Virus record (IMG/VR): IMGVR_UViG_3300030673_000004
Span: 186,001-250,000 of that record
Length of the DNA stretch: 64,000 nt
Reading direction: 5' to 3' (one strand)
Shown here: piece after piece, positions 1 through 64,000 of the stretch
Layout of the letters: each line of letters starts with the position of its first letter
How positions within the stretch are numbered: position 1 is the stretch's first letter
Made by a program: the position numbers and the translations under genes
Notes under the pieces: model-generated
Told to the model about the DNA's origin: nothing
What the model saw: only the letters and a program-made list of their open reading frames with translations
The model's database searches: none

Positions 1-255
1 ATTAAATGTCACATGCTATAATGATTCATTTGATGGAATATCTGACGAATTAATGAACGACTATGAAGAATCTTTGAATGATAGGAATATCTTATTAGCT
101 AGGATTAATTCAAAAGGTTTTAAGTTACTAAACCAACAATGCTGAAGTTTATGTTAGATGACACACTAGGTCCATCAAGGGAGTCTTGGACGGCATCTTA
201 AGATATAGGAAGTAGATTTTCAACCCACTAATCTTTGAGACTTCTTGAAAGTACC

Positions 256-284
256 TTGACAAATATACACAAGTAGTGTATATT
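256..284 (+). promoter_or_regulatory. sigma70-like promoter
   Basis: TTGACA(256-261)-N17-TATATT(279-284). Confidence 0.75.
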
Positions 285-290
285 TTAAGT

Positions 291-665
291 ATGCCTGATA
301 CTGAAATTTTTAACGCTTTGCTTAACGAACAGCTCGCACGAATCATTGATGCTACGAAGGCTCATCGTCTTAGCTGGCAGCAGTCTGCTACAAGTAACAA
401 TACCTATAGGTTGGATTTTAAGGACATCTCTTTGCGCTTAGGGGATCTCCGTGCGTTTACGACAAATCGTGTCATTCTGGCAGTTAGGTATCGTGAACAA
501 AGTTCTACAGGCAGTTTTAGTAGGACTATCATTTATAGTAGTATTGAATATCCAAAAATTATTGAGCTGCTGAATGTCATTATGGTGTATCTACCCGTGT
601 TGGCTTCAGCGCCAGCTAATGTGTTTACCAGTGTTATCGACGCTCTAAGCTCTTTGTCAGACTAA
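291..665 (+). CDS. hypothetical protein, small paralog family A
   Basis: ORF; ATG at 291 lies 6 nt after a TATATT -10 box; shares L..I...T....I.W pattern with 669, 1916 and 3174. Confidence 0.7.
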   Translation: MPDTEIFNALLNEQLARIIDATKAHRLSWQQSATSNNTYRLDFKDISLRLGDLRAFTTNRVILAVRYREQSSTGSFSRTIIYSSIEYPKIIELLNVIMVYLPVLASAPANVFTSVIDALSSLSD

Positions 666-668
666 CCC

Positions 669-1064
669 ATGATGCCTCAAGATATTCGTTTAGCTCTATC
701 TGATATCATTTCTGGTACGTATAAGTATGATATCAAATGGTATAAGTCAGGTAATATCTATACTGCTAACAGGGGTGCTGTTAGGCTTGTACTTACAGAC
801 GCTAGAGAAGTTTGTACTGTTTGTGGTGCCTTTCTTCCCGATTACGGTTACTGTGGCGCTACTGAATCAGATCATGTTCCTGGCTCCGTTCAACTTGTTG
901 TGAAGTATCCGACGGAAGCCACACAATGTACTGTTGTTGTACCTGCCGATGACGAGCTAAAAGAAAGAGTTGCTGCTATAGTAACTCTACGTGCTCAAGA
1001 ATCTGTTAGGCACTGGCCTCCCTGCCGTTCCTTGACAGCAGCCCTCGCTCGTTTTCAATCTTAA
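669..1064 (+). CDS. hypothetical protein, family A, with CxxC insert
   Basis: ORF; LSDIISGTYKYDIKWY, CTVCG. Confidence 0.65.
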   Translation: MMPQDIRLALSDIISGTYKYDIKWYKSGNIYTANRGAVRLVLTDAREVCTVCGAFLPDYGYCGATESDHVPGSVQLVVKYPTEATQCTVVVPADDELKERVAAIVTLRAQESVRHWPPCRSLTAALARFQS

Positions 1065-1079
1065 GCAGAAAGTGTACTA

Positions 1080-1916
1080 ATGGAAATCCATAAGAATCGT
1101 GATCGTGCTCCTTACACGTTTGCCAACATCAATCTGTTGGGTCGCTGTAATGCTAATTGTTTTTTCTGCCTTGGAAAAGACATTGCAGACCAACTGGCTG
1201 GGTTGGATCAGATGTCTGTGCCATTCTCTGAGTGGGCAAACTTTGAGACATTTCTAACCCGCTGCACTGAATTGGGTGTGCATAAGCTGTACATGACTGG
1301 GCAGACGGCTGATGGTCTGCAATACAAGTACCTTGGGGAACTTGTGGATTATCTCCAGTCTCGTGACTTCACGGTGGGCTTGCGGTCTAACGGTCTTCTT
1401 GCTCTACAGAAGATGTCTATCATCAATAAGATGCAGGATGAGATTGCTTATTCCATTCATTCTCTGCGTCCGGAGGTGAACAAACTTATTGGTGCTCCCA
1501 TTCACCTGGACTGGGAGAAGATTATTCCTGCTAGTGGCGACAATGTTCGAGTGTCTATTGTGGTTAATAGGTATAATGCTGACGAGGTACTTGATGTCAT
1601 TAAGTATATCTCTCAGTTTAAGAATGTTCGCTACGTCCAAGTTCGTCGTATCTCGACGGATCTGCGGTTTGATCTTCTTAAGGAAGATGTTGAGGTCTAT
1701 GAGGGTTTGTATAACAACATTGCTACTCAGTATCCTAAGGTTGGTGAGTTTTACTTGTCTCAGGATCATATCATTCACGGTATGCACTGTTTCTTTTGGC
1801 GCACGGTGGAGACAAACATTAACAGTTTGAACTATTTTACCGATGGTACTTGCTCTGATGAATATTTTGTCGTAGAGGGCTATCTGAAGAACCGCGTACA
1901 GAAAGAAGTCATCTGA
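1080..1916 (+). CDS. radical SAM protein
   Basis: CNANCFFC (CxxxCxxC), later SNG motif. Confidence 0.85.
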   Translation: MEIHKNRDRAPYTFANINLLGRCNANCFFCLGKDIADQLAGLDQMSVPFSEWANFETFLTRCTELGVHKLYMTGQTADGLQYKYLGELVDYLQSRDFTVGLRSNGLLALQKMSIINKMQDEIAYSIHSLRPEVNKLIGAPIHLDWEKIIPASGDNVRVSIVVNRYNADEVLDVIKYISQFKNVRYVQVRRISTDLRFDLLKEDVEVYEGLYNNIATQYPKVGEFYLSQDHIIHGMHCFFWRTVETNINSLNYFTDGTCSDEYFVVEGYLKNRVQKEVI

Positions 1917-2320
1917 TGCCTATTGAAGATTATATCAAGCAACTACATGACTACACATTGTTCGGTCGCTATAATTGGAAGTTTGATGAGTCTGTGTTTA
2001 CTCTTGATTTGGGCGCGGTGTGCTTTTACGTTGCTCTTGGTCCTTTGGACACCCCTTACTTGACTGTGCATTTTGTGACGACTATTTCCCAAGCAGATTC
2101 TCTGGGAAAGCAACTTGTCGGGTATACCGTGTGTAAGTATACAGCAATGGATACTGTAGGTGTTGATTCTTTGTATGCTTTGCTTTGGTCTTTGCGCCCC
2201 ATTACTGTATCTCCTGATATTGGAATCAAGGAGCCTTTTACCTGTGTTGACGCTGCCTTTGACTATGCGTTCAAACAGGCAAGTCCGGAGTCATCTAACG
2301 AAAGTACTGATCATGCCTAA
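1916..2320 (+). CDS. hypothetical protein, family A
   Basis: ORF overlapping the previous stop; IKQLHDYTLFGRYNW. Confidence 0.6.
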   Translation: MPIEDYIKQLHDYTLFGRYNWKFDESVFTLDLGAVCFYVALGPLDTPYLTVHFVTTISQADSLGKQLVGYTVCKYTAMDTVGVDSLYALLWSLRPITVSPDIGIKEPFTCVDAAFDYAFKQASPESSNESTDHA

Positions 2321-2708
2321 GGCGCGTCTATTTGCTTTTTTCTGCTGTCTTTTTGCTCTGTGTAGCTGTAAGCCAGCTCCGATTGAGAATGATGTCCATA
2401 TGGCCAACATTACATACAGCACTGTTCAGTATGTGGCAGCATCCTCTTCAGAGCCTGCTCATGTTCGTGTTCTAAGCCAGGACAGTCCCAGTAAGAGCAC
2501 AGAATACTATGACTACGGCTCGTCTAGCTGTGATGCTCGGTGCCAGTTTGATGCTTTTTATATTAAGGCATATAATCAATCCGGTGTTGTTTCTTGGTGT
2601 AAACAAGGTGATATCCGTGTTATTGCTAGAGCTTGTGCCGCTTGCACGTCTATGCCTGATCCTCTCGACACACCTACTGATTCTACGGACTCAACAAGTC
2701 AGCCTTAA
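2313..2708 (+). CDS. putative lipoprotein/exported protein
   Basis: MPKARLFAFFCCLFALCSC signal/lipobox-like start; start moved from the ORF track to ATG 2313. Confidence 0.55.
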   Translation: MPKARLFAFFCCLFALCSCKPAPIENDVHMANITYSTVQYVAASSSEPAHVRVLSQDSPSKSTEYYDYGSSSCDARCQFDAFYIKAYNQSGVVSWCKQGDIRVIARACAACTSMPDPLDTPTDSTDSTSQP

Positions 2709-2763
2709 GATTTATATACATTGAACGTAAGTACCTCTTTATGTAATTTGGAGGTACTTTTCA

Positions 2764-3177
2764 ATGCCAAGCGTTCGTGAATATGTAGAATCTCGTGCTT
2801 CTCAGCTAGGAATGAACAAAACTAATGTTCAGTATATCCTAGGTAACTTAGCAACTGCATCTATTGCTGGTGAAGTATCTGCAAGTGACTTGTATCAGTC
2901 GATGGCTGATCGTGCTTTGCAGTCTTTAGCTAAGCGGCTCAAGCGTGATGCTGATACGGAAAAGAAGCATAAGGAAGAATTTGAAGCTAATCGTCCCGCA
3001 AAGCGTCCTTTTGGAACTAATGATTCAGCCTTGGAAGAGGCTAAGGATCCGTTCACGGGGGAGCGTTTGAAGAAGGTGTATCTCCTAGGTGATCGTGAGG
3101 CACTTATGAATGAACACTCTAAGGTTGTTTATCCTATTCCAGATCTATCCAAAGTAGAGGGGGAAGACAAGGCATGA
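2764..3177 (+). CDS. hypothetical protein
   Basis: ORF with GGAGGT RBS. Confidence 0.75.
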   Translation: MPSVREYVESRASQLGMNKTNVQYILGNLATASIAGEVSASDLYQSMADRALQSLAKRLKRDADTEKKHKEEFEANRPAKRPFGTNDSALEEAKDPFTGERLKKVYLLGDREALMNEHSKVVYPIPDLSKVEGEDKA

Positions 3178-3620
3178 GTGCTACTGACATGATATCTGCT
3201 ACATTAGCCACTACCGGAGTGCCCCATTTGGTCATTGCCGAAGACACCCGAATAGATGCCAAAGTTACTATTCGTATTAAGCGCTTGCTAGATTTGACGG
3301 AACGTGGTCAGATACGCTGGGTGGCTACAGGTAGAGGTGACATATTCACTACGTATAACAAAGATGTTCAGTGCTCTGTGGTAGCTGTTGGTTTTGGGGA
3401 AGTTCCTGATGAGTATGCTCTGACTGTTTCATTCATTGGCGGTTCCTTAGGGGATCCTGAATTTAAGTACGAGGAAGTTCACTCCCCTGAGTATCCTCTG
3501 ATTGTTAAGCTTTTTGACGCAGCTTCAAAGCACAATATCCCAGAGAGCACGAGTACCTGGCCCTATCCTAAGTACTCTAACATATCAGATGCTCTTTCTG
3601 GTTTGCTGTCTGGTATTTAG
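3174..3620 (+). CDS. hypothetical protein, family A, with shared N-terminal motif
   Basis: ATGA overlap; ISATLATTGVPHLVIA; IKRLLDLTERGQIRW. Confidence 0.7.
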   Translation: MSATDMISATLATTGVPHLVIAEDTRIDAKVTIRIKRLLDLTERGQIRWVATGRGDIFTTYNKDVQCSVVAVGFGEVPDEYALTVSFIGGSLGDPEFKYEEVHSPEYPLIVKLFDAASKHNIPESTSTWPYPKYSNISDALSGLLSGI

Positions 3621-3622
3621 TA

Positions 3623-3952
3623 ATGTATGTTGTATACGCATCACAGGTGCTAAAATCATTTAATATACCATATATTGTGGTATCCTCATTAGGTGTAGCA
3701 CTACCTAGGCATATACTGCAGTTTACTTTGAAGGATAAGCATCTTACAGGTGATGGTACCTCCTACTGGGTTTATACCGGAATTACGTCTGTCGGACATA
3801 CTATAATCTCTGTTAAGATGCAAGGTCCCATTATACACGCGGCTGTTTGGCATAGCGGCTTAGAAGTTGGCTCTGTTGAGCTGGACACTATTACCGAGCT
3901 TCCAGAATCTTTGATAAATAAAGTATCTGGTGTGCTTAATATAATATCTTGA
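3623..3952 (+). CDS. hypothetical protein
   Basis: ORF; SQVLKSFNIPYIVVS resembles the shared motif. Confidence 0.55.
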   Translation: MYVVYASQVLKSFNIPYIVVSSLGVALPRHILQFTLKDKHLTGDGTSYWVYTGITSVGHTIISVKMQGPIIHAAVWHSGLEVGSVELDTITELPESLINKVSGVLNIIS

Positions 3953-3985
3953 CATATATATATATATATATAATTAATGTATATT
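3949..3985 (+). promoter_or_regulatory. sigma70-like promoter with (TA)9 tract in the spacer
   Basis: TTGACA(3949-3954), (TA)9 (3955-3972), ATTAATG, TATATT(3980-3985); spacer 25 nt. Confidence 0.65.
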
Positions 3986-4005
3986 TGAGCTAAGGGGTAC
4001 TGCAA

Positions 4006-4623
4006 ATGTCTAACACTAACACTAACACTAACACTAACACTAATTTTGTCTCTAGCCTATTGGGTAGCGCACATGTGGCTCATATTGCAGTTGCTTCGGA
4101 ATCACAAAAGCCACGATCCTGTGTGTTTGTTGATGGCGCTACTCCTACTTTCGATTTTTCTGGCTTCTGTGATCGCGCAAAGGTTAATGCTGAGCAGGAA
4201 GCTGTAAAAGTTTTTCATGTGCAGAAAAGCTATGCTAGGTTTAATCTGACATTTGACTACAAGGGGGCGGATCATAAGGGCTTAGCCGGTGTCGTGATTT
4301 GTAGCATGGATAATGGAGAACATTTTCAAATTAGTCTTCGTCCATCCGGAAACAGCCCTTTTGAGCATCGTGTTGTAGTTGAGCACAATGCAGATCATAA
4401 AGTGTACGATGAATCTGGCAAGGTGCTTAAATGGGTAGATGAAGAAGCTGAACGTTCTCGTCAGATGACTTCTGTTGTTTTTACTGGTATTTTTGTTTCT
4501 AGCAACAATGCCGAGGACATTGGTAGTTCCGCATTCTTTAATAAGCTGTTTACTGCTGTTGCTGAGAATGCTCCATACACAGAACAGCAAGATTCTTTGA
4601 TTAAGCGTGTAAAGCGTATCTAG
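4006..4623 (+). CDS. hypothetical protein with (NT)n N-terminus
   Basis: ORF; (ACTAAC)n repeat at 4010-4044; VSSLLGSAHVAHIAVAS. Confidence 0.75.
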   Translation: MSNTNTNTNTNTNFVSSLLGSAHVAHIAVASESQKPRSCVFVDGATPTFDFSGFCDRAKVNAEQEAVKVFHVQKSYARFNLTFDYKGADHKGLAGVVICSMDNGEHFQISLRPSGNSPFEHRVVVEHNADHKVYDESGKVLKWVDEEAERSRQMTSVVFTGIFVSSNNAEDIGSSAFFNKLFTAVAENAPYTEQQDSLIKRVKRI

Positions 4624-4645
4624 TTCTTACTCACACCTTTTGAAT

Positions 4646-4688
4646 AAAAACACCTGTACTTCTTAAAGAGACACAGGTGTTTTTATTT
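4646..4688. terminator. intrinsic terminator, possibly bidirectional
   Basis: AAAAACACCTGT...ACAGGTGTTTTTA inverted repeat. Confidence 0.65.
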
Positions 4689-4700
4689 TAAGGATAGTGC

Positions 4701-6845
4701 ATGCCTTCATTTGTAAAAGTTGGAGACGCTCCTAGTCAGAATTACTTTGGCACCAATATGATGTCAACAGCCCCTATGGCTGTTGCTAAGTCTGGCAAGC
4801 GCTCTGCATCAAATCTTGGGTATACAGGCACAGCTCAAGCTGATGTCATGTTCAATACAGATAGATACGCACCAAACGTAGAGTCCTTGGAGCGTGAAAG
4901 TCTTTTAGATGATATTACACCTAAAACTGATTATGCCCAAGCACAGCTATTCAACAGAATCTATCGTGATGATTCTGTAGCGGGTCAGGGCACGGATATG
5001 ATTGCTACCCTTCCCTGGTCAGATATGACCTTGTCCGGTATTGATGATCCAGCAATCATGCGCATCTATGAAGAAACCGTAGAGCAGTTGGATCCTGTTC
5101 AGTTGATGCCTGAGATAACACGCGAGTTTCTTAAGTTTGGACGCCACTCATCTACTTTGCTATTTGATGAGGATAATGGAACATTCTTTGATATGTTCGC
5201 ACATGATCCGCAGTTCTTAGAGATCACTCCTATTCCTATTCGTGGCTGGGATCCTAAGATTGATTGGGTTTGTGCTCCTGATATGCGAAAGTTCCTTGAG
5301 TCCAAGGATGACCGTGATAAAGCCGCTAAAGGCAGCTTGCCAGATAACCTACGCAGGGCTCTTCTTACAGGTAAGGCTGCTTTAGATCCAGCAACAACCT
5401 TGTATGTACCTCGTCGTGTTAATACCTATGATCATAAAGGTACATCTATATATTTTCGTATCTTACCGTATTATGCTATTGAAAAGCATTTACAGGCAGG
5501 TACTATTACAATGGCCCGCCGTCGTATTCGTTCTATTCTGCACGCCTCTGTAGGTATTGATAACGTGTGGGAACCCACGATGGACGAGTTGGATGAAGTC
5601 CAACGTATTTTTGTTCAGACAGAAGAGGATCCCACTGGTGCTGTTGTTGTTACTCGTAATGGTATAACGGTATCCGAATACCGTAATGGTGGTGACTTTT
5701 GGAAGTTGTCGGAGGAACAAGATTCTCTGCGTGCTGCAAAGCTTGCCGCTATGGGCTTATCTGACACCTTCTTGACTGGGGAAGCTAGCTATACAACAAC
5801 GGAAGCTACACTGTCCGTGTTCATGGAGAGCATTAAAGTCATGCGCTCCTATATTGCACAGAAGGTCTGGGAGCATACGATCTTTGATAGATTAGCTCGT
5901 GCTCATCAGTTTCTGCGCCGTACACCTGCTGAACTATCACACCATGTTCGTACCACAGCATCCATGTCCTTTGAAGATGCTATGGATATTCCACGTAACA
6001 GTTTATTGCTGCCTACGATTCACTGGAACAAAAATCTATCGCCTGAGTCGGATACTTCTTACATTGATATTTTGGAGAAGATAGAGCAGCATGGGGTGCC
6101 TATTTCTCTGAAGACATGGGCATCTGCTGGTGGCTTAGACCTGTCTTCTTTGATGGAGCAGTTGCCAGAAGATGCTAAGCTTCGTGGGCAAATTGACAAG
6201 CTGCATCCTGAAGAGGGTGAGGGTGGCGAAGGCGGTGGGAGCGGAGGTGGCGACTTTGGTGGAGCATTTAGTTCTACTGTTGCTACGCCTTCTACATACT
6301 TCTGGCAGCCTGCTATTAGATCTGTAGCTTATGCCTCTGGGAATATGTCCGCTGATCAACCTGTCATGGATTTAACACCGTCTGAGTGGGCTTCTGTTGT
6401 CAGCTATGTAACCAAAGACAACCGTCGCATGGGCATCCTAAAGGATAACGCCGCATTGTCTCGGTACCTGGGTGAGCGGTTTTCTGAGGCTACAGCAAAG
6501 ATAGAAACATCAAAGTTTCTTTTGAATAGACTTGGTTTCGCTACTGTTCCTGTTGCTCGTGAGACTGTTGAACGTCTTGCGAATCTATATGAGACACAAT
6601 CAAAAGTAGCACAGGCTAGTCATAATAAGGATCTTATTAGATTGGTTCGTGCTGAGATTATCAAACTTACCGATATATACAACCGTTCTTCTCAACAGAC
6701 GAGTTTAGGGTCGTCTTCTTCGGGTCCCAGTGCTCGTATAACTGATGGTTTTGCTTCTGTGAGCAATAATATGGTTAGTGCTAGCCAGGGACCCAAGATC
6801 AAGGATGAGACCTCCAAGCTTACTATGTATTCCGGATTGGGCTAG
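4701..6845 (+). CDS. probable portal protein with C-terminal extension
   Basis: GTSIYFRIL..YAIEK......MARRR.RSILHASVG and AAMGLSDTFLTGEASY resemble T4 gp20-type portals; Gly-rich linker before the extension. Confidence 0.6.
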   Translation: MPSFVKVGDAPSQNYFGTNMMSTAPMAVAKSGKRSASNLGYTGTAQADVMFNTDRYAPNVESLERESLLDDITPKTDYAQAQLFNRIYRDDSVAGQGTDMIATLPWSDMTLSGIDDPAIMRIYEETVEQLDPVQLMPEITREFLKFGRHSSTLLFDEDNGTFFDMFAHDPQFLEITPIPIRGWDPKIDWVCAPDMRKFLESKDDRDKAAKGSLPDNLRRALLTGKAALDPATTLYVPRRVNTYDHKGTSIYFRILPYYAIEKHLQAGTITMARRRIRSILHASVGIDNVWEPTMDELDEVQRIFVQTEEDPTGAVVVTRNGITVSEYRNGGDFWKLSEEQDSLRAAKLAAMGLSDTFLTGEASYTTTEATLSVFMESIKVMRSYIAQKVWEHTIFDRLARAHQFLRRTPAELSHHVRTTASMSFEDAMDIPRNSLLLPTIHWNKNLSPESDTSYIDILEKIEQHGVPISLKTWASAGGLDLSSLMEQLPEDAKLRGQIDKLHPEEGEGGEGGGSGGGDFGGAFSSTVATPSTYFWQPAIRSVAYASGNMSADQPVMDLTPSEWASVVSYVTKDNRRMGILKDNAALSRYLGERFSEATAKIETSKFLLNRLGFATVPVARETVERLANLYETQSKVAQASHNKDLIRLVRAEIIKLTDIYNRSSQQTSLGSSSSGPSARITDGFASVSNNMVSASQGPKIKDETSKLTMYSGLG

Positions 6846-6850
6846 TTCTA

Positions 6851-7486
6851 ATGTCGCATAATGCCAATGATTATCGTGAGGCAGCAAATATCAGTCCCGT
6901 GGATCCTGATATTCGTGCTTATATGTTTCAAGATTTATCTAGGATCAAGGATGATATCGCTACTATTGATTCTAGAATAAATGAAGCTGTAAGAGAGGCG
7001 AATGACCGTACCGAGTACGCTCTTCAGCAGATTCGGACTCATTTTGAAGAAGAGATACGGCGTTTATCTAATATGTATTCAGCCGTTGCTGAGAAGTTAT
7101 CTGCCGCAGTAACTATTACTAATGCTAACGCGGAGGGTATTGCGGAGTTACGTAGCTTAGTTTCAAGTCTTAAAGATTCTATAGCTCGCTTGGAGGGTAT
7201 TGATGGTCGTGTTGATACTATCATTCAAGCAAAAGTTGCAGATACATTTAAGAATATAGAGTACTTGATAGATAATAAAATAATGAAGCAGCAGAATTTA
7301 GAGAATGCAGAGATGCCTAGAAGCGAGCTTCGTTCTGTTCCTACAAAGGTATCTGATATAGATAAACGATTAATCACATTAGAGCGTAAAATGTGGCTAA
7401 TCAATTTACTTGGTATAATAATCATGGGTATCGTTGCTTCTTTTGGCAAAGAATTAGCCCAACTGTTGTTTAAGTTCCCTCGTTGA
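6851..7486 (+). CDS. coiled-coil protein with C-terminal transmembrane helix
   Basis: heptad-rich body; MWLINLLGIIIMGIVASF. Confidence 0.65.
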   Translation: MSHNANDYREAANISPVDPDIRAYMFQDLSRIKDDIATIDSRINEAVREANDRTEYALQQIRTHFEEEIRRLSNMYSAVAEKLSAAVTITNANAEGIAELRSLVSSLKDSIARLEGIDGRVDTIIQAKVADTFKNIEYLIDNKIMKQQNLENAEMPRSELRSVPTKVSDIDKRLITLERKMWLINLLGIIIMGIVASFGKELAQLLFKFPR

Positions 7487-8232
7487 GTGCAGGATCTATC
7501 ATGGTAACACCGTTTCACGATCTTACAGTAGAAAACGTAGACAGATTGGATAACATACTGCATACGGCAGCATCGTTTTTTGTTCTGTGCGTTGGGTTCT
7601 CTAAAGAGCAAGCGTCCGCTTTTACAAAAGCATACCGACGAGAGTTTTCTGCTAACTGGTTATCGTTGCAGCATAATACCTGCCATGTAGAATCTACTGT
7701 TATTGCTTATGTTGATAAATCTTTATTTGATGCTGTTCTAGGTGAGTTACAATATATACCTGCTGTTATTATGTTGAATGAAGATGTAACATATACTAAG
7801 ATAACAAAACGATATGTTAGAAAAACTCATACTCCTCTGATACGTGTAACATCTGAGCCTAAGGCCGTTGTTGAGCTATGCCGGGATGACTATTATAATA
7901 ATGTTTGTGCTACTATAACAGCAACTGACTTAAGTAATTCTGAAGTTGTTTGTCCTACGTTAGATTATGCGCTGCTGGTTAGTTTACGCATGAATAAAGA
8001 TATAATACAGAGAGCTAAAGATGTATCCGGATCAGCTACAACGGCTATCCCTCTTGAAGCCTTAGATCTTGATGCAGAATCAGCCGTGGATGCCGTTCAG
8101 GAGAATCCACCTAAAGGGCATACTTACGGGTTATCTAAACTGAAATCTTTATGCACAAAAGGTAATGCTACAATAGCTGTTGCTCGTGCTGCTATTCTAT
8201 TGTTTTTACTTTGTGCCTCGGTGGCCCTATAA
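7483..8232 (+). CDS. hypothetical protein
   Basis: 249-aa ORF coupled to both neighbours. Confidence 0.6.
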   Translation: MSAGSIMVTPFHDLTVENVDRLDNILHTAASFFVLCVGFSKEQASAFTKAYRREFSANWLSLQHNTCHVESTVIAYVDKSLFDAVLGELQYIPAVIMLNEDVTYTKITKRYVRKTHTPLIRVTSEPKAVVELCRDDYYNNVCATITATDLSNSEVVCPTLDYALLVSLRMNKDIIQRAKDVSGSATTAIPLEALDLDAESAVDAVQENPPKGHTYGLSKLKSLCTKGNATIAVARAAILLFLLCASVAL

Positions 8233-9203
8233 TGGGAATACGATCAGTACGACAACCTGCCCCATCGCAGCAATGGAGAGATGACGGTAATAGTGTCATG
8301 TCTCGTACTGACGGTTTAGTGGGGCCTGGTCGTGAAATAGCTGAAGGTCTGATTAAACAGGTAGTCCAGTTAAATTCTAATGCCCTGAGTATAGATACTC
8401 GGTACTTTTACTACTACAAGCGTAAGTCCTCGGGGCGTACCTGCTCGTGCCTGTTAGCTGATCAGACTTCTCCTGATGGTACTTGTAATGTATGTTTTGG
8501 TACTGGTATTCCCGGTGGTTATGACAAGTTCGGTACCTACTCTGATATTTTAGATTATACGACACCTGAGATGAATATGTCGGGTGTTGTTCCTGACCTA
8601 GGTTCTCGTCCTGTCTTACTTGTTCTGGATCCTCAGAACCTATCTGGCTGGTTTGAGGCTACCTTTGCGACTCATCGTAATAAGGGTTATGTTGATTCTA
8701 TTAGATTTATCTACTCAAGCAAGAGTGGCTATTCTACGGTTACACCCACGATACGTGTCTCTGGGTCTTCGGTTAGTACCGCGATACCATTAACAGAAGC
8801 AAATTTAACATCTATAATTAGTACATCTACTGCGTTTACTATTCGTGTGACTATGACACGCACATCCTTAGATGTGATTTCTCCGGCTTTTTCAAATATC
8901 TATTTTAGATACGGGTTGTTGAATAAGAAGGATTTGATGATTCGCGGTGACATACCAACTAATACAGAAACCGTTAATCTACAAGAATACGGTTTTGAGG
9001 AACAGTTTGGCGTTACACAGATTGTGTTTGATAATAGGATAACGGCTTATACACAGGATGATTTCTTATACTACCCTGAGCAGGACAAAGTATATAAAAT
9101 TACAGAAGTAGCTCCTAAGTATGCTATAGGTCGTTATATGGGTTTTGATGTGAACTGTCGTGTTGCACAGCAGTTTGAGATATACCGTAAGTTTCCACTG
9201 TAA
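8232..9203 (+). CDS. probable virion head-completion/neck-like protein with Cys cluster
   Basis: CSC-x8-CNVCFGTGIPGGY; beta-rich C-terminus; near the portal-like gene. Confidence 0.45.
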   Translation: MGIRSVRQPAPSQQWRDDGNSVMSRTDGLVGPGREIAEGLIKQVVQLNSNALSIDTRYFYYYKRKSSGRTCSCLLADQTSPDGTCNVCFGTGIPGGYDKFGTYSDILDYTTPEMNMSGVVPDLGSRPVLLVLDPQNLSGWFEATFATHRNKGYVDSIRFIYSSKSGYSTVTPTIRVSGSSVSTAIPLTEANLTSIISTSTAFTIRVTMTRTSLDVISPAFSNIYFRYGLLNKKDLMIRGDIPTNTETVNLQEYGFEEQFGVTQIVFDNRITAYTQDDFLYYPEQDKVYKITEVAPKYAIGRYMGFDVNCRVAQQFEIYRKFPL

Positions 9204-9251
9204 CTACGTATTGATGTTTTATTTACCTTATTAACTGTTAGGAGATTACTC

Positions 9252-9698
9252 ATGACAACATCTACATATATCTACTACAAGTCTGTTCCAGAAAATGCAG
9301 AAGGTGACTCCCGTGGTTGTCTTCTATCTGGTATGATAACTAAAGATGATACTGTTGATCTATCTGAGTTCGGCTTTACCGAATCCTGTGGAAGAGTGTA
9401 TGTAAAATTTCTACATAATTCTAATTATGTATTTGTTCCTGGATCTTATTTGTATGATGTTCTCAATTCTGTCTACTACAGATGTTTGGAACTACATTCC
9501 GCAATGACTGAAGCTGAATTTGGTTTTAATATTCCTGCGTTTGCTACTATATTAATTTGTCGTGTCCTTGGTGACTTTGAAGTACCTGAGGGTATTGTTA
9601 TCGCAGCTACTTGTGATTCTGTAGAAGCTAAGCATGTGTTTGGTTCTGATTTATCGGGTGTTAGCTTAGATAATAATTCACCCGTTGTATTGATGTGA
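9252..9698 (+). CDS. hypothetical protein
   Basis: ORF with GGAG RBS. Confidence 0.65.
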   Translation: MTTSTYIYYKSVPENAEGDSRGCLLSGMITKDDTVDLSEFGFTESCGRVYVKFLHNSNYVFVPGSYLYDVLNSVYYRCLELHSAMTEAEFGFNIPAFATILICRVLGDFEVPEGIVIAATCDSVEAKHVFGSDLSGVSLDNNSPVVLM

Positions 9699-9714
9699 CA
9701 AAAGCTAAACACCT

Positions 9715-10014
9715 ATGACTATCTATCTACATTTTGTTGCATTAAGCTGGTTGGTAGCTCTTTTTGTTAAGACGCCTATAGCTTTTCATCTATCAAAAGT
9801 AATAGGACGTGCTGTTGCTTGTCCTCTTTGCTTAGGTTGGTATCTTGGTTTTGCCCTAGGTATTGTTCATCTATGTACAGGTTTAGTTACTTTTGATTGG
9901 TATTTCCCAGCTATTTCTGCCATGGTAACTAGTGGTTCAGCTTTCAGTATACGTGTACTACTAGATATTGTAGATGCTCTACATACACGTGTGCTTCTAT
10001 GGGAATCTAAATAA
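9715..10014 (+). CDS. small membrane protein, DUF1360-like
   Basis: hydrophobic segments around CPLCLGW. Confidence 0.5.
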   Translation: MTIYLHFVALSWLVALFVKTPIAFHLSKVIGRAVACPLCLGWYLGFALGIVHLCTGLVTFDWYFPAISAMVTSGSAFSIRVLLDIVDALHTRVLLWESK

Positions 10015-10166
10015 TGAGTTGCTGTAGTGGGAAATTGCAGCCCTTGACTACAAAAGCTACTGTATGTCCCCACTGTGGAAGATACTCTACTACTCGATCT
10101 GGCACCCAAATATGTCCGAAATGTAAGAACATCTTTTTAGTTCGGACACAGGCAAGGACTGCATGA
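10014..10166 (+). CDS. 50-aa zinc-ribbon protein (absent from the ORF track)
   Basis: MSCCSG...CPHCG...CPKCK; overlaps the upstream stop and the downstream ATGA. Confidence 0.65.
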   Translation: MSCCSGKLQPLTTKATVCPHCGRYSTTRSGTQICPKCKNIFLVRTQARTA

Positions 10167-11950
10167 ATAAGATCAAAGCTACCACAGGCGTTGCTCCTGA
10201 AGATTATCACGACACCGTGTTTCAAATAATCGACGGAGAAAGGCCGAAACATAAGTATGTACAAGCAATCAAGATCTACGGGGACGACGATGTCGCAGAT
10301 ACCCCTGAGAGACGAGGCTTGGTTCAAACTCGTGTGCTTCTTGATCTTGATGATCCACAGGCAGAAGGATCTGAAGTATGTCTCTCACCAAAAGATTTGA
10401 AGCGTCCTGATATCTTTCCAACTTTGATACACGACCCAAAGATGTGGCGTGCTTCCTATGATACACCTATTCCTGAATTAGCTGTTGCTGCTTGGGATAT
10501 GGTAGAGCGTAACATATTTAATATAGCTACTGCTGGTATCGGTCAGCAGTTTAATCTAGAACGTGATGCTAATAAAGTTCTGAATGCTATTAAAGTTATG
10601 CTTAGTGGTTACTTTGGTGGATTTGTTCTTATACAATTACTTGGGTGGATTAAGAAGAAGCTGTTTGAGCGTATTCATCAACTAAATCCGCCTACTCCTG
10701 TATCTGTTGATTCTAAATTAGCCGACATTCGTATACACGGTTTGAAAGGTGTATACGATTCACGGTCATTCAATCGTTTTTATACAGGAGCTTCTTCTGA
10801 TAATCCTGACGAGTTGGCTTCTGTTAATGTATTAGATGCTTTATCCAGAACATTTCCTCATAGACCTGTAGCGTTGGTATCTATACTTCGTGACGGTAAG
10901 ATTGAGCATCAGCCTCTCTTCCGACATGACTTCGAGATGGCTAAAGACGTGTTTGTTGATTCTCAGGTAAGTATTAAGTCTGTTGTTGCTTTAGCTATAT
11001 CTATGAACATGGATAAGGCTGATGATCACGATATTAAAGTTATACTTGAGTTTTGTGCAGATAAGTCGAAGTATACTGCCTCTGTGTCTGTAGGTGGTGG
11101 CAAGATTGATGTGTCTGATGTAAAATGTGAAAAGGCAGGTACCCTGTCACCTCACCCTGTTATTGAGACTCGTGGCACTCTGCGTGATGACTTGCTATCA
11201 AATTTTATTGGTAGTATTAAATCTCATGGGTTGTTTGCTCATAAAAGTCACACTAAGTCTGCTATTCTTCCTTTCCATGTCGCTCGTAGCCTTGTAGCGC
11301 ACCTAGATACCTGTGATTTGAAGTATAAGCTGCAGACAAATTCAGCTAGTGATACGGGGATTGAGATTATGGTGCTGGACCCTGCGGGCGAGCATCCACG
11401 TCTCATCGGGTACATAACAGATAAATCTATGGGTACTCCTGAGACTTTGGATAACTTCGCACCCTCTGATAAATTCAAGTCACTGGATGTTGATTCCATA
11501 TTACAAGGTGAGTCACCTGTGATTGTCTTGGGAACTAATCCGTTGACCTCCTTCGCCGCTGCAACAAAGCGGGACGAGTATCTGAGTCAGTTTATAAAAG
11601 ATAGTTTAGAACATAACCGTAGAGTTAAATATACATCTACCATATTTGGTGTTAAGGATATATTTATTACTACGGATGTATCAACATTAAGTGAACCTTT
11701 GTCTGATCGTAAAGTTGTTGTTGATTTCCCTATAGATCTACCTAAAGGGTATGACTTTGAGAACTTCAAAACAACTGCTGTTGGTACGTTTACATCAAGA
11801 ACTCCTTCTTCTATTCAAATGGCTCTTGTCGATGGCAAGAATGTTGGCGGAACACCAACAGTAAACATTGTGTATTCCTTTAAGGGTTCCGATGTTGACT
11901 TAGCTATTGAACTTCTTTATACAGTGCTTCAGCTTTCAATCCATCAATGA
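10163..11950 (+). CDS. hypothetical protein
   Basis: 595-aa ORF. Confidence 0.75.
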   Translation: MNKIKATTGVAPEDYHDTVFQIIDGERPKHKYVQAIKIYGDDDVADTPERRGLVQTRVLLDLDDPQAEGSEVCLSPKDLKRPDIFPTLIHDPKMWRASYDTPIPELAVAAWDMVERNIFNIATAGIGQQFNLERDANKVLNAIKVMLSGYFGGFVLIQLLGWIKKKLFERIHQLNPPTPVSVDSKLADIRIHGLKGVYDSRSFNRFYTGASSDNPDELASVNVLDALSRTFPHRPVALVSILRDGKIEHQPLFRHDFEMAKDVFVDSQVSIKSVVALAISMNMDKADDHDIKVILEFCADKSKYTASVSVGGGKIDVSDVKCEKAGTLSPHPVIETRGTLRDDLLSNFIGSIKSHGLFAHKSHTKSAILPFHVARSLVAHLDTCDLKYKLQTNSASDTGIEIMVLDPAGEHPRLIGYITDKSMGTPETLDNFAPSDKFKSLDVDSILQGESPVIVLGTNPLTSFAAATKRDEYLSQFIKDSLEHNRRVKYTSTIFGVKDIFITTDVSTLSEPLSDRKVVVDFPIDLPKGYDFENFKTTAVGTFTSRTPSSIQMALVDGKNVGGTPTVNIVYSFKGSDVDLAIELLYTVLQLSIHQ

Positions 11951-11960
11951 GGTAATTACG

Positions 11961-13931
11961 ATGTCCGGTGAACTTGATAACCTTGCTATTGCCCTAGCTT
12001 CTGCTGGTGTACAGCACACTTATGTAAAGTCGAAACCTGAAACTATGGCAGAGCTCTCACAGGCTCTAGCTTCTGCCGGCTTGAAGCATATGCTTGTTGG
12101 TGCTCCTAATGAAGCTATCGCGGCAGGTCCGGGAAAGCGCATCTCGATCACTTACGAGACCTGGGATGATGAGTCCTTGGGTGCTGGTGAGACAGATGAT
12201 AAGGGGTGGGAGAACGAAGAAGGTATAGAGTTCAGTGACGACGGTGATGAAACCGCTGTTGATCAAGCTGTTGACTTCCTGAAAAAGGAAAGCGCTACTG
12301 AATTCTCTGCTTCTTCTTTTACTCATGGTGGTTGGTATTCAACAAGTAGCAACGATAGTGATCGTGATCTACAGACAGGTGAATTGACTACTTACTCCTA
12401 TCATCTGAATGACGGATGGACTGATGAAGAGAAACAGGCTATCTATGATGGTGTTACAGGGGTAGGCTCTTCTAATGAAGCTGAAGCTTCCATTTCGGGT
12501 ATTAAATGGCGATCTGAGACAGTATACCCTAATGATGATGAGGGTGCTTTCCTTCGTGGTACTAGTCCGGCAGGGGAAGAAGTTGAAGCTTTACTTGGTA
12601 CTGACGCAGATAATGCTGCGATTCGTGCTAACAAGCAGAGAATCTTAAGTACAGGTGATACTACCGGATGTCCTATTCGTCTTGTTCATCCGCATTCTAA
12701 TGAAGCTGAAGCTGCTGCTTCTACAGTAATAACGGCTGCGGGCTATACGAACCTAGATGCCTCTACCGTAGCGAAGATTGGGCGTGATCTCCCCTTCAAA
12801 ATTAACAAGGGAAGCGTAAGCGGCTCACCTACCTTTAGCGGTTCGGGTTGGGCTCGTGAAGAAGCTACTAATGTAATTGAGAAGCTCAAGAGCGCTGGGG
12901 CGGATTACTGGATTTATAGTTATCAGACCCCTATTCTTGCTAGGCTGGACAATCAGTGGTATGATATTCCTGGTAAATACTCTCCAACAACAACTCGTCA
13001 TCAGGGTGGTCTCTCTCGCCAATTCGATGCTAAGGCATTTGATGCGTCTGTTACGGACTCAAATGTCCGTCGTCCCGTAGCTCCTGGTGGGCTGGATCTA
13101 GATGCAGAAGCGTCCTTCAACCTAGGTGCTCTATCTCATGCTCTGGCTACTGCTGGTGTTAAGCATACTATTGTAACTGCGTTTGAACCTTCAGCGCCTA
13201 TTGATGTTGTGATTACTTCGGGTACTGTAAAGAAGCAATTGACAATTAGACCTAATCGGTTTGCAGCAGATTATAATGTGAGTCAGTTGGTGGGTGCTAT
13301 TGAGGCGTGGTCTACTAAATACATGGGACCATCTGAAGCAACAGCAGCTACTGAAGATGCTACTGAGCCTTTCTTTATCACTATCAAGCATGGTGCTAAA
13401 GAAGTTACTGTTAAGTATGTTCAGTCTCCTTATGATCCTGAAGCTAAGACTATTCGTAGTTTTGTACAAGCACTACATACAGTAGGTGGTCGGTACAAGG
13501 GAACGCAGTTTGTTGAAGTTCCCCATAATGAAGCAACAGCAGCTACTGAAGTACTTGCTTTTGGTGCAACACATCTCCCTGAAGCCGCTAGGACGAAGAT
13601 TGAGCGCGGTCTTCCATTCAAAATTAATAAGGGCAGCGTTAGTGGCTCGCCAACTTTCCAAGGTGCTGGGTGGGCTGAAAATAACCAGGAAAGCATGCGT
13701 GTCATAGATAAGCTGCAGACTTTGGGTGCCGACTACTGGCTATATAGCTATGCAACTCCTATTGGAGCTCGTGTTAACGATCAGTGGTATATAATTCCTG
13801 GCAAGTACTCTCCAACAACAACTCGTCATCAGTATATCCTTTCTGATTTGAATGCACAAACGTTGGATGCCGGTACACCCTCTGCTAATGTCCGTCGTCC
13901 CGTAGCTCCTGGTGGATTGGATCTCGATTAA
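11961..13931 (+). CDS. modular polyprotein with duplicated ~110-aa domain, probable virion internal protein
   Basis: ATG 11961 after GAGGT; three ALA(S/T)AGxxH motifs; repeated (N/S)EAxA(A/S); two copies of LPFKINKG...YSYxTPI...YSPTTTRHQ...PGGLDLD. Confidence 0.75.
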   Translation: MSGELDNLAIALASAGVQHTYVKSKPETMAELSQALASAGLKHMLVGAPNEAIAAGPGKRISITYETWDDESLGAGETDDKGWENEEGIEFSDDGDETAVDQAVDFLKKESATEFSASSFTHGGWYSTSSNDSDRDLQTGELTTYSYHLNDGWTDEEKQAIYDGVTGVGSSNEAEASISGIKWRSETVYPNDDEGAFLRGTSPAGEEVEALLGTDADNAAIRANKQRILSTGDTTGCPIRLVHPHSNEAEAAASTVITAAGYTNLDASTVAKIGRDLPFKINKGSVSGSPTFSGSGWAREEATNVIEKLKSAGADYWIYSYQTPILARLDNQWYDIPGKYSPTTTRHQGGLSRQFDAKAFDASVTDSNVRRPVAPGGLDLDAEASFNLGALSHALATAGVKHTIVTAFEPSAPIDVVITSGTVKKQLTIRPNRFAADYNVSQLVGAIEAWSTKYMGPSEATAATEDATEPFFITIKHGAKEVTVKYVQSPYDPEAKTIRSFVQALHTVGGRYKGTQFVEVPHNEATAATEVLAFGATHLPEAARTKIERGLPFKINKGSVSGSPTFQGAGWAENNQESMRVIDKLQTLGADYWLYSYATPIGARVNDQWYIIPGKYSPTTTRHQYILSDLNAQTLDAGTPSANVRRPVAPGGLDLD

Positions 13932-14566
13932 TGCCCTCTTCCTATTACACCCCAGACAAGCATAACCCGTTTCTTCGCACTAGGAAGAAACGGTTATCTC
14001 ACTTGTCTACTCTGCGTGATGCTGAATCTCGTCAGACGAGTTGGATGGATCGTCCTACTCCTGGGAGATTTCTTGCGCAGAATTTGAAGGATGTTGGTGA
14101 TTTGCTTACGCATATCCAGATGCTTCAAGAAGAGGGATCTCTGGCTAATTCACCTAATTTGTTTAAGAATTACTTGGCTCGTGCGTCTAAAGAGCTTGTT
14201 GATCTGTGCAAGTTGATTACAGAGCGCATGAGAGGAGCACAGGATATGGAGATCTTAGAGGCTACAGCTTCTTTGATTAATGAGTTGGCACTATCTGAAA
14301 CAGATGATGCCAAGTTAGAGGCGCTAGCTGCTTCCTTGGATGAGATTCAGCCTACAGGGACAGCAATATCGGCAGCCCTGTCTACCGCCAATGAGATGAC
14401 TGTCACTGAAGATCGCTCTTCGTTAGACTTAGATCGGGGCAAGTTAGTTGTACACGCTGATTTTGATATATCTGTAGCTTTTGCTGGTAAACAGCCTATT
14501 GATTTTACAGTTAAAGCTGATCAGAAGATCGACTTTGATGACATCCAGCTTAAATCTGATTCGTGA
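13931..14566 (+). CDS. hypothetical protein
   Basis: coupled ORF; EATAS and EALAAS sites. Confidence 0.7.
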   Translation: MPSSYYTPDKHNPFLRTRKKRLSHLSTLRDAESRQTSWMDRPTPGRFLAQNLKDVGDLLTHIQMLQEEGSLANSPNLFKNYLARASKELVDLCKLITERMRGAQDMEILEATASLINELALSETDDAKLEALAASLDEIQPTGTAISAALSTANEMTVTEDRSSLDLDRGKLVVHADFDISVAFAGKQPIDFTVKADQKIDFDDIQLKSDS

Positions 14567-17211
14567 TTGGAAAGACAATGCTTCACTACGTAACTGCATC
14601 TCAAGTAACTAACCTAGGTAAATTCCGTGTCGTATCAAAGACACCTGCTGAGTGTTCTGCTGAAGAGATCAAGCAGTTTGCTACTTTGCTTGCTGAGGGT
14701 GGCCAAGTAGCATCTACGGGTATGGAGACGCGGATCAAGTTGGCTAAAGTTCTAGGTTTTGCTTATTCAGTAGACTCTAATGAACTTGTGGGTGTTTCAG
14801 CTCTAAAAGTACCGTTGGATTCATATCGCAAGTATGTTGAGAGGGGCGCGGGTGTTTCTCTACCTACTGAGGAATTTCCTTATGAGGTTGGCTGGTTGTA
14901 CGTAAAGCCAGAATACCGTGGTGCTCGTGCAGGTCAGATGCTTAGGTATCTGCTTGTTCAGCCTGTATTAGGTATTAGAGCCGGGGCTTTTGCTACTATT
15001 AGACATGATAACTTTATGCCCCAGAGAATCATATCTAAGTATGGTTTTGATCATGCTGGGCATGTTTGGACTTCTGAGCAGACAGGCAATGCTATTGACT
15101 TGTTTACTCGTTCTGCTGATAAGGGTATTCTTCAATCTGTTGCTTCTGCTCAGATTGAGTATGAAGCTATCTATATGTCATCTGCTCTATCTCGTGTTTT
15201 GAGTGATTCTCATATAGAGGCTGTATGCAAGCGTGTTCCTGCTCTGGCCAGTGTTGCCGTTAAGGCTTTGGCTCTGGGATATACTCAAGCAGGCTCGGAT
15301 CTGGCTGTCGCTATTGCAACAGAAGATGCAGACTTAGCAGCACATGCTCTGAATCTACTGAATACTGATGCTGAAGTAGATATGCACAAAGCTGATCCTG
15401 ATTTTAAGATTTTAGGCGATATTGAATCAGCCCCATTTTCTCATGAACCGCATCCGGAGTTTGTTCATGACGAAGCTGAACATAGTGATGGCTGTGCGTG
15501 TCCTGAATGCACAGGAGTACCCAGTGCCGAAGATGTTTCCTCTGAGATAGGCTTGATCTTTCAAGCAGCAATTTCAGAACCTAAGGAAGATATCCACCCG
15601 GTCAAGCAATTAATTGATTTGGTGTCTGGGCTTAAAGCTGCTCGTACTGATCTTCCTCAGGTTGAGCTCGGAGCCAATCCTTCCTATAATCAAGTATGTT
15701 TAGAGCACTTAGGTAAATTGGGCTGCCCGGAACTCGGTGCTGTTGAATCTATTGTGAAGACACCTGATGTTTCTTTGGATATGAATGAAGCTCACGAGAC
15801 ATTCTTACGTTTAGATAAGACAATCCGTGAGAAGCTGTCAGAGGCTGATGGGCCTGAGGCTGATCGACTGCAGCGTGTGCTGATTAACCTAGAGACGCTG
15901 ATGTCTGATATCTTTCAGTCTAATGTTGCGTTGGCTTCTGAGTATGTTCCGTTTGGTGGCGTGCTTCATCGGACAGGGGCCATCCGTGTTGTTGGTATAC
16001 GTCCATTAGCTAATCGTACTGGAGTGTGGGAAATTCTTACTCACTTCCAAGATGGGACGATCTTAAAGAGTGTCGCTTCTAATAAGAGAAGCTTGGGTCT
16101 ATGCATCAATATGCTTAAGCTAGATACCAAAGTTAATTTTAGGGGTACGTTAGGTCGTACTGTTAAAGACGGTATCCTTTTGCAAGATGGTCGTGAGTTA
16201 AAGCTTTTAGACAAGTCTTTTGTTAATGATAAAACTGCTGAAGTTGCTCATGAAGCTAAAGAGGGTTCACCTGTAAGCAGTGTAGCTTCTGTAGCTGTAG
16301 CAAGCACAGCAACAGACAGGCTGTACTCTAAGATTGAAGAGCGTCTAAAGTCCAGTAAGCCTGCTCTCAGATCCGCCTCTGTTACTATCTCTGAGCTAGC
16401 TGGGTCTGTTCTTGTTGTAATCCAGGATGTTGTTCTAAAGCCTGATGGTTTATCTAAGATTGTTGGGCGTGCTGTGACAGATAAGACTAAGAGCTTTACT
16501 CGTGCTTCTGGTACTGAGTTTGAGCTTGAGAAGTCTCCTGGTAAGTTTGGGCGTGTCGGGGATGTATCTATAAAGATCAACACAGGTAATGCTCGGCAGA
16601 CACAGGATGCTCTCGGACTGATACGTCGTTTATTTAGTAACGCTTTGAGCTACGGTGGGAATACAGTTGTCGAGGCTACTGCTTCTGTTAATGATGATTT
16701 GAAGTCACAAGCTATTCGCGAGATAGCATCTTCATTGACTCGCCTTGCTGATAGGTCTAGGAATACATATTCTGCCATTCAGATACTGGCTAAGCAGGAA
16801 TCTACCGGGAACGGTCTTGTAGACATCCCTGCCCAGGTTGAACAGGCTATAGCTAAGTGCTTTGAGTCGTTGTTCCATGTTGAGCAACTGGTCTTTCGTC
16901 AGTTGGCTCAGGATAAAGCTGTTATTGAACCTAGCTATAAGAGTCTAACTCCTGAAGAGAGCAAGGCTGTAGCATCCCTTTTCATACCTATCTACAGGAA
17001 CAAAAATGTATCGGCTTACCGTACTGCTTTGTTCACAGTTGCTGATGCTTTCGGCAATTCAAAGCCACGTGTTCCTGGTGATTTGATCAAGTTAGCTCAG
17101 ACACTGCCACCTGCTTGTGACTTCATTGAAGCTGCTGTGTCTGTGTGGGTACGTCTAATCACAAGATCTGTGCGACTTAGATCACCTTCAGTTTCCGAAC
17201 CCCATGCATAA
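14563..17211 (+). CDS. large multidomain protein with N-terminal GNAT-like acetyltransferase domain
   Basis: EVGWLYVKPEYRGARAG and N...RIISKYGF GNAT motifs; several AxAS sites. Confidence 0.7.
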   Translation: MIGKTMLHYVTASQVTNLGKFRVVSKTPAECSAEEIKQFATLLAEGGQVASTGMETRIKLAKVLGFAYSVDSNELVGVSALKVPLDSYRKYVERGAGVSLPTEEFPYEVGWLYVKPEYRGARAGQMLRYLLVQPVLGIRAGAFATIRHDNFMPQRIISKYGFDHAGHVWTSEQTGNAIDLFTRSADKGILQSVASAQIEYEAIYMSSALSRVLSDSHIEAVCKRVPALASVAVKALALGYTQAGSDLAVAIATEDADLAAHALNLLNTDAEVDMHKADPDFKILGDIESAPFSHEPHPEFVHDEAEHSDGCACPECTGVPSAEDVSSEIGLIFQAAISEPKEDIHPVKQLIDLVSGLKAARTDLPQVELGANPSYNQVCLEHLGKLGCPELGAVESIVKTPDVSLDMNEAHETFLRLDKTIREKLSEADGPEADRLQRVLINLETLMSDIFQSNVALASEYVPFGGVLHRTGAIRVVGIRPLANRTGVWEILTHFQDGTILKSVASNKRSLGLCINMLKLDTKVNFRGTLGRTVKDGILLQDGRELKLLDKSFVNDKTAEVAHEAKEGSPVSSVASVAVASTATDRLYSKIEERLKSSKPALRSASVTISELAGSVLVVIQDVVLKPDGLSKIVGRAVTDKTKSFTRASGTEFELEKSPGKFGRVGDVSIKINTGNARQTQDALGLIRRLFSNALSYGGNTVVEATASVNDDLKSQAIREIASSLTRLADRSRNTYSAIQILAKQESTGNGLVDIPAQVEQAIAKCFESLFHVEQLVFRQLAQDKAVIEPSYKSLTPEESKAVASLFIPIYRNKNVSAYRTALFTVADAFGNSKPRVPGDLIKLAQTLPPACDFIEAAVSVWVRLITRSVRLRSPSVSEPHA

Positions 17212-17543
17212 AATTTAAGAGTATAGTTCGCTTTTGACGCGGCAAGCAAACGATGCTGACCAGAAACTAAGGAGCCATAGCGATCATGTCCTTCAATAGC
17301 ATTGTAAACAATTGGTTCGCTTGTAAGTGGTTCCCACGTGCCTTCGCGCATGCGGCGTACAAATTCATTAACAACATTCACGTGTACCCGGCGATTTTTA
17401 TTTACACCTGTACTATCTTCTAGGTGTAGCTGGCTAATGAGTTCTGGAGATGCGCTGTAGACATTCAAGATACTCCCATCGGTCATCTCTTGTGGATTAA
17501 CGTCACATAGCCGCAGAAAGTCTTGCATGGTTGCGATTGGCAT
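17097..17543 (-). CDS. ParB/Srx-like N-terminal domain protein
   Basis: RMREGTW...EPI...LVSGQHRLLA; 3' end overlaps the convergent gene. Confidence 0.6.
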   Translation of the reverse strand: MPIATMQDFLRLCDVNPQEMTDGSILNVYSASPELISQLHLEDSTGVNKNRRVHVNVVNEFVRRMREGTWEPLTSEPIVYNAIEGHDRYGSLVSGQHRLLAASKANYTLKFYAWGSETEGDLSRTDLVIRRTHTDTAASMKSQAGGSV

Positions 17544-17623
17544 AGTATTATCCTTTTACTTGCTGTTGTGTGTATGGATTCCCGCCTATAAACTACTAAC
17601 ATTTTTTTGAATGTCAAGAGCTA

Positions 17624-18220
17624 TCAACTAATTTGTTTTGACATCCAAACATAGCCAGGCGTTTCATCCTGCTTAAGATCTGTGTAACCGCAGCGTTCAT
17701 ACCACTTGTGCATCCACGCTCTCTCTAGTACCTTTACGCATACCGTTGTAGCACCGTTTTCCCCGGCGTATGCTTCACCTAGCTTCAGGAGTTCTCTGCC
17801 GAGGCCCTGATGCCGAAGTCGGTCATGTACAAGTAGACTGGCAAGATATGCTGTACTTTCATCATCTGCGTATGTATAGACAATGATGCTTGCTTTGTCT
17901 ACTATGTTCTTTTTTGTGATTTTAAGCTGCTTACGATTATCTACTTCGCTTGCTTGTAGTGACAGAGTCAAAGGTAGTGTTTTGATATTACCTACGATTT
18001 CAAACTCAGTTACACCTTCTACCGGACAAGCCGCGAGTAGTTCTTCTTTGTTGTATTCGTACTTGTATCCTGGGTGTTCTGCATATTCAATATCTAACGG
18101 ATCTACGGTTACAGCAAGGAATAAGCTGCTACCGTTAACCGTCTGGTGGATATCAAAGATGTCTCCATCTTTCAGTTCAATATCATTTTTATCAAAATGC
18201 TTCATTGCGATTACATCCAC
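17624..18220 (-). CDS. GNAT acetyltransferase with YopX-like N-terminus
   Basis: DKNDIELKDGDI...EIVGNI; LLVHDRLRHQGLGRELL, WYERCGY. Confidence 0.75.
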   Translation of the reverse strand: MDVIAMKHFDKNDIELKDGDIFDIHQTVNGSSLFLAVTVDPLDIEYAEHPGYKYEYNKEELLAACPVEGVTEFEIVGNIKTLPLTLSLQASEVDNRKQLKITKKNIVDKASIIVYTYADDESTAYLASLLVHDRLRHQGLGRELLKLGEAYAGENGATTVCVKVLERAWMHKWYERCGYTDLKQDETPGYVWMSKQIS

Positions 18221-18540
18221 AACAAATCAAAAGCAGTATGATTTCGCGTTTGGTAGTTCATGTTATTCACGCACTCATAGTTTTCAACAATTAAGTCATA
18301 CTGCCTAGCTACACTAGCCAATTCACCTTTGTCCATGTCGGCAACGTCATGCTCGCAGGCCGTGCAGTTATCTGAATCTACGTGGATGTTAATATAGAGT
18401 CCGTTGTTTCCTAACAACGCGGCATCTTGCATAGCATTTATATAGATTTTCAGGAAAGCGTCAAAGCTAGCCAGCTTTTCCTGCATGTCCCTATGCTGTA
18501 ATGCCAGCTCTTTGAGACTAGTCCCTACGTCCCGAGTCAT
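18211..18540 (-). CDS. hypothetical protein, small paralog family B
   Basis: FL......M..AA..G...terminal F.L.W. Confidence 0.65.
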   Translation of the reverse strand: MTRDVGTSLKELALQHRDMQEKLASFDAFLKIYINAMQDAALLGNNGLYINIHVDSDNCTACEHDVADMDKGELASVARQYDLIVENYECVNNMNYQTRNHTAFDLLWM

Positions 18541-18606
18541 GATTTTGTCCTTTCTAAATTACAGTCCGTGTAGCTCAAGGGAGATATTCTGTCTCTCTTT
18601 ATTGCG

Positions 18607-18870
18607 TTATGAGTCTGTCCTATCAGCTCCGGGCCAGTAAAGGTTCGCAGTAGTTTTATGTGGCCTAGCCTCAAGATCTTTTACTCGCAGCTCAAAGGCA
18701 TTTTGAAAAAAGAGGCGCTTCTTGAAAAGATCGTGAACGGCTGCGGAGGCTTTGTCATCACATGCCAGAGTGCGCCAGTACCGATCACGGCAAGCCTTCA
18801 CTTCAACGTAGGCAAACGTAGAGATGTCAATTGCCGCCAAAATGTTCTTAAGTAGCTGCTGCTTGTCCAC
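18607..18870 (-). CDS. hypothetical protein
   Basis: GTG start with GGAGG RBS. Confidence 0.6.
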   Translation of the reverse strand: MDKQQLLKNILAAIDISTFAYVEVKACRDRYWRTLACDDKASAAVHDLFKKRLFFQNAFELRVKDLEARPHKTTANLYWPGADRTDS

Positions 18871-18921
18871 GTTGCGCCTCCGTTAGCGAAGATTGAATCA
18901 TGGTTTTGTTCCTTTGTTTGA

Positions 18922-19215
18922 TTATAGCCAGTGCAGAGTAAAGCTAAGGCTGCCCCAGCCCGAATAGAAGTCTGTGAGGAATAGCCCGTGACGAGCTACA
19001 GCACGAGTCAGGATACCTTCGTTATAGTCGAGAATGTCCAAGCCTATGTCAAAGTCCATCTCTGTGGAACCATGTGCCGCTTTGGCAAGCATCTCTTTCT
19101 TATGGAACGCCAGGAAAGCTGCAACATCGTCCAGTACCGTGGTCCCCATAGCACTGCGAAGTTCGTCCCCAATGTTCAGAGGGGTCTGTTCTGCGTTTTG
19201 CATGTTGTCTCCCAT
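18922..19215 (-). CDS. hypothetical protein, family B
   Basis: FLAFHKKEMLAKAAHG...FTLHW. Confidence 0.65.
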   Translation of the reverse strand: MGDNMQNAEQTPLNIGDELRSAMGTTVLDDVAAFLAFHKKEMLAKAAHGSTEMDFDIGLDILDYNEGILTRAVARHGLFLTDFYSGWGSLSFTLHWL

Positions 19216-19247
19216 AAAAGAAAAGCAGACCTTGATTGATCTGCTTA

Positions 19248-19276
19248 AATATACATTAATTTTGTATGTATGTCAA
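19248..19276 (-). promoter_or_regulatory. sigma70-like promoter, repeated cassette
   Basis: reverse complement TTGACA-tacatacaaaattaatg-TATATT. Confidence 0.75.
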
Positions 19277-19663
19277 CTAGAAATTACAAGTCAGGACTCT
19301 TTTTACGTTTTTATATAAACCGTAAACAGGGAGGAGATCAAGAGCTACTTGTTTATAGCTTTGGTAGCCGCCGATGACACCTGTAGCAATAACGCTAGCA
19401 GCATGTAGTGCTGCCCCTGTGAAAAGAACAAGTTGGAGAGCAGTGATTAGCCTAGGTGATCTTTCATATTTTACATTTTCATACAGTCATAGTGCAGAGA
19501 TGTGGAGCCCAAAGATGGAACTCTATCCTGGGTTATTTGCATCCAACGCTTACCAAAATCGACACATGATTGTGCCGTGGGGAATCCCTGAATAGCTGTT
19601 TGTGTCGTTGTCTTAGAGGCGTATGCGCCTGTTGATATGATTGTTGCAATGAGTACCCACATG

Positions 19664-20116
19664 TTATTTGCCTTCCTTAAAAGCTTTTTTTAGTTGTTCC
19701 TGCTGCCATTGGATCTTGTGTACTTTCTGCTGGTACAGATTATACAACCAGTGGCACCGGAACAGTCTATCTAGGCTCATTCTATCTGAGCAGTATTCCA
19801 CTTCAGAGTAGAACCAGTTGAGAACAAGTTCTGGTGATGCTTTCTCTTCAGCTTCATCCGGGTGTAGCTTTTTCCAGTTGTGCCCACTCTCGCCCCAGTT
19901 AAACATCACAGAGGCACCCGATAGTCCGAAACCCCACTGCTGTAGCTGGATTAGGTATAAAGGTTTCCAGTATTTGAGATCGGACTTATGTTTGGCAACG
20001 TGGATGTATGCGCTTACAGTATCAAATTTGCGGATTCGCTCAATGCTATATTTCTTCATTAACTGCCGTGACACATAGCGTTGTAGCTTATAGGGCATTT
20101 GTTTCTCGTTTCTCAC
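19664..20116 (-). CDS. hypothetical protein
   Basis: 150-aa ORF downstream of a promoter. Confidence 0.6.
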   Translation of the reverse strand: MRNEKQMPYKLQRYVSRQLMKKYSIERIRKFDTVSAYIHVAKHKSDLKYWKPLYLIQLQQWGFGLSGASVMFNWGESGHNWKKLHPDEAEEKASPELVLNWFYSEVEYCSDRMSLDRLFRCHWLYNLYQQKVHKIQWQQEQLKKAFKEGK

Positions 20117-20187
20117 GTTTATCTAACAAAATTCCACCAACATTGTTTCACACACTAGTGATCACCGTTGGTTCCGATCACAAGAAC

Positions 20188-20216
20188 AATATACATTAAT
20201 TTTGTATTATTGTCAA
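20188..20216 (-). promoter_or_regulatory. sigma70-like promoter, repeated cassette
   Basis: reverse complement TTGACA-ataatacaaaattaatg-TATATT-gttcttgt. Confidence 0.75.
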
Positions 20217-20538
20217 GCATTAACAGCTACTTTTGACGCATCACACAGTTCCTGATGTACTCAAGTATATCAAAGTATACCTAAAATGAGCTATACTTAG
20301 CTATACTTAGCTATACTTTGATACTATTTAAGTTTGATACCAAAATTTGTGGATACAAAGGCATCCATGCGTTCTTTGTTGCCATGTGCATTTCGCCAGT
20401 TATCCATGTGATCTGCTATTGTTTGCTTACCGTGCTGGCGATAGACAACAAAAGCCACGAGGAGCAAACCGATGGAAATTCCAAGGCTAGTGGGAGCATT
20501 AAGTTCAAGCATGCCTAATTTGTAAATCCGGGTGAGCA

Positions 20539-20781
20539 TTATTTGAATTGTCCTGCGCGTGTGATCTTCAAGCTGTGCGGGTGTAGCCATTTAGCAATAT
20601 CTCTAGGACGCACGCAGAACTGACGGTGCCATCGTGCCTTCTCAATGCTATCCCAATCCATATCTGCCACTTCTGTCAGCGCGGCTATGACTTTTGTACT
20701 TTCGTGCCACGCTACACAAGAAGCACGACCTACTTCATATGTCCACAGAACCGTATCAACAATGATGTGTCGTTTAGTCAT
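20539..20781 (-). CDS. hypothetical protein
   Basis: ORF coupled to 20778-20969. Confidence 0.55.
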   Translation of the reverse strand: MTKRHIIVDTVLWTYEVGRASCVAWHESTKVIAALTEVADMDWDSIEKARWHRQFCVRPRDIAKWLHPHSLKITRAGQFK

Positions 20782-20969
20782 AGGTGCTGCTGCTTGATGC
20801 GCTTTTCAAGTTGCTCTCGAAATTTGTTCACAATGTCATCTACGGACAGTTGCTGTGTTTTAACTAATTCTTCAATACGGCCAACAGGTAGCAAGTCATC
20901 TTCTTTTCTGTCGTAGTACAAGAAATCGGAAACAAGATCCTTAATTGTATTAAATACTTGATCACGCAT
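20778..20969 (-). CDS. hypothetical protein
   Basis: ORF with AAGGA RBS; DFLYYDRKEDDLLP. Confidence 0.6.
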   Translation of the reverse strand: MRDQVFNTIKDLVSDFLYYDRKEDDLLPVGRIEELVKTQQLSVDDIVNKFREQLEKRIKQQHL

Positions 20970-21150
20970 GTTGTATGCTTCCTTTAGTTTTTAACGTATT
21001 TATAGTTATGCCTGATGTACCTAGCGGCATTTTGTTTTCTTTGTTGGTCGTTTTCTAAAGCTATATGGGCTGTCAAATCCTTTTGATGCTGCGATAACTT
21101 TGTCTCTAAGTCATGCACGCTATTCCGTATAGATTATTTTTGTCTACATG

Positions 21151-21696
21151 TCAAGCTGAAATAGACATACGTGCCGAGTCCGTGCGGTATTCTTCGGCTA
21201 CGGGTAAACAGGAGACTATGATTTTGCGGGTTTCTCGTTCTTTGCTAATAATTCGTCCAGTAAGTAGCTGGCCAACGCGGAATGCATCTGCTGGTACTCG
21301 AATGTTACGTACAGGCAACTTAGATAGGGGAACAAAACATTCTAGGCCATCTGTTGTTTGGACGATTACACCACGATCTAAGAGACGCATGATGGGTACT
21401 GCTATTGTTTTTCCAATTGGGTAGTTTGCACCGATCACATCCCAGGGATCCTGTTGCATTGCTTTGAGCGATACTTGAATGCGACAGTTTTGGATATCAA
21501 TAACTGTTACTTTGCACCTAATTCTATCTCCTACCTGTAGGACAGTTGCTGGGTGCTTTACATTTCTAGACCAACTGATATCATGTAGATGTAGTAGGCA
21601 AATCACTTCTTCATCTGTTTCAACAAAAGCACCGAAAGTTGTAATTCCTGTAACAGTGCAGTCTACGATATCACCTACTTGCATTTTATTAGACAT
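21151..21696 (-). CDS. ribosomal protein S1-like protein with two S1 domains
   Basis: GDIVDCTVTGITTFGAFV...LLHLHDISWSRNVKHP...SLKAMQQDPW, then a second S1 repeat; GGAGG upstream of ATG 21696. Confidence 0.85.
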   Translation of the reverse strand: MSNKMQVGDIVDCTVTGITTFGAFVETDEEVICLLHLHDISWSRNVKHPATVLQVGDRIRCKVTVIDIQNCRIQVSLKAMQQDPWDVIGANYPIGKTIAVPIMRLLDRGVIVQTTDGLECFVPLSKLPVRNIRVPADAFRVGQLLTGRIISKERETRKIIVSCLPVAEEYRTDSARMSISA

Positions 21697-21764
21697 AATT
21701 AACGAAATTCCTCCAAGTGTTCCCATCAGTTGTTTTCCATAGGTCGCTCTGTTTGTGCCCTGGA

Positions 21765-22010
21765 TCATTGCCCTGGTTTATTCCTAGCAGGGCGACAAAC
21801 ATGTATATTATCATGTTCATCACATAGCCGCCATCGTTTTTCAGGCGTCCACGTACCATCCCAACCATTAACATTTTCCCAATGCAGTTTGTCTGCACCA
21901 CAATGATCGCACACCTTACCAAATACTTCTAGTACAGCATCTGCATCATCCCAGCCGGGGTCATCTTGGTCGGGCATGCAGTCGTGGCCCATGTCATGAG
22001 CGTAACTCAT
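21765..22010 (-). CDS. small Cys/His-rich hypothetical protein
   Basis: CDHCG...W...HVC. Confidence 0.55.
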   Translation of the reverse strand: MSYAHDMGHDCMPDQDDPGWDDADAVLEVFGKVCDHCGADKLHWENVNGWDGTWTPEKRWRLCDEHDNIHVCRPARNKPGQ

Positions 22011-22013
22011 CAG

Positions 22014-23078
22014 TTATATGTTTACTTTCCAAAGATCTTTGTGGTCCAGGAGATAGGAAAGTATTTGATCAAAGCCAATATCCCTCGTGAATAGAAAGAC
22101 TTGCATATTATCAGTAGGCACATGTTCTTTTGTTAAGCACTTTATTCTATAGTGGGTTGTTTCGTTTACTTCAGTCGGAATGTGTGCTATAGTTGTACGT
22201 TTATAGTCATCCTGCGTATCAATTTCAATATGGTACTTGTTGTTTTCTGCGTCTAAGAATTCAATAAGCGCTTTTGGTGTGTTCTGTTCTTCACAATCCC
22301 ATGAATTCAAATCTGTTCTGCTTAAGCTAAAGACGGCGAGCGTGGTGCTCCAGCTTTCTGGTAGTATATGCTTCAGATAGTTACATAGTGCCTCTTGCGT
22401 GTGATCAAAGAGTTGTGGGGTACCACGTAGATTAGCATAGATGTTGTCGTATGCCATTTTAGGGTACGCTAGAGGGTGGTGATAAATATATTGAAAGACA
22501 TAGTTATCAAATAAAGCTGCTGTTTTGTGTCTAAAGGCTGCTAGACATTTAGTACCAATAGCTATATACACATAGAAAAACAGACCACCGATTAGAAGGG
22601 CAGGCCAACCAGCAAAGGCTCGTGTTTTAACGCATATGATATGTGTTGTAGGCGCACTAAAATAAAATGCGCACACCGTAAAAATAGTTAGACTGACGAT
22701 AATTCCCATAGATAGAAGCAAGTCTTGTGCGTCACGTGACTTATATACGTAAAGCCTTTCAATCTTGTGGTAGAGTTTGTTATGCGTAGTGTTCTTCAAA
22801 TTTGGTTTGTATACATCATGTTTCTTAAGCTTATATGGTAGTATTCCAATTATAGCACCTATTGCTATACCTGGTGTGCTCATGAATAGAACTTGAGCTA
22901 GTAGCCAACTTACGGCACAGAGTCCGGCTGCTAATGTATTTGCTGTACCACAGGCGTCAAACCAGGTATGCCATGCATCTGCTGATACAATGTTTAGAGA
23001 GAAGCCTATAATTACGGAAATACTTCCGAAAAGGGCTGCTCCAACCTTCATAGCGGTTGACTGCTTCATGTTAATCAC
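22014..23078 (-). CDS. membrane protein
   Basis: about four hydrophobic segments in the N-terminal half. Confidence 0.65.
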   Translation of the reverse strand: MINMKQSTAMKVGAALFGSISVIIGFSLNIVSADAWHTWFDACGTANTLAAGLCAVSWLLAQVLFMSTPGIAIGAIIGILPYKLKKHDVYKPNLKNTTHNKLYHKIERLYVYKSRDAQDLLLSMGIIVSLTIFTVCAFYFSAPTTHIICVKTRAFAGWPALLIGGLFFYVYIAIGTKCLAAFRHKTAALFDNYVFQYIYHHPLAYPKMAYDNIYANLRGTPQLFDHTQEALCNYLKHILPESWSTTLAVFSLSRTDLNSWDCEEQNTPKALIEFLDAENNKYHIEIDTQDDYKRTTIAHIPTEVNETTHYRIKCLTKEHVPTDNMQVFLFTRDIGFDQILSYLLDHKDLWKVNI

Positions 23079-23080
23079 TT

Positions 23081-23404
23081 TTAGTCCTCAGTATGTATTG
23101 TTTGAGTAACAATCCGAAGCAATTCAGGTTCCCACGGAGTACAGAATGAGTGGTATCCTGAGCGTTCTACCCGAATACAATATCCTGGTTTACCTGGTTT
23201 CTTGTGAAGAATAGCATAAGACTCATCTTTAGCAAAGATTTGGCTCTGCGCATTAGCTTCTCTAAATATGAGTGTCTTTTTATGCTCCATAGCATCTTGC
23301 ACCAGACGCTGGATATTTCCAGCATCCTGGAAAATGCCGATGAAGTCTTCGCAACCTGCGGCTATGCTGTGTGATACTTCATACCTATAGTTGAGCAATA
23401 TCAT
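23081..23404 (-). CDS. hypothetical protein
   Basis: coupled ORF. Confidence 0.55.
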   Translation of the reverse strand: MILLNYRYEVSHSIAAGCEDFIGIFQDAGNIQRLVQDAMEHKKTLIFREANAQSQIFAKDESYAILHKKPGKPGYCIRVERSGYHSFCTPWEPELLRIVTQTIHTED

Positions 23405-23688
23405 TTATGCTCACTGCTGTCTATGGGTGAGAATAAGGTATCCGTGCGCGTTGTATCTGTCGTTTCGCTGTCTCTTGTCTCTACGTACAAGATATAGTTG
23501 TCAGATGTTTGGACAATAAACCGATATTTTTGATCGGGAATCGGAGTTACACGTCCTGTAGGGTAGTCTTTCTGGACAGACAATAGGCATTGTGTGTTGT
23601 CAAGTGGATCTACTTTGCTGCTTCTATGCTTGTTGCTGCATGCAGCAAGTGCAAGAACACTCAAGAGTACAAAAATCCTGTTTTTCAT
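23401..23688 (-). CDS. putative lipoprotein
   Basis: MKNRIFVLLSVLALAAC lipobox. Confidence 0.7.
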   Translation of the reverse strand: MKNRIFVLLSVLALAACSNKHRSSKVDPLDNTQCLLSVQKDYPTGRVTPIPDQKYRFIVQTSDNYILYVETRDSETTDTTRTDTLFSPIDSSEHK

Positions 23689-24231
23689 TTATGCCGCCCT
23701 CAACTCAGGTGCATAGGCAAAATCACGAAGCACTCGCTTCATAATGCGTTCATCAAACAAATCAATGAAGTCATCACAATGAAGCAGTAGTTCATTGGAA
23801 GTGCATGTAGAGGTGCCTACAAGCACTACCTGCTTCCCTAAGTCATCACGGATGTATTGAACAGCATCTACTAGATCACCATCACCGTTTGCCAGAATCA
23901 GCCGATCATAGGAATTGTTGTGGGCAAACTTGATAGCATCAGTAGCAATACCAACATCAATACCGCGCTCAACTGTGATATCACCGTTGCAGTGTCCACA
24001 AGTTTTGATTTTGGTGCTATAGGTAAATACCTGTGTGCGAATTTCTGTCGTAAGCCAAGTATGGAAGGCTGCTTGCTTTGGTTCATTGTGACAAGTAAAC
24101 CAATGAGATCGGTCAATCTTTCCGAATTTGGCCTCAAGCATAACACGGATCTTTTTCAAATCAATGCTGGGGGATGACATTTTAGCGAGGGCAATCATAA
24201 AGCCCCCATCCATGATAAGCATATTCTTCAT
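23689..24231 (-). CDS. NYN/LabA (PIN-fold) domain protein
   Basis: IMDGGF, ERGIDVGIATD, LILANGDGDLV, SNELLLHCDDFIDL. Confidence 0.85.
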   Translation of the reverse strand: MKNMLIMDGGFMIALAKMSSPSIDLKKIRVMLEAKFGKIDRSHWFTCHNEPKQAAFHTWLTTEIRTQVFTYSTKIKTCGHCNGDITVERGIDVGIATDAIKFAHNNSYDRLILANGDGDLVDAVQYIRDDLGKQVVLVGTSTCTSNELLLHCDDFIDLFDERIMKRVLRDFAYAPELRAA

Positions 24232-24318
24232 GGTATTAATCTTTCTTTATTACTATTATTGCATTTTATAGAAAGCAGGTACACTTATTTATGTATACCT
24301 GCTTAGTCATCGCTTAGG

Positions 24319-24741
24319 TTAGCGAGATACCTGATGATGCGTTCCACGACGGACACGCTCGGGATCAGCACGGAACTGTGGCTTGATCTTGCGCGTGCAA
24401 CTGTTCCTGTACGCATCCCACACACTGGTGCGCAGAGTAGATGACTCCACATCCATATTCCATGCAGCCTGAAGCAGGCTTACAAGGAGTCCGTCAGTGA
24501 GGCTACGCAAGGCAGCTTCCCGACCATGTACGCGATCAAAGCGCTCCGTGCTGTCGTTGATTGCACTGCCCACAATCTTAGCCTTGTGTGCCGTGCCGTT
24601 CTGATACAACTCCAGAACAGCCTCAGTCGTGCGACGACGGAAGCGAGATCCTTTAACTTCCTGCTTTCGCTCGGCAGGAATCTTCGTATAGTTGAAGAAC
24701 AGCTTCAACGTGGTGGCATCCGTCAGTTTGATCGTCAGCAT
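24319..24741 (-). CDS. hypothetical protein
   Basis: ORF with AAGGA RBS. Confidence 0.65.
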   Translation of the reverse strand: MLTIKLTDATTLKLFFNYTKIPAERKQEVKGSRFRRRTTEAVLELYQNGTAHKAKIVGSAINDSTERFDRVHGREAALRSLTDGLLVSLLQAAWNMDVESSTLRTSVWDAYRNSCTRKIKPQFRADPERVRRGTHHQVSR

Positions 24742-24757
24742 TTATGTTTCCTTTTGG

Positions 24758-25678
24758 TTAGATGTTCTCTGTTCCACTAGTAGCCCCTGCGATATCAACA
24801 GGTGGCTTTCCTTCAATTTCAACTTGCACATGTACCTCAACACCTTCAGGTGTTTTAACCACAGGTGCTGCTGTCTGTGGTGCTTCTACCATAGACGGGA
24901 GAATGAATCCAGGGATATCATTCTCCTTAAGCTTACTCGTATCCACTTGGACAACGATCAGAGAAATACCTGTGGGGATAGTCTGTGCTCGAAGTCCAAG
25001 ATGTCGCGAGTGCAGATCATATGTGCGTTCCAACTCATTGATCCGTGTGTTGATTTTCCGGAGACTCATGTGCTCTGTAGCAAGTGTTTTCAATCCAGCA
25101 TTTAGCTCTGGGGATCGCTTAGTGTCCTCTTTGGAATCCATTTTGTAAACATTTGCACGAAGCACACCCATACGAGTTGTGGAAAGATCTCGATACATCA
25201 GGTACATCCCGAGATCCGTTTGGATGCGGTTTAGCAGTTCATTATTGCCCATTTCCACTTCGGCACTGATGCGATGTCGTCCAAGAGCACCAAGCACCAG
25301 ATTGATGAGTTTCTTGTTCTGCGCTGCTGTGCTAGCTTCCCATACACCAACCACGGATGCGTCCGTTACGATCTCCTCATTGAAGAATGTTTCGGTTTTG
25401 TCCGGAAGTTGCGTGCGAGACAGAGTGACTGTGCTGCGATCAACATCAGGCCCAATGAGTGGCACCATATCTGTGTCCACAAAGGCAAATGCTGTCAGGT
25501 AGAACCGCTTCGGTGCTGACTCATGTCCCCAATCAGATGACGACTGGGTGACAGCGAATTTGATACCGATAAGAGCATCTGCTAGGGAGTGCTCTGAGAG
25601 TTGGCCAGCAAGCCCCAGGTTGATTCGGCATTCAGATGGGCGGAAGCGACGCATGCGTTCTCCATGACAAGGTTTCAA
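24758..25678 (-). CDS. hypothetical protein
   Basis: 306-aa ORF after a promoter at 25693-25721; start uncertain. Confidence 0.65.
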   Translation of the reverse strand: MKPCHGERMRRFRPSECRINLGLAGQLSEHSLADALIGIKFAVTQSSSDWGHESAPKRFYLTAFAFVDTDMVPLIGPDVDRSTVTLSRTQLPDKTETFFNEEIVTDASVVGVWEASTAAQNKKLINLVLGALGRHRISAEVEMGNNELLNRIQTDLGMYLMYRDLSTTRMGVLRANVYKMDSKEDTKRSPELNAGLKTLATEHMSLRKINTRINELERTYDLHSRHLGLRAQTIPTGISLIVVQVDTSKLKENDIPGFILPSMVEAPQTAAPVVKTPEGVEVHVQVEIEGKPPVDIAGATSGTENI

Positions 25679-25751
25679 GTTAGGTAGAGTTAAATATACT
25701 TTTAATACGTACCGTTGTCAAGGTGACAAGTGGTTAAACTTCTTATTAGCC

Positions 25752-27236
25752 ATGCCTACTACCCAAGAACAACAGTCTGATACTCAAGAGCGGCCTATCT
25801 GGGAGCGATATGGGCACTATCGCCCGTATGTAAGAAACTCCACAGAGTCAGCTCAAGATAAAGCTTTAACTAATTTTTTCTTTGCTGTGTCTGAGATAGA
25901 CAAGTATCTTGGTGGTGATGCTGCCGAGCTTGTCACACGAGAGCATACTTGGAGCGGTATAAAGCCATCCCCTGATGGTGAGATTCCTGTTTTTGTGTAT
26001 TATAACATAGATCGACGTAGACTACTTCAAACAGTAAAACAGTACTTTGAAGTAAAACTTCGTCTTCCTCTGTCTAGGATGGCTTCTAGCGTAGCTAATC
26101 GAATTAGATATGCGCGTGAGATAGAAAATCTAAAAGCTAAGAGTCTTGAGATTAATAAAGTTCTTACTCTGTTAAACGACAGGTATGTTTTTGCAGCTTT
26201 AGGTCAGCATATTCTAACAGTACCGGATCACACAGATAATAGGCTTGTACATGTATGGGAGTTCACTGAGTTGGGTTATGTCCGAGCTGCTGTGTACGCA
26301 CTAGCGACTGCTGGGCTGCCATTCAACGGCCCCTTAAATGCCCAGCAGGCACAAGAATCTAATGTTGCTACTTCGCCTATAGATACTCATGAGATCAGCC
26401 ATGCTCTGCAATTATTTTTCTCAGAAGCTACTAAGCAGAGAATTACTCTTCCAGCCATGCCTGAGGCTGAAGATTTTAATCGGGCTAATGATATATTTGC
26501 TTATGAGTTGTCTAATGCTACTACACCAACAGCATCAGATTATTTTAAGACGGTTTCAGAGATGTCGGGTGTTCCTTCTAAGTTTTTAGAGTCGGCTCAG
26601 TATTTGAGTGAGCATTTGGCTACTTCTTATAATCTTAAGCTGTATTTGATAGCAGTTGTACATGAGCAAGGATCGGCTGACTGGTCCTACTTCACAGATA
26701 AGCAAGCAGCTCAAATATACTTGGCGTATCGTGCCATTATATCTAATCCTATTGTTCGTTCACGTATAGATAAAGTTTTTGGTGAGAGTGAGTCGTTCAA
26801 GAGTTATAGTCAGTCTGACGATGTAGCTGACTTTGTATTCAATTTCCTCTTACATCCGGAAAAAGCTCATGTTAATATATTAACAGCTTTTTCTTTTGAC
26901 GAGAAAACACGATACAGATCAACAGCAGACATTAAATCAATAGTCGGTTTATATTTAGCACGTGAGCAAAACACTGTTGTATTTTCTGAATTTGACGCTA
27001 AAGCTGTGCTAGAAGAGCTTCTTAATAACCGAGATCACATGGATGCTCACGGTGATGAACTTATGGAAGCCTTAACAACTACAGGTAAGTGGGCTAACAT
27101 AATTGATTTAGCTTATTCTATATTTGGTGAGCAGAAGATGCTTCAGATAGGCAAAGCTCGTACTCTGGAGCTAGATGAAGATCCTGAAAAACGCATTATA
27201 AAATTTACCACCTTACTCAATATGTTGTTTACATGA
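25752..27236 (+). CDS. hypothetical protein
   Basis: 494-aa ORF. Confidence 0.75.
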   Translation: MPTTQEQQSDTQERPIWERYGHYRPYVRNSTESAQDKALTNFFFAVSEIDKYLGGDAAELVTREHTWSGIKPSPDGEIPVFVYYNIDRRRLLQTVKQYFEVKLRLPLSRMASSVANRIRYAREIENLKAKSLEINKVLTLLNDRYVFAALGQHILTVPDHTDNRLVHVWEFTELGYVRAAVYALATAGLPFNGPLNAQQAQESNVATSPIDTHEISHALQLFFSEATKQRITLPAMPEAEDFNRANDIFAYELSNATTPTASDYFKTVSEMSGVPSKFLESAQYLSEHLATSYNLKLYLIAVVHEQGSADWSYFTDKQAAQIYLAYRAIISNPIVRSRIDKVFGESESFKSYSQSDDVADFVFNFLLHPEKAHVNILTAFSFDEKTRYRSTADIKSIVGLYLAREQNTVVFSEFDAKAVLEELLNNRDHMDAHGDELMEALTTTGKWANIIDLAYSIFGEQKMLQIGKARTLELDEDPEKRIIKFTTLLNMLFT

Positions 27237-27946
27237 CACAAGATGAAACGTTCAATAAAGTTTATGATTTAGCTGCCGAGGGGCGCTCTGATGTTTTGAT
27301 TGCACGTGAGCTAAATATGACATTAGCTCAAGTTATGCGGATACGATCTAGTTTTACTCCCGGTGGAGCACAGGCACATGAAGTACGACAAGTTCAACAG
27401 ACAACTCAGTCTGTAAGCACTCCTCAAGGCAGTTTAACAGTAAGAGCAACTGCTATTTCTAACCAACAGCCTGCACCTGCTCAGAAAATTAAGCCTAAGG
27501 AGATGCTGGAGCGTCTCGCTATTGAGATAGATGAGTGTCTTGTCGTAGCCTTATCTGAGTATAAAGCAGATCCTACGTCGGAGACAGGTTATAATGCTTT
27601 ATCCAGCTTAGCGACTACTTTTAAGGAATTGATTAAATCACGTGAATCTCTAGATGATCCACAAGAGATTGCTGAGTCTGTTGTGCTGCAGATTTTACGT
27701 CCTATGATATATGCGGTATTGAAAAGCTTGATTACATCTTTTGATCATGTAAACAAAGAATTATCTCTAACATTTAATTCAGATAATCAGAGGCATAAGT
27801 TCAAAGAGGCAATTCAAGATATGTTGAAGTCTCTGACATCTGATATAAAAGTAGATTATAATAGAGGTGTTCATACATTAGAAGATGTTTATGGTGTAGA
27901 TTTATCCCATCTATTTTTGAAAAAGGCAGATTCTACTGATGTTTGA
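27233..27946 (+). CDS. helical protein with N-terminal HTH
   Basis: YDLAAEGRSDVLIARELNMTLAQVMRIR. Confidence 0.65.
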   Translation: MTQDETFNKVYDLAAEGRSDVLIARELNMTLAQVMRIRSSFTPGGAQAHEVRQVQQTTQSVSTPQGSLTVRATAISNQQPAPAQKIKPKEMLERLAIEIDECLVVALSEYKADPTSETGYNALSSLATTFKELIKSRESLDDPQEIAESVVLQILRPMIYAVLKSLITSFDHVNKELSLTFNSDNQRHKFKEAIQDMLKSLTSDIKVDYNRGVHTLEDVYGVDLSHLFLKKADSTDV

Positions 27947-30296
27947 AGTTGCTTTAGCTGCGGATCCTACCAAAGTTAAGTTTGTTGGTCAGGGTGACTT
28001 GTCATCTGTTACAGTTGGCTTTGAGTTTGAGTTTATTTGCAAGACTCGTATATGGCCTGAACTAGGTAAGCGGGTAAGAGAGCAGTTAGGTCCTGTTGGT
28101 GCCGTTACTAATTTATATGGTAAGCACCACGGCAGGGAAGATACTTTAACTGCTTGGCATATTACGGGTGACACATCTATTAAAGATTATAATCTGGGTG
28201 ATTCTGATGATGAGCCTCCTCGTGAGGCCGGTGAAACAGACGCTGCATATAATGCACGTATTGATAAAGCTCTGGGTGAGACAGGTGTAGAATTGGTATC
28301 TCCTGTGCTAAAAGCAACAGACGCGGTTGCCACGTTGAATAAAGCTCTAACGCTGCTTAAGAGTATCGACGCACGGACTAACAGCTCTTGCAGTATGCAC
28401 GTTACGTTAGGTCATCCTAAGATAAAGGACTACTTAGACCCAATTAAATTTGCCATATTTTTGGGTGATGATAAAATTCTACAGCGTTTTGAGCGAACAA
28501 GTAATGAGTATGCTCATAGTATATTAGATGCTGTCCGGGAGTCCTTGGCAGATGCTAGTTCTTTTCACGAGAAAGTTCAAGATGCTGATACAGAGCAGGA
28601 ATCTGATGATTCTTGGGATCCGGATCAGTTAGAACAGGAGATTGAACAGACACCTTTTGAAGTAATGAAGACCGAGTTGCTGTCGAAATCAGCTAAGGGC
28701 GCGGGCTTCATCCATGATGGTCGTAGGAAGCTACTGACATACTTGACCAAGTTTAATTCGGGTATCTATGATGATAGGTACCACTCGGTAAATTTGCAAA
28801 AAGTAAATTCAAATGTAGTGGAATATAGAGCTATTGGGTCTAATTATCTAGGCGAAAATCCGGCTGCTCTATCAGGCATGGTTCGTAGGATCATGTATGC
28901 GCTGCTCGTAGCTGTTGGCGACGTGTCTAGTCCTAAGCTAGATCAAGCCTATGCGGCTCTTCTAACTCGTAGATTTGGTTTGTCAGACCCCTCACGGGAG
29001 GACAAGTTGATAAAATCTGCGGGTGGGTCAGCAGGTTCTGTAACACCTTATGTGTTTACTAGAGCAATACCTATCGGTTCTGATTTGCACTTAGATGTGA
29101 CAATGCAGGTTATACCAGACTATGCATTAAATTGCATACGTTTTTCTGTTGTATTTGCTGTTATTCGTGATAATGCAAGTGTTTTAGGTCATTCTCATGA
29201 TTTGGTATCTCTTAAATATATAGGTAAAGTATCTTTTAACAGAGACGTTAAAACAGGAAAACTTACCTTCGGTGGTGCTAACCATACAGATGTTTCAATA
29301 GACCATCATACAAAAAGCGGATCTGCTGCCTATCTTACAAGGCAAGAGGTCGCTAAAATTTATGCAGAGATCAAAGCAATAATAGCAACGCCTACTAATC
29401 CTTATCTAAATAATGGCTGGAAAGCTCTTGCGATTACGTCACGTTCTTACGGTTTATCGCCTGCTGATGCCATTAATATTATCCGGGTTGGTCGTAGTTC
29501 CTTATTTTCTAAGGATAACAACGAAAGGCTTAAGGATTTAATGGCCTATTTAGTTGTCCAGCATATGAATCCTACTGATGTTCAATCAAAGTATGCTGAG
29601 AATAAAAATGAGCATGTTGATAGGGCTAGGACATTCCTAAAAGGAAATGCATTTGGTCAAGTAGTTAGTATGTATCATATGGATGTGGATGATCTAGTGG
29701 ATAACTTGGGTATTGTTTTATATAAGAAAGCTAAGCAGCGTATAGTAGATCCGTTTAATCTAGATCTTTCTGGATTTGTACCAAATATGACATTGTATAA
29801 TGTAGCTGGTAATTCGTTAGCTTTAGCTGGTATGGGTTACTTTACTAGTTATGCTGAGGTCGGTGATTTTATTGTTAATCACTTTGTAGCAAGTAACTCC
29901 GTAGTAGCTACGTTAGCAACACTCAGTTCTTATCTACTTAGTGCTGCGCTGAGGCTACGGGAGTATCTTCATGGCTTGACAGCTTACAATCTGTCACAGA
30001 TGGCTACTGATTATGCTCGTTATGCTGGTATCTTAACACAAGAGTATTCTGATAAGATTTCCGCGCAGTTTAGGCTTGGGTCAAATTTCTCTACAATGCT
30101 CTTTAATGCCTCCCGTGATACTATTTGTGTTCAAATTGTGTTGTACGTGTATAAGTACAAATTCAATAATGCACTGTTGGGTAGTTCTGAAAATCTAGAG
30201 GAAGCTCTAGGTTTTCTTTACTCTACAGACCCTCGTCTGGTACATTTCTGGCAGCGTACTGTAGTTCCTGCTTTGTTGCACCAATCACAGCAATAA
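27939..30296 (+). CDS. Amidoligase_2 (COOH-NH2 ligase) family protein, paralog 1
   Basis: VGFEFEF, WHITGDTSI, GVELVSP, TNSSCSMHVT, YHSVNL, VEYR. Confidence 0.85.
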   Translation: MFEVALAADPTKVKFVGQGDLSSVTVGFEFEFICKTRIWPELGKRVREQLGPVGAVTNLYGKHHGREDTLTAWHITGDTSIKDYNLGDSDDEPPREAGETDAAYNARIDKALGETGVELVSPVLKATDAVATLNKALTLLKSIDARTNSSCSMHVTLGHPKIKDYLDPIKFAIFLGDDKILQRFERTSNEYAHSILDAVRESLADASSFHEKVQDADTEQESDDSWDPDQLEQEIEQTPFEVMKTELLSKSAKGAGFIHDGRRKLLTYLTKFNSGIYDDRYHSVNLQKVNSNVVEYRAIGSNYLGENPAALSGMVRRIMYALLVAVGDVSSPKLDQAYAALLTRRFGLSDPSREDKLIKSAGGSAGSVTPYVFTRAIPIGSDLHLDVTMQVIPDYALNCIRFSVVFAVIRDNASVLGHSHDLVSLKYIGKVSFNRDVKTGKLTFGGANHTDVSIDHHTKSGSAAYLTRQEVAKIYAEIKAIIATPTNPYLNNGWKALAITSRSYGLSPADAINIIRVGRSSLFSKDNNERLKDLMAYLVVQHMNPTDVQSKYAENKNEHVDRARTFLKGNAFGQVVSMYHMDVDDLVDNLGIVLYKKAKQRIVDPFNLDLSGFVPNMTLYNVAGNSLALAGMGYFTSYAEVGDFIVNHFVASNSVVATLATLSSYLLSAALRLREYLHGLTAYNLSQMATDYARYAGILTQEYSDKISAQFRLGSNFSTMLFNASRDTICVQIVLYVYKYKFNNALLGSSENLEEALGFLYSTDPRLVHFWQRTVVPALLHQSQQ

Positions 30297-30419
30297 AAAA
30301 CCGCTGATGGGCGCTCCATCAACGGTTAGAGCAGGTACCAAAGTCATCCGATACAAACACTTCGTTCGCACCGTTTTCTTCTGCTCATAAAGAAAAGATA
30401 CAATTAATATGTGTCCCTG

Positions 30420-30704
30420 TCAACCTAATTTAGGTGGTTCCGGACACCAGTTGCTGATTAATGTATCCATCTCACCGTCTAAGAGCTTTCTGGGTAAGAG
30501 AGCCATAGGTCGTGTGTTCCAAGCACTTATTGCATCTTCTGTAGAGTATTTAGCTGGTCCCACACAGTAACAGTCGCAGCATCGTAGGTAAAACAGGTTG
30601 TTCTGCACGGCAAGTAGCCGTGCATGTAAAGATCCGCAGAACGGACATTCTGCAGGTATAACAGATCCTAGAGGCAACTCAGTGATCTCAGGCAACTCTG
30701 GCAT
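30420..30704 (-). CDS. Lar-like restriction-alleviation zinc-finger protein
   Basis: CPFCG...CCDC..VGP...AISAWNTR. Confidence 0.7.
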   Translation of the reverse strand: MPELPEITELPLGSVIPAECPFCGSLHARLLAVQNNLFYLRCCDCYCVGPAKYSTEDAISAWNTRPMALLPRKLLDGEMDTLISNWCPEPPKLG

Positions 30705-30881
30705 CAGAACTTCTTTCTGTGGGCACCGTAACAAAAAAATTTCAACGTTTAGCACGCAACCAAGAGCTTGAAAAAAGTTCTCAACTTTTTGGTGCTCTTC
30801 TTGATTGCTTGCCTGCTATAAGTTCCGGTGAGATGAGGCTGGATCCTCTCAAAGAAGTTTTCATATCCAATGACTTAAAAG

Positions 30882-32360
30882 ATGGTGATTGCCATGAGTG
30901 ACGCAGAAGATCTTGTCGTTCGGCTGCCTAAGGAGAGTACCTTTAAGCTATCTCCTACAGTTGTCAACATGTTAAGTGATGACAGCGAATACGGGTTGAT
31001 CTGTTTATTATCTGATCGTCAGTTATTCTTGAGCCGTCTGGATGAAGATGGCATAGATTTGCTGATTCACAGCATTGTTAAAAAGTTAGATCCTTTGCAT
31101 AATTGGAGAGTTATTGATCGCATATTTGATATGCCACCTATCTACCGAACACTACAAGATTCTACTAAGAACTCTGTTCTTCATTATCTAGCACAGCGCG
31201 GTGTGGATATCTTTAGGCATGGTAACGTAGATGATTTTGTCTATAGAAATATCTATGGTAATACACCCATACATTGGTTGGCTAAATACCCAGAGTTCCA
31301 TGAGCGCATAGCTGTGCTTCCCTATAGAGTAACGTCAGTCCCTAATGGCATGGGGTTAACAGCCCTGGATGTTATTGAAAAAATACGAGCAGATGCGGAA
31401 GCAGAGCAGATGCGCTTGTCTGTTGTAGCTAGAACAGAAGCTATTGCAAGCTTGCCTTTGAATTATAAATTATCTATAGATGATGGCTCCTTAACTGATT
31501 TTAGGGTTGGTTTTGAGTTTGAATTTGTGTCTGGGTTGAAGCATACACATATTGCTGAGTTGCTTCATTTATCTGGGCGTAAGGTTGGTGTTGTGCGAGA
31601 TGATTACGGTATTCCTAGAGATGTAGGTTATGATTCTTGGCATGTAACAGGAGACCCATCTATTGCTGCACATGACGGAGATGATGGCATAGAGTTGATA
31701 TCACCACCAATGATGTTTGGTGATATTCGTAAGACGCTTCAGTTTGTTTGGAAAATGCTTTCTGATATTAATGCCTATACAAATGAGTCTTGCGGATTAC
31801 ATATGACTATTAGTCATACGGGTAATGGCTTCAATACTCCTGGATTCAATCCTATTAAATTGGCGTTGTTTCTTGGTGATGATGATATATTAAAAACTAT
31901 GGATAGGGAAGATAACTATAATTGTAGGTCTTTTTTAGCTTATGTTCGTGGTATTATTCACGCAGATCTAAAAACAGGATTTAAGCATATTATCGGTCAG
32001 CGAAGTAACCCGGATAAGCCCGCACACCTGCGTGATCATGAGACGCTAGAGAAGATACCAACTACGTATGACGCGGTATCTGTTGTAGATAAGATTGCTT
32101 TAGATCCTCGAATGAAACTTAGGTTAGTTAATTCGTTTGATAGAAATCTAAGTATAAATTTGGTTAAGTTGCAGCCGGGATTCGGGTCAACACCCCTGCT
32201 GGAGTATCGTGCGCCAGGTAACGGATGGTCCTACAAGAAACCAGAGATGTTTGAAAACATTGCTCGTAGGCTGGCAGCGTCGGCACAGGTAGCTCTACAC
32301 CCGGAAGAAGCCTTAGACACGTACAAGGCTTTGATCGTCAGAGATATAATACACGGTTAG
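30882..32360 (+). CDS. ankyrin-repeat plus Amidoligase_2 fusion, paralog 2
   Basis: NSVLHYLA, GNTPIHWLA, GLTALD; then VGFEFEF, GIELISP, TNESCGLHMT, LEYR. Confidence 0.8.
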   Translation: MVIAMSDAEDLVVRLPKESTFKLSPTVVNMLSDDSEYGLICLLSDRQLFLSRLDEDGIDLLIHSIVKKLDPLHNWRVIDRIFDMPPIYRTLQDSTKNSVLHYLAQRGVDIFRHGNVDDFVYRNIYGNTPIHWLAKYPEFHERIAVLPYRVTSVPNGMGLTALDVIEKIRADAEAEQMRLSVVARTEAIASLPLNYKLSIDDGSLTDFRVGFEFEFVSGLKHTHIAELLHLSGRKVGVVRDDYGIPRDVGYDSWHVTGDPSIAAHDGDDGIELISPPMMFGDIRKTLQFVWKMLSDINAYTNESCGLHMTISHTGNGFNTPGFNPIKLALFLGDDDILKTMDREDNYNCRSFLAYVRGIIHADLKTGFKHIIGQRSNPDKPAHLRDHETLEKIPTTYDAVSVVDKIALDPRMKLRLVNSFDRNLSINLVKLQPGFGSTPLLEYRAPGNGWSYKKPEMFENIARRLAASAQVALHPEEALDTYKALIVRDIIHG

Positions 32361-32408
32361 TAGAAAACCGCCTTGACAGGCATACGACTTTTAGTTATTA
32401 TTGTCTGT

Positions 32409-34787
32409 ATGCCTCAAGCAACATCCTACCATGATTTAACTCTTGACGAACTCTCTAACCACCCTGTCAAACTCGGCTTTGAATTTGAATTTGCTAGCGC
32501 ACAGTCTCATCGACGTGTTGGTGAGGCTGTACGTGAGCTTTTCGGTGACGGCTCTGTTGGTGTTGTAGAAGATTGTTACAACGCACATCGCCATGGTGGC
32601 TACACGAAGTGGAACGTTACTGCCGATAGTTCCATCAACCCAACCCATGCTGCTGGTTATCGTGTGGAGTTGGTATCACCAATTCTCACGCCATCCGTGC
32701 TACATGACACATTGACGAAAGTTTTTGCGTATCTACGTGACGCACACGCTGTAACTAATTCGTCTACAGGTATGCATGTGACAGTATCACATCCTAATGT
32801 GAATGAAGAGTACAGCAGTTTTGATCCAATTAAGATGGGCATCTTTATGGATGACATCGGGATGACACTGAAGTATCGGGGTAATCTGAATACTCATTAT
32901 GCTCAGAGCACAATGGCTTTGTTTGCACAAGGACATCGTGAAGGTTTCAACAACCATCGCATTCAGGCACGGGACTTGAATGTTCCCTGGTCTGGTGATC
33001 CTGAGATTTTATTTTTGTTGGCAACTAAGGAGCCACGAATTCGTCGTGTCTTGATTGAGGCAGAGAAATATCGCTCTATCAACCTCAGCAAGATCTGTAA
33101 TCACTGTGTGGAGGTTCGTTCTCCTGGTGGTGACTACTTGGGTGCTGGTGCAGATGAAGCTATCGAAACGGCACGTAAGATCCTTTCGTCTCTTGTTTAC
33201 GCATGCATCCCTGATGCTGGTTTTGATGAGTATCATACTCGTTTCATGTCGTTTTTTGAGTCGCGCATCAAGCCTCGTCCTTGTCCTCAACTTGTTAATA
33301 GCGTTGACCACGTGACCTTTACGGTTCCTGGTTATGCTAATATGCATGTCTGTGTTACCTTTCGTCGCAAGGCTTTGAACCATGAGGTTGACGGGTGGAA
33401 CTTGATGCACAATCGTGCTGTCTTTATTCACAATATCAAAGTTAGTGCCATGTTGCCTGAATCCGAGGCCACTCGTAATGGTATCTTCAGCCCAGCTTCA
33501 TCAACAGCTTCTCGTCAATTTGATATTAACGTGCAGTTTAATTCTCTCTGTGCGGAAGACTCTCTGCTCGATGAGAACTACGAGGAGTTCCTTCGTAGGC
33601 ATGGCGATGTACTTCCTGTTACTCCTCAGAGTGTTAGCTTCTCAAGTACCCTGGTTGATGTAAACCAACACACGGCGGCTCTTGAGCTTGTATCCGCTAT
33701 TCGGACTATGCTCGGTTCGCCTGCATTTAAGCAGGCGTTGACTTCTAATGTAACCGCTGCTCTGCAGCGTTCTATTCTTGATACAGGAATTCAGCGTATC
33801 TTGTCGTTTGTTCAGGTTGGCGCGGATGCTCCTTCTATTTTGAACAATGACTTGTGGACACGTCCGTTGAGCGCTCTGAATGAATCGTTGCAAGCAACTC
33901 GCCGTGCGGCAGAGCGTGCTTCTCAGATTGTGAACCAGGATCAGTTCAGTACAAAGCTGGCTGCTCGCTTGGCTGCTCTTCGGACTGCTGCTACGTCTAG
34001 CTCTTGGACAGGTTCTGCACCTATTTCTGCCGTTACTTCGGAGTCGTCCGCTAATCACGAGGATATTTCGGCAGATGGAAATATCTGGAGTATGGTTCGC
34101 CCAATGTTTAGAAATACGCATTTTGGGAAGCGCCTATGTGACATTGCTCGTGGGATTGATGGCCCGGTAGAGGGAGATCCACTAGCATCACCTGCTACAG
34201 TTTTGCATGATACAGCAGTGGCACTAAAGATCCTGCTTGATGCACCACCTGTTATGGATCTTCTGCGTTGTCTGCAATCGTCTATGCATGTATCTCATCG
34301 TGTAGCTCAGGCGCTTACTCGTCTTGTGGCTAATTATGTTCAGCCCCTAAGCTCTGAGTATATGCAAGGTTTGCCTGTGGCTGCTCGTAGTGGTGTAATT
34401 GCTGATTGCTTTAGCATTGCTGTTACGGTCTCTCGTTTGAGTGACTATGTTACTCATCCCGCCCTTGGAACAGAGGCAGAGCGACAAGCCTTTACTTCTT
34501 GGTTGACTGCCATTAAGACTCGTGTAGCTTGTACGCTGACTCGATTGGATGATATACATGGTGTGGCAGCCTTGGTACATAGCCCTATTCGTTTGGCTCA
34601 TGCGATTGTCAATGTTGCTTCTGAGCATAGAATGACACCGATGTTGACGTTGCTCGCCCTTGAGACCGCTCATGTTGCTGATACGATTCTGCGTCCTACT
34701 CACGTTGGTCGTATCCGTACTGAGATTGCTCGTCTGACTTATGTAGCTGGGCCGGATGCTGATGATGGTGGTGACGAGGACGCATAA
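32409..34787 (+). CDS. Amidoligase_2 family protein, paralog 3
   Basis: LGFEFEF, VELVSP, TNSSTGMHVT, YRSINL, VEVRSPGG; ATG 7 nt after TTGACA(32373)-N17-TATTAT. Confidence 0.85.
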   Translation: MPQATSYHDLTLDELSNHPVKLGFEFEFASAQSHRRVGEAVRELFGDGSVGVVEDCYNAHRHGGYTKWNVTADSSINPTHAAGYRVELVSPILTPSVLHDTLTKVFAYLRDAHAVTNSSTGMHVTVSHPNVNEEYSSFDPIKMGIFMDDIGMTLKYRGNLNTHYAQSTMALFAQGHREGFNNHRIQARDLNVPWSGDPEILFLLATKEPRIRRVLIEAEKYRSINLSKICNHCVEVRSPGGDYLGAGADEAIETARKILSSLVYACIPDAGFDEYHTRFMSFFESRIKPRPCPQLVNSVDHVTFTVPGYANMHVCVTFRRKALNHEVDGWNLMHNRAVFIHNIKVSAMLPESEATRNGIFSPASSTASRQFDINVQFNSLCAEDSLLDENYEEFLRRHGDVLPVTPQSVSFSSTLVDVNQHTAALELVSAIRTMLGSPAFKQALTSNVTAALQRSILDTGIQRILSFVQVGADAPSILNNDLWTRPLSALNESLQATRRAAERASQIVNQDQFSTKLAARLAALRTAATSSSWTGSAPISAVTSESSANHEDISADGNIWSMVRPMFRNTHFGKRLCDIARGIDGPVEGDPLASPATVLHDTAVALKILLDAPPVMDLLRCLQSSMHVSHRVAQALTRLVANYVQPLSSEYMQGLPVAARSGVIADCFSIAVTVSRLSDYVTHPALGTEAERQAFTSWLTAIKTRVACTLTRLDDIHGVAALVHSPIRLAHAIVNVASEHRMTPMLTLLALETAHVADTILRPTHVGRIRTEIARLTYVAGPDADDGGDEDA

Positions 34788-34840
34788 ACCTCATAGGCTA
34801 CTTTTGTAGTGTTTGAGGCATTCATGGGAGTAGCCTTGGG

Positions 34841-34920
34841 AGCCTTGTCTTGAAAGAGACAGGGCTTTTTCGTGCTCTGCTCTATGAAACAAAAAGCCGC
34901 TTGTCATAAAGCGGCTTTTT
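34841..34920. terminator. two terminator hairpins between convergent genes
   Basis: AGCCTTGTCT...AGACAGGGCTTTTT and AAAAGCCGCTT...AAGCGGCTTTTT. Confidence 0.7.
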
Positions 34921-34941
34921 GTATTTGGATGCTCTTGCGGC

Positions 34942-35358
34942 TTACTTTATAACTTTGAGTCCCCATGGGCACTTGCACTGCATTCTAACGTTACGGGCCG
35001 CTATCCCAATAAGAGAAAATGGCAGTCTTGGGTGGCTGCATGGGTCTACAGAGCCACCCTTATGCACATAGCAGGGACAGTGGGTACATGTCGCAGGTTG
35101 TGGCCCGATATTGATGCGAGCTTCTCTAGCACGCTCTAACTCATCTAAATCTTGGTGCTTTATGTTCTCTTCAAACCTATCTCGACTGATAGCTTTTTTC
35201 TCTGCTACTGTTTGGCGACGATGCACCGTGTTTGATGGCCTCATGATACGAGAACATTTATCAGAGCAATACTTTTGCTTAGGTGAGTTGGGTACAAAAG
35301 TTTTGCAGCATACGGGGCAAGCTATAGCTTTTTTAGTTTTCCAAAGGGCTGTTGTCAT
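34942..35358 (-). CDS. zinc-binding hypothetical protein
   Basis: CPVC.KTF......QKYCSDKC; promoter TTGACT-N17-TATATT 8 nt upstream. Confidence 0.7.
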   Translation of the reverse strand: MTTALWKTKKAIACPVCCKTFVPNSPKQKYCSDKCSRIMRPSNTVHRRQTVAEKKAISRDRFEENIKHQDLDELERAREARINIGPQPATCTHCPCYVHKGGSVDPCSHPRLPFSLIGIAARNVRMQCKCPWGLKVIK

Positions 35359-35416
35359 ACATACTGAATATAGGGAAGAGTGCTCGTTTAGTCAATCAAA
35401 AAGATAACTTCTGAGT

Positions 35417-36886
35417 ATGGATACTGTAATATCTGCTGTTGTGCCCGGCGCAAAGTTAAATAATTTAGCTGTTGACCTCTCTAAGATAACGGTCGGCTTT
35501 GAATTTGAATTTATATCCCCAATTAGTCATCAGAGTTTTGCCGATGTTATGCGTGACACAGACCTAGATTATAAGATTGGTGCCGTAACAAAGGAATACG
35601 CTGGTCACAAAACTAAGTATCCCGGCAAAAATTTATATAGTTTCTGGCACATAACAGGTGATGATTCTATTGATACGGCTGCTGTGTCTGACGATACTAA
35701 GTCCCTTTACGGGATTGAAGTTATCTCACCTGTGTTACCGTTAGCTAAGGCTAAGAAGGCTCTTCTTGATATCGTAGCTATAATTAAACGTGCTGGTGGC
35801 ACTACGAATGAATCTTGTGGTTTGCATATTACTTTTGGACATCCTTTACTGACTACCGATCTGATAAACTTTGATCCTCTAAAGTTCGCTGTATTTATGC
35901 AGGAAGATAAGGTACTGGAACGGTTTGATAGAGAACGAAATGAGTATGCTCAAAATTTCTCATCTAGGATATTAAAGGCTATGTACGAAGAAATGCACGA
36001 GCTAAAGAATCGTGTGTTCCAGAGAGAGCAGCCGAATTTTGAAGAGACGGACGAGGCTAATTACCCTGAAAATTATTATACTATTTTACCTAATGAGGTT
36101 ACCGGGCCTGCTCTTACAGAGGAGAACTTACAAGAGTTCTTGACATCTCTACGAGTACGTCAGCGTTTTGCCCTGTACTCGCACTATCTGAGTATTAATT
36201 TGATAAAACTTCGTAACCACTGTGTGGAGGTTCGTTCTCCTGGTGGTGACTACTTGTCTCAAGATGCTCAAGGGCTTGCTCAGATGGTTCTACATATGGC
36301 TCGGTGCCTTGCAGTAGCTTTGGATCCAACCTTGCTTGAAACGCAATATGTATTAGCTGTTCGTAGAATGCTAAAACAGTATAATGCACCTAAGCAGGCT
36401 ACAGATGCCAAACGTGCCCAGCAAGAATTAAACGTTAATGAGGTGAGTAAAGCATCAGGCCAGACCTCAATCAGCGGTAAGGTTAAGATAGCTGGTCAGT
36501 CTGTACTTGTTACCATAACACATGGTGCTCCAGATAATCCTAGAGCTGATGCTAGTGTTGCTTGGGCTGTTATGGTAGAAGAGAAACATCGTATTGCTCT
36601 ACGCTTATATGTAGATAATTTTGGAATAACTGAAGTTGTGCTGCCCAGTAAGTATACTCTGCAGACATACCCTGTAGTAGCTGATGTCGCTCAAGAGGTA
36701 TCTAACCAGATTATCCGAGCAGCATCTAAAATGGGTCCTGTTCCGGGCTTGGTGAAGATATCACCTAGCATATCTGCTTATAAGAAACTTTTAGCACGTT
36801 TCCCTAAGCTAGCTGCTATAAAAATGAATGTATCTACGTTCCAGTCTCGTATGCGTGAAAGCGGCTTGACGCCTGTGGATGCTTGA
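35417..36886 (+). CDS. Amidoligase_2 family protein, paralog 4
   Basis: VGFEFEF, WHITGDDSI, GIEVISP, TNESCGLHIT, VEVRSPGG. Confidence 0.85.
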   Translation: MDTVISAVVPGAKLNNLAVDLSKITVGFEFEFISPISHQSFADVMRDTDLDYKIGAVTKEYAGHKTKYPGKNLYSFWHITGDDSIDTAAVSDDTKSLYGIEVISPVLPLAKAKKALLDIVAIIKRAGGTTNESCGLHITFGHPLLTTDLINFDPLKFAVFMQEDKVLERFDRERNEYAQNFSSRILKAMYEEMHELKNRVFQREQPNFEETDEANYPENYYTILPNEVTGPALTEENLQEFLTSLRVRQRFALYSHYLSINLIKLRNHCVEVRSPGGDYLSQDAQGLAQMVLHMARCLAVALDPTLLETQYVLAVRRMLKQYNAPKQATDAKRAQQELNVNEVSKASGQTSISGKVKIAGQSVLVTITHGAPDNPRADASVAWAVMVEEKHRIALRLYVDNFGITEVVLPSKYTLQTYPVVADVAQEVSNQIIRAASKMGPVPGLVKISPSISAYKKLLARFPKLAAIKMNVSTFQSRMRESGLTPVDA

Positions 36887-36931
36887 TTCTGGACATTACC
36901 AATATTATCAACATAGTAATTGGAGTTTTCA

Positions 36932-37693
36932 ATGAATCATGTATACGGTTGGAAAAAGGATACTAAGGATCCTCGGGATAAGATTTTTAGAGCTACTCCA
37001 CCAACTCAGGGATTACCTGCCTCGGTAGATTTGCGACCCACCTGTCCGCCTGTTTTGGACCAGGGTCAGTTGGGTGCCTGTACGAGTCATGCTTTAGCTA
37101 ATGCGCATTTGTTTGCTCAGATAAAAGAAACTGGTGGGCATGATGCCCTACCATCTAGGCTTTTTATTTATTACAAAGAACGTGAGCTAGAAAATACTAT
37201 TGCAGAAGATTCTGGTGCCCAGATACGCGATGGTGCTAAAGTTCTTGCTTCTTTTGGTGCTCCTCCAGAATCGGACTGGCCCTATGATGTAACTAAGTTT
37301 GCTGTTGCTCCACCTCAGGTGGCTGTAGCGGACGCCACATCGCATAAAGCGCTTCAGTATCATAGCGTGATTCAAACTGAAAATGATATCAAGACAGCTC
37401 TCGCTAGTGGTTTTCCTATTGTTTTCGGTATAATGTTATTTCAGTCGTTTGAATCAGATGTAGTAGCTAAGACAGGTTTGGTTCCTCTGCCAAATCAAGC
37501 AGTTGAACCGTGCCTTGGTGGCCATGCAATTTTGATGGTTGGTTATGATGATACGAAGCGTTTGTTCACTATAATGAACTCTTGGGGTCCTGCTTGGGGT
37601 GATAAGGGATTCTTTTATCTTCCTTATGACTATGTCCTTCGTGCTGACTTAGCTCAAGACTTTTGGGTTATTTCTGTAGTTCAAGAATCTTGA
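36932..37693 (+). CDS. papain-like (C1A) cysteine protease
   Basis: LPASVDLR, DQGQLGAC, GGHAILMVGY, IMNSWG..WGDKG. Confidence 0.92.
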   Translation: MNHVYGWKKDTKDPRDKIFRATPPTQGLPASVDLRPTCPPVLDQGQLGACTSHALANAHLFAQIKETGGHDALPSRLFIYYKERELENTIAEDSGAQIRDGAKVLASFGAPPESDWPYDVTKFAVAPPQVAVADATSHKALQYHSVIQTENDIKTALASGFPIVFGIMLFQSFESDVVAKTGLVPLPNQAVEPCLGGHAILMVGYDDTKRLFTIMNSWGPAWGDKGFFYLPYDYVLRADLAQDFWVISVVQES

Positions 37694-37719
37694 TCTGCCT
37701 TTAAGCTGCTCTGCGTGTG

Positions 37720-37747
37720 AACCTCTGGATGTAGTCCGGAGGTTTTT
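37720..37747 (+). terminator. intrinsic terminator
   Basis: AACCTCTGGA-tgtag-TCCGGAGGTTTTT. Confidence 0.65.
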
Positions 37748-38200
37748 ATGTTTCTTCTTACGCATGACTATGATTTTGGGGAGCGTGTAAAGCTCTGTCA
37801 TGATGTAGAAGACTATCAAATTTGGATGGTTGTAGCTATTCAAACATCCCTAGACGGTCATCAAGACTACACTTTGGCATCTGGTGACACTGAATACATA
37901 GCTGCTTGCGATGAGTTGGCTCCTATATCCTCGGCACATAAGCCACCCTATTCAACACTTGTTGAGTCTAACTATGAGCTTGGTGCCGCTGTCTATATTG
38001 TTCATGATGAAGAAGCTCATTTATGTACAATTATGCGTATTAACGTTTGTTGGGATAACAGTATCCTTTATCAGGTATTGTGTGGTGCTGATTTTATGTA
38101 TTGGGCAGTGAGTAATGAGCTGTCCGTAGATATGCCATCTGATCCTAGTATACTTGACGATGATAGTGCTTTTGATGACAGTCAAACAACCTCTGAATAA
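37748..38200 (+). CDS. hypothetical protein with two internal SH3/KOW-like repeats
   Basis: YDFGERVKLCHD...DEL and YELGAAVYIVHD...NEL. Confidence 0.55.
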   Translation: MFLLTHDYDFGERVKLCHDVEDYQIWMVVAIQTSLDGHQDYTLASGDTEYIAACDELAPISSAHKPPYSTLVESNYELGAAVYIVHDEEAHLCTIMRINVCWDNSILYQVLCGADFMYWAVSNELSVDMPSDPSILDDDSAFDDSQTTSE

Positions 38201-38227
38201 GGTACGTTTTATCTGATGGGGTGCTAG

Positions 38228-39244
38228 ATGTTCATTCCTAATCATACTGCACAGGATAGTGCAGTCGCTGCTGTTGTCCCAAAGTTGGACCTTTCTCAGG
38301 TTGACTTGTCTAAGTTGACTGTTGGTTTTGAGTTTGAATTTGTATCTCGGTTATCACATAAATCATTTGCTAAGTCTCTTCAGCTTGCTCAACCTACCTG
38401 GAAGATTGGCACTGTTCAAGATAAGCACGGACTTCCTAAGAATGTGAAGGACGTTGAGAAATACTCTGTTTGGAATGTAACTAGTGATGAGACTGTTCAG
38501 GAAGATGCTGAAGACCTTCTATCCTTGACACCTCATTATAGTATTGAGTTGATCTCTCCTGTACTTCAGTTGAATCAAGTTGGTGATATTCTTACACGTG
38601 TTTTTTCCTTGATTAAATCTACTGGTGGTAAAACTAACGAGAGTTGCGGTTTGCACGTTACATTCGGCCACCCCGACATTAATTCTGCGTTAACAAAGTT
38701 TGATCCGTTGAAACTTGGTATTTTTCTCAGAGAGGATAATTTGTTATCTAGATTCGGTAGAACGGATAATGCATTTGCTGATAATTTATCTAAGCGTATT
38801 GTTCAAGCGATCAATACTGAGATAGGATCGTCTGGGGATCAAGTTACTACACTAAAAGGATTGAATGTCTTTGATCATACACCAACATCCATACCCACGA
38901 CTGATAAAACAGGTCCGAAATTAACTGATGCTAATTTAGCTCAGATACTAGTAAGTCCGGCTTTCCGTAAGCGCATGGCTATGGTGGATCATTATACTAA
39001 TATCAGCTTACAATACTTGTCTAAGCATCGTGTAGAGATTCGGGGCATGGGCGGCGATTATTTGAATGTTTCAGTCAAAGAGCTTACAGGACGAGTACTT
39101 CACATGGCCCGCTGCGTGGCTATCGCTCTGATGCCTACGGCTTATGTTCCGCAGTATGTTGCAGCCGTCCGTAGAATGATGCCTGTGTACAAAGCACCTA
39201 AGAAGCCTATGTGGACACCTGCTAAGTCCGACGGGGATGAGTGA
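38228..39244 (+). CDS. Amidoligase_2 family protein, paralog 5 (catalytic domain only)
   Basis: VGFEFEF, IELISP, TNESCGLHVT, HYTNISL, VEIRGMGG. Confidence 0.85.
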   Translation: MFIPNHTAQDSAVAAVVPKLDLSQVDLSKLTVGFEFEFVSRLSHKSFAKSLQLAQPTWKIGTVQDKHGLPKNVKDVEKYSVWNVTSDETVQEDAEDLLSLTPHYSIELISPVLQLNQVGDILTRVFSLIKSTGGKTNESCGLHVTFGHPDINSALTKFDPLKLGIFLREDNLLSRFGRTDNAFADNLSKRIVQAINTEIGSSGDQVTTLKGLNVFDHTPTSIPTTDKTGPKLTDANLAQILVSPAFRKRMAMVDHYTNISLQYLSKHRVEIRGMGGDYLNVSVKELTGRVLHMARCVAIALMPTAYVPQYVAAVRRMMPVYKAPKKPMWTPAKSDGDE

Positions 39245-40704
39245 TGTTTATTCCTTTTGAAACTACCGCCGCAGTAGTTCCTGGTCTAGATTTTAGTGAT
39301 GTTAACATATCTAGACTTACTGTTGGTTTTGAATTTGAATTCATATCTCCTATTAGTCACAAAAAGTTTGCACAAGCTTTAAGTAAAAAGTACCCAAGTT
39401 GGAAAATTGGTGTGATTTCCAGTATTTACAATGCTCATGAGCAACTTGGTGCTGCTATGTATAATTCTTGGAATATAACAGGGGACGGTTCTATTGACGC
39501 TTCTCCTAATGAATTTGGGATAGAGCTTATTTCTCCTGTATTGAAATTATCCCAAGTATCAAAAATACTTGAATCTGTATTTTCTTTACTCAAGGCGCTT
39601 AAGTGTGAAACAAATGATAGTTGTGGCTTGCATGTTACCTTTGGTCATCCGAAGATTACAGCAAATTTAACATATTTTAATCCTCTTAAGTTCGGTGTAT
39701 TCTTGCAGGAGGATAAGTTATTAGCTCGTTTTGGTAGAACGGATAACGGTTTTTCCTTAAATACGTCAAAAGAGATATTGTATGAGTTACACGAAGAGAT
39801 GTTCCGAGATGACGTTACTAGAGTTGGTACGTCTATTATCTCACCCTGGTCACGAACACAATATGATAAAGAAACTAGCCGGACAGGTCCTAAGGCGACT
39901 GATGCGAACTTAGCTAAAGTTTTATTAGATCCTAGGCTGCGTCGTAGGTTAATCCCAATAGATCATTACCAAAACATAAGTTTATCTAAAATTAAAAATA
40001 ATCTAGTTGAAGTTCGTGGTATGGGTGGTAACTATTTAGCACAGAGTACTACAACACTTGTAAATATTGTTAAACACCTTGCTCGTTGTCTTGTGATCTC
40101 TTTATCGCCAACTGCATATCAGGCTCAATACATACTAGCTGTTAAACGGATGCTTAACGAGTACAACCCGAAAGACTCTGAGGTGGTTAAGCCGCAGGAT
40201 TTAATACCTGACGATATAGACGCAGAATATCCTACGTTGGATCTCTGGTCATCTGATGGTGGTCGTTTAATTCTATTTGGAACTAAGGAGACTCCCAGTA
40301 GAGGAGACTTCAAATTAAGTACAAATAACAACAGTAGTATTCATTTACATAATACTACTTTATATATAAAACTAAGCATAGATAGCATTAAAGACGGGGT
40401 ATCTTCTGATTTTGATTTTGAGCGTGTAGTTACTCAGGAGTTAGATTGGATCATAAGTATCTGTGTTAAGCTGAAAGCATCAATTAACAAACATACATCT
40501 ATTCCAAGTTTGACTAAATTTGCTATTACCACAGACAATATTAAGAAAATAGAACACTACTTTCCTTGGGCAGTGCATCTTGAATTGCCCCCAGATATCT
40601 TACAGATAGCTTATATAGGTTTTATACAGTCTTCTGATTTTCGTACCTGCTCCATTAAAAATCGACAATATTTTATGCGTGAGTGGAAAGCCAAAGTCCG
40701 GTAA
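39244..40704 (+). CDS. Amidoligase_2 family protein, paralog 6
   Basis: VGFEFEF, WNITGDGSI, GIELISP, TNDSCGLHVT, VEVRGMGG. Confidence 0.85.
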   Translation: MFIPFETTAAVVPGLDFSDVNISRLTVGFEFEFISPISHKKFAQALSKKYPSWKIGVISSIYNAHEQLGAAMYNSWNITGDGSIDASPNEFGIELISPVLKLSQVSKILESVFSLLKALKCETNDSCGLHVTFGHPKITANLTYFNPLKFGVFLQEDKLLARFGRTDNGFSLNTSKEILYELHEEMFRDDVTRVGTSIISPWSRTQYDKETSRTGPKATDANLAKVLLDPRLRRRLIPIDHYQNISLSKIKNNLVEVRGMGGNYLAQSTTTLVNIVKHLARCLVISLSPTAYQAQYILAVKRMLNEYNPKDSEVVKPQDLIPDDIDAEYPTLDLWSSDGGRLILFGTKETPSRGDFKLSTNNNSSIHLHNTTLYIKLSIDSIKDGVSSDFDFERVVTQELDWIISICVKLKASINKHTSIPSLTKFAITTDNIKKIEHYFPWAVHLELPPDILQIAYIGFIQSSDFRTCSIKNRQYFMREWKAKVR

Positions 40705-40713
40705 CTTCTTTGT

Positions 40714-43641
40714 ATGACTGACGCTAATTCATCTAGAGTTCGCCAAACATGGCAACGTGGGGAGCAGGCCGAGTTCCGTTTCTCTTTTGTTAACTCTTCC
40801 GGTGATGCTTTAGTTCCTTTGGATGCTAATAAATATCCGAATTATGCTTTTGTATCCCCATCGGGTCTTCAGATACAGACAGGGACAGCTCAAGCTTATG
40901 GCACTCCTGGGCAATATCGTGTTTTATGGACAATTCCTCAAGATAGTGAGTTATCTAATGATGAGATGTCCTGGCAGTTACAAGTAAACTTTGTTACGGC
41001 GCGCCGTTCTCAATTAACACATACCTTTGATTTCTTTGTTGTAGACAAGCAGGTAACAGCTACAGGTCGTAAAGATGTTGTAAACTTAGCTATTCAAGGA
41101 TCACCTCATCGTTTGTTTTGGCGTGGTGATTTTGATCCGGCGGAGATTACATTGGAGTGTTATGCCTCTCCCTACGCAGATAACTCTGATCTAGCCCCAA
41201 TTCCACATGCTGCTGCTCTAAATAAATCAGCTCTGACTAAAGTGATAGATGGTGATAGTATAGTTTACTATTATGAGATCCCCTCATCTGCGTTTACTTT
41301 ATGGGATCCTTTGAACAATCTGTATACTGGTCTGTGGTCTGTTCGTGAGACATCTGTATCTGAACTCCAAGTGGAGTATGATCAGTTTCGTGTCATCAAG
41401 AAGCAGATGGTTCAGTACATACAGTCTATTCGTTTCATGGTGGATAGATTCCAGCATAGGTTAGGTACCCCTCAGCATATTAGTGATGGAGATCTCTGCG
41501 AGGCTCTTACGGAGGGCTTGGGCCTGTTTAACGGTTGGTTCCCTGTATCTAACTACAACTGGACTGACTTTCCTATGCAGTGCTCTACATACTGGATTAT
41601 GCTTTCTACTTGGTGGATGCTGAATTCTCAACATATGCTCCAATCACAGCTCGCATTTTCTTTCTGTGTCACTGAGGATACTTATGTGTCTACAAATCGG
41701 GGTCTTGTGCAAGCTAAGTATTTGCGGCCAGGTGCCCTGGAGCATGATGTTCTAAAACTAGTAGCATCTATTGCTTTTCACCCAGATAGAGAAGCTGTTC
41801 TTACTGGTATTATAGCTAATTCTTCTGACATAAAAGACCAGAAATTAGGGTTATCTGAATTAGTTGCTTCTACAGCACCGGAAGTAGCAAGTAATTCAAT
41901 TTTGAGCATGTTTTCCAACTATGAGTTATCTCAGTTTGCCACTCATGATGAGTGGCGTCGTATCTTAATTGATTGTTCAGATGCTTTGTTTACATTTATT
42001 AATGAAACTCTTCTTGCAAATACCATAATCAGCACAAATGCTAAGTTTGACACAAAATTTAAGCTGCTTACACCTTATGGTAGAGATGTTCCTACTTGTG
42101 TTTGGGACCTTGGTGCAAAGCCTGTCTATAGATTAGAAACAGCGCACGGGTACTCTTTGAAAGCAACAGGAAATCACCCGGTATTAGTTTTAGATAAAGA
42201 ACTTAATGTACAAAACAAGAACTTAGCCGATATCTCTGTGGGTGATGTTGTCGCTATATCTAAGCGTCATGACAGTGCTGACGAGGATTGGGATATTGAT
42301 TTATCGTTTTTGGTGGATGCTGTTAATAGATACACAATTAAAGGTGCTAAAAATTACGAACTTCCCAGAAAAATGACTCCTGCCTTAGCTCGGGTACTCG
42401 GCTACATTACGAGTGAGGGCTATATAAATACTGAGGGGATTATATCTTTCTGTAATATAAATCAAATTTTATTAGATGACTACGTTAAAAACTTCACGGA
42501 ATGCTTTGGTGTTGCTCCGAAGTATAAAGGATTTCAGATAAGTAGTGCTGGAAATAAAGTACACTACTACGAAGAATCAAATCGTAAAATAGCCATGTTT
42601 TTGATTGGGTGCGGAGAGCAATTTAAGCAGGCACCTGACAAAGAAATTCCGTGGTCTATCATGGCAGCACCTCGTAGGTTAGCTCGTGAATTTATTCAAG
42701 CCTTTTTTGAGGGAGATGGGTCTTATACATCATATGATACGTCTAAGCAAAAAGGTAAAACTTTTATGAGCTTTGCATCCTCTAGTACAAAGATGCTAGA
42801 TCAATTTCAAAGCCTGCTGCTTAGATTTGGGATTATTACATCTAAGCATAGATATGCGTCAGCACAAGTTCCGCAAATACATGTACCAAGTTCTGCTATT
42901 GATATCTATGCAGATACCATAGGTTTTTGGTATAAGGGTAGAGATCATAAGCCGCGTGTTCGTTACTATGAGCAAGTAGAAGCATACCCTGAGTTTGTTG
43001 GTACTTATATTAAGTCTCTTTTTTCCGGAGCTAATAAGGGTTGGCATACAGATTCAGAAACAGGTAAAAAGTTTAGAGTGTATTCTGGTTTGACTTTGAA
43101 CGCAACTCAAGCTATTTTTGATAGCCGGTGTCCTACACAGAAAAATCTATTATTCTATTTAGAACAGCGTACAGAGTTGTTAGCTAAGTTAAAGCCTGAC
43201 GTTCTAAAGAAACTTAAGTATTTAGCTGATCTTGACTTTCAGTGGGAATCTGTACACAGTATAGATACACTGGAAACAGAAGAATGCGTTATAGACCCTA
43301 CTCTTCCAGATCGTGATACGGACTTAGCACACCACTTCTATGCTAATGGATTTGTTACCCATAACTCTGGCCAAGCCGTCACGCTAGATTATGATCAGAC
43401 AGGTGCAATTGACTCTGCTATTCAGCGTTTGAGCGAGTGGTTGAATGCACATATTACTCCACAAAAGATTATGATTAGCCGTCAGCGTTCTGGTGTGGGT
43501 AGTTTGGGCATTCGTACTCAGCGTGCTTTTGGTGCATACAACCGTGTTCTCCGGTATGACTCGGCTCGTGGTATTGATTCCAACGTTGGGTTTGAAGGTG
43601 TTCTTAATGCAGCCGCGACTTACGGTATCTTCCTGCCTTAA
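40714..43641 (+). CDS. intein-containing probable virion (neck/adaptor-like) protein; ~408 aa after splicing
   Basis: beta-sandwich-like N-terminus plus helical IRFMVDR...ISDGDL..AL..GL..FN region; exteins rejoin as AFSF/SGQAVTLDYD. Confidence 0.65.
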   Translation: MTDANSSRVRQTWQRGEQAEFRFSFVNSSGDALVPLDANKYPNYAFVSPSGLQIQTGTAQAYGTPGQYRVLWTIPQDSELSNDEMSWQLQVNFVTARRSQLTHTFDFFVVDKQVTATGRKDVVNLAIQGSPHRLFWRGDFDPAEITLECYASPYADNSDLAPIPHAAALNKSALTKVIDGDSIVYYYEIPSSAFTLWDPLNNLYTGLWSVRETSVSELQVEYDQFRVIKKQMVQYIQSIRFMVDRFQHRLGTPQHISDGDLCEALTEGLGLFNGWFPVSNYNWTDFPMQCSTYWIMLSTWWMLNSQHMLQSQLAFSFCVTEDTYVSTNRGLVQAKYLRPGALEHDVLKLVASIAFHPDREAVLTGIIANSSDIKDQKLGLSELVASTAPEVASNSILSMFSNYELSQFATHDEWRRILIDCSDALFTFINETLLANTIISTNAKFDTKFKLLTPYGRDVPTCVWDLGAKPVYRLETAHGYSLKATGNHPVLVLDKELNVQNKNLADISVGDVVAISKRHDSADEDWDIDLSFLVDAVNRYTIKGAKNYELPRKMTPALARVLGYITSEGYINTEGIISFCNINQILLDDYVKNFTECFGVAPKYKGFQISSAGNKVHYYEESNRKIAMFLIGCGEQFKQAPDKEIPWSIMAAPRRLAREFIQAFFEGDGSYTSYDTSKQKGKTFMSFASSSTKMLDQFQSLLLRFGIITSKHRYASAQVPQIHVPSSAIDIYADTIGFWYKGRDHKPRVRYYEQVEAYPEFVGTYIKSLFSGANKGWHTDSETGKKFRVYSGLTLNATQAIFDSRCPTQKNLLFYLEQRTELLAKLKPDVLKKLKYLADLDFQWESVHSIDTLETEECVIDPTLPDRDTDLAHHFYANGFVTHNSGQAVTLDYDQTGAIDSAIQRLSEWLNAHITPQKIMISRQRSGVGSLGIRTQRAFGAYNRVLRYDSARGIDSNVGFEGVLNAAATYGIFLP
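41665..43365 (+). mobile_element. intein with LAGLIDADG homing endonuclease (C318-N884, 567 aa)
   Basis: block A CVTEDTYV, block B LKATGNHPV, LARVLGYITSEG and FIQAFFEGDGS, block G FYANGFVTHN/S. Confidence 0.93.
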
Positions 43642-43646
43642 TACTA

Positions 43647-44095
43647 TGACAAATACAAATACCATATCTTCTGTTTTATCTTTGTTCGCTGTAGATCATG
43701 TTGTAATTGCTGCTGAACAAAAGCCTATAACAGAAGAGATATATGCACATTATTATAAGCTATCAGGACCGCAGAGAGATATTTTTGGCTGTAGACGACA
43801 GTTCTGGAATATAAAATTTCGGTTACCTAGCATAGGTGTATGCACAGTATCCGGTAGTTCATCGCCTATTAAATTTGAGGCTACACTAGCCTGTGATGGC
43901 GCACAGGATCGTCATTTTATACTTACAAATAAACAAATAATTAGACCATTTACAACAGATGTTCTTATTGTAAATGATGATGTAATAGCAAAGATCAAAG
44001 CTGTTATTGCTCACCCAAGTGAGCTTGCAAACGATATTCTAATAACACCTGGTGCTGAAGCACACTTTATACACGACTTAATAGAAAAGTTCTGA
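43647..44095 (+). CDS. hypothetical protein with shared N-terminal motif
   Basis: MTNTNTISSVLSLFAVDHVVIAAE; start moved to the ATG after the upstream stop. Confidence 0.65.
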
Positions 44096-44105
44096 GGAGT
44101 TACCT

Positions 44106-44540
44106 ATGATTCGCGTTCCAACTGATCTTCCATACCACAGTATCGCCATAGCCGATGCTAATGACCCTATGGCACCTGCTAAATCTGGTGAGCCGACACA
44201 GAGTGGTACAATGGCTGCTCCTGTTAAGGATGCTGCTCCTCCTGTTGATGAAAACGGCCCTGAGCCGCAGAGCGCACCTTTACCAAATGCTGATGCTCCT
44301 AGGGCGCAGGGGTTCGGTGTTCCTGATAGCCAAACGGCAGATACCGCTCCGGGACTTACTGATATTGAGTTTGCAGAACTCAAATCTATCTTTGAGAATC
44401 TACAGAAAACTTCGGTTACCCGAGGTAAAGACGCGAAACAAGTCTACAAAGAAGTCGCTAAAGCTATCTGGCAGAAGTATGCTAAAAAGATATCGGCATC
44501 ACAGCGTTCTGAGTTTAATAAACTGCCACCGATACGCTAG
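44106..44540 (+). CDS. Pro/Ala-rich hypothetical protein
   Basis: GAGGAG RBS; LPYHSIAIA. Confidence 0.7.
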   Translation: MIRVPTDLPYHSIAIADANDPMAPAKSGEPTQSGTMAAPVKDAAPPVDENGPEPQSAPLPNADAPRAQGFGVPDSQTADTAPGLTDIEFAELKSIFENLQKTSVTRGKDAKQVYKEVAKAIWQKYAKKISASQRSEFNKLPPIR

Positions 44541-44684
44541 CTAATATTTCTTTCAAGCATTCTTGAGCCTACCTGAACGTATGCAGTATTCTGTGTACGT
44601 TTTTCTTTTGGTTCCTGCTCATCCTCGGCTTGTTGTTCTTCGCGTTGTTCTGCTTTTTTAATTTTGATCAGTCGCATTTAATCT

Positions 44685-45287
44685 TTAGTTGATTAGATCA
44701 CATAACATGTTTTCATAATTTTCGTCTGTCTCATCCTGCGAAATGGCTCTATCATACTCCCTCAGTAACACATCAATGCCATTCAGGGCAAAGTTTACTT
44801 CTCTGGCCTTGCCATAGCGCAGGCAATCTAGTAGGCTTAACCATATATACAAATCAGGACTGCGCGTAGCTACGATTGGCACAGTTTTGAACAGAGGCTC
44901 AACGCTTATGCCTGTTATTCTTGCAGGTACTTCTGTTTCTACTGCATATTCCCACACAATAGGTGTGCCTGATACTATATGTGATAGATCTGCTATGGTG
45001 CTCTGTGACCATGCTGTAGGTAGGCCAAGAACTGAGTTCTCAGTGACCGCGCCAGGATAGACATAGGGAACAGCTCTTAGTACGTCTTTCGTGTTGCTTG
45101 AGAATACTCGTCCTGTTACTTTAGATACCAAGTGACCCGTAAGTAACCGTTCCAGGCTTTCAAGTAATTCTATTTCTGTTGTGGCACAGTAGTAGATAGC
45201 TTCTGCTTTATCGCCATGGCTTGTAGGCTCTGTTCCTCCTGACGTAATAAGGTAGCCCAAAAGCCCGAGGTCTTGAGGTTGCAGCAT
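44685..45287 (-). CDS. wHTH protein resembling type IV TA (AbiEi-like) antitoxins
   Basis: MLQPQD..LL, YVYP...GLPTA, VEPLFKTVP, LY.WLSLLDCLRYGKARE; ATG 6 nt after a -10 box. Confidence 0.55.
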   Translation of the reverse strand: MLQPQDLGLLGYLITSGGTEPTSHGDKAEAIYYCATTEIELLESLERLLTGHLVSKVTGRVFSSNTKDVLRAVPYVYPGAVTENSVLGLPTAWSQSTIADLSHIVSGTPIVWEYAVETEVPARITGISVEPLFKTVPIVATRSPDLYIWLSLLDCLRYGKAREVNFALNGIDVLLREYDRAISQDETDENYENMLCDLIN

Positions 45288-45335
45288 ACTTTGAATATAC
45301 AGTAAACAGAGCCTTTTGTCAATTAACTTCTTAGT

Positions 45336-45725
45336 ATGAAAGATGCAACACAGCTTACGCTTCGTATCACGAGCCGACTTCGTGTTAATCTTATGTTTTG
45401 GTGGGCTGGTCAATGTGTTATTACACCAACTATCATAGCTTTTTTAATAACACATACATTTATGCTTGCCTGGTTACGTTTTAGCGTATCTGTCACCTAT
45501 GATCCTGCTCGGGATAGTGTCCCAGCAGCTAAGAAAACATATGAAAAGCTTTTCATTCTAGGTAACAGACTTCGTGTTTTATTAGAACATCGCGGTGATT
45601 CAACCTATAGAACCGTGATACCCGCTTTGTTTTACATTCCTTTGGATACATATGCGCAAGATTGGACATTTAGCTGGTTGACATCCGGAATAACTCTACG
45701 AATTAGGTGTAAGTACCATGAGTAG
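45336..45725 (+). CDS. hypothetical membrane protein
   Basis: ORF with a hydrophobic segment, overlaps the next gene. Confidence 0.5.
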   Translation: MKDATQLTLRITSRLRVNLMFWWAGQCVITPTIIAFLITHTFMLAWLRFSVSVTYDPARDSVPAAKKTYEKLFILGNRLRVLLEHRGDSTYRTVIPALFYIPLDTYAQDWTFSWLTSGITLRIRCKYHE

Positions 45726-47340
45726 TACTGCTGCTGTGTCTAGTATTTTATCTAAGCATAATGTACCTTATATTGTTGCTTATGCCACTGAAATGTCTAA
45801 GATACGTGACATTTCGGTTGCTGGCCCTTCCGAGTATGCCTCCAATACAACATCCCTTATCTCTGTGCTGCATACTTGCTGTGTTCCTCATATTTGTGTT
45901 GAGGCTAAGTATAGTAGGGAGAATGATTTCCTTCGTGGTGCTTTGGCAGAGAGAGACCTAAAGCATGATGTATATCTTATTCATGAGTGGGGTCCTGCTG
46001 CTCTTTATTTTAAGTACTGTCAAGATAACAATAAAGCTGAGTATCAAAAACTTGTAGATGCTTCTGGTACTGCATCTCCAGATAGAAATGATCTGTTTGA
46101 TGCAATTTTAGAAGATAAGTATGTGCCTTCCCCTGGTGCTGTTGAGGAGTTTCTTAAGAATACATCGGAAGATCGCTTGCGGCAAGCGATCCGGGAAGAT
46201 GACGAAAGTGATTCATCTGTAAATTTTAGTTTGAATAATCACGGTAAGCTTCTCCCTAGAAACACATGGGTAGGTCACTTCTGCTCAGATGCTCGTTCTA
46301 TTGCATCTCATGGTTTTATGCATGGTGAACCTGACGCTTACTCCTTAGGATTAACAAGACTCAAGTCAGATGAGGCTCGATATGGACATACTGGGTATAA
46401 TTTTGGCTTTGATGTTAAGACTATGCGCAAGAATTGGCAGCGAGGTGTTGCAAAATATGGCAAGGAGCTTGTATTATTTCAAACTTCAGGTGTGTCTGCT
46501 TATCACTCTGGTGATGAGGAGGACCAAATCATATTCTGGGGTCCTCATATAGAGTGGGTTGTGCCTATTGTTCCAGCTCCTGTAGAGAATTACGAGTATC
46601 AGTCTGATGACGATTATGCCGTACTCGCAACTGATGGTTCGTATGCTTTTCGCACGTCATCCGAAGTGCCTAATTCTGCTACTTATGGATTTAATGCTGA
46701 AAAGAATTGCCGTGCTTGTGTCGAGTGGGTTGTTAAAAATATCAATGCTTATCGCAAGTCACTTATTTGGTACCTACCGAAGAATACTGCGAATACTGCG
46801 ACTGACTCAGGTTCTGCCCTGGCTTCTAACGATATGCTACATAATTCTATTGGGATTACTGCGGCTAATCACAGGATCCCCTCTTTAGAGGATCTAGACG
46901 AGGCAGAGCTGGCAGAGTTTGAACGGTGGTCGCTTGCTGGGTTGATTAGAGATGAAGTAGGAAAGCCGCTTTTACTGTTTCACGGTGGGGACGAAGAACT
47001 GCGCGACGATGATTGGTGGACACCGGATCTTAGAAATACTCGTGAGTTCGGACACATTACGCACTGTGCCTACTTGCGCATGAATAATCCCGCACATGAA
47101 GAAGACTTAGTTGCTATATACAATGAGTTGTTTGCTACAGAGTATGACTGGGACGATTTATTAGATGTGATGGATACAACGCCTGCCGATTTTCTAGAGC
47201 AGAATCAGTTATACTTTGAGGCTGTCCGCAAAAATCATGATGGCTTTATCATTTTTGATAATTCCCTAGAGCACCCAGGACTGGCATACCGTGTGTTTGA
47301 TGTAGACACAGATGCTTGGGTCTTGGGTACAGTTTCTTAG
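45718..47340 (+). CDS. polyprotein with putative ADP-ribosyltransferase-fold domain(s)
   Basis: two copies of the shared N-terminal motif; RDEVGKPLLLFHGG...WWT...AYLRMNNP...HDGFII resembles ART-PolyVal. Confidence 0.55.
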   Translation: MSSTAAVSSILSKHNVPYIVAYATEMSKIRDISVAGPSEYASNTTSLISVLHTCCVPHICVEAKYSRENDFLRGALAERDLKHDVYLIHEWGPAALYFKYCQDNNKAEYQKLVDASGTASPDRNDLFDAILEDKYVPSPGAVEEFLKNTSEDRLRQAIREDDESDSSVNFSLNNHGKLLPRNTWVGHFCSDARSIASHGFMHGEPDAYSLGLTRLKSDEARYGHTGYNFGFDVKTMRKNWQRGVAKYGKELVLFQTSGVSAYHSGDEEDQIIFWGPHIEWVVPIVPAPVENYEYQSDDDYAVLATDGSYAFRTSSEVPNSATYGFNAEKNCRACVEWVVKNINAYRKSLIWYLPKNTANTATDSGSALASNDMLHNSIGITAANHRIPSLEDLDEAELAEFERWSLAGLIRDEVGKPLLLFHGGDEELRDDDWWTPDLRNTREFGHITHCAYLRMNNPAHEEDLVAIYNELFATEYDWDDLLDVMDTTPADFLEQNQLYFEAVRKNHDGFIIFDNSLEHPGLAYRVFDVDTDAWVLGTVS

Positions 47341-47819
47341 CTAAGCAGTTCAGAGAGCAGCTTGTTGACAAACTTCATGTCGGCCTTGCCCTTGAGTTGC
47401 GGACCAAGTTCCTCCATGACAGCGCCCTTGAGTTGCGGACCAAGTTCCTTCATGACAGCACCCATCAGTTTCTTGTTCTTCTCCATTCCTGCGAACAGAT
47501 TGTCCACAGTAGCAACAACCAAAGCACGAACAGCTTCTTCAGACATCTGCTGAGGAAGAAATTCCTTGAGTACGCTGATCTGGTAAGCTTCCTGTTCTGC
47601 CAAATCAGTACGACCTGCAGCGGTGTACTGACTAAGAGAATCTTCGCGCTGCTTGACGCCCTTAATCAGGGCATTCATTACATCATCCCTGTTGACATCC
47701 TTGCGGCATATTCCCTTGATCTCGCTGATGAGTGTACGCAGAATAAGGACACGGGCTGTATCCTTATTCTTAGCCGCGTTGATCATTTCTTCATAGATAG
47801 TATTAAACAACGTCTTCAC
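47337..47819 (-). CDS. GatB/YqeY domain protein
   Basis: AAKNKD...LRTL, KQREDS..QY..AGRTDLAEQE, EFLPQQMSEE, MGAVM..L..QLKGKAD. Confidence 0.9.
   Translation of the reverse strand: MKTLFNTIYEEMINAAKNKDTARVLILRTLISEIKGICRKDVNRDDVMNALIKGVKQREDSLSQYTAAGRTDLAEQEAYQISVLKEFLPQQMSEEAVRALVVATVDNLFAGMEKNKKLMGAVMKELGPQLKGAVMEELGPQLKGKADMKFVNKLLSELLS
47388..47459. repeat. 36-bp in-frame tandem duplication in the YqeY gene
   Basis: GCCCTTGAGTTGCGGACCAAGTTCCT(C/T)CATGACAGC x2, one mismatch. Confidence 0.9.
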
Positions 47820-47871
47820 TTACTTTCTCCTTTGGCTCTGACTTGGTTTATTGATACAACTTGGCTAAACG

Positions 47872-48078
47872 TTAAATTCCGAAGGCGCTGATACATGCCT
47901 CGTCCCGTGTCGGGCTGATGTCACTACTCCGCACGTAAAGCTCACCGAAGTAACTGCACGAGCAGTTACCATAATCGTCAATGTGCATATGTGGGCACCC
48001 CATGCTACACTTGATGGGCTCTGTTTCGTGAACAAAGATGGTGACACTTAGCGTTCCTGTGATTTTGTGAGATGCCAT
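47872..48078 (-). CDS. small Cys-rich hypothetical protein
   Basis: ORF with GAGGA RBS. Confidence 0.5.
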   Translation of the reverse strand: MASHKITGTLSVTIFVHETEPIKCSMGCPHMHIDDYGNCSCSYFGELYVRSSDISPTRDEACISAFGI

Positions 48079-48514
48079 AGGTACTTCCTCTTCTATATAG
48101 GTGTTCTGCTTTTACAGATTGTTCCACTGCTTTTTGATCCTTTTCGTAGTTTTTCATGTATTCTTGAATACTCGGGTACTGTTTTACTACATCTTGAATA
48201 AAAGATAAGCTTCCATGGAGGTATAGATCATCTTCACTACAGTGAACATCACTCCTACCCACAATAGCATTGTAATAAGGCGTAGGTACCGGTGCCCAAT
48301 CAGTTCCTGGTAGAGTAATACCAAACAAAGTTTTTCGGCACTCATACTCAAGATGACAGTCAAAGTTAGGTCCAACTGTTCTGTACTTAGTTGGGCCTAG
48401 GATGATCTTGTCCTGCCCAAATAAGAGCAGTAACAGGATGAACAGAGCTGTTAAGCTGCCCAACGTCACACAGGCCGCAAGTACACCCAGGAAGACAAGT
48501 AGTACATTATGCAT
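48005..48514 (-). CDS. membrane-anchored hypothetical protein
   Basis: N-terminal hydrophobic helix; AAGGA RBS. Confidence 0.6.
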   Translation of the reverse strand: MHNVLLVFLGVLAACVTLGSLTALFILLLLLFGQDKIILGPTKYRTVGPNFDCHLEYECRKTLFGITLPGTDWAPVPTPYYNAIVGRSDVHCSEDDLYLHGSLSFIQDVVKQYPSIQEYMKNYEKDQKAVEQSVKAEHLYRRGSTYGISQNHRNAKCHHLCSRNRAHQV

Positions 48515-48536
48515 TATATTTCCTTTACTCTTACTT

Positions 48537-48746
48537 TTAGTCTAGCTTAGCTCCGCAAATTGGACAGAACTTGAACGGCATATAGATAGTGCTTGTCCAT
48601 CCATCACTTAAGGAAAGTTCTACCTTACCCGAGGAAGAATCTCGTCCAAAGCTGGCGGCTCCCGAAATTTCACCTTGCCCGATAGTGCCAAAGAATCTTT
48701 CTCTGACGCTATCCTCAAAAGTACAACCAAGTGTGTGCTGCATCAT
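48537..48746 (-). CDS. small zinc-ribbon hypothetical protein
   Basis: FKFCPICGAKL; promoter at 48790-48818. Confidence 0.6.
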   Translation of the reverse strand: MMQHTLGCTFEDSVRERFFGTIGQGEISGAASFGRDSSSGKVELSLSDGWTSTIYMPFKFCPICGAKLD

Positions 48747-48840
48747 ATTACTTCTCTCTGTTGCTATCTCTGTATGAAGACTTCTTGTAAATATACGTTA
48801 ACTTTGTAGTCTTGTCAACTTAAACCACGCAGTGTAAATT

Positions 48841-49308
48841 ATGCATATGCCAAAATATCTGACCATCTATATAGACATGGATGATACTCTGTTTGACTTT
48901 ACAGGGGCCTACCGTCAAGCTCTAGAGGATAATCCGGCACAACCCTTTCCTCAGTCACAGATAGGATTCTTTCTGGGACTTCGACCGATCACTGGAGCGC
49001 TACAGGCTTATGACACTCTTAGAGAGCAAGGCCACCGTGTCTTGTTCTTAACTGCTCCATCTGTGCGTAATCCCATGTGCTACACAGAAAAGCGGATGAG
49101 CATAGAGCGTCACTTCGGCTTTGATGCTTGTACAGACCTAATAATTGCTCACGACAAAAGCTTGTTACGCGGGGACATTCTTGTGGATGATAAATGCGAC
49201 TCTAATAAGCAGACCGAGTTCCATGGGTATCTCCTAAACTTCGGTTCGTTGCAGTACCCAGACTGGACTAGTGTACTGCGGGGGATCTCGGGGATCGCTA
49301 ACCTGTAG
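48841..49308 (+). CDS. HAD-family 5'(3')-deoxyribonucleotidase (NT5C-like)
   Basis: IYIDMDDTL, FLTAPS, EKR, DKSLLRGDILVDD. Confidence 0.9.
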   Translation: MHMPKYLTIYIDMDDTLFDFTGAYRQALEDNPAQPFPQSQIGFFLGLRPITGALQAYDTLREQGHRVLFLTAPSVRNPMCYTEKRMSIERHFGFDACTDLIIAHDKSLLRGDILVDDKCDSNKQTEFHGYLLNFGSLQYPDWTSVLRGISGIANL

Positions 49309-49347
49309 TTCCACGTCAATGCCGGTAGGTTAGCGATGACTATTTTT
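49294..49347 (+). terminator. hairpin insulating the CRISPR locus from the upstream gene
   Basis: ATCGCTAACCT(49294-49304) and AGGTTAGCGAT(49327-49337), then a T-rich run. Confidence 0.5.
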
Positions 49348-49366
49348 GGAAATTTTTGAGTTTATC

Positions 49367-49468
49367 TTGACATTTTTGGCTTTGCTTGTATATTTCGTAA
49401 TACGAAGCAGTTGGTTAGCGAATTACCTCCTGTTCGCTCTTTGACAGTGTGTGTTTGTACCTAGTGCG
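49367..49468 (+). promoter_or_regulatory. CRISPR promoter and leader
   Basis: TTGACA(49367-49372)-N16-TATATT(49389-49394), next to the most conserved repeats. Confidence 0.7.
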
Positions 49469-50013
49469 GTAGCACTTTGTACCCATGTGTGAATTGAAAC
49501 AAGTATGACCATGCATGCCGACAGCTTGAGGCGGGTAGCACTTTGTACCCATGTGTGAATTGAAACCGAGTATACCCTCGATCCCACCCAAGCTCCTTCG
49601 TAGCACTTTGTACCCATGTGTGAATTGAAACGAGGTATTGTCTTAATAAGGCATTAGCTAATGGGTAGCACTTTGTACCCATGTGTGAATTGAAACTCGC
49701 TGACAGGCTTAACGACGTTGGATCGCCCGTAGCATTTTGTACCCATGTGTGAATTGAAACTTCTCGACAGCCGCTCCGACAATTCCTGACAAGTAGCACT
49801 TTGCATCCCTGTGTGACTTGAAACAACGCTAGGTCGTGCGAGAGGCTTTGGCCAGAGTAGCATTTTGTACCCATGTGTGAATTGAAACATGGCGGCAGAT
49901 TAGTTGGCGGAGAAATTTGGGTAGTACTTTGTACCCCTGTGTGGATTGAAACTCTTACAGTTCGCATATCTGGATTGACATCCAGGAGCTTGTACCCATG
50001 TGTGAATTGAAAC
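49469..50013 (+). CRISPR. CRISPR array, 9 repeats and 8 spacers (32-34 bp)
   Basis: repeat GTAGCACTTTGTACCCATGTGTGAATTGAAAC at 49469, 49535, 49600, 49665 (identical), 49729, 49793, 49857, 49921 (variants) and 49985 (3-nt deletion). Confidence 0.97.
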
Positions 50014-50064
50014 CTTGTACCATTGGGCAGTCGCCGTGATTTTGTATTTGACTAAAATTTAAGC

Positions 50065-50092
50065 TTGACAAACAAATTTTTTGAACTATATT
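50065..50092 (+). promoter_or_regulatory. sigma70-like promoter for the ncRNA
   Basis: TTGACA(50065-50070)-N16-TATATT(50087-50092). Confidence 0.7.
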
Positions 50093-50098
50093 TTGTTC

Positions 50099-50280
50099 TA
50101 CAAGTCGAGCACAGCGACTCTAAATCAATGCCGGGGGGTATTTCAGGTCCTCGTTAACAGTCCGAAGAAGAACTCACTGGAGGGCTTCGCTGCTAGGGTA
50201 ACCTAGCGAAACGGCTGCCAAATTCACACACAAGTCCCTGCCTAGGTGCGAAATAAAACCTAGGCAGGGATCTTTTTGTT
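50099..50280 (+). ncRNA. putative tracrRNA/scaffold RNA
   Basis: non-coding stretch between promoter and terminator; AATTCACACA(50221-50230) complements repeat TGTGTGAATT; TTTCA(50141-50145) complements repeat TGAAA; internal GCTAGG-GTAA-CCTAGC hairpin. Confidence 0.7.
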
Positions 50281-50282
50281 TT
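50235..50282 (+). terminator. intrinsic terminator of the ncRNA
   Basis: perfect 13-bp stem TCCCTGCCTAGGT/ACCTAGGCAGGGA followed by TCTTTTTGTTTT. Confidence 0.85.
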
Positions 50283-50308
50283 ACCCTATTTGAACTTGGA
50301 GATGAACG

Positions 50309-52225
50309 TTGGCTATTCGCAAAAAGACTCCAATCTTGGGCGCTGCTCCGGGTGATGTGCGAACGACTAAGTCCTATAAGTTTGAGCTGTATCCAACAAA
50401 AGATCAGAGAGACAAGTTGTTTACTTTTCTTTGGGCAACTCGGTGCATGTACAATGATGCGCTTGAATGGTTGTTTACGGATAAGATGCTGTTTGATATG
50501 GGTGACATTGACGTGTGGCTAGAGCATCGCGTACTGGCTCTTCTTAGTGATACTGAGAAGAAACAAGCTATTCTTACTTTGGAGTTGGAAGAGCTGCAAA
50601 AACGGCCAGGCACACAATGTAAACAAAATAAGATTCTGGATAGCCTAGAGAAGATGCGTGGCAAACATGATACGTTTGTTTTAGGTTTAGCAAAAATGCG
50701 CACAGAATATGAGAAAAAGATCTGGCCACGTCTCTCTAGAGAGGACATGACTGTTCTTGCTGGTGCTATTCGGCGCTTGAATAAGTCACACCCTGCTTAT
50801 GACGCAAGTTTGGGAATTCCAGCGACTACATTTAATTCGACAGTAGCCAAACGCCTTAGCCAAGCACAGAAAAGCATTTACACGTCAGATCGTCTTTCTA
50901 AGAAAGACGGCAACTTTCTTGTTTCTCGTAGACGTGAATCTACTAAAACACACATTGTTACGTACACAGATCCGGAATCTGTTCAAAAGGTAGAGAACTT
51001 CCCGAATTTCAGATCTCGTACCTCTAGCTTTATTTTAGAGGCGCAGAAACCTTCCGCATTTATCAATGGTAAACTAGGTAATCTTAAGATTACCCCTGCA
51101 CTTACTGTTCAATTTTGTGCTTATGTTGACATTCTCACGGGATCAGCCAAAGAAATTACACAGGCTATCTCAGCTAGGCGTGTTATTGGGATGTCCGTAG
51201 GTCAACAGATTACTGTAGCAGTTGATGGTACTGGGCGTTGGTGGACTAGTATTACTATTGATACCAACCATAGTCCTGTGTTGTATCCTGTTGACATTAA
51301 TAAAACTATGGCACTTGATTTTCGTCCAGCCGCTATTACAACTAGTACCGGATTCCGGATGATGCGGAGTCTTGATGCTCTTCGTTCTGTAACTAGCTAT
51401 CCTAATTGTGCCGCTCTGGCTAAGAAGTATGAAAAGAATCAAAACGCTATTGTCATGAAGCAGCGTGAGGTTTCTCGTAAGTATGAGCTGCATAAGCGAG
51501 CTAGCCAGACGTTCAAGACTACACACGTTTGTCCTATTTGTGGCGCAGTTGCCTCAGACGAAGCTGTTGCTGATCTTAACACTTTTAAGTGTTCTTGTGG
51601 GTTCTCCGTGAGGATGAAATCTAAGAATCATCGTAAAGCCAAGTTTGAGCTATCTATGTTGCATGCTCGTAGTGCTGGTATACTGACAAACTTAAGACGG
51701 CACATTGTGCATTCCTGGGTAGCATCAGAAGCAACTACATTTGTCATTCAAGATATTCCTTTGAACGAAGGTTTCAAGGCAAAGGCAAAGACAAAGAAAG
51801 ATGGGGAGAAGGACAAAGATAAGAAGCCTCGCAGATGGCGTGGCTGCGCTATCCGACGGCGCAATATCAACAGGTTCACACATCAGCTAGCTGCTGGAAC
51901 ATTGCGTAGCATGCTTGTTGCGTCTGCTGCTACTATGCAGAAGAACGTGATCGTGGTCTCTTCTGACTATGATCCTCTGCACACCTGTAGCTGCGGTCAT
52001 GTTATTTCTACTGGTGCTACAATGTGTGATGATGTTGTTGCTAATGCACCTACCCGTCTACTGTATATTCCGTTTGATCACCCAAAACTTGTTCTTGGAG
52101 CTAAGTCAGGAACGGATGCTTTACGCAGATTTGGTGAAGCATTAACTCAGAAAGAAGCCCGTAAGCAAGCTAAGTTACTGCGAAAGGCTGCGTTGACTTC
52201 TGGCCAGGGGATTGCTGTTGATTAA
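50309..52225 (+). CDS. TnpB/Cas12f-like type V effector, RuvC-II Glu replaced by Gln
   Basis: KSYKFELYPTKDQ...TRCMYNDAL (IS605 OrfB-like N-terminus); RuvC-I MALD337; SKNHRKAK..L..LH helix; RuvC-II FVIQ481D; candidate RuvC-III D574/D575; GGAGA RBS. Confidence 0.85.
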   Translation: MAIRKKTPILGAAPGDVRTTKSYKFELYPTKDQRDKLFTFLWATRCMYNDALEWLFTDKMLFDMGDIDVWLEHRVLALLSDTEKKQAILTLELEELQKRPGTQCKQNKILDSLEKMRGKHDTFVLGLAKMRTEYEKKIWPRLSREDMTVLAGAIRRLNKSHPAYDASLGIPATTFNSTVAKRLSQAQKSIYTSDRLSKKDGNFLVSRRRESTKTHIVTYTDPESVQKVENFPNFRSRTSSFILEAQKPSAFINGKLGNLKITPALTVQFCAYVDILTGSAKEITQAISARRVIGMSVGQQITVAVDGTGRWWTSITIDTNHSPVLYPVDINKTMALDFRPAAITTSTGFRMMRSLDALRSVTSYPNCAALAKKYEKNQNAIVMKQREVSRKYELHKRASQTFKTTHVCPICGAVASDEAVADLNTFKCSCGFSVRMKSKNHRKAKFELSMLHARSAGILTNLRRHIVHSWVASEATTFVIQDIPLNEGFKAKAKTKKDGEKDKDKKPRRWRGCAIRRRNINRFTHQLAAGTLRSMLVASAATMQKNVIVVSSDYDPLHTCSCGHVISTGATMCDDVVANAPTRLLYIPFDHPKLVLGAKSGTDALRRFGEALTQKEARKQAKLLRKAALTSGQGIAVD

Positions 52226-52226
52226 A

Positions 52227-54399
52227 GTGAAAAAGCTTCGCAAGTATCAGGAAGAGACACTTACGTGGGCTTTCCATGTACTGGCTAATCCGCAGCGTCC
52301 ACATTTGTTGATTGGGCAGCCACCGGGTGCAGGAAAGTCTATGCAGGCCCATTTGATTAGTCGGTTTGCTCTGGAATGTCCTAGTCTAGGGATCAAGAAA
52401 ATTCTGGTACTGACACCATTGATAGCAATCCGTTTTGGGTTTGCACGTGATCGGGACTACGGCGTAACGTATACGTCTGACTCGTTTAGCTGGCTTCAGA
52501 ACGGTGGCGTTCGGCCACTAGACTTTCAGACAACAGATGGTGCTCTTCTAGCTATGCTGCAGACAGATCGTGTGGGTGCCTATATTGCATGTCACGCATC
52601 TTTGGCTAACGCAAAAGCTGAAGATGCTCATGCTTTTGAGCAGTTGGACGACTGCTCAGATTTACTTATTGTAGTTGATGAAGCACATCACCTTAATGCT
52701 GAATAACCTGACGAGTGTCGTACAGTGTGCTGTAGATAAAGGTGCTCGAATGCTGCTACTGACAGCAACGCCGTTTGTATCTACCGGTTCGTGGGAGTTC
52801 ATCTTAAAGAATAAGACAAAGTCTCGTATACGTCCGCTTAGTCAGCATATTGAAGAAGGCTTTGCACCTCGCCTGGAAAATGAGATCATCTATAGCGATA
52901 TCTGGCCTATGGAGAACGGACTCCCTTCGCCTGAGTTTGTGGCACGTAAAACGATTGAGACGTTTTTAGCAAATGATCGAGTCAAGAGTCTTGTTGTTGT
53001 ACCTGCTACACCGTCATGCCGGGCTTGCGGTACAACGGAGGAATACGTCGATAAGATCATAGACGAGTGCTACAAACTTGTGCCACGTACAGATATTTCT
53101 TTGTTGAATACTCTGGGCGATTCTAAGACAGATATTATCACCAAAGAGTGCCGTGGTGATACCTATCACGATATTCAATTCACGCCAACCACAGGCAAAT
53201 ACCGTGAGGGTGTGGATGATCCCAGGCTAGCCTGTATTCAATACTTTGTTCGTCCGAAGTCCTCTATTCTTAGCGTTCAGATTCCGGGTAGGACTCTTCG
53301 CGAGAAACCTGAAGGATATCTGCCTGTGCAGTTTAGATTTAAGTCTAAACAGATATTCCATACTTCTTCGGCTGCTGGCGCCCTGATAGAATTTTCCTGT
53401 GATGTTCTAAAGTACATTCTCCGAACAGAGAATCCTTTAGCTGCTGCTACTCTGCCACCAATCAAAGCTATGATCGGCGAACTGCGTATGCGCAGGCGGC
53501 AAGCAGACAATTCAGGTGATATTAAATTAGCACAAAGTTATGCTGAATTTGCGGATGCCTTGGAAGATGACGCTGAAACAACTATGTGTGAGGCTCTTGC
53601 CGACTTAGATGCTCAAGTTACGCTGGCCTATGAGACTCAGCAAGGAGTAACTCTTCCTAAGCTAATTCAGCAGTATGGAATGGACTCAAACGTTGTTAAA
53701 TTGGCTATGTATCAACAGCTTAAGAATCATCCTGATAAGTTATTGGAGCACATGGAGTCTATCATTGAACGGCGTACACGAAATCACAAAGGCGGAAAGC
53801 ATAAGCCGGGAAGTACGCCGTCATTTGAGATTGCCGACTTTTACCTTCATATGCTTGCAGAGCAGTATGCTGATGAAGAAATAGATCAGTTTGTGACAAC
53901 TATTGATAGTCGCGTTTTGACCGAGTGGTCTGATCGCTGGGAGAAACTTAGAGACAGGACAGATCTGGAAAAAGCTGACGGTCTAGTTCAGGCTTTCAGC
54001 ACGGGTAGCCTTCGTCGTGACGATCATATCAACTACCCATCGTTTGAAGAGTTTCGGCTGCGTAATCTGCTCAGTACGGTGCTGCCCGCAGTTAAACGTC
54101 CCAGTTTAGAGGCTCGTGCGCTGTTAGATGCTGCTGGGTTGTCTAGTCGCATTTTTGCTGATAACTGGAATGATCCTCTTGTTTGTAACAATGGTACCTT
54201 GCTAACTCTTCAGCGTTTTGTACCTTTGGCATCTTGGGTGAAGGCGCATGGAAGGCTACCCCAGATTTCTTCTGATCTAGAAGAGAGGTCCGCCTATAAA
54301 TTCTACAGAATCTATAAGGACAAAATGACTGTAGTTGCTTCTCAGCACACTGCTAGTATCATACAGGAACTACATATAGGAGAAGTCTTGGATGCCTAA
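52227..54399 (+). CDS. SF2 (DExH, Res-like) helicase split by a frameshift at ~52704
   Basis: LRKYQ, GQPPGAGKS, VLTP and IVVDEAHH in ORF 52212-52706; LTATP, EGVDDP, QIPGRTLR and HA-like HGRLP in ORF 52675-54399. Confidence 0.85.
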
Positions 54400-55039
54400 G
54401 ACTAAGACAACGTCACCTGAGTTTGTTTATGCTTCTCATGGCAAGCAGGAATACCGCAAGTATGTTCAGGGCCAATTCGATATTCATTCTCTTGGTGATT
54501 TCCATGGTAAGTGGCTTGAGCCCATTGGGGCAGGTGCTTTAACATTTGATTCATTACTAGCAACCGGGCGTATAGATGAAGCTAGCCTGATTGGGTTAGA
54601 CAAGAACCCTAGGGATATTGCAGGATCACGTCAGAACATCGAGCAGTGCCGCACTAAATTCCCAAAAGCTCAGTTCTTCTGTCAAGATTGGCGTGAGTTC
54701 TGTCTACAGTATCGCGATCCAATTAGGTACATCGTTTACGATTTGTATACATCTACTTTTGGGCCGGAGCTTCTAAGCAATTTGCAGGCTATTTTTAGTT
54801 TAGTGCAGCAGAGCTTGAAGTACCATGGTCAAGTTCTTCTCGCTGTAACGGCAGATTTGCAGGCAACTATGCGACATAAGAAAGACGTACAAGACTTTGA
54901 GCATCTGTTGAAACGTGTATTTGAATCACCTACTATTCGGCATAGCCGAATATCCTGTAAAGACATGTTTCTATATACCAGCAATCGCGATCAGATGGGT
55001 GTTTTGATCATTGAATTCTTTAACAATACTGTTCCTTAG
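54392..55039 (+). CDS. putative class I SAM-dependent methyltransferase-fold protein
   Basis: WLEPIGAG (motif I), LIGLDKN, FFCQDW, YIVYDLY; overlaps the helicase stop. Confidence 0.6.
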   Translation: MPKTKTTSPEFVYASHGKQEYRKYVQGQFDIHSLGDFHGKWLEPIGAGALTFDSLLATGRIDEASLIGLDKNPRDIAGSRQNIEQCRTKFPKAQFFCQDWREFCLQYRDPIRYIVYDLYTSTFGPELLSNLQAIFSLVQQSLKYHGQVLLAVTADLQATMRHKKDVQDFEHLLKRVFESPTIRHSRISCKDMFLYTSNRDQMGVLIIEFFNNTVP

Positions 55040-55054
55040 TTAAGGAGACACAAC

Positions 55055-55411
55055 ATGCATTCTCTGCTGACCGCGCTAACAACCTGGGATACGGCCGTAC
55101 TTGATAATTATACTTTAGCTCAGGAGGCACAGCAGCACTATATTAAATTGTTCCAGCAAGAAGGCATACAACGTCAGCTAAATCAATTCTCCGAAGAAGT
55201 TGCTGAATTAACCATTGAGCTGATGAAGCGTATGCGGGGACGAGTTACTGTAAATGCTGGCATTGCCGAAGAATTAGCTGATTGTCTAATTCTGTTTGAT
55301 CAAATGATGCGCTTTTATGGAATTTCTAAGTCTGATTTGGATATCGCATTGCATGAAAAGCTGTGTAAATTTAACGAGACTATGACTAAGATCCTAAAGG
55401 AGAACCCATGA
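55055..55411 (+). CDS. MazG-like NTP pyrophosphohydrolase
   Basis: SEEVAEL...IAEELADC. Confidence 0.75.
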   Translation: MHSLLTALTTWDTAVLDNYTLAQEAQQHYIKLFQQEGIQRQLNQFSEEVAELTIELMKRMRGRVTVNAGIAEELADCLILFDQMMRFYGISKSDLDIALHEKLCKFNETMTKILKENP

Positions 55412-55683
55412 GCTTAAGTTACGGTCAGTTGGTGGATTATGGAATTTCACGTGGTCTGTCTCGTGACAACGCTTGCAAGTTTGCAGATGATGTTACAAAG
55501 AAAGGCACTGTTTGTCCAGATACAAGTGCTGCTGAGCTTCTTTTAGTTCCTTTTGCAGTTACTGCTGGTATTGTGCTTGCTGTCGATGATGCTCTTGGTG
55601 GCATACCTAGTACGCTGGTTGCTGGCGCTGCTGGAATTGCTCTGGGGGGTCTCGGTCTTCTGTTTGACGTGTTTGACTTCTAA
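55408..55683 (+). CDS. small membrane protein
   Basis: Gly/Ala-rich hydrophobic segments; ATGA overlap. Confidence 0.6.
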   Translation: MSLSYGQLVDYGISRGLSRDNACKFADDVTKKGTVCPDTSAAELLLVPFAVTAGIVLAVDDALGGIPSTLVAGAAGIALGGLGLLFDVFDF

Positions 55684-55693
55684 AGGACAGGCT

Positions 55694-55993
55694 ATGTACC
55701 GTACTATTTTTGGCAGTGTAATCTTTGCGTTTGCTCTGGTACACGCCGCAGATAATAAGCCATGGGATTCACAAAATATAGATCCGGTTGCTGTCCAAGC
55801 ATCTGCGAGTTCTTCTTGCTCTGACAGCGCTAAACGAGCATTCAGTCAAGCAATTCAATCTTCCCTGACGAAGAATAACAAGTTCAGTGTTCATCTATTG
55901 ATTCAAAATGGTAAGAAGTACGGTGTGCTTCGTGAAGTTCTGGACTATGTCCAATACTGGAAGCGACAAGATATTGGGATGTTGGAGCAATAA
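55694..55993 (+). CDS. exported hypothetical protein
   Basis: MYRTIFGSVIFAFALVHA signal peptide; AAGGA RBS. Confidence 0.6.
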   Translation: MYRTIFGSVIFAFALVHAADNKPWDSQNIDPVAVQASASSSCSDSAKRAFSQAIQSSLTKNNKFSVHLLIQNGKKYGVLREVLDYVQYWKRQDIGMLEQ

Positions 55994-56532
55994 TGTTTCA
56001 AGTCAAAAAGACAATACAGGCATTGTCTTATTTTTGTAGAGAATCTAATAGTTCTGTCAAGATATCTACGGCTTTAGCTTGGTTGTTTCTTGCCGATGTG
56101 TCACATTTGCGAGAATACGGAAGAACCATATCGGAAGATACTTATATCCGAACAGCTACTGGATTTGAGCCGGTGAGTACTCGTGACCTACTTACTAGGC
56201 ACATCAAGGCATATGTAACTACGCCGGATGTGGTTTACTGTCGTCTGTGTTTGGATGTAACGCCTAATGATGTGGATATACGCAAGGGAGCTATTTGGGA
56301 TACCGATGAGATGTCTGATTCCGATACTCAAGTTCTAGCAACTACTTATTCCGCATATCATAGATTTAGTCGTAGTCAGCTTAGAGCCATTGTTAGGACA
56401 TTTCCAGAATGGCAAGCAGCGCACTTAAAATCTGTAGTATCTGCTGAATTGTTCCTAACAGGTGCTACTGACATAGCAAAAATTCATTTCTATCTAAGTC
56501 TTAGATTTCCTTCTCGACTGGAAATTGTATGA
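55993..56532 (+). CDS. Panacea/SocA-like (DUF4065) antitoxin-domain protein
   Basis: LFLADVSHLREYGRTISEDTY, DEMSDSD...L, FPEW. Confidence 0.7.
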   Translation: MFQVKKTIQALSYFCRESNSSVKISTALAWLFLADVSHLREYGRTISEDTYIRTATGFEPVSTRDLLTRHIKAYVTTPDVVYCRLCLDVTPNDVDIRKGAIWDTDEMSDSDTQVLATTYSAYHRFSRSQLRAIVRTFPEWQAAHLKSVVSAELFLTGATDIAKIHFYLSLRFPSRLEIV

Positions 56533-56813
56533 CAGAGTTTGCTGATTTTACACCGGAAATACGAACCGCAGAAAATTTGCATAAGATTGCAAAGGGGATG
56601 GATGTATCTTTAGGAACTTTCATTGATTATGTTTTGTCCTGCTGTAATACTGCTGCTAAATCAGGTCTGTACTCTGTAAAAATCCTATGTACTTGCCACG
56701 ATCCTGCTCGATCAGATATAAACGCTGCTTTAGAAAAATTAGGTTACCGTGTAGGATATACTCAAGGTGGCTCCGGTAGTTGGGCTCTTGGCGTTTATTG
56801 GGATCTGACATGA
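56529..56813 (+). CDS. hypothetical protein, family B
   Basis: FI......CNTAAKSG...LEKLGYRV...LGVYW. Confidence 0.65.
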   Translation: MTEFADFTPEIRTAENLHKIAKGMDVSLGTFIDYVLSCCNTAAKSGLYSVKILCTCHDPARSDINAALEKLGYRVGYTQGGSGSWALGVYWDLT

Positions 56814-57109
56814 GATATCCTGCAAGTTTTTTGCGTACTGTGACGAACAATGATAATGCTACTGAGTTGCTAGCTACCTACATGGATACTATTCATGGTA
56901 TGATGTACGAGCGTGCAGAAGCACGAGAAGATCATATTAGCCTGCCATGTAATGCGCAAACACCTCCTATTTCTGATGTACCGGCCTCACTTCATGCCGA
57001 TGGCTATAGTGCTGATGTATCACGCAGCGGTATTCACGGGCAATTATGGCTAAACATTGGATGGGGATCCGGCTATGTTATTGGCGGTGATCGGCCTCTA
57101 TTGAATTAG
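56810..57109 (+). CDS. hypothetical protein, family B
   Basis: ATGA overlap; LHADGYSA...LNIGW. Confidence 0.6.
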   Translation: MRYPASFLRTVTNNDNATELLATYMDTIHGMMYERAEAREDHISLPCNAQTPPISDVPASLHADGYSADVSRSGIHGQLWLNIGWGSGYVIGGDRPLLN

Positions 57110-57163
57110 ACTTTCATTTGATTGTGCTTGACAAAAGTGCAAAAATAATGTATATTTTGATTT

Positions 57164-57562
57164 ATGAAGAACAACATTGAGTACTATGGACTTGTTCTTG
57201 AACCTTCTACCCATGAACGTCTTGTGCGGATCTACGCCAACTACATCCCCACAGGTTGGCGTTTGTTTTGCCATCACATGACAATCGTACATGCCGCAGA
57301 CAGGCGTAAAGATCTGCAGGCGGATGCTTTCTTCATGCTGGGTGAAAATCACTCTATGATCATTCATGCAATCGGTATTTCAGATCGAGCTGTTGCTCTT
57401 CGTGTTGTTACCGATGTGCATAGTGCTAAAGAGATCAAGCACATTACTCTGGCTGTGGCTCCTGGTGCAAAACCTGTGGAATCAAATCAGATCACTCATT
57501 GGGAACGTATTCCCTATGAAACTGTGTTTGGTGTGGTAACGGCTGTTCCGTTTAATGCTTAA
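57164..57562 (+). CDS. 2H phosphoesterase (cyclic phosphodiesterase-like)
   Basis: HHMTI and HITLA motifs; leaderless after promoter 57128-57156. Confidence 0.75.
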   Translation: MKNNIEYYGLVLEPSTHERLVRIYANYIPTGWRLFCHHMTIVHAADRRKDLQADAFFMLGENHSMIIHAIGISDRAVALRVVTDVHSAKEIKHITLAVAPGAKPVESNQITHWERIPYETVFGVVTAVPFNA

Positions 57563-57600
57563 AGCTTAAAGCTTAAAATTTAATCCAAGGGAGGTGTTCT

Positions 57601-57834
57601 ATGTTTTTGAGTTTTACTGCGACTGCTTATCGTATGTTTAAGGCGGTAAGCGAGATTGCTTTTGTCGCCTGTATGCTCCTGATTGCTCTCAGTCCTTTGA
57701 ACTGGCTTCTTGGCTTGCACGAACCGCACATTTTTTATTATCTGTTGCTTACTGCTAAAATCTGCGGCGCGGGTTGTGCTTGTGCGTTTCTGACTTTTCT
57801 GGTAAATCGCTTTGTTGCTATGATTAAATATTGA
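57601..57834 (+). CDS. small membrane protein
   Basis: GGAGGT RBS; two hydrophobic helices. Confidence 0.6.
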   Translation: MFLSFTATAYRMFKAVSEIAFVACMLLIALSPLNWLLGLHEPHIFYYLLLTAKICGAGCACAFLTFLVNRFVAMIKY

Positions 57835-57878
57835 AATTTAGCCTTGACAAGTTAACAGAACTGATGTAGATAATGCTT

Positions 57879-58019
57879 ATGCTGGAGCTTGTTCTGAAAA
57901 TCAAATCTTTGGACTATGTTGAGTGGCTTTTACTCGGAGCTATTGGTACCATTTTGGGTATTACTCTTGTACTAGTTGCTGGCGTAGCCATTTGCTTTTC
58001 TATAGCGATGATCGTCTGA
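57879..58019 (+). CDS. 46-aa single-TM protein (absent from the ORF track)
   Basis: MLELVLKIKSLDYVEWLLLGAIGTILGITLVLVAG...; TTGACA upstream at 57844. Confidence 0.5.
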   Translation: MLELVLKIKSLDYVEWLLLGAIGTILGITLVLVAGVAICFSIAMIV

Positions 58020-58020
58020 T

Positions 58021-58323
58021 ATGTTGGGTACTGATCCTACGCTGCGTTATTTAGTCTACTCTTTGGAGTCTGATTTTCCACCATGGGATCCATATTCCCG
58101 CTCAGATAATCACGACGAGGCTATTGCTGTTGCTCGTGCTTTCAGTTTGAAGGCGCAGACAACTGTATATGTTGTTGATGCTCAGCAGAGTCATTCGTTG
58201 TTCGGGGGTGAGATCTATGTTCATTTAGGTCCATTCTACAAAGACTACCTAACAGCTATGCGAAAGAAACGAGCTCACCTTTTAGAAGATTTTGTGCCTG
58301 TCATTCCGCAAACAATCAATTGA
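58021..58323 (+). CDS. hypothetical protein
   Basis: ORF. Confidence 0.6.
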   Translation: MLGTDPTLRYLVYSLESDFPPWDPYSRSDNHDEAIAVARAFSLKAQTTVYVVDAQQSHSLFGGEIYVHLGPFYKDYLTAMRKKRAHLLEDFVPVIPQTIN

Positions 58324-58336
58324 GAGGAATTGATTA

Positions 58337-58561
58337 ATGGCTATTCACATACTGGCATTTGACTGTACCGCTAAAGCAGAGCGTAGCATTCTAGGTATTA
58401 TGGCACGATACAATTGTGACCATGCCGCAGCTATGCGCTTTGCTCTTGACACGGGTCTTCAAATTCTGGAACAGGTGAATGACGTTACTGGAGTAGGCTT
58501 CATTTCTAAAGCTTCCGGTGAAGTTCTTCATCCTATCTCCTTGGTTAATGCTCCGTCGTAG
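58337..58561 (+). CDS. hypothetical protein
   Basis: GAGGA RBS. Confidence 0.6.
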   Translation: MAIHILAFDCTAKAERSILGIMARYNCDHAAAMRFALDTGLQILEQVNDVTGVGFISKASGEVLHPISLVNAPS

Positions 58562-58694
58562 CCCTATTCGCCGCACATCTTGCGGTGATTAGAGCTGCTA
58601 TTCACCGCACATCTCGTACAGTCTAAGTTTTAAGGAATAATTATTACTTGGCTTGTATGTTGACAAAATTACATATGTGAAGTATATTTGTACT

Positions 58695-59660
58695 ATGAAA
58701 CTTGAAGACATTGGCTTTTACACTCTATCTGATGATCGTTGCGCTGCAGCGTCGGCTACATCTCGTATGATGCGGGGTGAGTTGATTTTGACCAGTGCTT
58801 ATAATTTCAAGTGTCCTTATTGTCGGGGGCAGCGTAAGGATCTCAAAAAGCATCTTACCTATGAAGAGGCTGCTCGCGTAGTTGATTTGTGGGCGGCGGA
58901 TAATTTGAAAAGTATTCGTTTCTCTGGTGGAGAACCAACTGTGTGGAAAGACCTCACAGCATTGGTCGCACATGCTAAAGAAGTTGGAATTGAGAATATT
59001 GCCATCTCTACAAATGGATCATCTTCTTACGAAACTTACGTTGAATTGATCGCTGCTGGAGTTAATGACTTTAGTATCTCCCTAGATGCTTGCTGTGCTG
59101 CTTATGGTGACAAGATGGCCGGTGGCATTGAAGGTGCTTGGGAACATGTCATTGAAAACATTAAAGCTTTAGCCAAGCTCACTTACGTTACTGTTGGAGT
59201 TGTAGTAACAGAAGAAACAGTAACTGAACTTAAGTCCACTGTTGAATTTGCTGACTCTCTAGGGGTGGCAGATATTCGAATCATTTCTGCAGCACAATAT
59301 AACGAGTTGTTGGAGGTATCAAAAACAGTACCTGTTGAAATTCGTGATCGTCATAAAATTCTCAAATATCGTATTGAAAATGCGATTAACGGAATCAATG
59401 TCCGGGGTATTGGTGAACACGATTCACATAAATGCTGGATTGCCTTGGATGACATGGTTGTCATGGGTAATCATCATTTCCCTTGTGTGATTCACATGCG
59501 AGAACTGGGTGATCCTATTGGGGAAGTAGGACCACATATGCGCAAAGAGCGTGAGGAGTGGGTTGCTCGGCATGATACGCACAAAGATCCTATCTGCCAA
59601 AAGAATTGCTTGGACTGTATTGTGATGTACAATAACAAGTATGAGCAGACGCACAGATAA
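58695..59660 (+). CDS. radical SAM protein with YxxxCxxC in place of CxxxCxxC
   Basis: AYNFKCPYC, FSGGEPT, ISTNG, SISLD; C-terminal Cys cluster; leaderless after promoter 58660-58688. Confidence 0.85.
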   Translation: MKLEDIGFYTLSDDRCAAASATSRMMRGELILTSAYNFKCPYCRGQRKDLKKHLTYEEAARVVDLWAADNLKSIRFSGGEPTVWKDLTALVAHAKEVGIENIAISTNGSSSYETYVELIAAGVNDFSISLDACCAAYGDKMAGGIEGAWEHVIENIKALAKLTYVTVGVVVTEETVTELKSTVEFADSLGVADIRIISAAQYNELLEVSKTVPVEIRDRHKILKYRIENAINGINVRGIGEHDSHKCWIALDDMVVMGNHHFPCVIHMRELGDPIGEVGPHMRKEREEWVARHDTHKDPICQKNCLDCIVMYNNKYEQTHR

Positions 59661-59704
59661 ACTGCTCACGTTTAACATTTGTTTAACAGACAGGTTTGTT
59701 TAAC

Positions 59705-59875
59705 ATGGAAGCTTTGACTACCATTTGGTACTTCAATGACACTATCAGCAAATGGCTGCGTGTTAAAGACACAGTTATTTCCACGTCTGATACTAAGTTG
59801 GCAGAACTGCAGGCTGCTGATCCGAGTAAGTTCTATCAGATCTCAAATAAGCATCCCACGAAAAAGCCCGTATGA
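59705..59875 (+). CDS. 56-aa hypothetical protein (absent from the ORF track)
   Basis: ORF ending in an ATGA overlap with the next gene. Confidence 0.5.
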   Translation: MEALTTIWYFNDTISKWLRVKDTVISTSDTKLAELQAADPSKFYQISNKHPTKKPV

Positions 59876-60381
59876 CGAAGATCAAATCCCAAGATACTAA
59901 GGATCGAGCTCTGTTCCTGGATATTGATGGTGTCCTAAATAGTCACGACTGGACTGTGCTTGAATACAAGAAACGTCTCCTTCAGGGCATCAAAAAGCCT
60001 ATCTATGCTGAGTGCGATCCTTTGGCTGTTGCTTTGCTGAGTGACTTAGTCGTGTTGTCGCACGCAACGATAATCATATCTAGCGCTTGGCGGCAGTTTA
60101 TGTCCATTCATAAAATTAGTGAGTATCTGGAGACACTGGGTTTTAATCATGCTGCATGTATTGTTGATGCAACGCCCGTAATCACCGGCTGCATACGTGG
60201 TGCTGAGATTGATCAATATCTACAAGAGCATCCCGAGATTAAGCACTATTGCATATTAGATGATGACTCAGATATGTTAGCTAAACAGAGAGCTCACTTT
60301 GTTCGTGTTTCTGGCTCTGTTGGTTTAACTCAGGCAAACGTTCTTCAGTGCCTGACTGTTCTTGACCGGGATATACTATGA
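59872..60381 (+). CDS. HAD-family phosphatase (Swiss Army Knife RNA-repair HAD-like)
   Basis: LFLDIDGVLN, IISSAWR, RGAEI, ILDDDSDM. Confidence 0.85.
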   Translation: MTKIKSQDTKDRALFLDIDGVLNSHDWTVLEYKKRLLQGIKKPIYAECDPLAVALLSDLVVLSHATIIISSAWRQFMSIHKISEYLETLGFNHAACIVDATPVITGCIRGAEIDQYLQEHPEIKHYCILDDDSDMLAKQRAHFVRVSGSVGLTQANVLQCLTVLDRDIL

Positions 60382-61361
60382 GAGTTATGCTGGCTGATCA
60401 AGTAGCCGATCTAAACTACTCTCAGGGCAAGGAGGCTGGCCTACAGCACTATTGGGAACAGATTCAAACTGTTCTTGACCGAGTTGGTCCTATGTACATC
60501 TCTACAAAGCTAGACGGTGTGCGTGGCGCTATAGACACTCATGTGATGTCTCGTACATGGAAAGAAATCAGAAGTGCTAAGATTCAAGAAGTCTTTGCTC
60601 ATACATTTCTAAGTGGGCTGGACGGCGAGTTTATTGCAGGTGAGTCTACTGACCCTAATGCTATGCAGGCTGCCAATTCAGCCACATCTAAAGCTGATAG
60701 TCAAGTCATCCCACACTACTACGCTTTTGATGCTTACTCTCAAGGCAGTGAGCCCTTTAGTCAACGCTATGAATACTTGAAATCCTTTGAAAGCGCGCTT
60801 GCTGGTCTGCCTGATACAGAGCTTAGTCTTCTGTGGAAGTCGCATGTGCATGTAGTAGAACAGACGCTGATTCGCACAAGCAAGGAGGTGCAGGAGCATG
60901 TAGGTCGCTTCCTTGCTCTGGGATATGAGGGAGGCATGCTGCGACTTCCTACTAGTCCGTATAAGCAAGGACGATCCACCCGGAATGAAGCATTTCTTCT
61001 TAAAGTGAAGATCTGGGAAGATGCTGAAGCTGAAATCATATCTGCGTATGAGGCTATGCACAATACAAATGCAAGGGATGTTGATGATCGTGGCTACGCT
61101 AAGCGCAGTAGTGCTAAGGCTGGATTAGTGCCTGCTGGGTATCTCGGGGGACTTCATGTTAGGGATATCAAGAGCGGCGTTGAGTTTGATATAGGTATCG
61201 CAGTACGTGGTGTTTGGACATTGCAGGATAGAAAAGCCCTATGGTCCGCAAGTGCTACTCTGCCAGGAAAGATACTAACATATCGTCATTTCCCCAGCGG
61301 TATTGTAGAGAAGCCAAGGTTTCCTAAGTTTGTTTCATGGCGCAGTTTGGAGGATATATGA
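60378..61361 (+). CDS. ATP-dependent DNA ligase
   Basis: KLDGVR, LDGE, YAFD, EGGMLR, LLKVK, PRFP. Confidence 0.92.
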   Translation: MRVMLADQVADLNYSQGKEAGLQHYWEQIQTVLDRVGPMYISTKLDGVRGAIDTHVMSRTWKEIRSAKIQEVFAHTFLSGLDGEFIAGESTDPNAMQAANSATSKADSQVIPHYYAFDAYSQGSEPFSQRYEYLKSFESALAGLPDTELSLLWKSHVHVVEQTLIRTSKEVQEHVGRFLALGYEGGMLRLPTSPYKQGRSTRNEAFLLKVKIWEDAEAEIISAYEAMHNTNARDVDDRGYAKRSSAKAGLVPAGYLGGLHVRDIKSGVEFDIGIAVRGVWTLQDRKALWSASATLPGKILTYRHFPSGIVEKPRFPKFVSWRSLEDI

Positions 61362-61651
61362 ACATCATTGCAGTTTCAACTGCTCTATTTCCTCTTGGTA
61401 CTCTAGAGGCAATTATACAGATGTGCGCTTGCGCTCATTTCGGAATGGTTGCCCTTCTGTTATTTCCCGTACTGATATACTGTGGAACCGGATTGCTCTT
61501 CTACATAGGTTTAGCCTGGGAGTCTGATTCTGATATGTCCTTGTTAGGACTGCCAATTCTCGTATTTCTTTGGGGATACTTAATAGCAGTTGGTTCTGAG
61601 AAACTTGTGCTGCTATGCCATAAGAAGGATACTCTCAATGTCTCAAAGTAA
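61358..61651 (+). CDS. membrane protein
   Basis: ATGA overlap; hydrophobic segments. Confidence 0.55.
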   Translation: MNIIAVSTALFPLGTLEAIIQMCACAHFGMVALLLFPVLIYCGTGLLFYIGLAWESDSDMSLLGLPILVFLWGYLIAVGSEKLVLLCHKKDTLNVSK

Positions 61652-61711
61652 GCAAGAACTCTCATTGACGCGCAAATATGATGAAAATAATGAGAATTAG
61701 TTGATGTCAGC

Positions 61712-61773
61712 CTGACAAACATACAAAATTAATGTATATTTGTTCTTGTCACCTCAACAAGGAGTTCTCAATG
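61712..61773 (+). repeat. promoter-leader-RBS cassette, copy 1
   Basis: CTGACA-aacatacaaaattaatg-TATATT-tgttcttgtcacctcaacaaggagttctcaATG; near-identical to 62722-62784. Confidence 0.85.
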
Positions 61774-61971
61774 TCTCAAAGTAAGCAAGAAACTCTCATT
61801 AACGCATATATGTCGGTGGTGTTGCCGGCTTTGCAGGATCTGTACATTGAGTGCGAAAAGCAGCGTGGTCTTCCTGGGTCAAAACGTAACTGGAACCAGG
61901 CTATTGTACTTACCGACATTTGCGAGCGGAAGAAGATAGAATTTCACCAACTATCCGATGTTATTGGATAA
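61771..61971 (+). CDS. hypothetical protein
   Basis: AAGGAG RBS before ATG 61771. Confidence 0.65.
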   Translation: MSQSKQETLINAYMSVVLPALQDLYIECEKQRGLPGSKRNWNQAIVLTDICERKKIEFHQLSDVIG

Positions 61972-62029
61972 GTCTGCGTGTAAATAGTTCCCATATGAAG
62001 CATGTGCCTCATAGTAAAAAGGAACTAGC

Positions 62030-62669
62030 TATGTTTGAATGGCCTGAACTTATTGCTAACATCTATGATTTGTTAAATTCTAAACCGTCTGAGTTTATTG
62101 AGCGAGCACCCGGTGAATCTGCTTACATAGCATTTTCAGATGCTGTGCTGATGTACTCTCCAGAGTACGAAGATCTTAACCAGCAAATTTTGACAGTTCT
62201 CTATGGTGTTTTCGGTAATCTACCGGCAGCAACATGTGATGTTTGGAAGTTTGAACTTACTAACATACGCCGTGGGTGCCTAATAAAAACAGATTTAGGC
62301 AAAACATCCCCACCTGTGACAGACAATGATTCTGTGTGCGTGGCTGTTTGCCTTGTTAATAGGTACAAGCGTGAAATTGATGCTATCCTTAGGTCTGTAC
62401 CTAAACCAAGTCTAACAGATCTTGTGTTTTCTTTGACTGATTCCTGTCCTCGGCCCTATTGTAATCTAGCGGATGCTTCGGTCACACTTAATTTTCGTCC
62501 TATACCAGCTAGATCTCTGGCAGATATATACCAGGAGCTTCCATCTGCGTGGCGTAAGGTACTGCTTCAACAACTTAGGCGCATAAGTAAAGAATATAGT
62601 CTGTCTGTGTATCCGACGGATCATCCTCAGGAGTTACGGTTAGTCTGTAACAGTACACCTGAAGAATAG
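62030..62669 (+). CDS. hypothetical protein
   Basis: ORF; probable start MFEWP after AAGGA (start approximate). Confidence 0.6.
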
Positions 62670-62721
62670 AGCGCATGGAAGGCACACTTGTTACTAGGTG
62701 TGCTTTTTTGTATGCTATCTA

Positions 62722-62784
62722 TTGACAAAGATACAAAATTAATGTATATTTGTTCTTGTCACCCCAACAAGGAGTTCTCAAATG
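62722..62784 (+). repeat. promoter-leader-RBS cassette, copy 2
   Basis: TTGACA-aagatacaaaattaatg-TATATT-tgttcttgtcaccccaacaaggagttctcaaATG. Confidence 0.85.
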
Positions 62785-63342
62785 GCTACGACGATCAAGT
62801 TTATGAAGTTCTTTGTCACCGATGGAACCAACCGCGTGAAGGTGTACTACTCCTTGGACAATCGTGGTGACAAGCGCCCCTGTGTTACTCTGTACGAGAA
62901 GGACTACGGGCAGGATTTGGGTAAGTTATTCCCGGATAACTACAAGAATGATACCGACATCATGACGGACTATTTTGATACTGGCCGTGTGACCCTGTTT
63001 GCTGATCATCCGTTGTATACGGCTGCTCGTGCTCGTGCTGAGCAGAATGTTGTAGAGCAGTCCGCGCCTAAGAAGGCGTCTGTGCTGGCTGATTCCGTAA
63101 AGCAGATCTCCGAGAATATCTGGGAAGTTGAGTCTCGTGGGATGCATTTTCAGCTTCAGTATAGGTTCAAGCCTGGGTATAAGTCTTGGTTGGTTACGGC
63201 TACGAGTCACATGTCTCGCGTTCCCAAGATCAAGTGGTTCTCTACTCTGGAAGACGTGGAACGCAGCTATGTTAGCCTTCGCGGCGTTGGCGTGCAGGTT
63301 GCTCCTCCAGAAAACTGCGTTAAGTTTCCTGCTCAGGCGTAA
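62782..63342 (+). CDS. hypothetical early protein
   Basis: strong promoter and RBS; NDTDIMTDYFD motif. Confidence 0.75.
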   Translation: MATTIKFMKFFVTDGTNRVKVYYSLDNRGDKRPCVTLYEKDYGQDLGKLFPDNYKNDTDIMTDYFDTGRVTLFADHPLYTAARARAEQNVVEQSAPKKASVLADSVKQISENIWEVESRGMHFQLQYRFKPGYKSWLVTATSHMSRVPKIKWFSTLEDVERSYVSLRGVGVQVAPPENCVKFPAQA

Positions 63343-63356
63343 GATTGATTAATAAC

Positions 63357-63391
63357 AAAACGCCGAGATCTATAAAAGGTCTCGGCGTTTT
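63357..63391. terminator. bidirectional intrinsic terminator
   Basis: AAAACGCCGAGA...TCTCGGCGTTTT between convergent genes. Confidence 0.8.
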
Positions 63392-63439
63392 CTAGTTTAG
63401 TAAGTAATCGTTATGGGAGCCTACGGTTTGAATCGTAGT

Positions 63440-63967
63440 TTAATCATCTACCGTGAGATCTTGGTGTAATTGGACTAGTTCATCCTTGACTATGCGTGCG
63501 GCGGTTTTCCAGTTATCCAATGTTACTGGCCGATGTGCGCCTGCAACAGGCTCAATGAAATCATCAACATTTACTTTGAACGGTGATGTTTCTGCAATAG
63601 CATCTTGTTCTTCTAACTTGACTTCTTCTGGCTTAGTTGGTTCCGGGTATTTGTCTGCTCGGATACGGATGTTAAGCAGTTTCTCTAGATGTGCTGTTAT
63701 GCGTGAGTACGTAAGCGCATAGGTTCGCACAAAAACAGCTTGAAGGAATTTTTGGTCAATTGGATCAAGTCCCGAAAGTAGGCTAAAGGAACCGGATATA
63801 AATAAGTTGATTGAGCCCTCACGATCATCAACTACGTTACTTGGTACTTTTAGCAGCAAGCTTTTGGTTATGGTATTACGGCTAAAGAGTGCGTGCTTTG
63901 TTACCTCAGGGATGAGACTTTTACTGAATTGCTCATCTTGTAATACTCTAGACTTATAGCTTGTCAT
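63440..63967 (-). CDS. hypothetical protein
   Basis: 175-aa ORF. Confidence 0.6.
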   Translation of the reverse strand: MTSYKSRVLQDEQFSKSLIPEVTKHALFSRNTITKSLLLKVPSNVVDDREGSINLFISGSFSLLSGLDPIDQKFLQAVFVRTYALTYSRITAHLEKLLNIRIRADKYPEPTKPEEVKLEEQDAIAETSPFKVNVDDFIEPVAGAHRPVTLDNWKTAARIVKDELVQLHQDLTVDD

Positions 63968-64000
63968 ATTATGCTCAAAAGCATATAGAAAAGCGGCTAA

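What the first reader, a model, noticed from the sequence alone, without database searches (positions are those of the whole stretch)
3174..47340. Shared ~16-aa leader motif on many unrelated proteins: candidate capsid-targeting signal
Seen: ISATLATTGVPHLVIA (3174), SQVLKSFNIPYIVVS (3623), VSSLLGSAHVAHIAVA (4006), LAIALASAGVQHTYV, LSQALASAGLKHMLVG and LSHALATAGVKHTIVTA (11961, three copies), ISSVLSLFAVDHVVIA (43647), VSSILSKHNVPYIVAYA and LISVLHTCCVPHICVEA (45718, two copies), and partially LPYHSIAIA (44106). The bodies of these proteins are unrelated. Known: T4 internal proteins share an N-terminal capsid-targeting sequence that the prohead protease removes. Inference: a modular tag that loads cargo into the head. 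One family A paralog (3174) has it and three do not.
Basis: partly seen in the sequence, partly recalled or inferred. Interest (0 to 1): 0.7.

Follow-up and report, generated by a model that had tools for sequence, protein, structure and literature searches.

The report
Shared N-terminal cargo tag, jumbo phage
A 17-residue N-terminal tag is attached to at least eight unrelated proteins encoded near the head genes of a 375-kb phage. It is probably a removable signal that loads cargo proteins into the capsid, but no experiment has tested this.

Summary
A profile built from the nine window copies finds a tenth full copy outside the window at 15.5 bits, against 4.6 bits for the best reversed-sequence decoy. 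The consensus is [LV]-S-x-x-L-x-x-x-x-V-P-H-[IT]-V-V-A-[AS].

- **Position:** seven of the eight carrier proteins have the tag within their first 16 residues, usually starting at residue 6-7.
- **Carriers:** their bodies show no BLAST similarity to one another. All lie within 71 kb, next to the portal and head-tail connector genes.
- **Conservation:** the tag sits at matching N-termini in uncultivated relatives with 70-91% portal identity. Variant forms occur in relatives with 42-47% portal identity.
- **Link to junctions:** in relatives the tag heads multi-domain ART-PolyVal effector proteins. Its last residues (V-A-[AS]) align with their domain junctions (x-T-A-[SA]), and the same domain follows either a tag or a junction.
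- **Protease:** the genome encodes a head maturation protease with the T4 gp21 fold and invariant His, Ser and Glu.

Best reading is a two-part propeptide, with a targeting half and a protease-site half, like the T4 capsid targeting sequence but with a different sequence and probably an Ala-Ala/Ser cut. Cleavage and packaging are inferred, not shown. This is a new variant of a known kind.

The parts
3192..3242 (+). Full tag, residues 7-23 of the 148-aa protein 3174-3620. This gene ends about 1.1 kb upstream of the portal gene.
   Evidence: HMM 20-22 bits. The ortholog L038:3695-4141 keeps the tag.
3638..3688 (+). Full tag, residues 6-22 of the 109-aa protein 3623-3952.
   Evidence: HMM 22-24 bits. 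The ortholog L038:4141-4473 keeps it.
4048..4098 (+). Full tag, residues 15-31 of the 205-aa protein 4006-4623, preceded by a Thr-Asn repeat.
   Evidence: HMM 14-16 bits. Orthologs in L038 and L040 keep the tag. L038 has a ~130-residue insertion directly after it.
4701..6845 (+). Portal protein gene. It anchors the first cluster of tagged genes. Its N-terminus has a conserved A-[VI]-A-[KR] stretch (4776-4790).
   Evidence: tblastn to annotated portals of PaBG, BcepSauron and Erwinia/Xanthomonas jumbo phages, E 1e-61 to 1e-84. N-termini of orthologs are shown.
11982..12032 (+). Tag copy 1 of the 656-aa protein 11961-13931 (residues 8-24).
   Evidence: HMM 17-18 bits. Conserved in L038, L039 and L040.
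12054..12104 (+). Tag copy 2 of the same protein, in tandem 24 residues after copy 1.
   Evidence: HMM 16-18 bits. Conserved in L038 and L040.
13131..13181 (+). Tag copy 3, internal (residues 391-407). It opens the second half of the internally duplicated protein.
   Evidence: HMM 20-21 bits. Conserved in L038.
12474..13544 (+). Short junction motifs N-E-A-[ET]-A-[AS] inside the 11961 protein, at 12474-12491, 12699-12716, 13332-13349 and 13527-13544, plus V-I-T-A-A at 12726-12740. Orthologs gain or lose domains at these points.
   Evidence: NEA[ET]A occurs 5 times in the proteome against 0.16 expected. Indel boundaries are visible in alignment A3.
14584..14601 (+). Possible minimal junction H-Y-V-T-A-S, at residues 3-8 counted from the internal Met of the 882-aa protein 14563-17211. 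Low confidence.
   Evidence: Conserved as HYVTA[SA] in L038 and L040.
40714..43641 (+). Head-tail-connector-like gene interrupted by an intein. It anchors the second cluster of tagged genes.
   Evidence: phrog_17327 head-tail connector, E 4e-10. Intein_splicing and LAGLIDADG_3 domains.
43664..43714 (+). Full tag, residues 7-23 of the 149-aa protein 43646-44095. This gene occupies a variable cargo slot after the connector gene.
   Evidence: HMM 16-19 bits. The same slot holds two other tagged genes in L035 and none in L033.
44127..44153 (+). Half tag (second half only, L-P-Y-H-S-I-A-I-A) at residues 8-16 of the Pro/Ala-rich 144-aa protein 44106-44540.
   Evidence: Orthologs keep H-x-I-A-[IL]-A-[DE]. 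It scores below the full-tag HMM threshold.
45736..45786 (+). Tag copy 1, residues 7-23 of the 540-aa protein 45718-47340.
   Evidence: HMM 20-22 bits. The same tag heads ART-PolyVal proteins P0006 and P0007.
45856..45906 (+). Tag copy 2, residues 47-63. It lies directly before a conserved ~300-residue domain that begins K-Y-S-R-E-N.
   Evidence: HMM 23-25 bits. A tag or degenerate tag precedes this domain in P0002-P0005, P0008 and P0009.
46852..46869 (+). Internal junction G-I-T-A-A-N, placed before the C-terminal domain that begins H-R-I-P-S-L.
   Evidence: The same domain follows N-E-A-T-A-A-S in P0006 and A-T-A-S-S in P0007. In the separate gene L033:11452-11982 it follows a full tag ending V-V-A-A-K.

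Best explanation
The motif is a two-part N-terminal propeptide that marks proteins for loading into the prohead and is then removed by the phage head maturation protease.

**Proposed parts.** The first half (positions 1-9, [LV]-S-x-x-L-x-x-x-x, probably a short helix) is proposed to hold the cargo to a component of the assembling head, such as the scaffold core, the protease or the inner shell. The second half (positions 10-17, V-P-H-[IT]-V-V-A-[AS]) is proposed to be the protease site, cut at or next to A-[AS].

**Junctions.** The same short site, without the first half, separates domains inside multi-domain cargo proteins. One tag could therefore carry in a chain of effector domains that the protease then cuts apart.

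**Cargo.** It includes ADP-ribosyltransferase-like polyvalent effectors in relatives, and many proteins of unknown function.

**Shown:** the motif, its N-terminal position, its modularity, its conservation, its alignment with domain junctions, the neighbourhood of head genes, and the presence of a protease with the gp21 fold.

**Inferred:** packaging, cleavage, the exact bond cut, and which half does what.
For: 1. **Real and specific.** The out-of-sample copy scores 15.5 bits against a decoy maximum of 4.6. There are 27 unique copies in the genome and its relatives, all 14 bits or more, against a decoy maximum of 6.5.
2. **Position.** The tag starts at residue 3-16, most often 6-7, in 7 of the 8 carrier proteins of this genome and in nearly all relatives.
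3. **Modular.** Bodies are unrelated. Orthologs keep the tag while domains are inserted or lost directly behind it (A2 and A3). The slot after the connector gene holds different tagged genes in different phages.
4. **Selected at protein level.** Mean DNA identity between copies is 47%. Information peaks at H12 (4.6 bits), L5 (3.4) and S2 (3.0).
5. **Tag end equals domain junction (a).** The H-R-I-P-S-L domain follows I-T-A-A in the window protein, E-A-T-A-A in P0006 and A-T-A-S in P0007. In a separate gene of L033 it follows a full tag ending V-V-A-A.
6. **Tag end equals domain junction (b).** In all seven cases examined, the ART-PolyVal domain start lies 6-7 residues after either tag position 17 or a junction T-A-[SA].
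7. **Junction motifs are enriched.** [IVA]TA[SA] occurs 51 times against 30.5 +/- 6 expected, and NEA[ET]A 5 times against 0.16. The scaffold-like protein next to the protease carries several such sites.
8. **A suitable protease exists.** It matches phrog_18299 head maturation protease at E 9e-49. His144, Ser199 and Glu249 are invariant in 88 homologs. The model (pLDDT 83.7) matches only T4 gp21 significantly in the PDB.
9. **Context.** Carriers lie within 1.6 kb upstream and 5 kb downstream of the portal gene and directly after the connector gene.
10. **Cargo class.** Tagged relatives carry PF18760 ART-PolyVal. Such polyvalent proteins are predicted to travel in the virion (PMC5512222).
11. 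**Precedent.** The T4 CTS is two-part in the same way: residues 4 and 7 target, residues 8 and 10 govern processing (PMC9026906).
Against: - There are no proteomic, structural or genetic data for this phage or its close relatives. All relatives found are metagenomic contigs.
- The complex prediction of protease with a tag peptide gave no verdict, so it is not evidence either way.
- The tag does not end in the Glu-containing sites known for T4, phiKZ or SPN3US. The proposed Ala-Ala/Ser cut rests on alignment of junctions and on analogy with herpesvirus assemblin.
- Major capsid protein N-termini of relatives show no clear conserved junction that would independently fix the protease's specificity.
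- The simple junction pattern is only mildly enriched at N-termini across the proteome (p 0.02).
- The two halves almost never occur separately above decoy level in this genome. The split into a targeting half and a cutting half is therefore argued from the internal junctions, not shown.
- The AF2 model of a tagged domain has low confidence in the tag (pLDDT about 30).
Confidence: 0.55

Rival explanations
1. The motif is only a protease-processing signal, that is, a propeptide plus an extended recognition site. It has no targeting role. Cargo enters the head through its body domains or by passive trapping, and the conserved first half is an exosite for the protease.
For: - The tag end aligns with the internal junctions.
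- The halves are not found apart.
- A gp21-fold protease is present.
- In SPN3US many long propeptides are cut without proof of a targeting role (PMC5694885).
Against: - Internal junctions lack the first half, yet the first half is strongly conserved (S2 and L5). It sits almost only at N-termini.
- The bodies are too diverse to share another loading feature.
- In T4 the matching short propeptide is sufficient for targeting.
Confidence: 0.2
2. The motif is an interaction or localisation tag for something other than the prohead. Candidates are a phage chaperone, an ejection or injection apparatus, a replication compartment, or the amidoligase and peptidase enzymes encoded nearby that might modify it.
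For: - The window encodes five Amidoligase_2 paralogs, a Peptidase_C1 and a radical SAM enzyme close to the carriers.
- No direct link to the capsid has been measured.
Against: - The Peptidase_C1 gene is absent from L033, which keeps its tags.
- Carriers cluster with the portal and connector genes, not inside the amidoligase array.
- The junction architecture resembles head-protease polyprotein processing.
- The tag heads ART-PolyVal effectors, which are expected to be injected.
Confidence: 0.15
3. The motif is a classical export signal (Sec, Tat or lipoprotein), or a chance or compositional similarity.
For: It is N-terminal and partly hydrophobic.
Against: - As read directly from the copies, it has no basic n-region, no 10-15-residue hydrophobic core, no twin-arginine motif and no lipobox Cys.
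- It recurs inside proteins.
- Chance is excluded by the decoy comparison and by conservation across relatives.
Confidence: 0.03

Closest known systems
Phage T4 capsid targeting sequence (CTS) of internal proteins IPI-III and Alt, removed by the gp21 protease
   Same: - A short N-terminal propeptide is shared by otherwise unrelated internal or injected proteins.
- The logic is two-part: targeting residues first, the processing site at the end (PMC9026906).
- Carriers sit in variable gene slots.
- The phage encodes a gp21-fold protease.
   Different: - There is no sequence similarity.
- It is 17 residues plus a 5-6-residue lead-in, against 10-19 residues in T4.
- It ends in V-V-A-[AS], not [LI]-x-Glu.
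- It is reused inside proteins and in tandem.
- It is linked to short junctions that divide multi-domain proteins.
- Its function is untested here.
Propeptides of phiKZ, 201phi2-1 and SPN3US ejection and inner-body proteins
   Same: - These are jumbo phages in which many head-internal proteins lose N-terminal propeptides to a gp21-like protease.
- They have multiple cuts per protein.
- N-termini are conserved between diverged paralogs (gp53 and gp54) (PMC5694885).
   Different: - Those propeptides are mostly longer than 100 residues and are cut after [SAG]-x-Glu.
- Conservation there is between paralogs. Here one short consensus is shared by proteins with no detectable relationship.
- This phage's portal and capsid genes are of the PaBG type, not the phiKZ type.
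Polyvalent proteins of phages and conjugative elements (Iyer et al. 2017), including the ART-PolyVal domain PF18760
   Same: - Relatives' tagged proteins are chains of ART-PolyVal and other effector domains.
- They are predicted to be delivered with the DNA.
   Different: - That study, as searched, does not mention a shared N-terminal tag or a common inter-domain junction motif.
- The window's own 45718 protein has no Pfam hit at E 0.01 or better.
Herpesvirus assemblin cleavage sites, (V/L/I)-x-Ala then Ser
   Same: - The inferred junction x-[TV]-A then [AS] has the same form.
- Assemblin and gp21 share a fold.
- Mature pseudorabies virus assemblin ends in Ala225 (PMC4498786).
- The consensus itself is cited from my own knowledge (Welch 1991; DiIanni 1993).
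   Different: - The protease here has an invariant His-Ser-Glu set, not Ser-His-His.
- The EBV protease is only a weak fold match, at rank 45.
- Cleavage has not been measured.
Encapsulin cargo-loading peptides and phage P1 DarB N-terminal targeting region
   Same: These are short terminal peptides that are enough to load foreign cargo into an HK97-fold shell or a phage head.
   Different: - Their consensus differs and encapsulin peptides are usually C-terminal.
- They are not removed by a protease.
- No binding partner has been identified here.

Membership tests
T4-type capsid targeting sequence | A short N-terminal peptide shared by unrelated head-internal proteins | tested here: met
   There are ten full copies in eight proteins, seven of them N-terminal, and the bodies are unrelated.
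T4-type capsid targeting sequence | Sequence similarity to the T4 CTS and a [LI]-x-Glu cleavage site at its end | tested here: not met
   The consensus ends V-V-A-[AS]. Position 17 is Glu in only 2 of 27 copies.
T4-type capsid targeting sequence | The phage encodes a gp21-fold prohead protease | tested here: met
   phrog_18299 at E 9e-49. His, Ser and Glu are invariant. Foldseek matches 5jbl with probability 1.0.
T4-type capsid targeting sequence | The peptide is removed in the prohead and is sufficient to package a foreign protein | not testable with these tools
   This needs virion mass spectrometry and reporter fusions. The complex prediction gave no verdict.
Polyvalent effector proteins (ART-PolyVal, PF18760) | Several effector domains, including PF18760, in one polypeptide of a phage | tested here: inconclusive
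   Met in relatives: P0003, P0004, P0006, P0007 and the L035 genes. The window protein 45718-47340 has no Pfam hit at E 0.01 or better. The atlas search gave only weak ART-like leads, with scores below 0.9.
Assemblin-type (V/L/I)-x-Ala-Ser cleavage site | A small aliphatic residue at P3, Ala at P1 and Ser or Ala at P1', at places where domains begin | tested here: met
   The pattern is present at tag ends and at at least 12 domain junctions. It is enriched, 51 against 30.5 expected. This matches the pattern only; cleavage was not measured.
Sec, Tat or lipoprotein signal peptide | A basic n-region, a hydrophobic core of 10-15 residues, and a signal peptidase site or lipobox | tested here: not met
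   Direct reading of the 27 copies shows no basic n-region, a polar Ser/His/Pro-rich middle and no lipobox. Copies also occur inside proteins.
Encapsulin cargo-loading peptide | A terminal peptide with the encapsulin consensus that binds the inner shell surface | not tested
   The consensus differs on inspection. No binding test was possible.

The most novel reading that the evidence does not exclude
The tag is a portable address label for a whole lineage of uncultivated jumbo phages. Any protein carrying it is loaded into the head. Chains of effector domains are cut apart at short x-T-A-[AS] junctions by a gp21-fold protease that has herpesvirus-like Ala-Ser specificity rather than the Glu specificity known in phages.

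If so, the tag and the junctions together would let one read the full injected-effector set of these phages directly from sequence. That set would include ART-like enzymes and perhaps the large amidoligase families whose N-termini carry the short junction.
Probability: 0.35. Interest if true: 0.75.

Novelty: new variant of a known kind. Interest (0 to 1): 0.6.

Why it matters
Which proteins a jumbo phage injects with its DNA is usually learned only from virion mass spectrometry of cultured phages. A sequence tag that predicts cargo would allow the injected anti-host toolkit of uncultivated huge phages to be listed from metagenomes.

It would also give a short handle for packaging foreign proteins into large capsids, as the T4 CTS did. 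A phage protease cutting at Ala-Ala/Ser would tie phage and herpesvirus capsid maturation closer together than fold similarity alone does.

Tried and rejected
- **Complex prediction.** Protease (alignment A4) with residues 1-40 of a tagged protein (P0225) scored 0.02 and gave no verdict. It is not evidence either way.
- **Fold of the domain behind tag copy 2.** The AF2 model of the 45718 protein's conserved domain, built from 7 sequences, had mean pLDDT 57.7. No PDB fold match was significant. The atlas search gave only weak ART-like leads.
- **Family searches on carriers.** Pfam and PHROGs searches of all carriers gave nothing informative.
- **Phage database.** tblastn of the 45718, 11961, 10163 and 14563 proteins against 50,697 phage records found no match.
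- **IMG/VR.** Only two distant loci share one domain of the 11961 protein, and neither whole record carries the tag. Portal and 45718 queries found nothing.
- **The genome search.** A search with the 17-column alignment found nothing because the model is too short for that tool. Records behind L033 and L035 are not held.
- **Capsid protein N-termini.** The major capsid protein N-termini of 16 relatives were read to fix the protease's specificity. No clear conserved junction appeared.
- **Half-tag profiles.** They recover almost only the full tags.
- **N-terminal clustering.** BLAST-short clustering of all N-termini does not recover the tag because it is too degenerate. It recovers only true paralog families.
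- **Jug gut phages.** I considered whether the genome is one of the published 360-402 kb 'Jug' gut phages (PMC12880540). This was not established, and that paper, as searched, does not mention such a tag.

Full report
**Setting.** The window is bases 186001-250000 of a single 375,537-base phage record.

- ORF 4701-6845 is the portal. It matches annotated portals of PaBG, BcepSauron and Erwinia/Xanthomonas jumbo phages at about 30-35% identity.
- Gene 40714-43641 is a head-tail-connector-like gene interrupted by an intein.
- The other head genes lie elsewhere in the genome: a head maturation protease at 120673-121509, then a 641-residue acidic, Pro/Ala-rich scaffold-like protein, a decoration-like protein and the major capsid protein at 124381-125496. 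The large terminase is at 178963-181107.

One start coordinate is off by one: the carrier is 43646-44095.
- An HMM built from the nine window copies was run over all ORFs of 40 residues or more in the whole genome. It found the nine copies plus an unseen tenth at the N-terminus of a 166-residue protein outside the window (L001:9413-9463), scoring 15.5 bits. The best hit in the reversed proteome scored 4.6 bits.
- After adding relatives and iterating there were 27 distinct copies, all at 14 bits or more, against a decoy maximum of 6.5.
- The consensus is [LV]-S-x-x-L-x-x-x-x-V-P-H-[IT]-V-V-A-[AS]. Most information lies at His12, Leu5 and Ser2.
- The copies are not a DNA repeat: mean DNA identity is 47%.
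- With tags removed, the carriers show no BLAST similarity to each other.
- The copy at 44106 is only the second half of the tag, and orthologs conserve it in that form.
The alignment does begin right after the tag.

**Anatomy.**

- In seven of the eight carriers the tag begins at residue 4-15, and in relatives most often at residue 6-7.
- Two proteins carry extra copies. The 11961 protein has two in tandem at the N-terminus and a third opening its duplicated second half. The 45718 protein has one at the N-terminus and one 40 residues later, directly before a conserved domain.
- All eight carrier genes are on the + strand within 71 kb. They lie beside the portal gene (3174, 3623, 4006, 11961), directly after the connector gene (43646, 44106, 45718), or in a further block of large unknown genes (L001).

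**Relatives.**

- No cultured phage in the 50,697-record collection matches the carriers.
- Metagenomic contigs do. Portal homologs at 91%, 77% and 70% identity lie on contigs L038, L040 and L039, which keep the tag at matching N-termini.
- Behind the tag the proteins differ. The 4006 ortholog in L038 has a ~130-residue domain inserted immediately after the tag. The 11961 family ranges from 165 to 656 residues by gain and loss of whole domains at fixed points.
- The slot between the connector gene and the 44106 ortholog holds one tagged gene here, two different tagged genes in L035 and none in L033.
- Contigs with portals only 42-47% identical (L041, L042, L043, L044) carry recognisable variants of the tag on other proteins.
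- Two IMG/VR phages that share only one domain of the 11961 protein have no tag.

**Link to polyprotein junctions.**

- Homologs of the 45718 protein (P0002-P0009) and neighbouring genes in L035 are multi-domain proteins, several with the ART-PolyVal domain PF18760. One has 1,782 residues.
- Their domains are separated by short motifs of the form x-[ITV]-[TV]-A-[SA].
- The end of the tag aligns with these motifs. The domain beginning H-R-I-P-S-L follows I-T-A-A in the window protein, E-A-T-A-A in P0006 and A-T-A-S in P0007. In L033, where that domain is a separate gene, it follows a full tag ending V-V-A-A.
- The ART-PolyVal domain start lies 6-7 residues after either tag position 17 or a T-A-[SA] junction in all seven cases examined.
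- Junction-like strings are enriched in the proteome: [IVA]TA[SA] occurs 51 times against 30.5 +/- 6 expected, and NEA[ET]A 5 times against 0.16.
- They are frequent in the scaffold-like protein beside the protease.

**The protease.**

- The 271-residue protein matches the PHROG head maturation protease family at E 9e-49.
- It has 844 relatives in the 1.84-billion-protein library.
- In an 88-sequence alignment, His144, Ser199 and Glu249 are invariant.
- Its AF2 model (pLDDT 83.7) has T4 gp21 as its only significant PDB match. The Epstein-Barr virus protease appears far down the list.

**Interpretation.** The best-supported reading is a two-part propeptide. The conserved first half, found almost only at N-termini, would be a targeting element. 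The second half would be the protease site, which also serves alone as the separator between cargo domains.

- This mirrors the T4 CTS, where the early residues target and the last residues direct gp21 cleavage (PMC9026906).
- It also mirrors the heavy processing of ejection proteins in phiKZ-like phages (PMC5694885).
- It differs in sequence, in the probable Ala-Ala/Ser cut, which resembles herpesvirus assemblin sites (own knowledge; Ala at the mature assemblin C-terminus in PMC4498786), and in its reuse as a polyprotein punctuation mark.

**What remains inference.** Presence of the carriers in virions, removal of the tag, the exact bond cut and the binding partner are all inferred.

- The single complex prediction gave no verdict.
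- The structural model of a tagged domain was too poor to use.

**Rivals.**

- A pure processing signal without a targeting role is the main alternative. It fails to explain why the first half is conserved and restricted to N-termini.
- A tag for some other partner cannot be excluded. The nearby papain-like peptidase is dispensable, because L033 lacks it but keeps its tags.
- Export signals and chance are rejected on sequence features and statistics.

**Novelty.** The concept is known from T4, phiKZ-like phages and P1. This specific tag, its breadth across unrelated proteins and across a deep lineage of uncultivated jumbo phages, and its tie to a junction code in polyvalent effectors did not turn up in the five literature searches I ran. 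I rate it a new variant of a known kind.

Noticed in passing
window 40714-43641: The head-tail-connector-like gene carries an intein (Intein_splicing plus LAGLIDADG_3). The ortholog in L033 is intein-free (408 aa), and the one in L035 has the intein (979 aa). Many homologs of the head protease are also ~700 aa and match in two separate stretches, which suggests inteins there too.
   Followed up: partly
window 27939-30296, 32373-34787, 35417-36886, 38228-39244, 39241-40704; also G000 128226-130946: An array of Amidoligase_2 paralogs sharing a G-F-E-F-E-F core near the N-terminus. Most begin with a short extension ending in A-A or V-A-A, like the junction motif. A second family of ~1,200-aa proteins (G000 146405, 150228, 154051) starts with I-V-T-A-A or V-V-T-A-S before a shared Q-F-D-R-D. 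These proteins may also be processed cargo.
   Followed up: partly
window 36920-37693 and 1080-1916: A papain-family cysteine peptidase (Peptidase_C1) sits inside the amidoligase array and is absent from relative L033. A radical SAM protein lies upstream of the first tagged genes.
   Followed up: partly
L033 13600-19700: The close relative carries a type I-F-variant-like CRISPR-Cas module (Cas7fv-like, Cas3 HD/DEAD, CRISPR_assoc) and a repeat array a few kb downstream of its tagged cargo genes. The window has no counterpart at the matching place.
   Followed up: no
L037:9607-11532 (G000 121607-123532): The scaffold-like 641-aa protein next to the protease contains stretches that resemble the tag (L-E-A-L-A-S-A-G ... 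G-A-V-H-R-I-E-V-P-S-A, and L-A-F-A-L-A-S-V-G-V-P) and several x-T-A-S sites. The cargo tag might imitate a scaffold element. This is unexplained.
   Followed up: no
G000 177653-178813, 326296, 326700; L001:8394-9407: Possible divergent tags in which His directly follows Gly (...S-G-H-Q-L-A-T-A-S; ...I-G-H-K-A-V-A-S; ...R-G-H-E-S-I-I-T-A-S), and one without His (L-S-D-F-L-L-K-Q-G-V-V-C-A-A). All score below the profile threshold. If real, the number of tagged proteins rises to 12 or more.
   Followed up: partly
window 4006-4047 and 43646-43663: Two carriers have Thr-Asn repeats (six and two units) between the start codon and the tag.
   Followed up: no
window 47388-47459: A 36-nt unit is present twice in tandem (97% identity), just downstream of the 45718 gene and inside a doubtful ORF (47316-47891).
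   Followed up: partly
window 61732; G000 267977 and 2757; also G000 61, 8265, 371443: ORF starts reading M-Y-I-C-S-C-H-L-N-K-E-F occur three times, and starts reading L-F-L-S-P-Q-Q-G-V occur three times, across the genome. These are probably conserved DNA elements rather than protein motifs.
   Followed up: no
window 4776-4790: The portal N-terminus has a stretch A-[VI]-A-[KR]-[SA] that is conserved in orthologs with 70-91% identity. It is a possible processing site of the portal itself.
   Followed up: no

What the first reader, a model, noticed from the sequence alone, without database searches (positions are those of the whole stretch)
3949..4044. (TA)n microsatellite inside a promoter spacer: candidate phase-variable switch
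Seen: sibling promoters are TTGACA-N17-TATATT, several ending ATTAATG-TATATT. Here the same ends are 25 nt apart, exactly four TA units too many, so (TA)5 would restore 17. An alternative TATAAT at 3969-3974 is only 14 nt from the -35. The downstream gene also starts with an in-frame (ACTAAC)n tract. Known: repeat-length changes between -35 and -10 cause phase variation in bacteria. Inference: slippage tunes expression of gene 4006. Assembly error in the tract is possible.
Basis: partly seen in the sequence, partly recalled or inferred. Interest (0 to 1): 0.6.

Follow-up and report, generated by a model that had tools for sequence, protein, structure and literature searches.

The report
Stretched promoter spacer in jumbo phage
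A giant phage from peat carries a real (TA)9 microsatellite that pushes the two halves of an otherwise standard promoter 8 bases too far apart in front of a dispensable, strain-variable gene; it could act as a slippage switch, but so far it looks like a promoter-weakening mutation and no length variation has been seen.

Summary
TTGACA (3949-3954), (TA)9 (3955-3972), ATTAATG and TATATT (3980-3985) give a 25-nt spacer. Four separate assemblies reproduce it letter for letter.

The window lies in a 375.5-kb phage genome with 42 sibling promoters: 40 have a 17-nt spacer, 2 have 16, and only this one has 25. Orthologous promoters in four related lineages all have 17 and no TA tract, so the tract is a lineage-specific gain of 4 units. 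The hexamer tract in the gene start also gained 4 units.

These are the two longest microsatellites in the genome, and they lie 38 nt apart. Contig breakpoints suggest that a longer hexamer variant co-exists in the samples.

The gene (205 aa, function unknown) has lost one of two domains in frame. It is absent from freshwater strains with about 99% identical flanks. It remains under purifying selection (dN/dS 0.13) and can probably be read through from upstream.

Spacer arithmetic gives good promoters at (TA)4-6 and at (TA)10-11, where TTGACA-N16/18-TATAAT forms. (TA)9 is therefore OFF, one slip from ON, like H. influenzae hifA/hifB.

No TA length variation was seen at consensus level, and raw reads were not available. 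Best reading: a slippage-made promoter-down allele in a plastic accessory locus. A programmed switch is possible (about 0.2).

The parts
256..284 (+). Upstream sibling promoter (TTGACA-N17-TATATT) at the head of the co-directional gene string that runs to 4623
3174..3620 (+). 148-aa gene, first of three tandem paralogs that share a roughly 23-aa N-terminal leader
3623..3952 (+). 109-aa paralog (P0002); its TGA stop lies inside the -35 hexamer
3949..3954 (+). -35 hexamer TTGACA, conserved in the orthologous promoters of relatives
3955..3972 (+). (TA)9 microsatellite; orthologs have an imperfect TA-rich 10 nt here, so this is +4 units (+8 nt)
3969..3974 (+). Alternative -10 TATAAT made of the tract end plus AT. 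Its spacer to the -35 is 2n-4: 14 now, 16 at n=10, 18 at n=11
3973..3979 (+). ATTAATG, the conserved promoter-proximal end of the sibling spacer
3980..3985 (+). -10 hexamer TATATT of the sibling promoter class; spacer to the -35 is 2n+7, i.e. 25 now
3993..3998 (+). Ribosome-binding site AAGGGG, 7 nt before the ATG
   Evidence: read from the sequence
4006..4623 (+). Accessory gene, 205 aa (P0001): leader plus one domain. Function unknown, very rare family
4010..4043 (+). (CTAACA)5.67 in frame, encoding (NT)n. Orthologs have 1.67 copies, so this is +4 units. Logan contigs break at 4039/4014, as expected if a variant at least one unit longer co-exists
4099..4104 (+). Junction of the in-frame loss of domain 1 (about 131 codons) relative to the 336/337-aa orthologs; leader ...VASE joined to SQKPR...
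4642..4692 (+). Intrinsic terminator hairpin plus U-run that closes the operon before the portal gene
   Evidence: (-26.4 kcal/mol, z -6.4)
4701..6845 (+). Portal protein gene, start of the structural module
   Evidence: phrog_16240, E 1.7e-112

Best explanation
The (TA)9 tract is a lineage-specific replication-slippage expansion (+4 units, +8 bp) inside the spacer of a conserved sigma-70-type phage promoter. That promoter sits in front of the last gene of an early-type operon.

The expansion moves the perfect -35 (TTGACA) 25 nt from the TATATT -10. The dedicated promoter is therefore predicted to be disabled or strongly weakened. What remains 17 nt upstream of the -10 is only TATATA, a 3/6 match to the -35 consensus.

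The gene is still intact and constrained. It is probably still expressed at a lower level by read-through from upstream promoters, because no convincing terminator precedes it.

The change is one of several slippage or deletion events at a hyper-plastic accessory locus. The others are a +4-unit hexamer expansion, an in-frame domain deletion, and deletion of the whole cassette in sister strains. I read all of them as relaxed selection, or selection for less of this product.

The tract is intrinsically mutable, so rare (TA)10/11 progeny with TTGACA-N16/18-TATAAT must arise. Programmed, selected switching is not demonstrated.

Shown: the anatomy, the derived state, reproducibility across assemblies, and the plasticity and constraint of the gene. 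Inferred: the effect on transcription, read-through, and the direction of selection.
For: - 40 of 42 sibling promoters have N17, 2 have N16 and none has another length.
- Orthologous promoters upstream of the homologous gene in L002-L006, L007 and L014 are TTGACA-N17-TATATT; L012/L013 have TTGACA-N17-TAACTT. None has a TA tract.
- A weight matrix built from the siblings scores 40.5 bits at n=5 (sibling median 39.7) and no more than 19.1 at any other n; it scores 17.8 at n=9.
- The tract is identical in four separate assemblies.
- The two longest microsatellites of the genome are adjacent.
- Domain 1 has been lost in frame.
- Promoter and gene are absent from two freshwater runs with about 99% identical flanks.
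- dN/dS is 0.13 against the L002 ortholog.
- There is no convincing terminator between 256 and 4006, and a strong one at 4642-4692.
Against: - No transcription data exist, so the residual activity of the N25 arrangement is unknown.
- A conserved G (mostly TG) directly 5' of TATATT might give some -35-independent activity, although it sits one base closer than the canonical TGn motif.
- Purifying selection on the coding sequence, and the fact that all changes are in frame, argue that the product still matters. That fits a tuned or switchable gene as well as a down-shifted one.
- n=9 lies exactly one slip from a perfect N16 promoter, which may not be coincidence.
Confidence: 0.58

Rival explanations
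1. It is a genuine contingency (phase-variable) promoter. Slippage of the TA tract during phage replication toggles the gene between OFF (n=7-9) and ON (n=10-11 through TTGACA-N16/18-TATAAT, or n=4-6 through TATATT). Each burst would then hold a minority of high expressers, which is bet-hedging against a host defence or condition where the product helps or hurts.
For: - The spacer arithmetic gives 12/12 consensus promoters at n=10 (N16) and n=11 (N18) and none at n=7-9.
- This is the same (TA)9-11 logic reported for H. influenzae hifA/hifB (PMC2651432, PMC3899988).
- The tract is well above the 5-unit threshold used for dinucleotide repeats (PMC2651432).
- The neighbouring hexamer tract appears length-polymorphic in the same samples.
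- The gene is accessory and strain-variable yet intact and constrained.
- Slippage-driven contingency loci have recently been shown in phages (bioRxiv 10.1101/2025.10.21.683753).
- Among other viral contigs, TTGACA(TA)n tracts of at least 7 units often differ in n between copies of the same locus.
Against: - All assemblies show n=9, and no bubble or break at the tract appears in the Logan contigs. Contigs hide minor variants, however.
- The tract is absent from every orthologous locus, so it is young and not a conserved device.
- Reaching n=9 from the ancestral N17 state required passing through several OFF lengths, which implies the promoter was not under selection at that time.
- Only one TTGACA-N17-TATAAT promoter exists in the genome.
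Confidence: 0.22
2. It is functionally neutral. The gene is transcribed mainly from upstream promoters as the distal gene of the operon. The internal promoter was redundant, so its spacer drifted freely. The tract has no regulatory meaning.
For: - The genes from 2764 to 3952 are tightly packed and co-directional, with no convincing terminator before 4006.
- The gene remains under purifying selection despite the broken spacing.
Against: - The internal promoter is conserved at N17 in four related lineages, including distant ones, which argues that it normally matters.
- The co-occurrence of three other changes in the same gene suggests more than drift at one site.
Confidence: 0.15
3. It is an assembly or sequencing artefact in a low-complexity tract.
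Against: - Identical (TA)9 and hexamer counts appear in IMG/VR, JGI, ENA MEGAHIT k141 and Logan k31 assemblies.
- Nine contigs of 0.2-1 Mb encode the exact 205-aa protein.
- Depth in the two runs laid is 30x and 97x.
Confidence: 0.02

Closest known systems
Haemophilus influenzae hifA/hifB fimbrial promoter, (TA)9-11 between -35 and -10 (van Ham et al. 1993, as cited in PMC2651432 and PMC3899988)
   Same: Same repeat unit and the same position between the -35 and -10 hexamers. The size range is the same, and so is the spacer series: the TATAAT here would lie at 14, 16 and 18 nt for n = 9, 10 and 11.
   Different: - Here the host is a lytic-type jumbo phage, not a bacterium.
- The promoter is single and unidirectional.
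- The tract is not conserved in orthologs.
- No length polymorphism or expression change has been observed.
- A second -10 (TATATT) gives another ON window at n=4-6.
Homopolymer spacer switches in bacteria (Neisseria meningitidis porA poly-G; Mycoplasma hyorhinis vlp; PMC3899988)
   Same: Changes in repeat length alter the -35/-10 spacing and so the strength of transcription.
   Different: Those are mononucleotide tracts that change spacing in 1-nt steps; here the steps are 2 nt and the tract is far from the ancestral optimum.
Phage contingency loci in T2/T4 and other phages (Gomez, Barrick and Waters, bioRxiv 10.1101/2025.10.21.683753)
   Same: Polymerase slippage at simple repeats in a phage genome generates heterogeneous progeny. 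The affected genes include accessory genes involved in defence evasion.
   Different: Those are homopolymers of at least 6 bp, mostly inside ORFs, that act by frameshift. The paper's text contains neither 'promoter' nor 'dinucleotide'. Here the repeat is a dinucleotide in a promoter spacer, next to an in-frame hexamer.
Phage 'morons' and promoter-plus-terminator accessory cassettes (from general knowledge of lambdoid and T4-type phages; not tested here)
   Same: A gene with its own sigma-70-type promoter, followed by a terminator, lying beside the structural module and present or absent between close strains.
   Different: Homologs occupy the same slot in all more distant relatives found. The gene is therefore an old resident being lost or remodelled, not a recent insertion.

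Membership tests
SSR-mediated phase-variable promoter (hif type) | Simple repeat located between the -35 and -10 hexamers of a real promoter | tested here: met
   (TA)9 lies between TTGACA and TATATT of a promoter class with 42 copies, and the orthologous promoters are N17.
SSR-mediated phase-variable promoter (hif type) | Tract long enough to slip at high frequency | tested here: met
   The tract has 9 units. PMC2651432 uses a 5-unit threshold for dinucleotide repeats, and hif works at 9-11. It is the longest dinucleotide repeat in 375 kb.
SSR-mediated phase-variable promoter (hif type) | Tract length varies within or between populations | tested here: inconclusive
   Every assembly examined has n=9. 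All runs holding the phage are kept only as contigs, which hide minor variants. The read-level distribution could not be tested.
SSR-mediated phase-variable promoter (hif type) | The repeat is retained at the orthologous locus in related strains, with differing lengths | tested here: not met
   L002-L006, L007, L014 and L012/L013 have a fixed 17-nt spacer with at most (TA)3. Freshwater strains lack the locus altogether.
SSR-mediated phase-variable promoter (hif type) | Expression depends on repeat number | not testable with these tools
   Only spacer arithmetic and a weight-matrix model are available. No RNA run holds the phage.
Sibling sigma-70-type promoter class of this phage | TTGACA and TATATT separated by 16-17 nt | tested here: not met
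   Both hexamers and the ATTAATG spacer end are present, but the spacing is 25. The weight-matrix score is 17.8 bits against a sibling median of 39.7.
Phage contingency loci (homopolymer frameshift type) | Homopolymer of at least 6 bp inside an ORF giving reversible frameshifts | tested here: not met
   The repeats here are a dinucleotide in non-coding DNA and a hexamer that stays in frame.
Accessory promoter-gene-terminator cassette | Own promoter, own terminator, and presence/absence between close strains | tested here: met
   Promoter, terminator, and a joint from 3930 to 4621 in two freshwater runs.

The most novel reading that the evidence does not exclude
A jumbo phage uses a dinucleotide microsatellite in a promoter spacer as a transcriptional contingency switch for an accessory early gene: (TA)9 is OFF and one slip gives TTGACA-N16-TATAAT, which is ON. 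It is coupled to a length-variable N-terminal (NT)n tract. As far as my literature searches reached, this would be the first promoter-level, hif-like phase variation described in a virus of bacteria.
Probability: 0.2. Interest if true: 0.75.

Novelty: new variant of a known kind. Interest (0 to 1): 0.5.

Why it matters
If the tract switches, phage bet-hedging by slippage would extend from frameshifts in coding homopolymers to control of transcription. It would also give a compact natural example for testing how phages diversify expression of accessory, possibly defence-related genes within a single burst.

Even as a plain promoter-down allele, the locus is a clean natural series. The same slot holds a two-domain gene with an N17 promoter, a one-domain gene with an N25 promoter, and no gene at all. 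That series marks this orphan protein family as a target of rapid phage-host co-evolution and worth a functional test.

Tried and rejected
- **Assembly artefact.** Rejected: four assemblies agree.
- **Read-level tract lengths.** Not obtainable. All 14 runs are kept as Logan contigs, and the single read-laying run masks the repeats at 3944-4051.
- **Other tract lengths in public collections.** A flank-anchored gap pattern gave no hit in viral contigs and one hit in metagenome contigs, also n=9.
- **Relatives of the gene in IMG/VR.** None were found with the protein, the portal or a profile. One search failed because the alignment was too divergent.
- **Function of the 205-aa protein.**
  - Pfam and PHROGs gave nothing, and the ESM Atlas gave nothing usable.
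  - Only 5 representatives were found among 1.84 billion proteins.
  - The AlphaFold model has mean pLDDT 66.6, with a usable core at residues 52-195.
  - Foldseek against PDB and BFVD gave no hit at E<=0.001.
  - VIA-align's best match is the actin-capping-protein fold, Z 9.0/8.3, at the level the tool calls common for unmatched models. I treat this as topology only.
- **Capsid-targeting leader idea.** The shared N-terminal leader occurs only in the three tandem paralogs, and the promoter class looks early. I do not claim it.
- **Extended -10 idea.** The conserved TG abuts the hexamer with no intervening base, and the scan tool reports no TG. I dropped it as a firm argument.
- **Divergent gene using the tract, as in hifA/hifB.** Rejected: there is no credible minus-strand gene.
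- **Survey of TTGACA(TA)>=7 in viral contigs.** It shows that such tracts vary between copies of a locus, but mostly in very AT-rich genomes. It is evidence of mutability only, not of promoter function.

Full report
**1. What is there**

The window is bases 186,001-250,000 of a 375,537-bp virus record with direct terminal repeats, that is, a jumbo phage. Runs holding it at 100% of sampled words are peat metagenomes.

At the reported place the sequence reads:
- TTGACA at 3949-3954
- (TA)9 at 3955-3972
- ATTAATG at 3973-3979
- TATATT at 3980-3985
- ribosome-binding site AAGGGG at 3993-3998
- ATG at 4006
- (CTAACA)5.67 at 4010-4043, in frame, encoding MS(NT)5N...

The spacer is 25 nt. TATAAT at 3969-3974 lies 14 nt from the -35.

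**2. Is it more than chance, and is it real**

The genome holds 42 TTGACA-N-TATATT promoters. Forty have a 17-nt spacer, two have 16, and this is the only other length. In the window alone there are 11 such sites against 0.09 expected. Seventeen of the 42 end in ATTAATG-TATATT. Many also share a 5'UTR, so this is a repeated promoter/leader cassette. It drives small ORFs, sequences that look like tRNAs (not confirmed with a tRNA finder), and a CRISPR array.

A census of simple repeats shows that (TA)9 and (CTAACA)5 are the longest di- and hexanucleotide repeats in the whole genome. The next best are (AT)5 and three hexamer copies. The two lie 38 nt apart. Two independent random placements would fall within 100 nt with a probability of about 5e-4.

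The same letters occur in an ENA MEGAHIT k141 contig, a Logan k31 contig and a JGI contig. Nine contigs of 0.2-1 Mb encode the exact 205-aa product. Assembly error is excluded.

**3. Comparative evidence**

The protein has only two close homolog clusters, P0003 (336 aa, 90% identity) and P0004 (337 aa, 72%). Their loci (L002-L007) are syntenic: genes of 137, 146/148 and 109/110 aa, then this gene, then the portal.

In the DNA alignment:
- The orthologous promoter is TTGACA-N17-TATATT in all six relatives, with an imperfect TA-rich stretch where the window has (TA)9.
- The gene start has 1.67 hexamer copies where the window has 5.67.

Both tracts are therefore derived gains of exactly four units.

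More distant single-domain homologs (P0005-P0007) are 3 of only 5 representatives found among 1.84 billion proteins. Two of them (P0005, P0006) occupy the same slot upstream of the portal, again behind N17 promoters. The internal promoter is thus conserved, and the window's N25 is the outlier.

**4. The gene is a hot spot**

- P0003 and P0004 are leader-D1-D2 proteins, where D1 and D2 are about 28% identical. The window's protein is leader-D2. It has lost about 131 codons in frame at ...VASE|SQKPR..., between short similar motifs.
- In two freshwater runs from different studies, with about 99% identical flanks, a joint links 3930 to 4621 with 22 other letters between. Read in frame, those letters are a diverged tail and stop codon of the 109-aa gene. 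Promoter and gene are cleanly absent there.
- Logan k31 contigs from the peat samples end at 4039 and restart at 4014. A de Bruijn simulation shows no break for the reference alone. It gives exactly these breakpoints if a form at least one hexamer unit longer co-exists. A shorter form would give 4037/4016. This is indirect evidence that the hexamer tract is length-polymorphic. Stutter, or foreign k-mers, cannot be excluded.
- A TA variant would form a simple bubble that the contig step can pop, so the contigs say nothing about minor TA lengths.

**5. Is the gene still in use**

The ORF is intact and every change is in frame. dN/dS against L002 is 0.13, similar to the neighbouring small genes at 0.03-0.10. 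Its dS (0.37) is lower than that of its neighbours (0.59-2.2), which hints at recent exchange of this segment.

The three genes at 3174, 3623 and 4006 share a conserved N-terminal leader that is found nowhere else in the genome.

Function remains unknown:
- Pfam and PHROGs gave no hit.
- Foldseek gave no significant structural match.
- The best structural match is a borderline helix-sheet-helix resemblance to actin-capping protein.

**6. Transcription context**

Genes from 2764 to 3952 are tightly packed and co-directional. I found no convincing intrinsic terminator before 4006. A strong one follows the gene (4642-4692, -26.4 kcal/mol, z -6.4), just before the portal gene.

Gene 4006 is therefore the distal gene of an early-type operon with an extra internal promoter. 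Read-through can probably still express it.

**7. How the tract should act (inference)**

A weight matrix built from the 40 N17 siblings scores the locus at 40.5 bits for n=5 (sibling median 39.7) and at no more than 19.1 for any other n; it scores 17.8 at n=9.

With generic hexamers the states are:

| (TA)n | Promoter formed | Spacer |
|---|---|---|
| 4, 5, 6 | TTGACA / TATATT | 15, 17, 19 |
| 7, 8, 9 | none found | - |
| 10, 11 | TTGACA / TATAAT (12/12 match) | 16, 18 |
| 12 and above | none found | - |

At n=9 the -10 TATATT faces only TATATA (3/6) at 17 nt. The conserved TG abuts the hexamer and is not the canonical TGn.

I conclude that the dedicated promoter is disabled or much weakened now. 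A single +1 slip would create a consensus N16 promoter. This is the same series as the (TA)9-11 tract of H. influenzae hifA/hifB (PMC2651432, PMC3899988).

**8. Weighing switch against decay**

For a switch:
- the position of n=9, one slip from a consensus promoter;
- the likely instability of a 9-unit tract, given that other viral TTGACA(TA)n loci differ in n between contigs;
- the apparently polymorphic hexamer next door;
- an intact, constrained accessory gene;
- recent evidence for slippage contingency loci in phages (bioRxiv 10.1101/2025.10.21.683753).

Against a switch:
- n=9 in every assembly;
- no repeat at any orthologous locus;
- the path from N17 to N25 runs through several OFF lengths, which implies the promoter was not being maintained;
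- the same gene has also lost a domain, and sister strains have lost it altogether.

I therefore favour a slippage-made promoter-down allele in a locus under relaxed or negative selection (0.58). The alternatives are a selected switch (0.22), neutrality (0.15) and artefact (0.02).

**9. Novelty**

Promoter-spacer repeats are classical in bacteria. Phage contingency loci described so far are coding homopolymers, and that paper contains neither 'promoter' nor 'dinucleotide'.

A hif-like dinucleotide spacer tract in a phage would be a new variant of a known kind, if it is functional. As it stands it is a well-documented candidate with a clear, cheap test.

Noticed in passing
window 49468-50013 and 50309-52225: A CRISPR array of 9 repeats (32-nt repeat, spacers of about 32 nt) sits directly behind a sibling promoter (49367-49394, N16). 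It is followed by a 638-aa protein with HTH_OrfB_IS605 and a weak Cas12f1-like TNB domain, so it looks like a compact Cas12/TnpB-type effector carried by the jumbo phage.
   Followed up: partly
genome-wide; e.g. window 62722-62782 and 19248-19276 (minus strand): The sibling promoters come as a cassette with a conserved spacer (ATACAAAATTAATG). Many also share a 5'UTR (about 24 nt ending in AAGGAG) in front of small ORFs of 60-190 aa. This looks like a repeated early promoter/leader module.
   Followed up: partly
genome positions 95833, 96029 and 110575 (outside the window): Sibling promoters lie directly in front of sequences that look like tRNAs. This was not checked with a tRNA finder.
   Followed up: no
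window 3930-4621, compared with freshwater runs X5 and X6: Close strains (about 99% identity in the flanks) lack the promoter and the gene. The tail of the 109-aa gene is much more diverged than its surroundings, which suggests a recombination boundary.
   Followed up: partly
window 4099-4620 compared with L002: Synonymous divergence of this gene segment (dS 0.37) is lower than that of all neighbouring genes (0.59-2.2). This hints at recent lateral exchange of the cassette between lineages.
   Followed up: no
window 3174-4100: Three tandem genes (148, 109 and 205 aa) share a conserved N-terminal leader of about 23 aa (pattern ..SS.L......H.VVAS), found nowhere else in the genome. Distant single-domain homologs P0005-P0007 keep it too.
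   Followed up: partly
window 55993-56532 and 52212-52706: A SocA/Panacea antitoxin-like domain protein and a ResIII helicase-like fragment lie near the CRISPR region; these may be defence or counter-defence genes.
   Followed up: no
L014:1-1702: A related phage carries a resolvase and a Cas12f1-like TnpB gene just upstream of the syntenic 137-aa gene. This is an IS605/IS607-type insertion that is absent from the window.
   Followed up: no
window 47388-47470 and 20289-20318; genome 35-45: Other repeats: a 36-nt tandem repeat x2.3 inside an ORF, a 10-nt repeat x3, and a poly-C(11) 35 nt from the genome end.
   Followed up: no
window 1080-1916: A radical SAM protein gene lies in the same operon region. 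The relative L002 also has a Pyr_excise (T4 endonuclease V-like) gene upstream.
   Followed up: no

What the first reader, a model, noticed from the sequence alone, without database searches (positions are those of the whole stretch)
27939..40704. Six Amidoligase_2 paralogs in 13 kb with a papain-like protease in the middle
Seen: six ORFs (27939, 30882, 32409, 35417, 38228, 39244) share GFEFEF / W..T.D.(S/T) / E(L/V)(V/I)SP / TN.S..(L/M)H / E.R motifs and a PxK(F/L/M) motif, but have unrelated tails from almost none to about 450 aa. A complete C1A protease lies between paralogs 4 and 5. Known: this glutamine-synthetase-fold family is related to peptide-tagging ligases and occurs in phages, typically in low copy. 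Inference: a diversified writer set with substrate-selecting tails plus a possible eraser or maturase, modifying host or virion proteins or the cell envelope.
Basis: partly seen in the sequence, partly recalled or inferred. Interest (0 to 1): 0.75.

Follow-up and report, generated by a model that had tools for sequence, protein, structure and literature searches.

The report
Expanded amidoligase gene array in jumbo phage
A 375-kb peat and freshwater phage carries 16 intact copies of a glutamine-synthetase-like ligase, six of them in one old, conserved array and nearly all with a unique add-on region, but the papain-like protease in the middle is a recent insertion that does not belong to the set.

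Summary
Six ORFs pass the Pfam Amidoligase_2 cut-off and a complete C1A peptidase lies between copies 4 and 5.

All six keep the ExE / E / H / ExR residues. A model of copy 5 matches the glutamine-synthetase catalytic domain at Z 10.6.

The window lies in a complete 375.5-kb jumbo phage that has 16 such genes at five sites. Twelve other large phage records have 1-4 each.

The six-gene array recurs gene for gene in two related phages. Its first three members recur in two more distant ones. The six types therefore diverged long ago and each has been kept.

The add-on regions are orphan sequences. They are under purifying selection but evolve about 2.5-5.5 times faster than the catalytic domains.

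- The gene is a clean ~830-bp insertion absent from all four relatives where the site or its surroundings can be read.
- Its nearest homologues sit in phages with no amidoligase, or with one 73 kb away.
- None of 80 other viral amidoligase loci has one.

The partner found repeatedly is a gamma-glutamyl cyclotransferase (GGACT) domain, which suggests gamma-glutamyl-amide chemistry.

Most likely this is a set of ATP-dependent ligases directed to different targets. Those targets are unknown.

The parts
25752..27236 (+). Conserved 494-aa gene of unknown function that opens the block. Its stop overlaps the next gene's start by 4 bp.
   Evidence: Orthologs lie in the same position in L088 (86%), L089 (67%), L092 and L093. 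No Pfam or PHROG hit. Homologues occur only in this phage clade. dN/dS is 0.05.
27233..27946 (+). Conserved 237-aa gene whose N-terminus looks like a helix-turn-helix by eye. It overlaps the start of copy 1 by 8 bp, so it probably shares an operon with it.
   Evidence: 92% and 84% identical in L088 and L089, always directly upstream of the copy-1 ortholog. Not related to the amidoligase profile.
27939..30296 (+). Amidoligase copy 1 (785 aa). Catalytic domain ~20-345, then a tail with a beta-sheet (371-456) and an all-helical region (468-784).
   Evidence: PF12224 at 44.7 bits. Orthologs are 74%, 50%, 49% and ~32% identical over the full length. The model has pLDDT 68 and the tail has no fold match. 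The tail profile finds only 4 representatives among 1.84 billion proteins, all amidoligase fusions of the same size.
30420..30755 (-). Lar-like restriction-alleviation gene (111 aa) on the opposite strand, in the gap between copies 1 and 2.
   Evidence: PF14354 at 33.3 bits against a cut-off of 28.6. Conserved in L088 (85%), L089 (69%) and L094 (40%).
30882..32360 (+). Amidoligase copy 2 (492 aa; likely start 30894). N-terminal ~200 aa with possible ankyrin-like repeats, then the catalytic domain from ~206 to the end. No tail.
   Evidence: PF12224 at 44.0 bits, residues 207-351. Orthologs are 90%, 75%, 62% and 52% identical. The profile of the N-terminal region gives only sub-threshold PDB hits, all of them ankyrin or DARPin proteins (E 0.01-0.6).
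32409..34787 (+). Amidoligase copy 3 (792 aa from ATG 32409). Catalytic domain followed by a ~490-aa Ala/Ser-rich tail that looks helical by eye.
   Evidence: PF12224 at 47.0 bits. Orthologs are 64%, 51%, 46% and 43% identical. Tail dN/dS is 0.34 against 0.06 for the domain.
34942..35358 (-). Conserved Cys-rich 138-aa gene on the opposite strand, between copies 3 and 4.
   Evidence: 78% and 66% identical in L088 and L089. Only a sub-threshold NinG N-terminal match (E 0.0016).
35417..36886 (+). Amidoligase copy 4 (489 aa). Catalytic domain plus a ~160-aa tail.
   Evidence: PF12224 at 52.6 bits. Orthologs are 89% and 72% identical. dN/dS is 0.017 for the domain and 0.089 for the tail.
36920..37693 (+). 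C1A papain-like cysteine peptidase (257 aa) with no signal peptide or long prodomain visible by eye. It is a lineage-specific insertion and not part of the conserved array.
   Evidence: PF00112 at 44.9 bits. Best solved match 3ois, E 4e-52. No tblastn match at E<=10 in L088-L094. The DNA alignment shows a clean indel at about 36877-37705. Both junctions appear in independent freshwater metagenome contigs. It is the only C1 peptidase in the genome.
37719..37745 (+). Conserved hairpin that contains the ribosome-binding site of the 150-aa gene.
   Evidence: 12-pair stem found. The sequence is conserved in L088 and L089. Its function was not tested.
37748..38200 (+). Conserved 150-aa gene with an internal duplication and an acidic C-terminal end, directly upstream of the tail-less copy 5.
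   Evidence: Orthologs are 82% and 65% identical and in the same place. The two halves align with score 48 against 22.8 +/- 4.5 for shuffles, 0 of 1000 as high. No Pfam hit. The complex prediction with copy 5 gave no answer.
38228..39244 (+). Amidoligase copy 5 (338 aa), catalytic domain only.
   Evidence: PF12224 at 49.0 bits. The AlphaFold model has pLDDT 82.4 and pTM 0.81. It matches glutamine-synthetase catalytic domains at Z up to 10.6 over ~190 residues, and Foldseek returns GshF, glutamine synthetase and YbdK. Orthologs are 92% and 76% identical.
39241..40704 (+). Amidoligase copy 6 (487 aa). Catalytic domain plus a ~170-aa tail that diverges fast.
   Evidence: PF12224 at 42.1 bits. The L089 ortholog is 54% identical by BLAST over the domain (58% in the codon alignment) and 27% over the tail. 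The L088 ortholog (485 aa) runs off the end of the locus.

Best explanation
The region is the largest block of a lineage-specific expansion of ATP-dependent carboxylate-amine ligases (Pfam Amidoligase_2, glutamine-synthetase fold) in a clade of environmental jumbo phages.

Shown:
- There are six diverged copies in the window and 16 in the genome. All keep the metal- and phosphate-binding ExE, E, H and ExR residues.
- All but the tail-less copy 5 consist of one ~300-aa catalytic module plus a different orphan region. For copy 2 that region is N-terminal.
- The six types are one-to-one orthologous across related phages down to ~32% identity for copy 1, so they are old and each is kept.
- The add-on regions are under purifying selection but change about 2.5-5.5 times faster than the catalytic modules.
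- The papain-like peptidase is a recently inserted accessory gene (a 'moron') and not part of the set.

Inferred:
- Each enzyme activates a carboxylate with ATP as an acyl-phosphate and joins it to an amine on a different macromolecular target, either a host or a phage protein. The add-on region picks the target.
- The bond is probably a gamma-glutamyl amide. The domain found repeatedly next to viral amidoligase arrays, including one site in this genome, is a gamma-glutamyl(amine) cyclotransferase (GGACT), which would undo such bonds.
- The setting points towards host takeover or counter-defence. A Lar-like anti-restriction gene lies inside the array and an anti-Pycsar Apyc1 homologue lies beside another cluster. 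One copy next to baseplate genes suggests that some may travel with the virion.
For: - Family and fold.
- Catalytic residues: G33, E35, E37, W82, D87, E107, P111, H143, E270, R272 and G275 (copy-5 numbering) are invariant in 14 paralogs plus 6 orthologs. Two further diverged copies keep the motifs.
- Copy number: 16 genes here against 1-4 in twelve other large phage records, using the same profile.
- Origin of the expansion: 14 own copies fall on one side of a branch against 83 other viral sequences, SH-aLRT 97.
- Conserved array: L088 and L089 carry all six in the same order and with the same sizes. L093 and L094 carry copies 1-3 before their contigs end.
- Add-on regions: unrelated by BLAST and hhalign. 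They have no paralogs in the genome, no Pfam or PHROG hit and no fold match. The copy-1 tail is found only in orthologs. dN/dS is 0.02-0.07 for domains against 0.09-0.34 for tails.
- Ankyrin-like hint in copy 2.
- GGACT link: a 1014-aa protein with a C-terminal GGACT domain lies directly upstream of the copy at genome 313963. GGACT ORFs abut or sit inside amidoligase arrays in 7 of 80 other viral loci. The same pairing is listed for prophages in PMC11318856.
- Counter-defence setting: Lar-like gene and Apyc1 homologue.
- Protease excluded.
Against: - No substrate, product or activity is shown for any member of this family here. I also found no experimental study of one in the searched literature.
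- The choice between macromolecular and small-molecule targets rests only on the architecture.
- The GGACT link holds for one of five sites in this genome and 7 of 80 other loci, with no background rate measured. None lies in the window.
- The single-clade result involves very long branches, so long-branch attraction cannot be excluded.
- Synonymous sites are near saturation, so dN/dS values are rough.
- The ankyrin hint is below significance.
- The complex prediction for copy 5 with the 150-aa protein gave no answer.
Confidence: 0.55

Rival explanations
1. The enzymes modify small molecules or the cell envelope. They would make or decorate metabolites, polyamines or peptidoglycan and surface-receptor components, for example to block superinfection, as was predicted for phage amidoligases in the 2009 survey of the superfamily. 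The add-on regions would serve localisation or regulation.
For: - The nearest solved folds are small-molecule ligases: glutamine synthetase, gamma-glutamylcysteine ligase and YbdK.
- The genome encodes a class-II glutamine amidotransferase about 4.6 kb from one amidoligase cluster and three GGACT domains. Both also act on small gamma-glutamyl compounds.
- PMC11318856 cites the cell-wall receptor prediction for phiEco32.
Against: - Sixteen copies, 15 of them with different large orphan regions that are conserved in orthologs, are hard to explain by one or a few metabolites.
- No amidotransferase lies in or near the window array.
- No GATase was found within 10 kb in 80 other viral loci at phmmer sensitivity.
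- No signal peptides or membrane segments are visible by eye in the printed sequences. This was not tested with a predictor.
Confidence: 0.2
2. Writer plus eraser or maturase, the first reader's model: the papain-like protease works with the six ligases, removing their adducts or maturing them or their substrates.
For: The protease gene lies on the same strand between copies 4 and 5, is intact with a full catalytic set, and is present in the same place in independent metagenomes.
Against: - It is absent from the same slot in L088 and L089. It was also not found in L093 and L094, whose contigs end before that site. All keep the array or its first members.
- On the relationship of the three genomes, one gain is more parsimonious than two losses.
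- Its closest homologues are in FLC9, which has no amidoligase, and in LR756511, which has one 73 kb away.
- 0 of 80 other viral amidoligase loci have one.
- There is one protease for 16 ligases at five sites.
- A homologue in phage MMB025 is annotated as an endolysin.
Confidence: 0.05
3. DNA hypermodification: the ligases add amino-acid or polyamine groups to modified bases in phage DNA. Amidoligase and amidotransferase genes accompany thymidine-hypermodification clusters in some viral contigs.
For: - PMC8989533 reports amidoligase and glutaminotransferase Pfam matches beside 5-HMUDK / aGPT-Pplase genes.
- The window holds a radical-SAM gene at 58653-59660.
Against: - No thymidylate-synthase-like hydroxymethylase is found in the complete genome.
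- One base modification does not need 16 ligases with different large add-on regions.
- None of the array's conserved neighbours is a nucleotide-modifying enzyme.
- The kinase and pyrophosphorylase families of that pathway were not searched for.
Confidence: 0.05
4. The proteins are mainly virion components, head-internal or tail/baseplate proteins. The ligase module would be kept for a single assembly-time reaction such as cross-linking, or for action just after injection, and the add-on regions would be structural attachment parts.
For: - The window array lies between the portal (4701-6845) and a connector-like gene (40714-43641).
- The copy at genome 313963 sits between a GGACT-bearing 1014-aa protein and a Baseplate_J gene.
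- Many viral homologues are embedded in proteins of 1000-1700 aa.
Against: - In related jumbo phages structural and replication genes are interleaved, so position is weak evidence.
- No add-on region matches any structural PHROG or Pfam family.
- There are no proteomic data.
- This rival overlaps with the best explanation: packaged effectors would satisfy both.
Confidence: 0.15

Closest known systems
Pfam PF12224 Amidoligase_2 / PHROG 2443 'amidoligase enzyme' (glutamine-synthetase-like COOH-NH2 ligases of phages, prophages and conjugative elements, predicted by Iyer et al. 2009, Mol Biosyst 5:1636)
   Same: The domain passes the curated cut-off in all six copies. They have the glutamine-synthetase-like fold, conserved ExE / E / H / ExR residues and a viral setting.
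   Different: - Copy number is 16 per genome and 6 in one array, against 1-4 in other large phages.
- All but one copy (copy 5) are fused to a different orphan region.
- The sequences are very divergent, with branches of 1-2.5 changes per site against a median of 0.26.
- No amidotransferase lies beside the window array.
Viral amidoligase plus GGACT (gamma-glutamyl cyclotransferase, AIG2-like) gene pairs and small arrays, e.g. IMG/VR loci L044, L004, L016, L027, and the prophage pairs listed in PMC11318856
   Same: Tandem amidoligase paralogs on one strand. This genome has a GGACT domain directly upstream of one copy (genome 313241-313585).
   Different: - In those loci the GGACT sits inside or against the array.
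- In the window array there is none. The only gene of a hydrolase family is the unrelated, recently inserted C1A peptidase.
Pup ligase PafA / depupylase Dop (glutamine-synthetase-fold protein-tagging enzymes of Actinobacteria)
   Same: From established knowledge, not tested here: the same broad fold class, and an ATP-dependent gamma-glutamyl-phosphate intermediate joined to a lysine amine. This is the mechanistic precedent for a protein-directed ligase of this fold.
   Different: - No Pup_ligase Pfam match appeared in the scans.
- No Pup-like tag gene was identified.
- The hosts of related phages are Proteobacteria.
- The eraser candidate here is a cyclotransferase, not a ligase paralog.
Glutamine synthetase, gamma-glutamylcysteine ligase (GshA/GshF) and YbdK (GCS2)
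   Same: These are the best structural matches to the catalytic module (Z 9.6-10.6 for glutamine synthetases; Foldseek top hits 3ln6, 8fbp and 1r8g) and have equivalent metal-binding residues.
   Different: - Only ~190 residues superpose, at 8-14% identity.
- The profile finds no PDB relative by sequence.
- The model covers only the region that matches the glutamine-synthetase catalytic domain (chain residues ~117-385), so there is no counterpart of the part that precedes it.
Bacterial C1A peptidase of PDB 3ois (from memory: xylellain of Xylella fastidiosa), for the inserted protease
   Same: Full-length alignment at E 4e-52 with the catalytic Gln/Cys/His/Asn motifs, and only a short N-terminal extension instead of a long prodomain.
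   Different: It is encoded by a phage as a single inserted gene. Homologues are scattered in unrelated large phages, one of them annotated as an endolysin.

Membership tests
Pfam PF12224 Amidoligase_2 | The profile HMM score is above the curated gathering cut-off (22 bits). | tested here: met
   42.1-52.6 bits for all six window ORFs. 31.5-53.9 bits for eight further genome copies. Two more diverged copies are found only with the clade's own profile; one of them scores a sub-threshold 18 bits in Pfam.
Pfam PF12224 Amidoligase_2 | Glutamine-synthetase-like catalytic fold. | tested here: met
   The model of copy 5 (pLDDT 82.4, pTM 0.81) aligns to glutamine-synthetase catalytic domains at Z up to 10.6, with 206 chains at Z>=8. 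The AlphaFold DB cluster hits for copy 1 are named amidoligases.
Pfam PF12224 Amidoligase_2 | Conserved acidic, His and Arg residues that bind metal and ATP in this fold (ExE on the first strand, E, H, ExR). | tested here: met
   E35, E37, E107, H143, E270 and R272 are invariant in 20 sequences and in the six-way alignment. Equating them with the glutamine-synthetase metal ligands is from knowledge of that enzyme, not from a residue-level superposition.
Pfam PF12224 Amidoligase_2 | ATP-dependent ligation of a carboxylate to an amine. | not testable with these tools
   Needs enzyme assays.
Phage amidoligase + class-II glutamine amidotransferase (GAT-II) system | The amidoligase gene is adjacent to, or in an operon with, a GAT-II gene. 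| tested here: not met
   The only GATase_4 gene of the genome is at 71201-72043. That is about 140 kb from the window array and about 4.6 kb from the cluster at 76661-82292, with five other genes (among them Apyc1 and two Metallophos) between. 0 of 80 other loci showed one at phmmer sensitivity.
Amidoligase + GGACT pairing | A GGACT/AIG2-like domain gene abuts the amidoligase gene or genes on the same strand. | tested here: not met
   Not met for the window array: the nearest GGACT domain is at genome 261114, about 34 kb downstream of the array. Met for the copy at genome 313963 and in 7 of 80 other viral loci.
Pup ligase / depupylase (PafA, Dop) | Match to the Pup_ligase family and presence of a Pup-like tag gene. 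| tested here: not met
   The Pfam scans at E<=0.01 list only Amidoligase_2 for the six proteins. No small tag gene was recognised. The 150-aa neighbour gave no answer in the complex prediction.
Peptidase family C1 (papain-like), subfamily C1A, for ORF 36920-37693 | Profile match above cut-off, with the catalytic Gln-Cys-His-Asn in order. | tested here: met
   PF00112 at 44.9 bits against 20.7. Alignment to 3ois over residues 9-255 at E 4e-52. The motifs DQGQLGAC, GGHA and NSWG are seen in the sequence.
Functional module 'amidoligase array + protease' | The protease co-occurs with the array in related genomes. | tested here: not met
   Absent in L088 and L089, which keep the whole array, and not found in L093 and L094, whose contigs end before the site. 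The protease is present without amidoligase in FLC9. 0 of 80 other loci have one.

The most novel reading that the evidence does not exclude
A clade of environmental jumbo phages carries an arsenal of target-specific protein-modifying ligases: 16 glutamine-synthetase-fold enzymes, nearly all steered by a private, fast-evolving recognition region. They would write gamma-glutamyl-type amide marks on different host or phage proteins during takeover or counter-defence. GGACT-domain proteins would act as the erasers. This would be a new post-translational modification system in phage-host conflict, comparable in logic to the effector expansions of intracellular bacteria.
Probability: 0.3. Interest if true: 0.85.

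Novelty: new variant of a known kind. Interest (0 to 1): 0.6.

Why it matters
As far as the searched literature shows, no phage Amidoligase_2 enzyme has a known substrate. The family has rested on a 2009 prediction.

This phage clade offers 16 intact, individually conserved copies, 15 of them with distinct add-on regions. That is a natural panel for finding what such ligases modify.

The panel also allows two tests. One is whether the add-on regions set target choice. The other is whether GGACT domains reverse the marks.

If the targets are host proteins, this would add an ATP-driven amide-ligation mark to the known phage takeover chemistries (ADP-ribosylation, acetylation, RNAylation).

The report also removes a tempting but wrong link, that of the protease as eraser. 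It points to the partner domain that does recur with these arrays.

Tried and rejected
- Stop-codon recoding. Copies 2 and 3 share a frame across TAG TAG at 32358-32363. Rejected because code 11 gives normal ORF statistics and the shared frame is not kept in L089 (coordinates).
- A seventh hidden amidoligase in the conserved upstream genes. hhalign probabilities were 0.1% and 2%.
- A shared second domain in the tails. hhalign between ortholog-based tail profiles gave at most 31% probability, for copies 4 and 6.
- Identity of the tails. Nothing usable came from Pfam, PHROGs, two ESM Atlas queries (best scores 0.52 and 0.45), Foldseek against PDB and AlphaFold DB clusters, or a full HMMER scan of 1.84 billion representatives, which found only orthologs.
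- The 150-aa neighbour as an in-trans tail or substrate of copy 5. The complex prediction scored 0.00, which the tool states is no evidence either way.
- Promoter and terminator scan. Counts are at shuffle level.
- Close relatives among cultured phages. Megablast found none and tblastn with copy 5 found one weak hit.
- The 2009 amidoligase paper (PMC3268129) is not held, so what I say of it is from memory or from papers that cite it.
- The first copy-number survey with the Pfam model undercounts. It found 3 of 4 copies in L044. I repeated it with the clade profile.

Full report
**1. What is in the sequence**

The window is bases 186001-250000 of a 375,537-bp virus record with direct terminal repeats, rated complete. 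GC content is 42.8% and the standard bacterial code gives normal ORF statistics.

Between 27939 and 40704 on the + strand, six ORFs pass the Pfam Amidoligase_2 (PF12224) cut-off of 22 bits with 42-53 bits. ORF 36920-37693 passes Peptidase_C1.

There are small corrections:
- The extra ~200 residues of copy 2 are N-terminal.
- Ortholog alignments favour starts at 30894 for copy 2 and 32409 for copy 3.

**2. The enzymes look active**

An AlphaFold model of the tail-less copy 5 was built on 20 paralog and ortholog sequences (pLDDT 82.4, pTM 0.81).
- It superposes on the catalytic domain of glutamine synthetases at Z up to 10.6 over about 190 residues, with 206 chains at Z>=8.
- Foldseek ranks a gamma-glutamylcysteine ligase (3ln6), glutamine synthetases and YbdK first.
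- No solved structure is detectable by sequence.

In the 20-sequence alignment A2 these residues are invariant (copy-5 numbering): G33, E35, E37, W82, D87, E107, P111, H143, E270, R272 and G275. By knowledge of glutamine synthetase, ExE, E, H and ExR are the metal- and phosphate-binding positions. That equivalence is an inference and was not checked by a residue-level superposition.

**3. The array is part of a much larger expansion**

The Pfam model finds 14 copies in the genome. A profile built from the clade's own sequences finds 16 genes:
- three at 76661-82292 (- strand)
- two at 128226-133739
- four at 146405-159410
- the six in the window
- one at 313963-315579

The two extra copies keep the motifs. 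One reads GAEYEM / ELVSP / TNESCGMH / EYRSPGG and the other GYEFEF / ELITPP / TNASCGLH / ELRAMGG.

With the same profile, twelve other large phage records that hold the family have 1-4 copies. The six of those rated at least 90% complete (316-361 kb) have 1, 2, 1, 1, 2 and 1. An earlier count with the Pfam model undercounts.

A tree of 14 own domains and 83 other viral domains puts the own copies on one side of a branch (SH-aLRT 97). The window six group with two copies from 76-80 kb (97). The own branches are very long, 1-2.5 changes per site against a median of 0.26, so long-branch attraction cannot be excluded.

**4. The array is old and each member is kept**

A search with copy 1 found full-length orthologs at 74%, 50%, 49% and about 32% identity.

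The contigs behind them show the same gene order. This is the order, with identities to the window phage given for L088 and then L089:

| Gene, in order | L088 | L089 |
|---|---|---|
| 494-aa gene | 86% | 67% |
| 237-aa gene | 92% | 84% |
| copy 1 | 74% | 50% |
| Lar-like gene, opposite strand | 85% | 69% |
| copy 2 | 90% | 75% |
| copy 3 | 64% | 51% |
| Cys-rich 138-aa gene, opposite strand | 78% | 66% |
| copy 4 | 89% | 72% |
| 150-aa gene | 82% | 65% |
| copy 5 | 92% | 76% |
| copy 6 | cut by the locus end | 54% (domain only) |

Two more distant relatives, L093 and L094, have the two upstream genes, copy 1, a variable set of small genes, copy 2 (52-62%) and copy 3 (43-46%) before their contigs end.

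The six types had therefore already diverged in the common ancestor of a broad clade and have been kept one by one.

**5. The add-on regions**

They share nothing with each other by BLAST or by profile-profile comparison. The best value is 31% probability, between copies 4 and 6. They have no paralogs elsewhere in the genome and no Pfam or PHROG match.

The full-length model of copy 1 (pLDDT 68) shows a five-stranded sheet (371-456) followed by an all-helical region with pLDDT 70-93. Foldseek finds no partner for it in PDB or the AlphaFold DB clusters.

A profile of that tail, run against 1.84 billion representative proteins, finds four proteins. All are 780-815-aa amidoligase fusions.

The N-terminal region of copy 2 gives only sub-threshold PDB hits, but all eight are ankyrin-repeat proteins (E 0.01-0.6). 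This is a hint, not a result.

Against L088, non-synonymous change is far below synonymous change in both parts, but the tails change faster. dN/dS for domain versus tail is 0.07 vs 0.18 (copy 1), 0.06 vs 0.34 (copy 3) and 0.017 vs 0.089 (copy 4). Synonymous sites are near saturation, so these values are rough.

**6. The protease does not belong to the set**

- tblastn with the protease finds nothing at E<=10 in L088-L094.
- A DNA alignment of the gap between copy 4 and the 150-aa gene shows flanks that align on both sides of a clean ~830-bp indel (window about 36877-37705) holding just the protease gene.
- The window phage is closer to L088 than to L089. A single gain is therefore the simplest history.
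- The insertion is real. Contigs from independent freshwater metagenomes and another peat sample cover both junctions at 99% identity or more.
- The nearest homologues are in an uncultured 595-kb phage (49.6%; one amidoligase 73 kb away) and in Burkholderia phage FLC9 (43.6%; no amidoligase). A 34% homologue in an Alicyclobacillus phage is annotated as an endolysin.
- None of 80 other viral amidoligase loci has a homologue within 10 kb.
- It is the only C1 peptidase in this genome, which has five amidoligase sites.
- The best solved relative is the bacterial cysteine protease 3ois (E 4e-52).

Other gaps of the array also accept variable genes in relatives. The protease looks like one more inserted accessory gene.

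**7. What does travel with such arrays**

The genome has one class-II glutamine amidotransferase (71201-72043), about 4.6 kb from the cluster at 76-82 kb. Between them lie five genes, including an anti-Pycsar Apyc1 homologue and two metallophosphoesterases.

It has three GGACT domains. One forms the C-terminus of a 1014-aa protein that ends 33 bp before the copy at 313963. That copy is followed directly by a Baseplate_J gene.

In the 80 other viral loci, phmmer with this GGACT domain finds a same-strand GGACT ORF in seven:
- inside a four-gene amidoligase array (L044)
- between two copies (L004)
- abutting the gene (L027, L030)
- just upstream of two tandem copies in a complete 361-kb phage (L016)
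- about 3 kb downstream (L061, L073)
.

A prophage study lists the same pairing (PMC11318856).

GGACT enzymes cleave gamma-glutamyl-amine bonds to 5-oxoproline plus the free amine (established biochemistry). This recurring neighbour is the best clue to the bond these ligases make. I could not measure a background rate, so the association is suggestive only.

**8. Setting**

- The phage comes from peat metagenomes and also occurs in freshwater and wastewater samples.
- Its portal (4701-6845) is about 33% identical to those of PaBG, phiRSL1, BcepSauron and Erwinia/Xanthomonas jumbo phages. A proteobacterial host is therefore likely.
- The gene in the copy 1-2 gap is a Lar-type restriction-alleviation homologue above the Pfam cut-off and conserved in relatives.
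- No thymidylate-synthase-like hydroxymethylase is present, which argues against the 5-hydroxymethyl-uracil route of DNA hypermodification.
- A survey of 224 jumbo phages does not discuss ligases of this fold (PMC7824862).
- My literature searches found no experimental work on a phage member of the family.

**9. Verdict**

The 'diversified writer set' reading is compatible with all the evidence but has no direct proof.

The most likely mechanism is ATP-dependent amide ligation, probably gamma-glutamyl, onto different macromolecular targets chosen by the add-on regions. GGACT domains would be the reversing activity.

The family is known. The 16-fold modular expansion, and its conservation as an ordered array, is a new variant of it.

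Noticed in passing
window 40714-43641 (+): A 975-aa ORF matches a head-tail connector PHROG (residues 211-317) and is interrupted by an intein with a LAGLIDADG homing-endonuclease domain (Intein_splicing 49.5 bits, LAGLIDADG_3 49.1 bits). It directly follows copy 6. In L089 a large gene also follows in that place, but its homology was not checked.
   Followed up: partly
window 50309-52225 (+): A 638-aa ORF has an HTH_OrfB_IS605 domain (32.5 bits) and a sub-threshold Cas12f1-like TNB match. This looks like a TnpB-like gene inside a jumbo phage.
   Followed up: no
window 30420-30755 (-): A Lar-type restriction-alleviation homologue (PF14354, 33.3 bits against a cut-off of 28.6) lies on the opposite strand inside the amidoligase array. 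It is conserved in L088, L089 and L094.
   Followed up: yes
window 34942-35358 (-): A Cys-rich 138-aa gene on the opposite strand between copies 3 and 4 is conserved at 78% and 66% in relatives. Its only family match is a sub-threshold one to the NinG N-terminus.
   Followed up: partly
window 37748-38200 (+) and hairpin 37719-37745: The conserved 150-aa gene is an internal duplication of a ~55-aa unit (score 48 against shuffles of 22.8 +/- 4.5) and ends in an acidic stretch. A 12-pair hairpin conserved in relatives encloses its ribosome-binding site.
   Followed up: partly
window 32358-32363: Copies 2 and 3 are in the same reading frame, separated only by TAG TAG and 9-45 bases. The shared frame also holds in L088 but not in L089, so read-through is unlikely.
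   Followed up: yes
window 4701-6845 (+): Portal protein (phrog_16240, E 1.7e-112), about 33% identical to portals of PaBG, phiRSL1, BcepSauron and Erwinia/Xanthomonas jumbo phages. This places the phage as a distant relative of those non-nucleus-forming jumbo myoviruses.
   Followed up: partly
window 58653-59660 and 60378-61361 (+): A radical-SAM protein (QueE-like and other PHROGs) and an ATP-dependent DNA ligase (phrog_114, E 1.4e-44).
   Followed up: no
genome 73054-73881 (-) = L083:3054-3881: An anti-Pycsar Apyc1 homologue (PF23023, 94 bits against a cut-off of 50). It lies between the glutamine amidotransferase gene and the three-gene amidoligase cluster and is followed by two calcineurin-like phosphoesterases towards the cluster. 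This looks like a counter-defence neighbourhood.
   Followed up: partly
genome 310886-313930 (+) = L086:5886-8930: A 1014-aa protein with a C-terminal GGACT/AIG2 domain (residues 786-898). It lies directly upstream of an amidoligase (313963-315579), which is followed by a Baseplate_J gene (315579-316970).
   Followed up: partly
L093:5942-7658 and L094:4019-5592: The gap between copies 1 and 2 holds different small genes in different relatives, including a DNA-ligase OB-domain gene in L094. The array's intergenic slots appear to be insertion hot spots.
   Followed up: partly
loci L003-L082 (IMG/VR): In many other viral amidoligases the first-strand motif (profile positions ~15-35) is separated from the rest of the domain by an insert of ~150 aa. 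Many of these domains are embedded in proteins of 1000-1700 aa.
   Followed up: no
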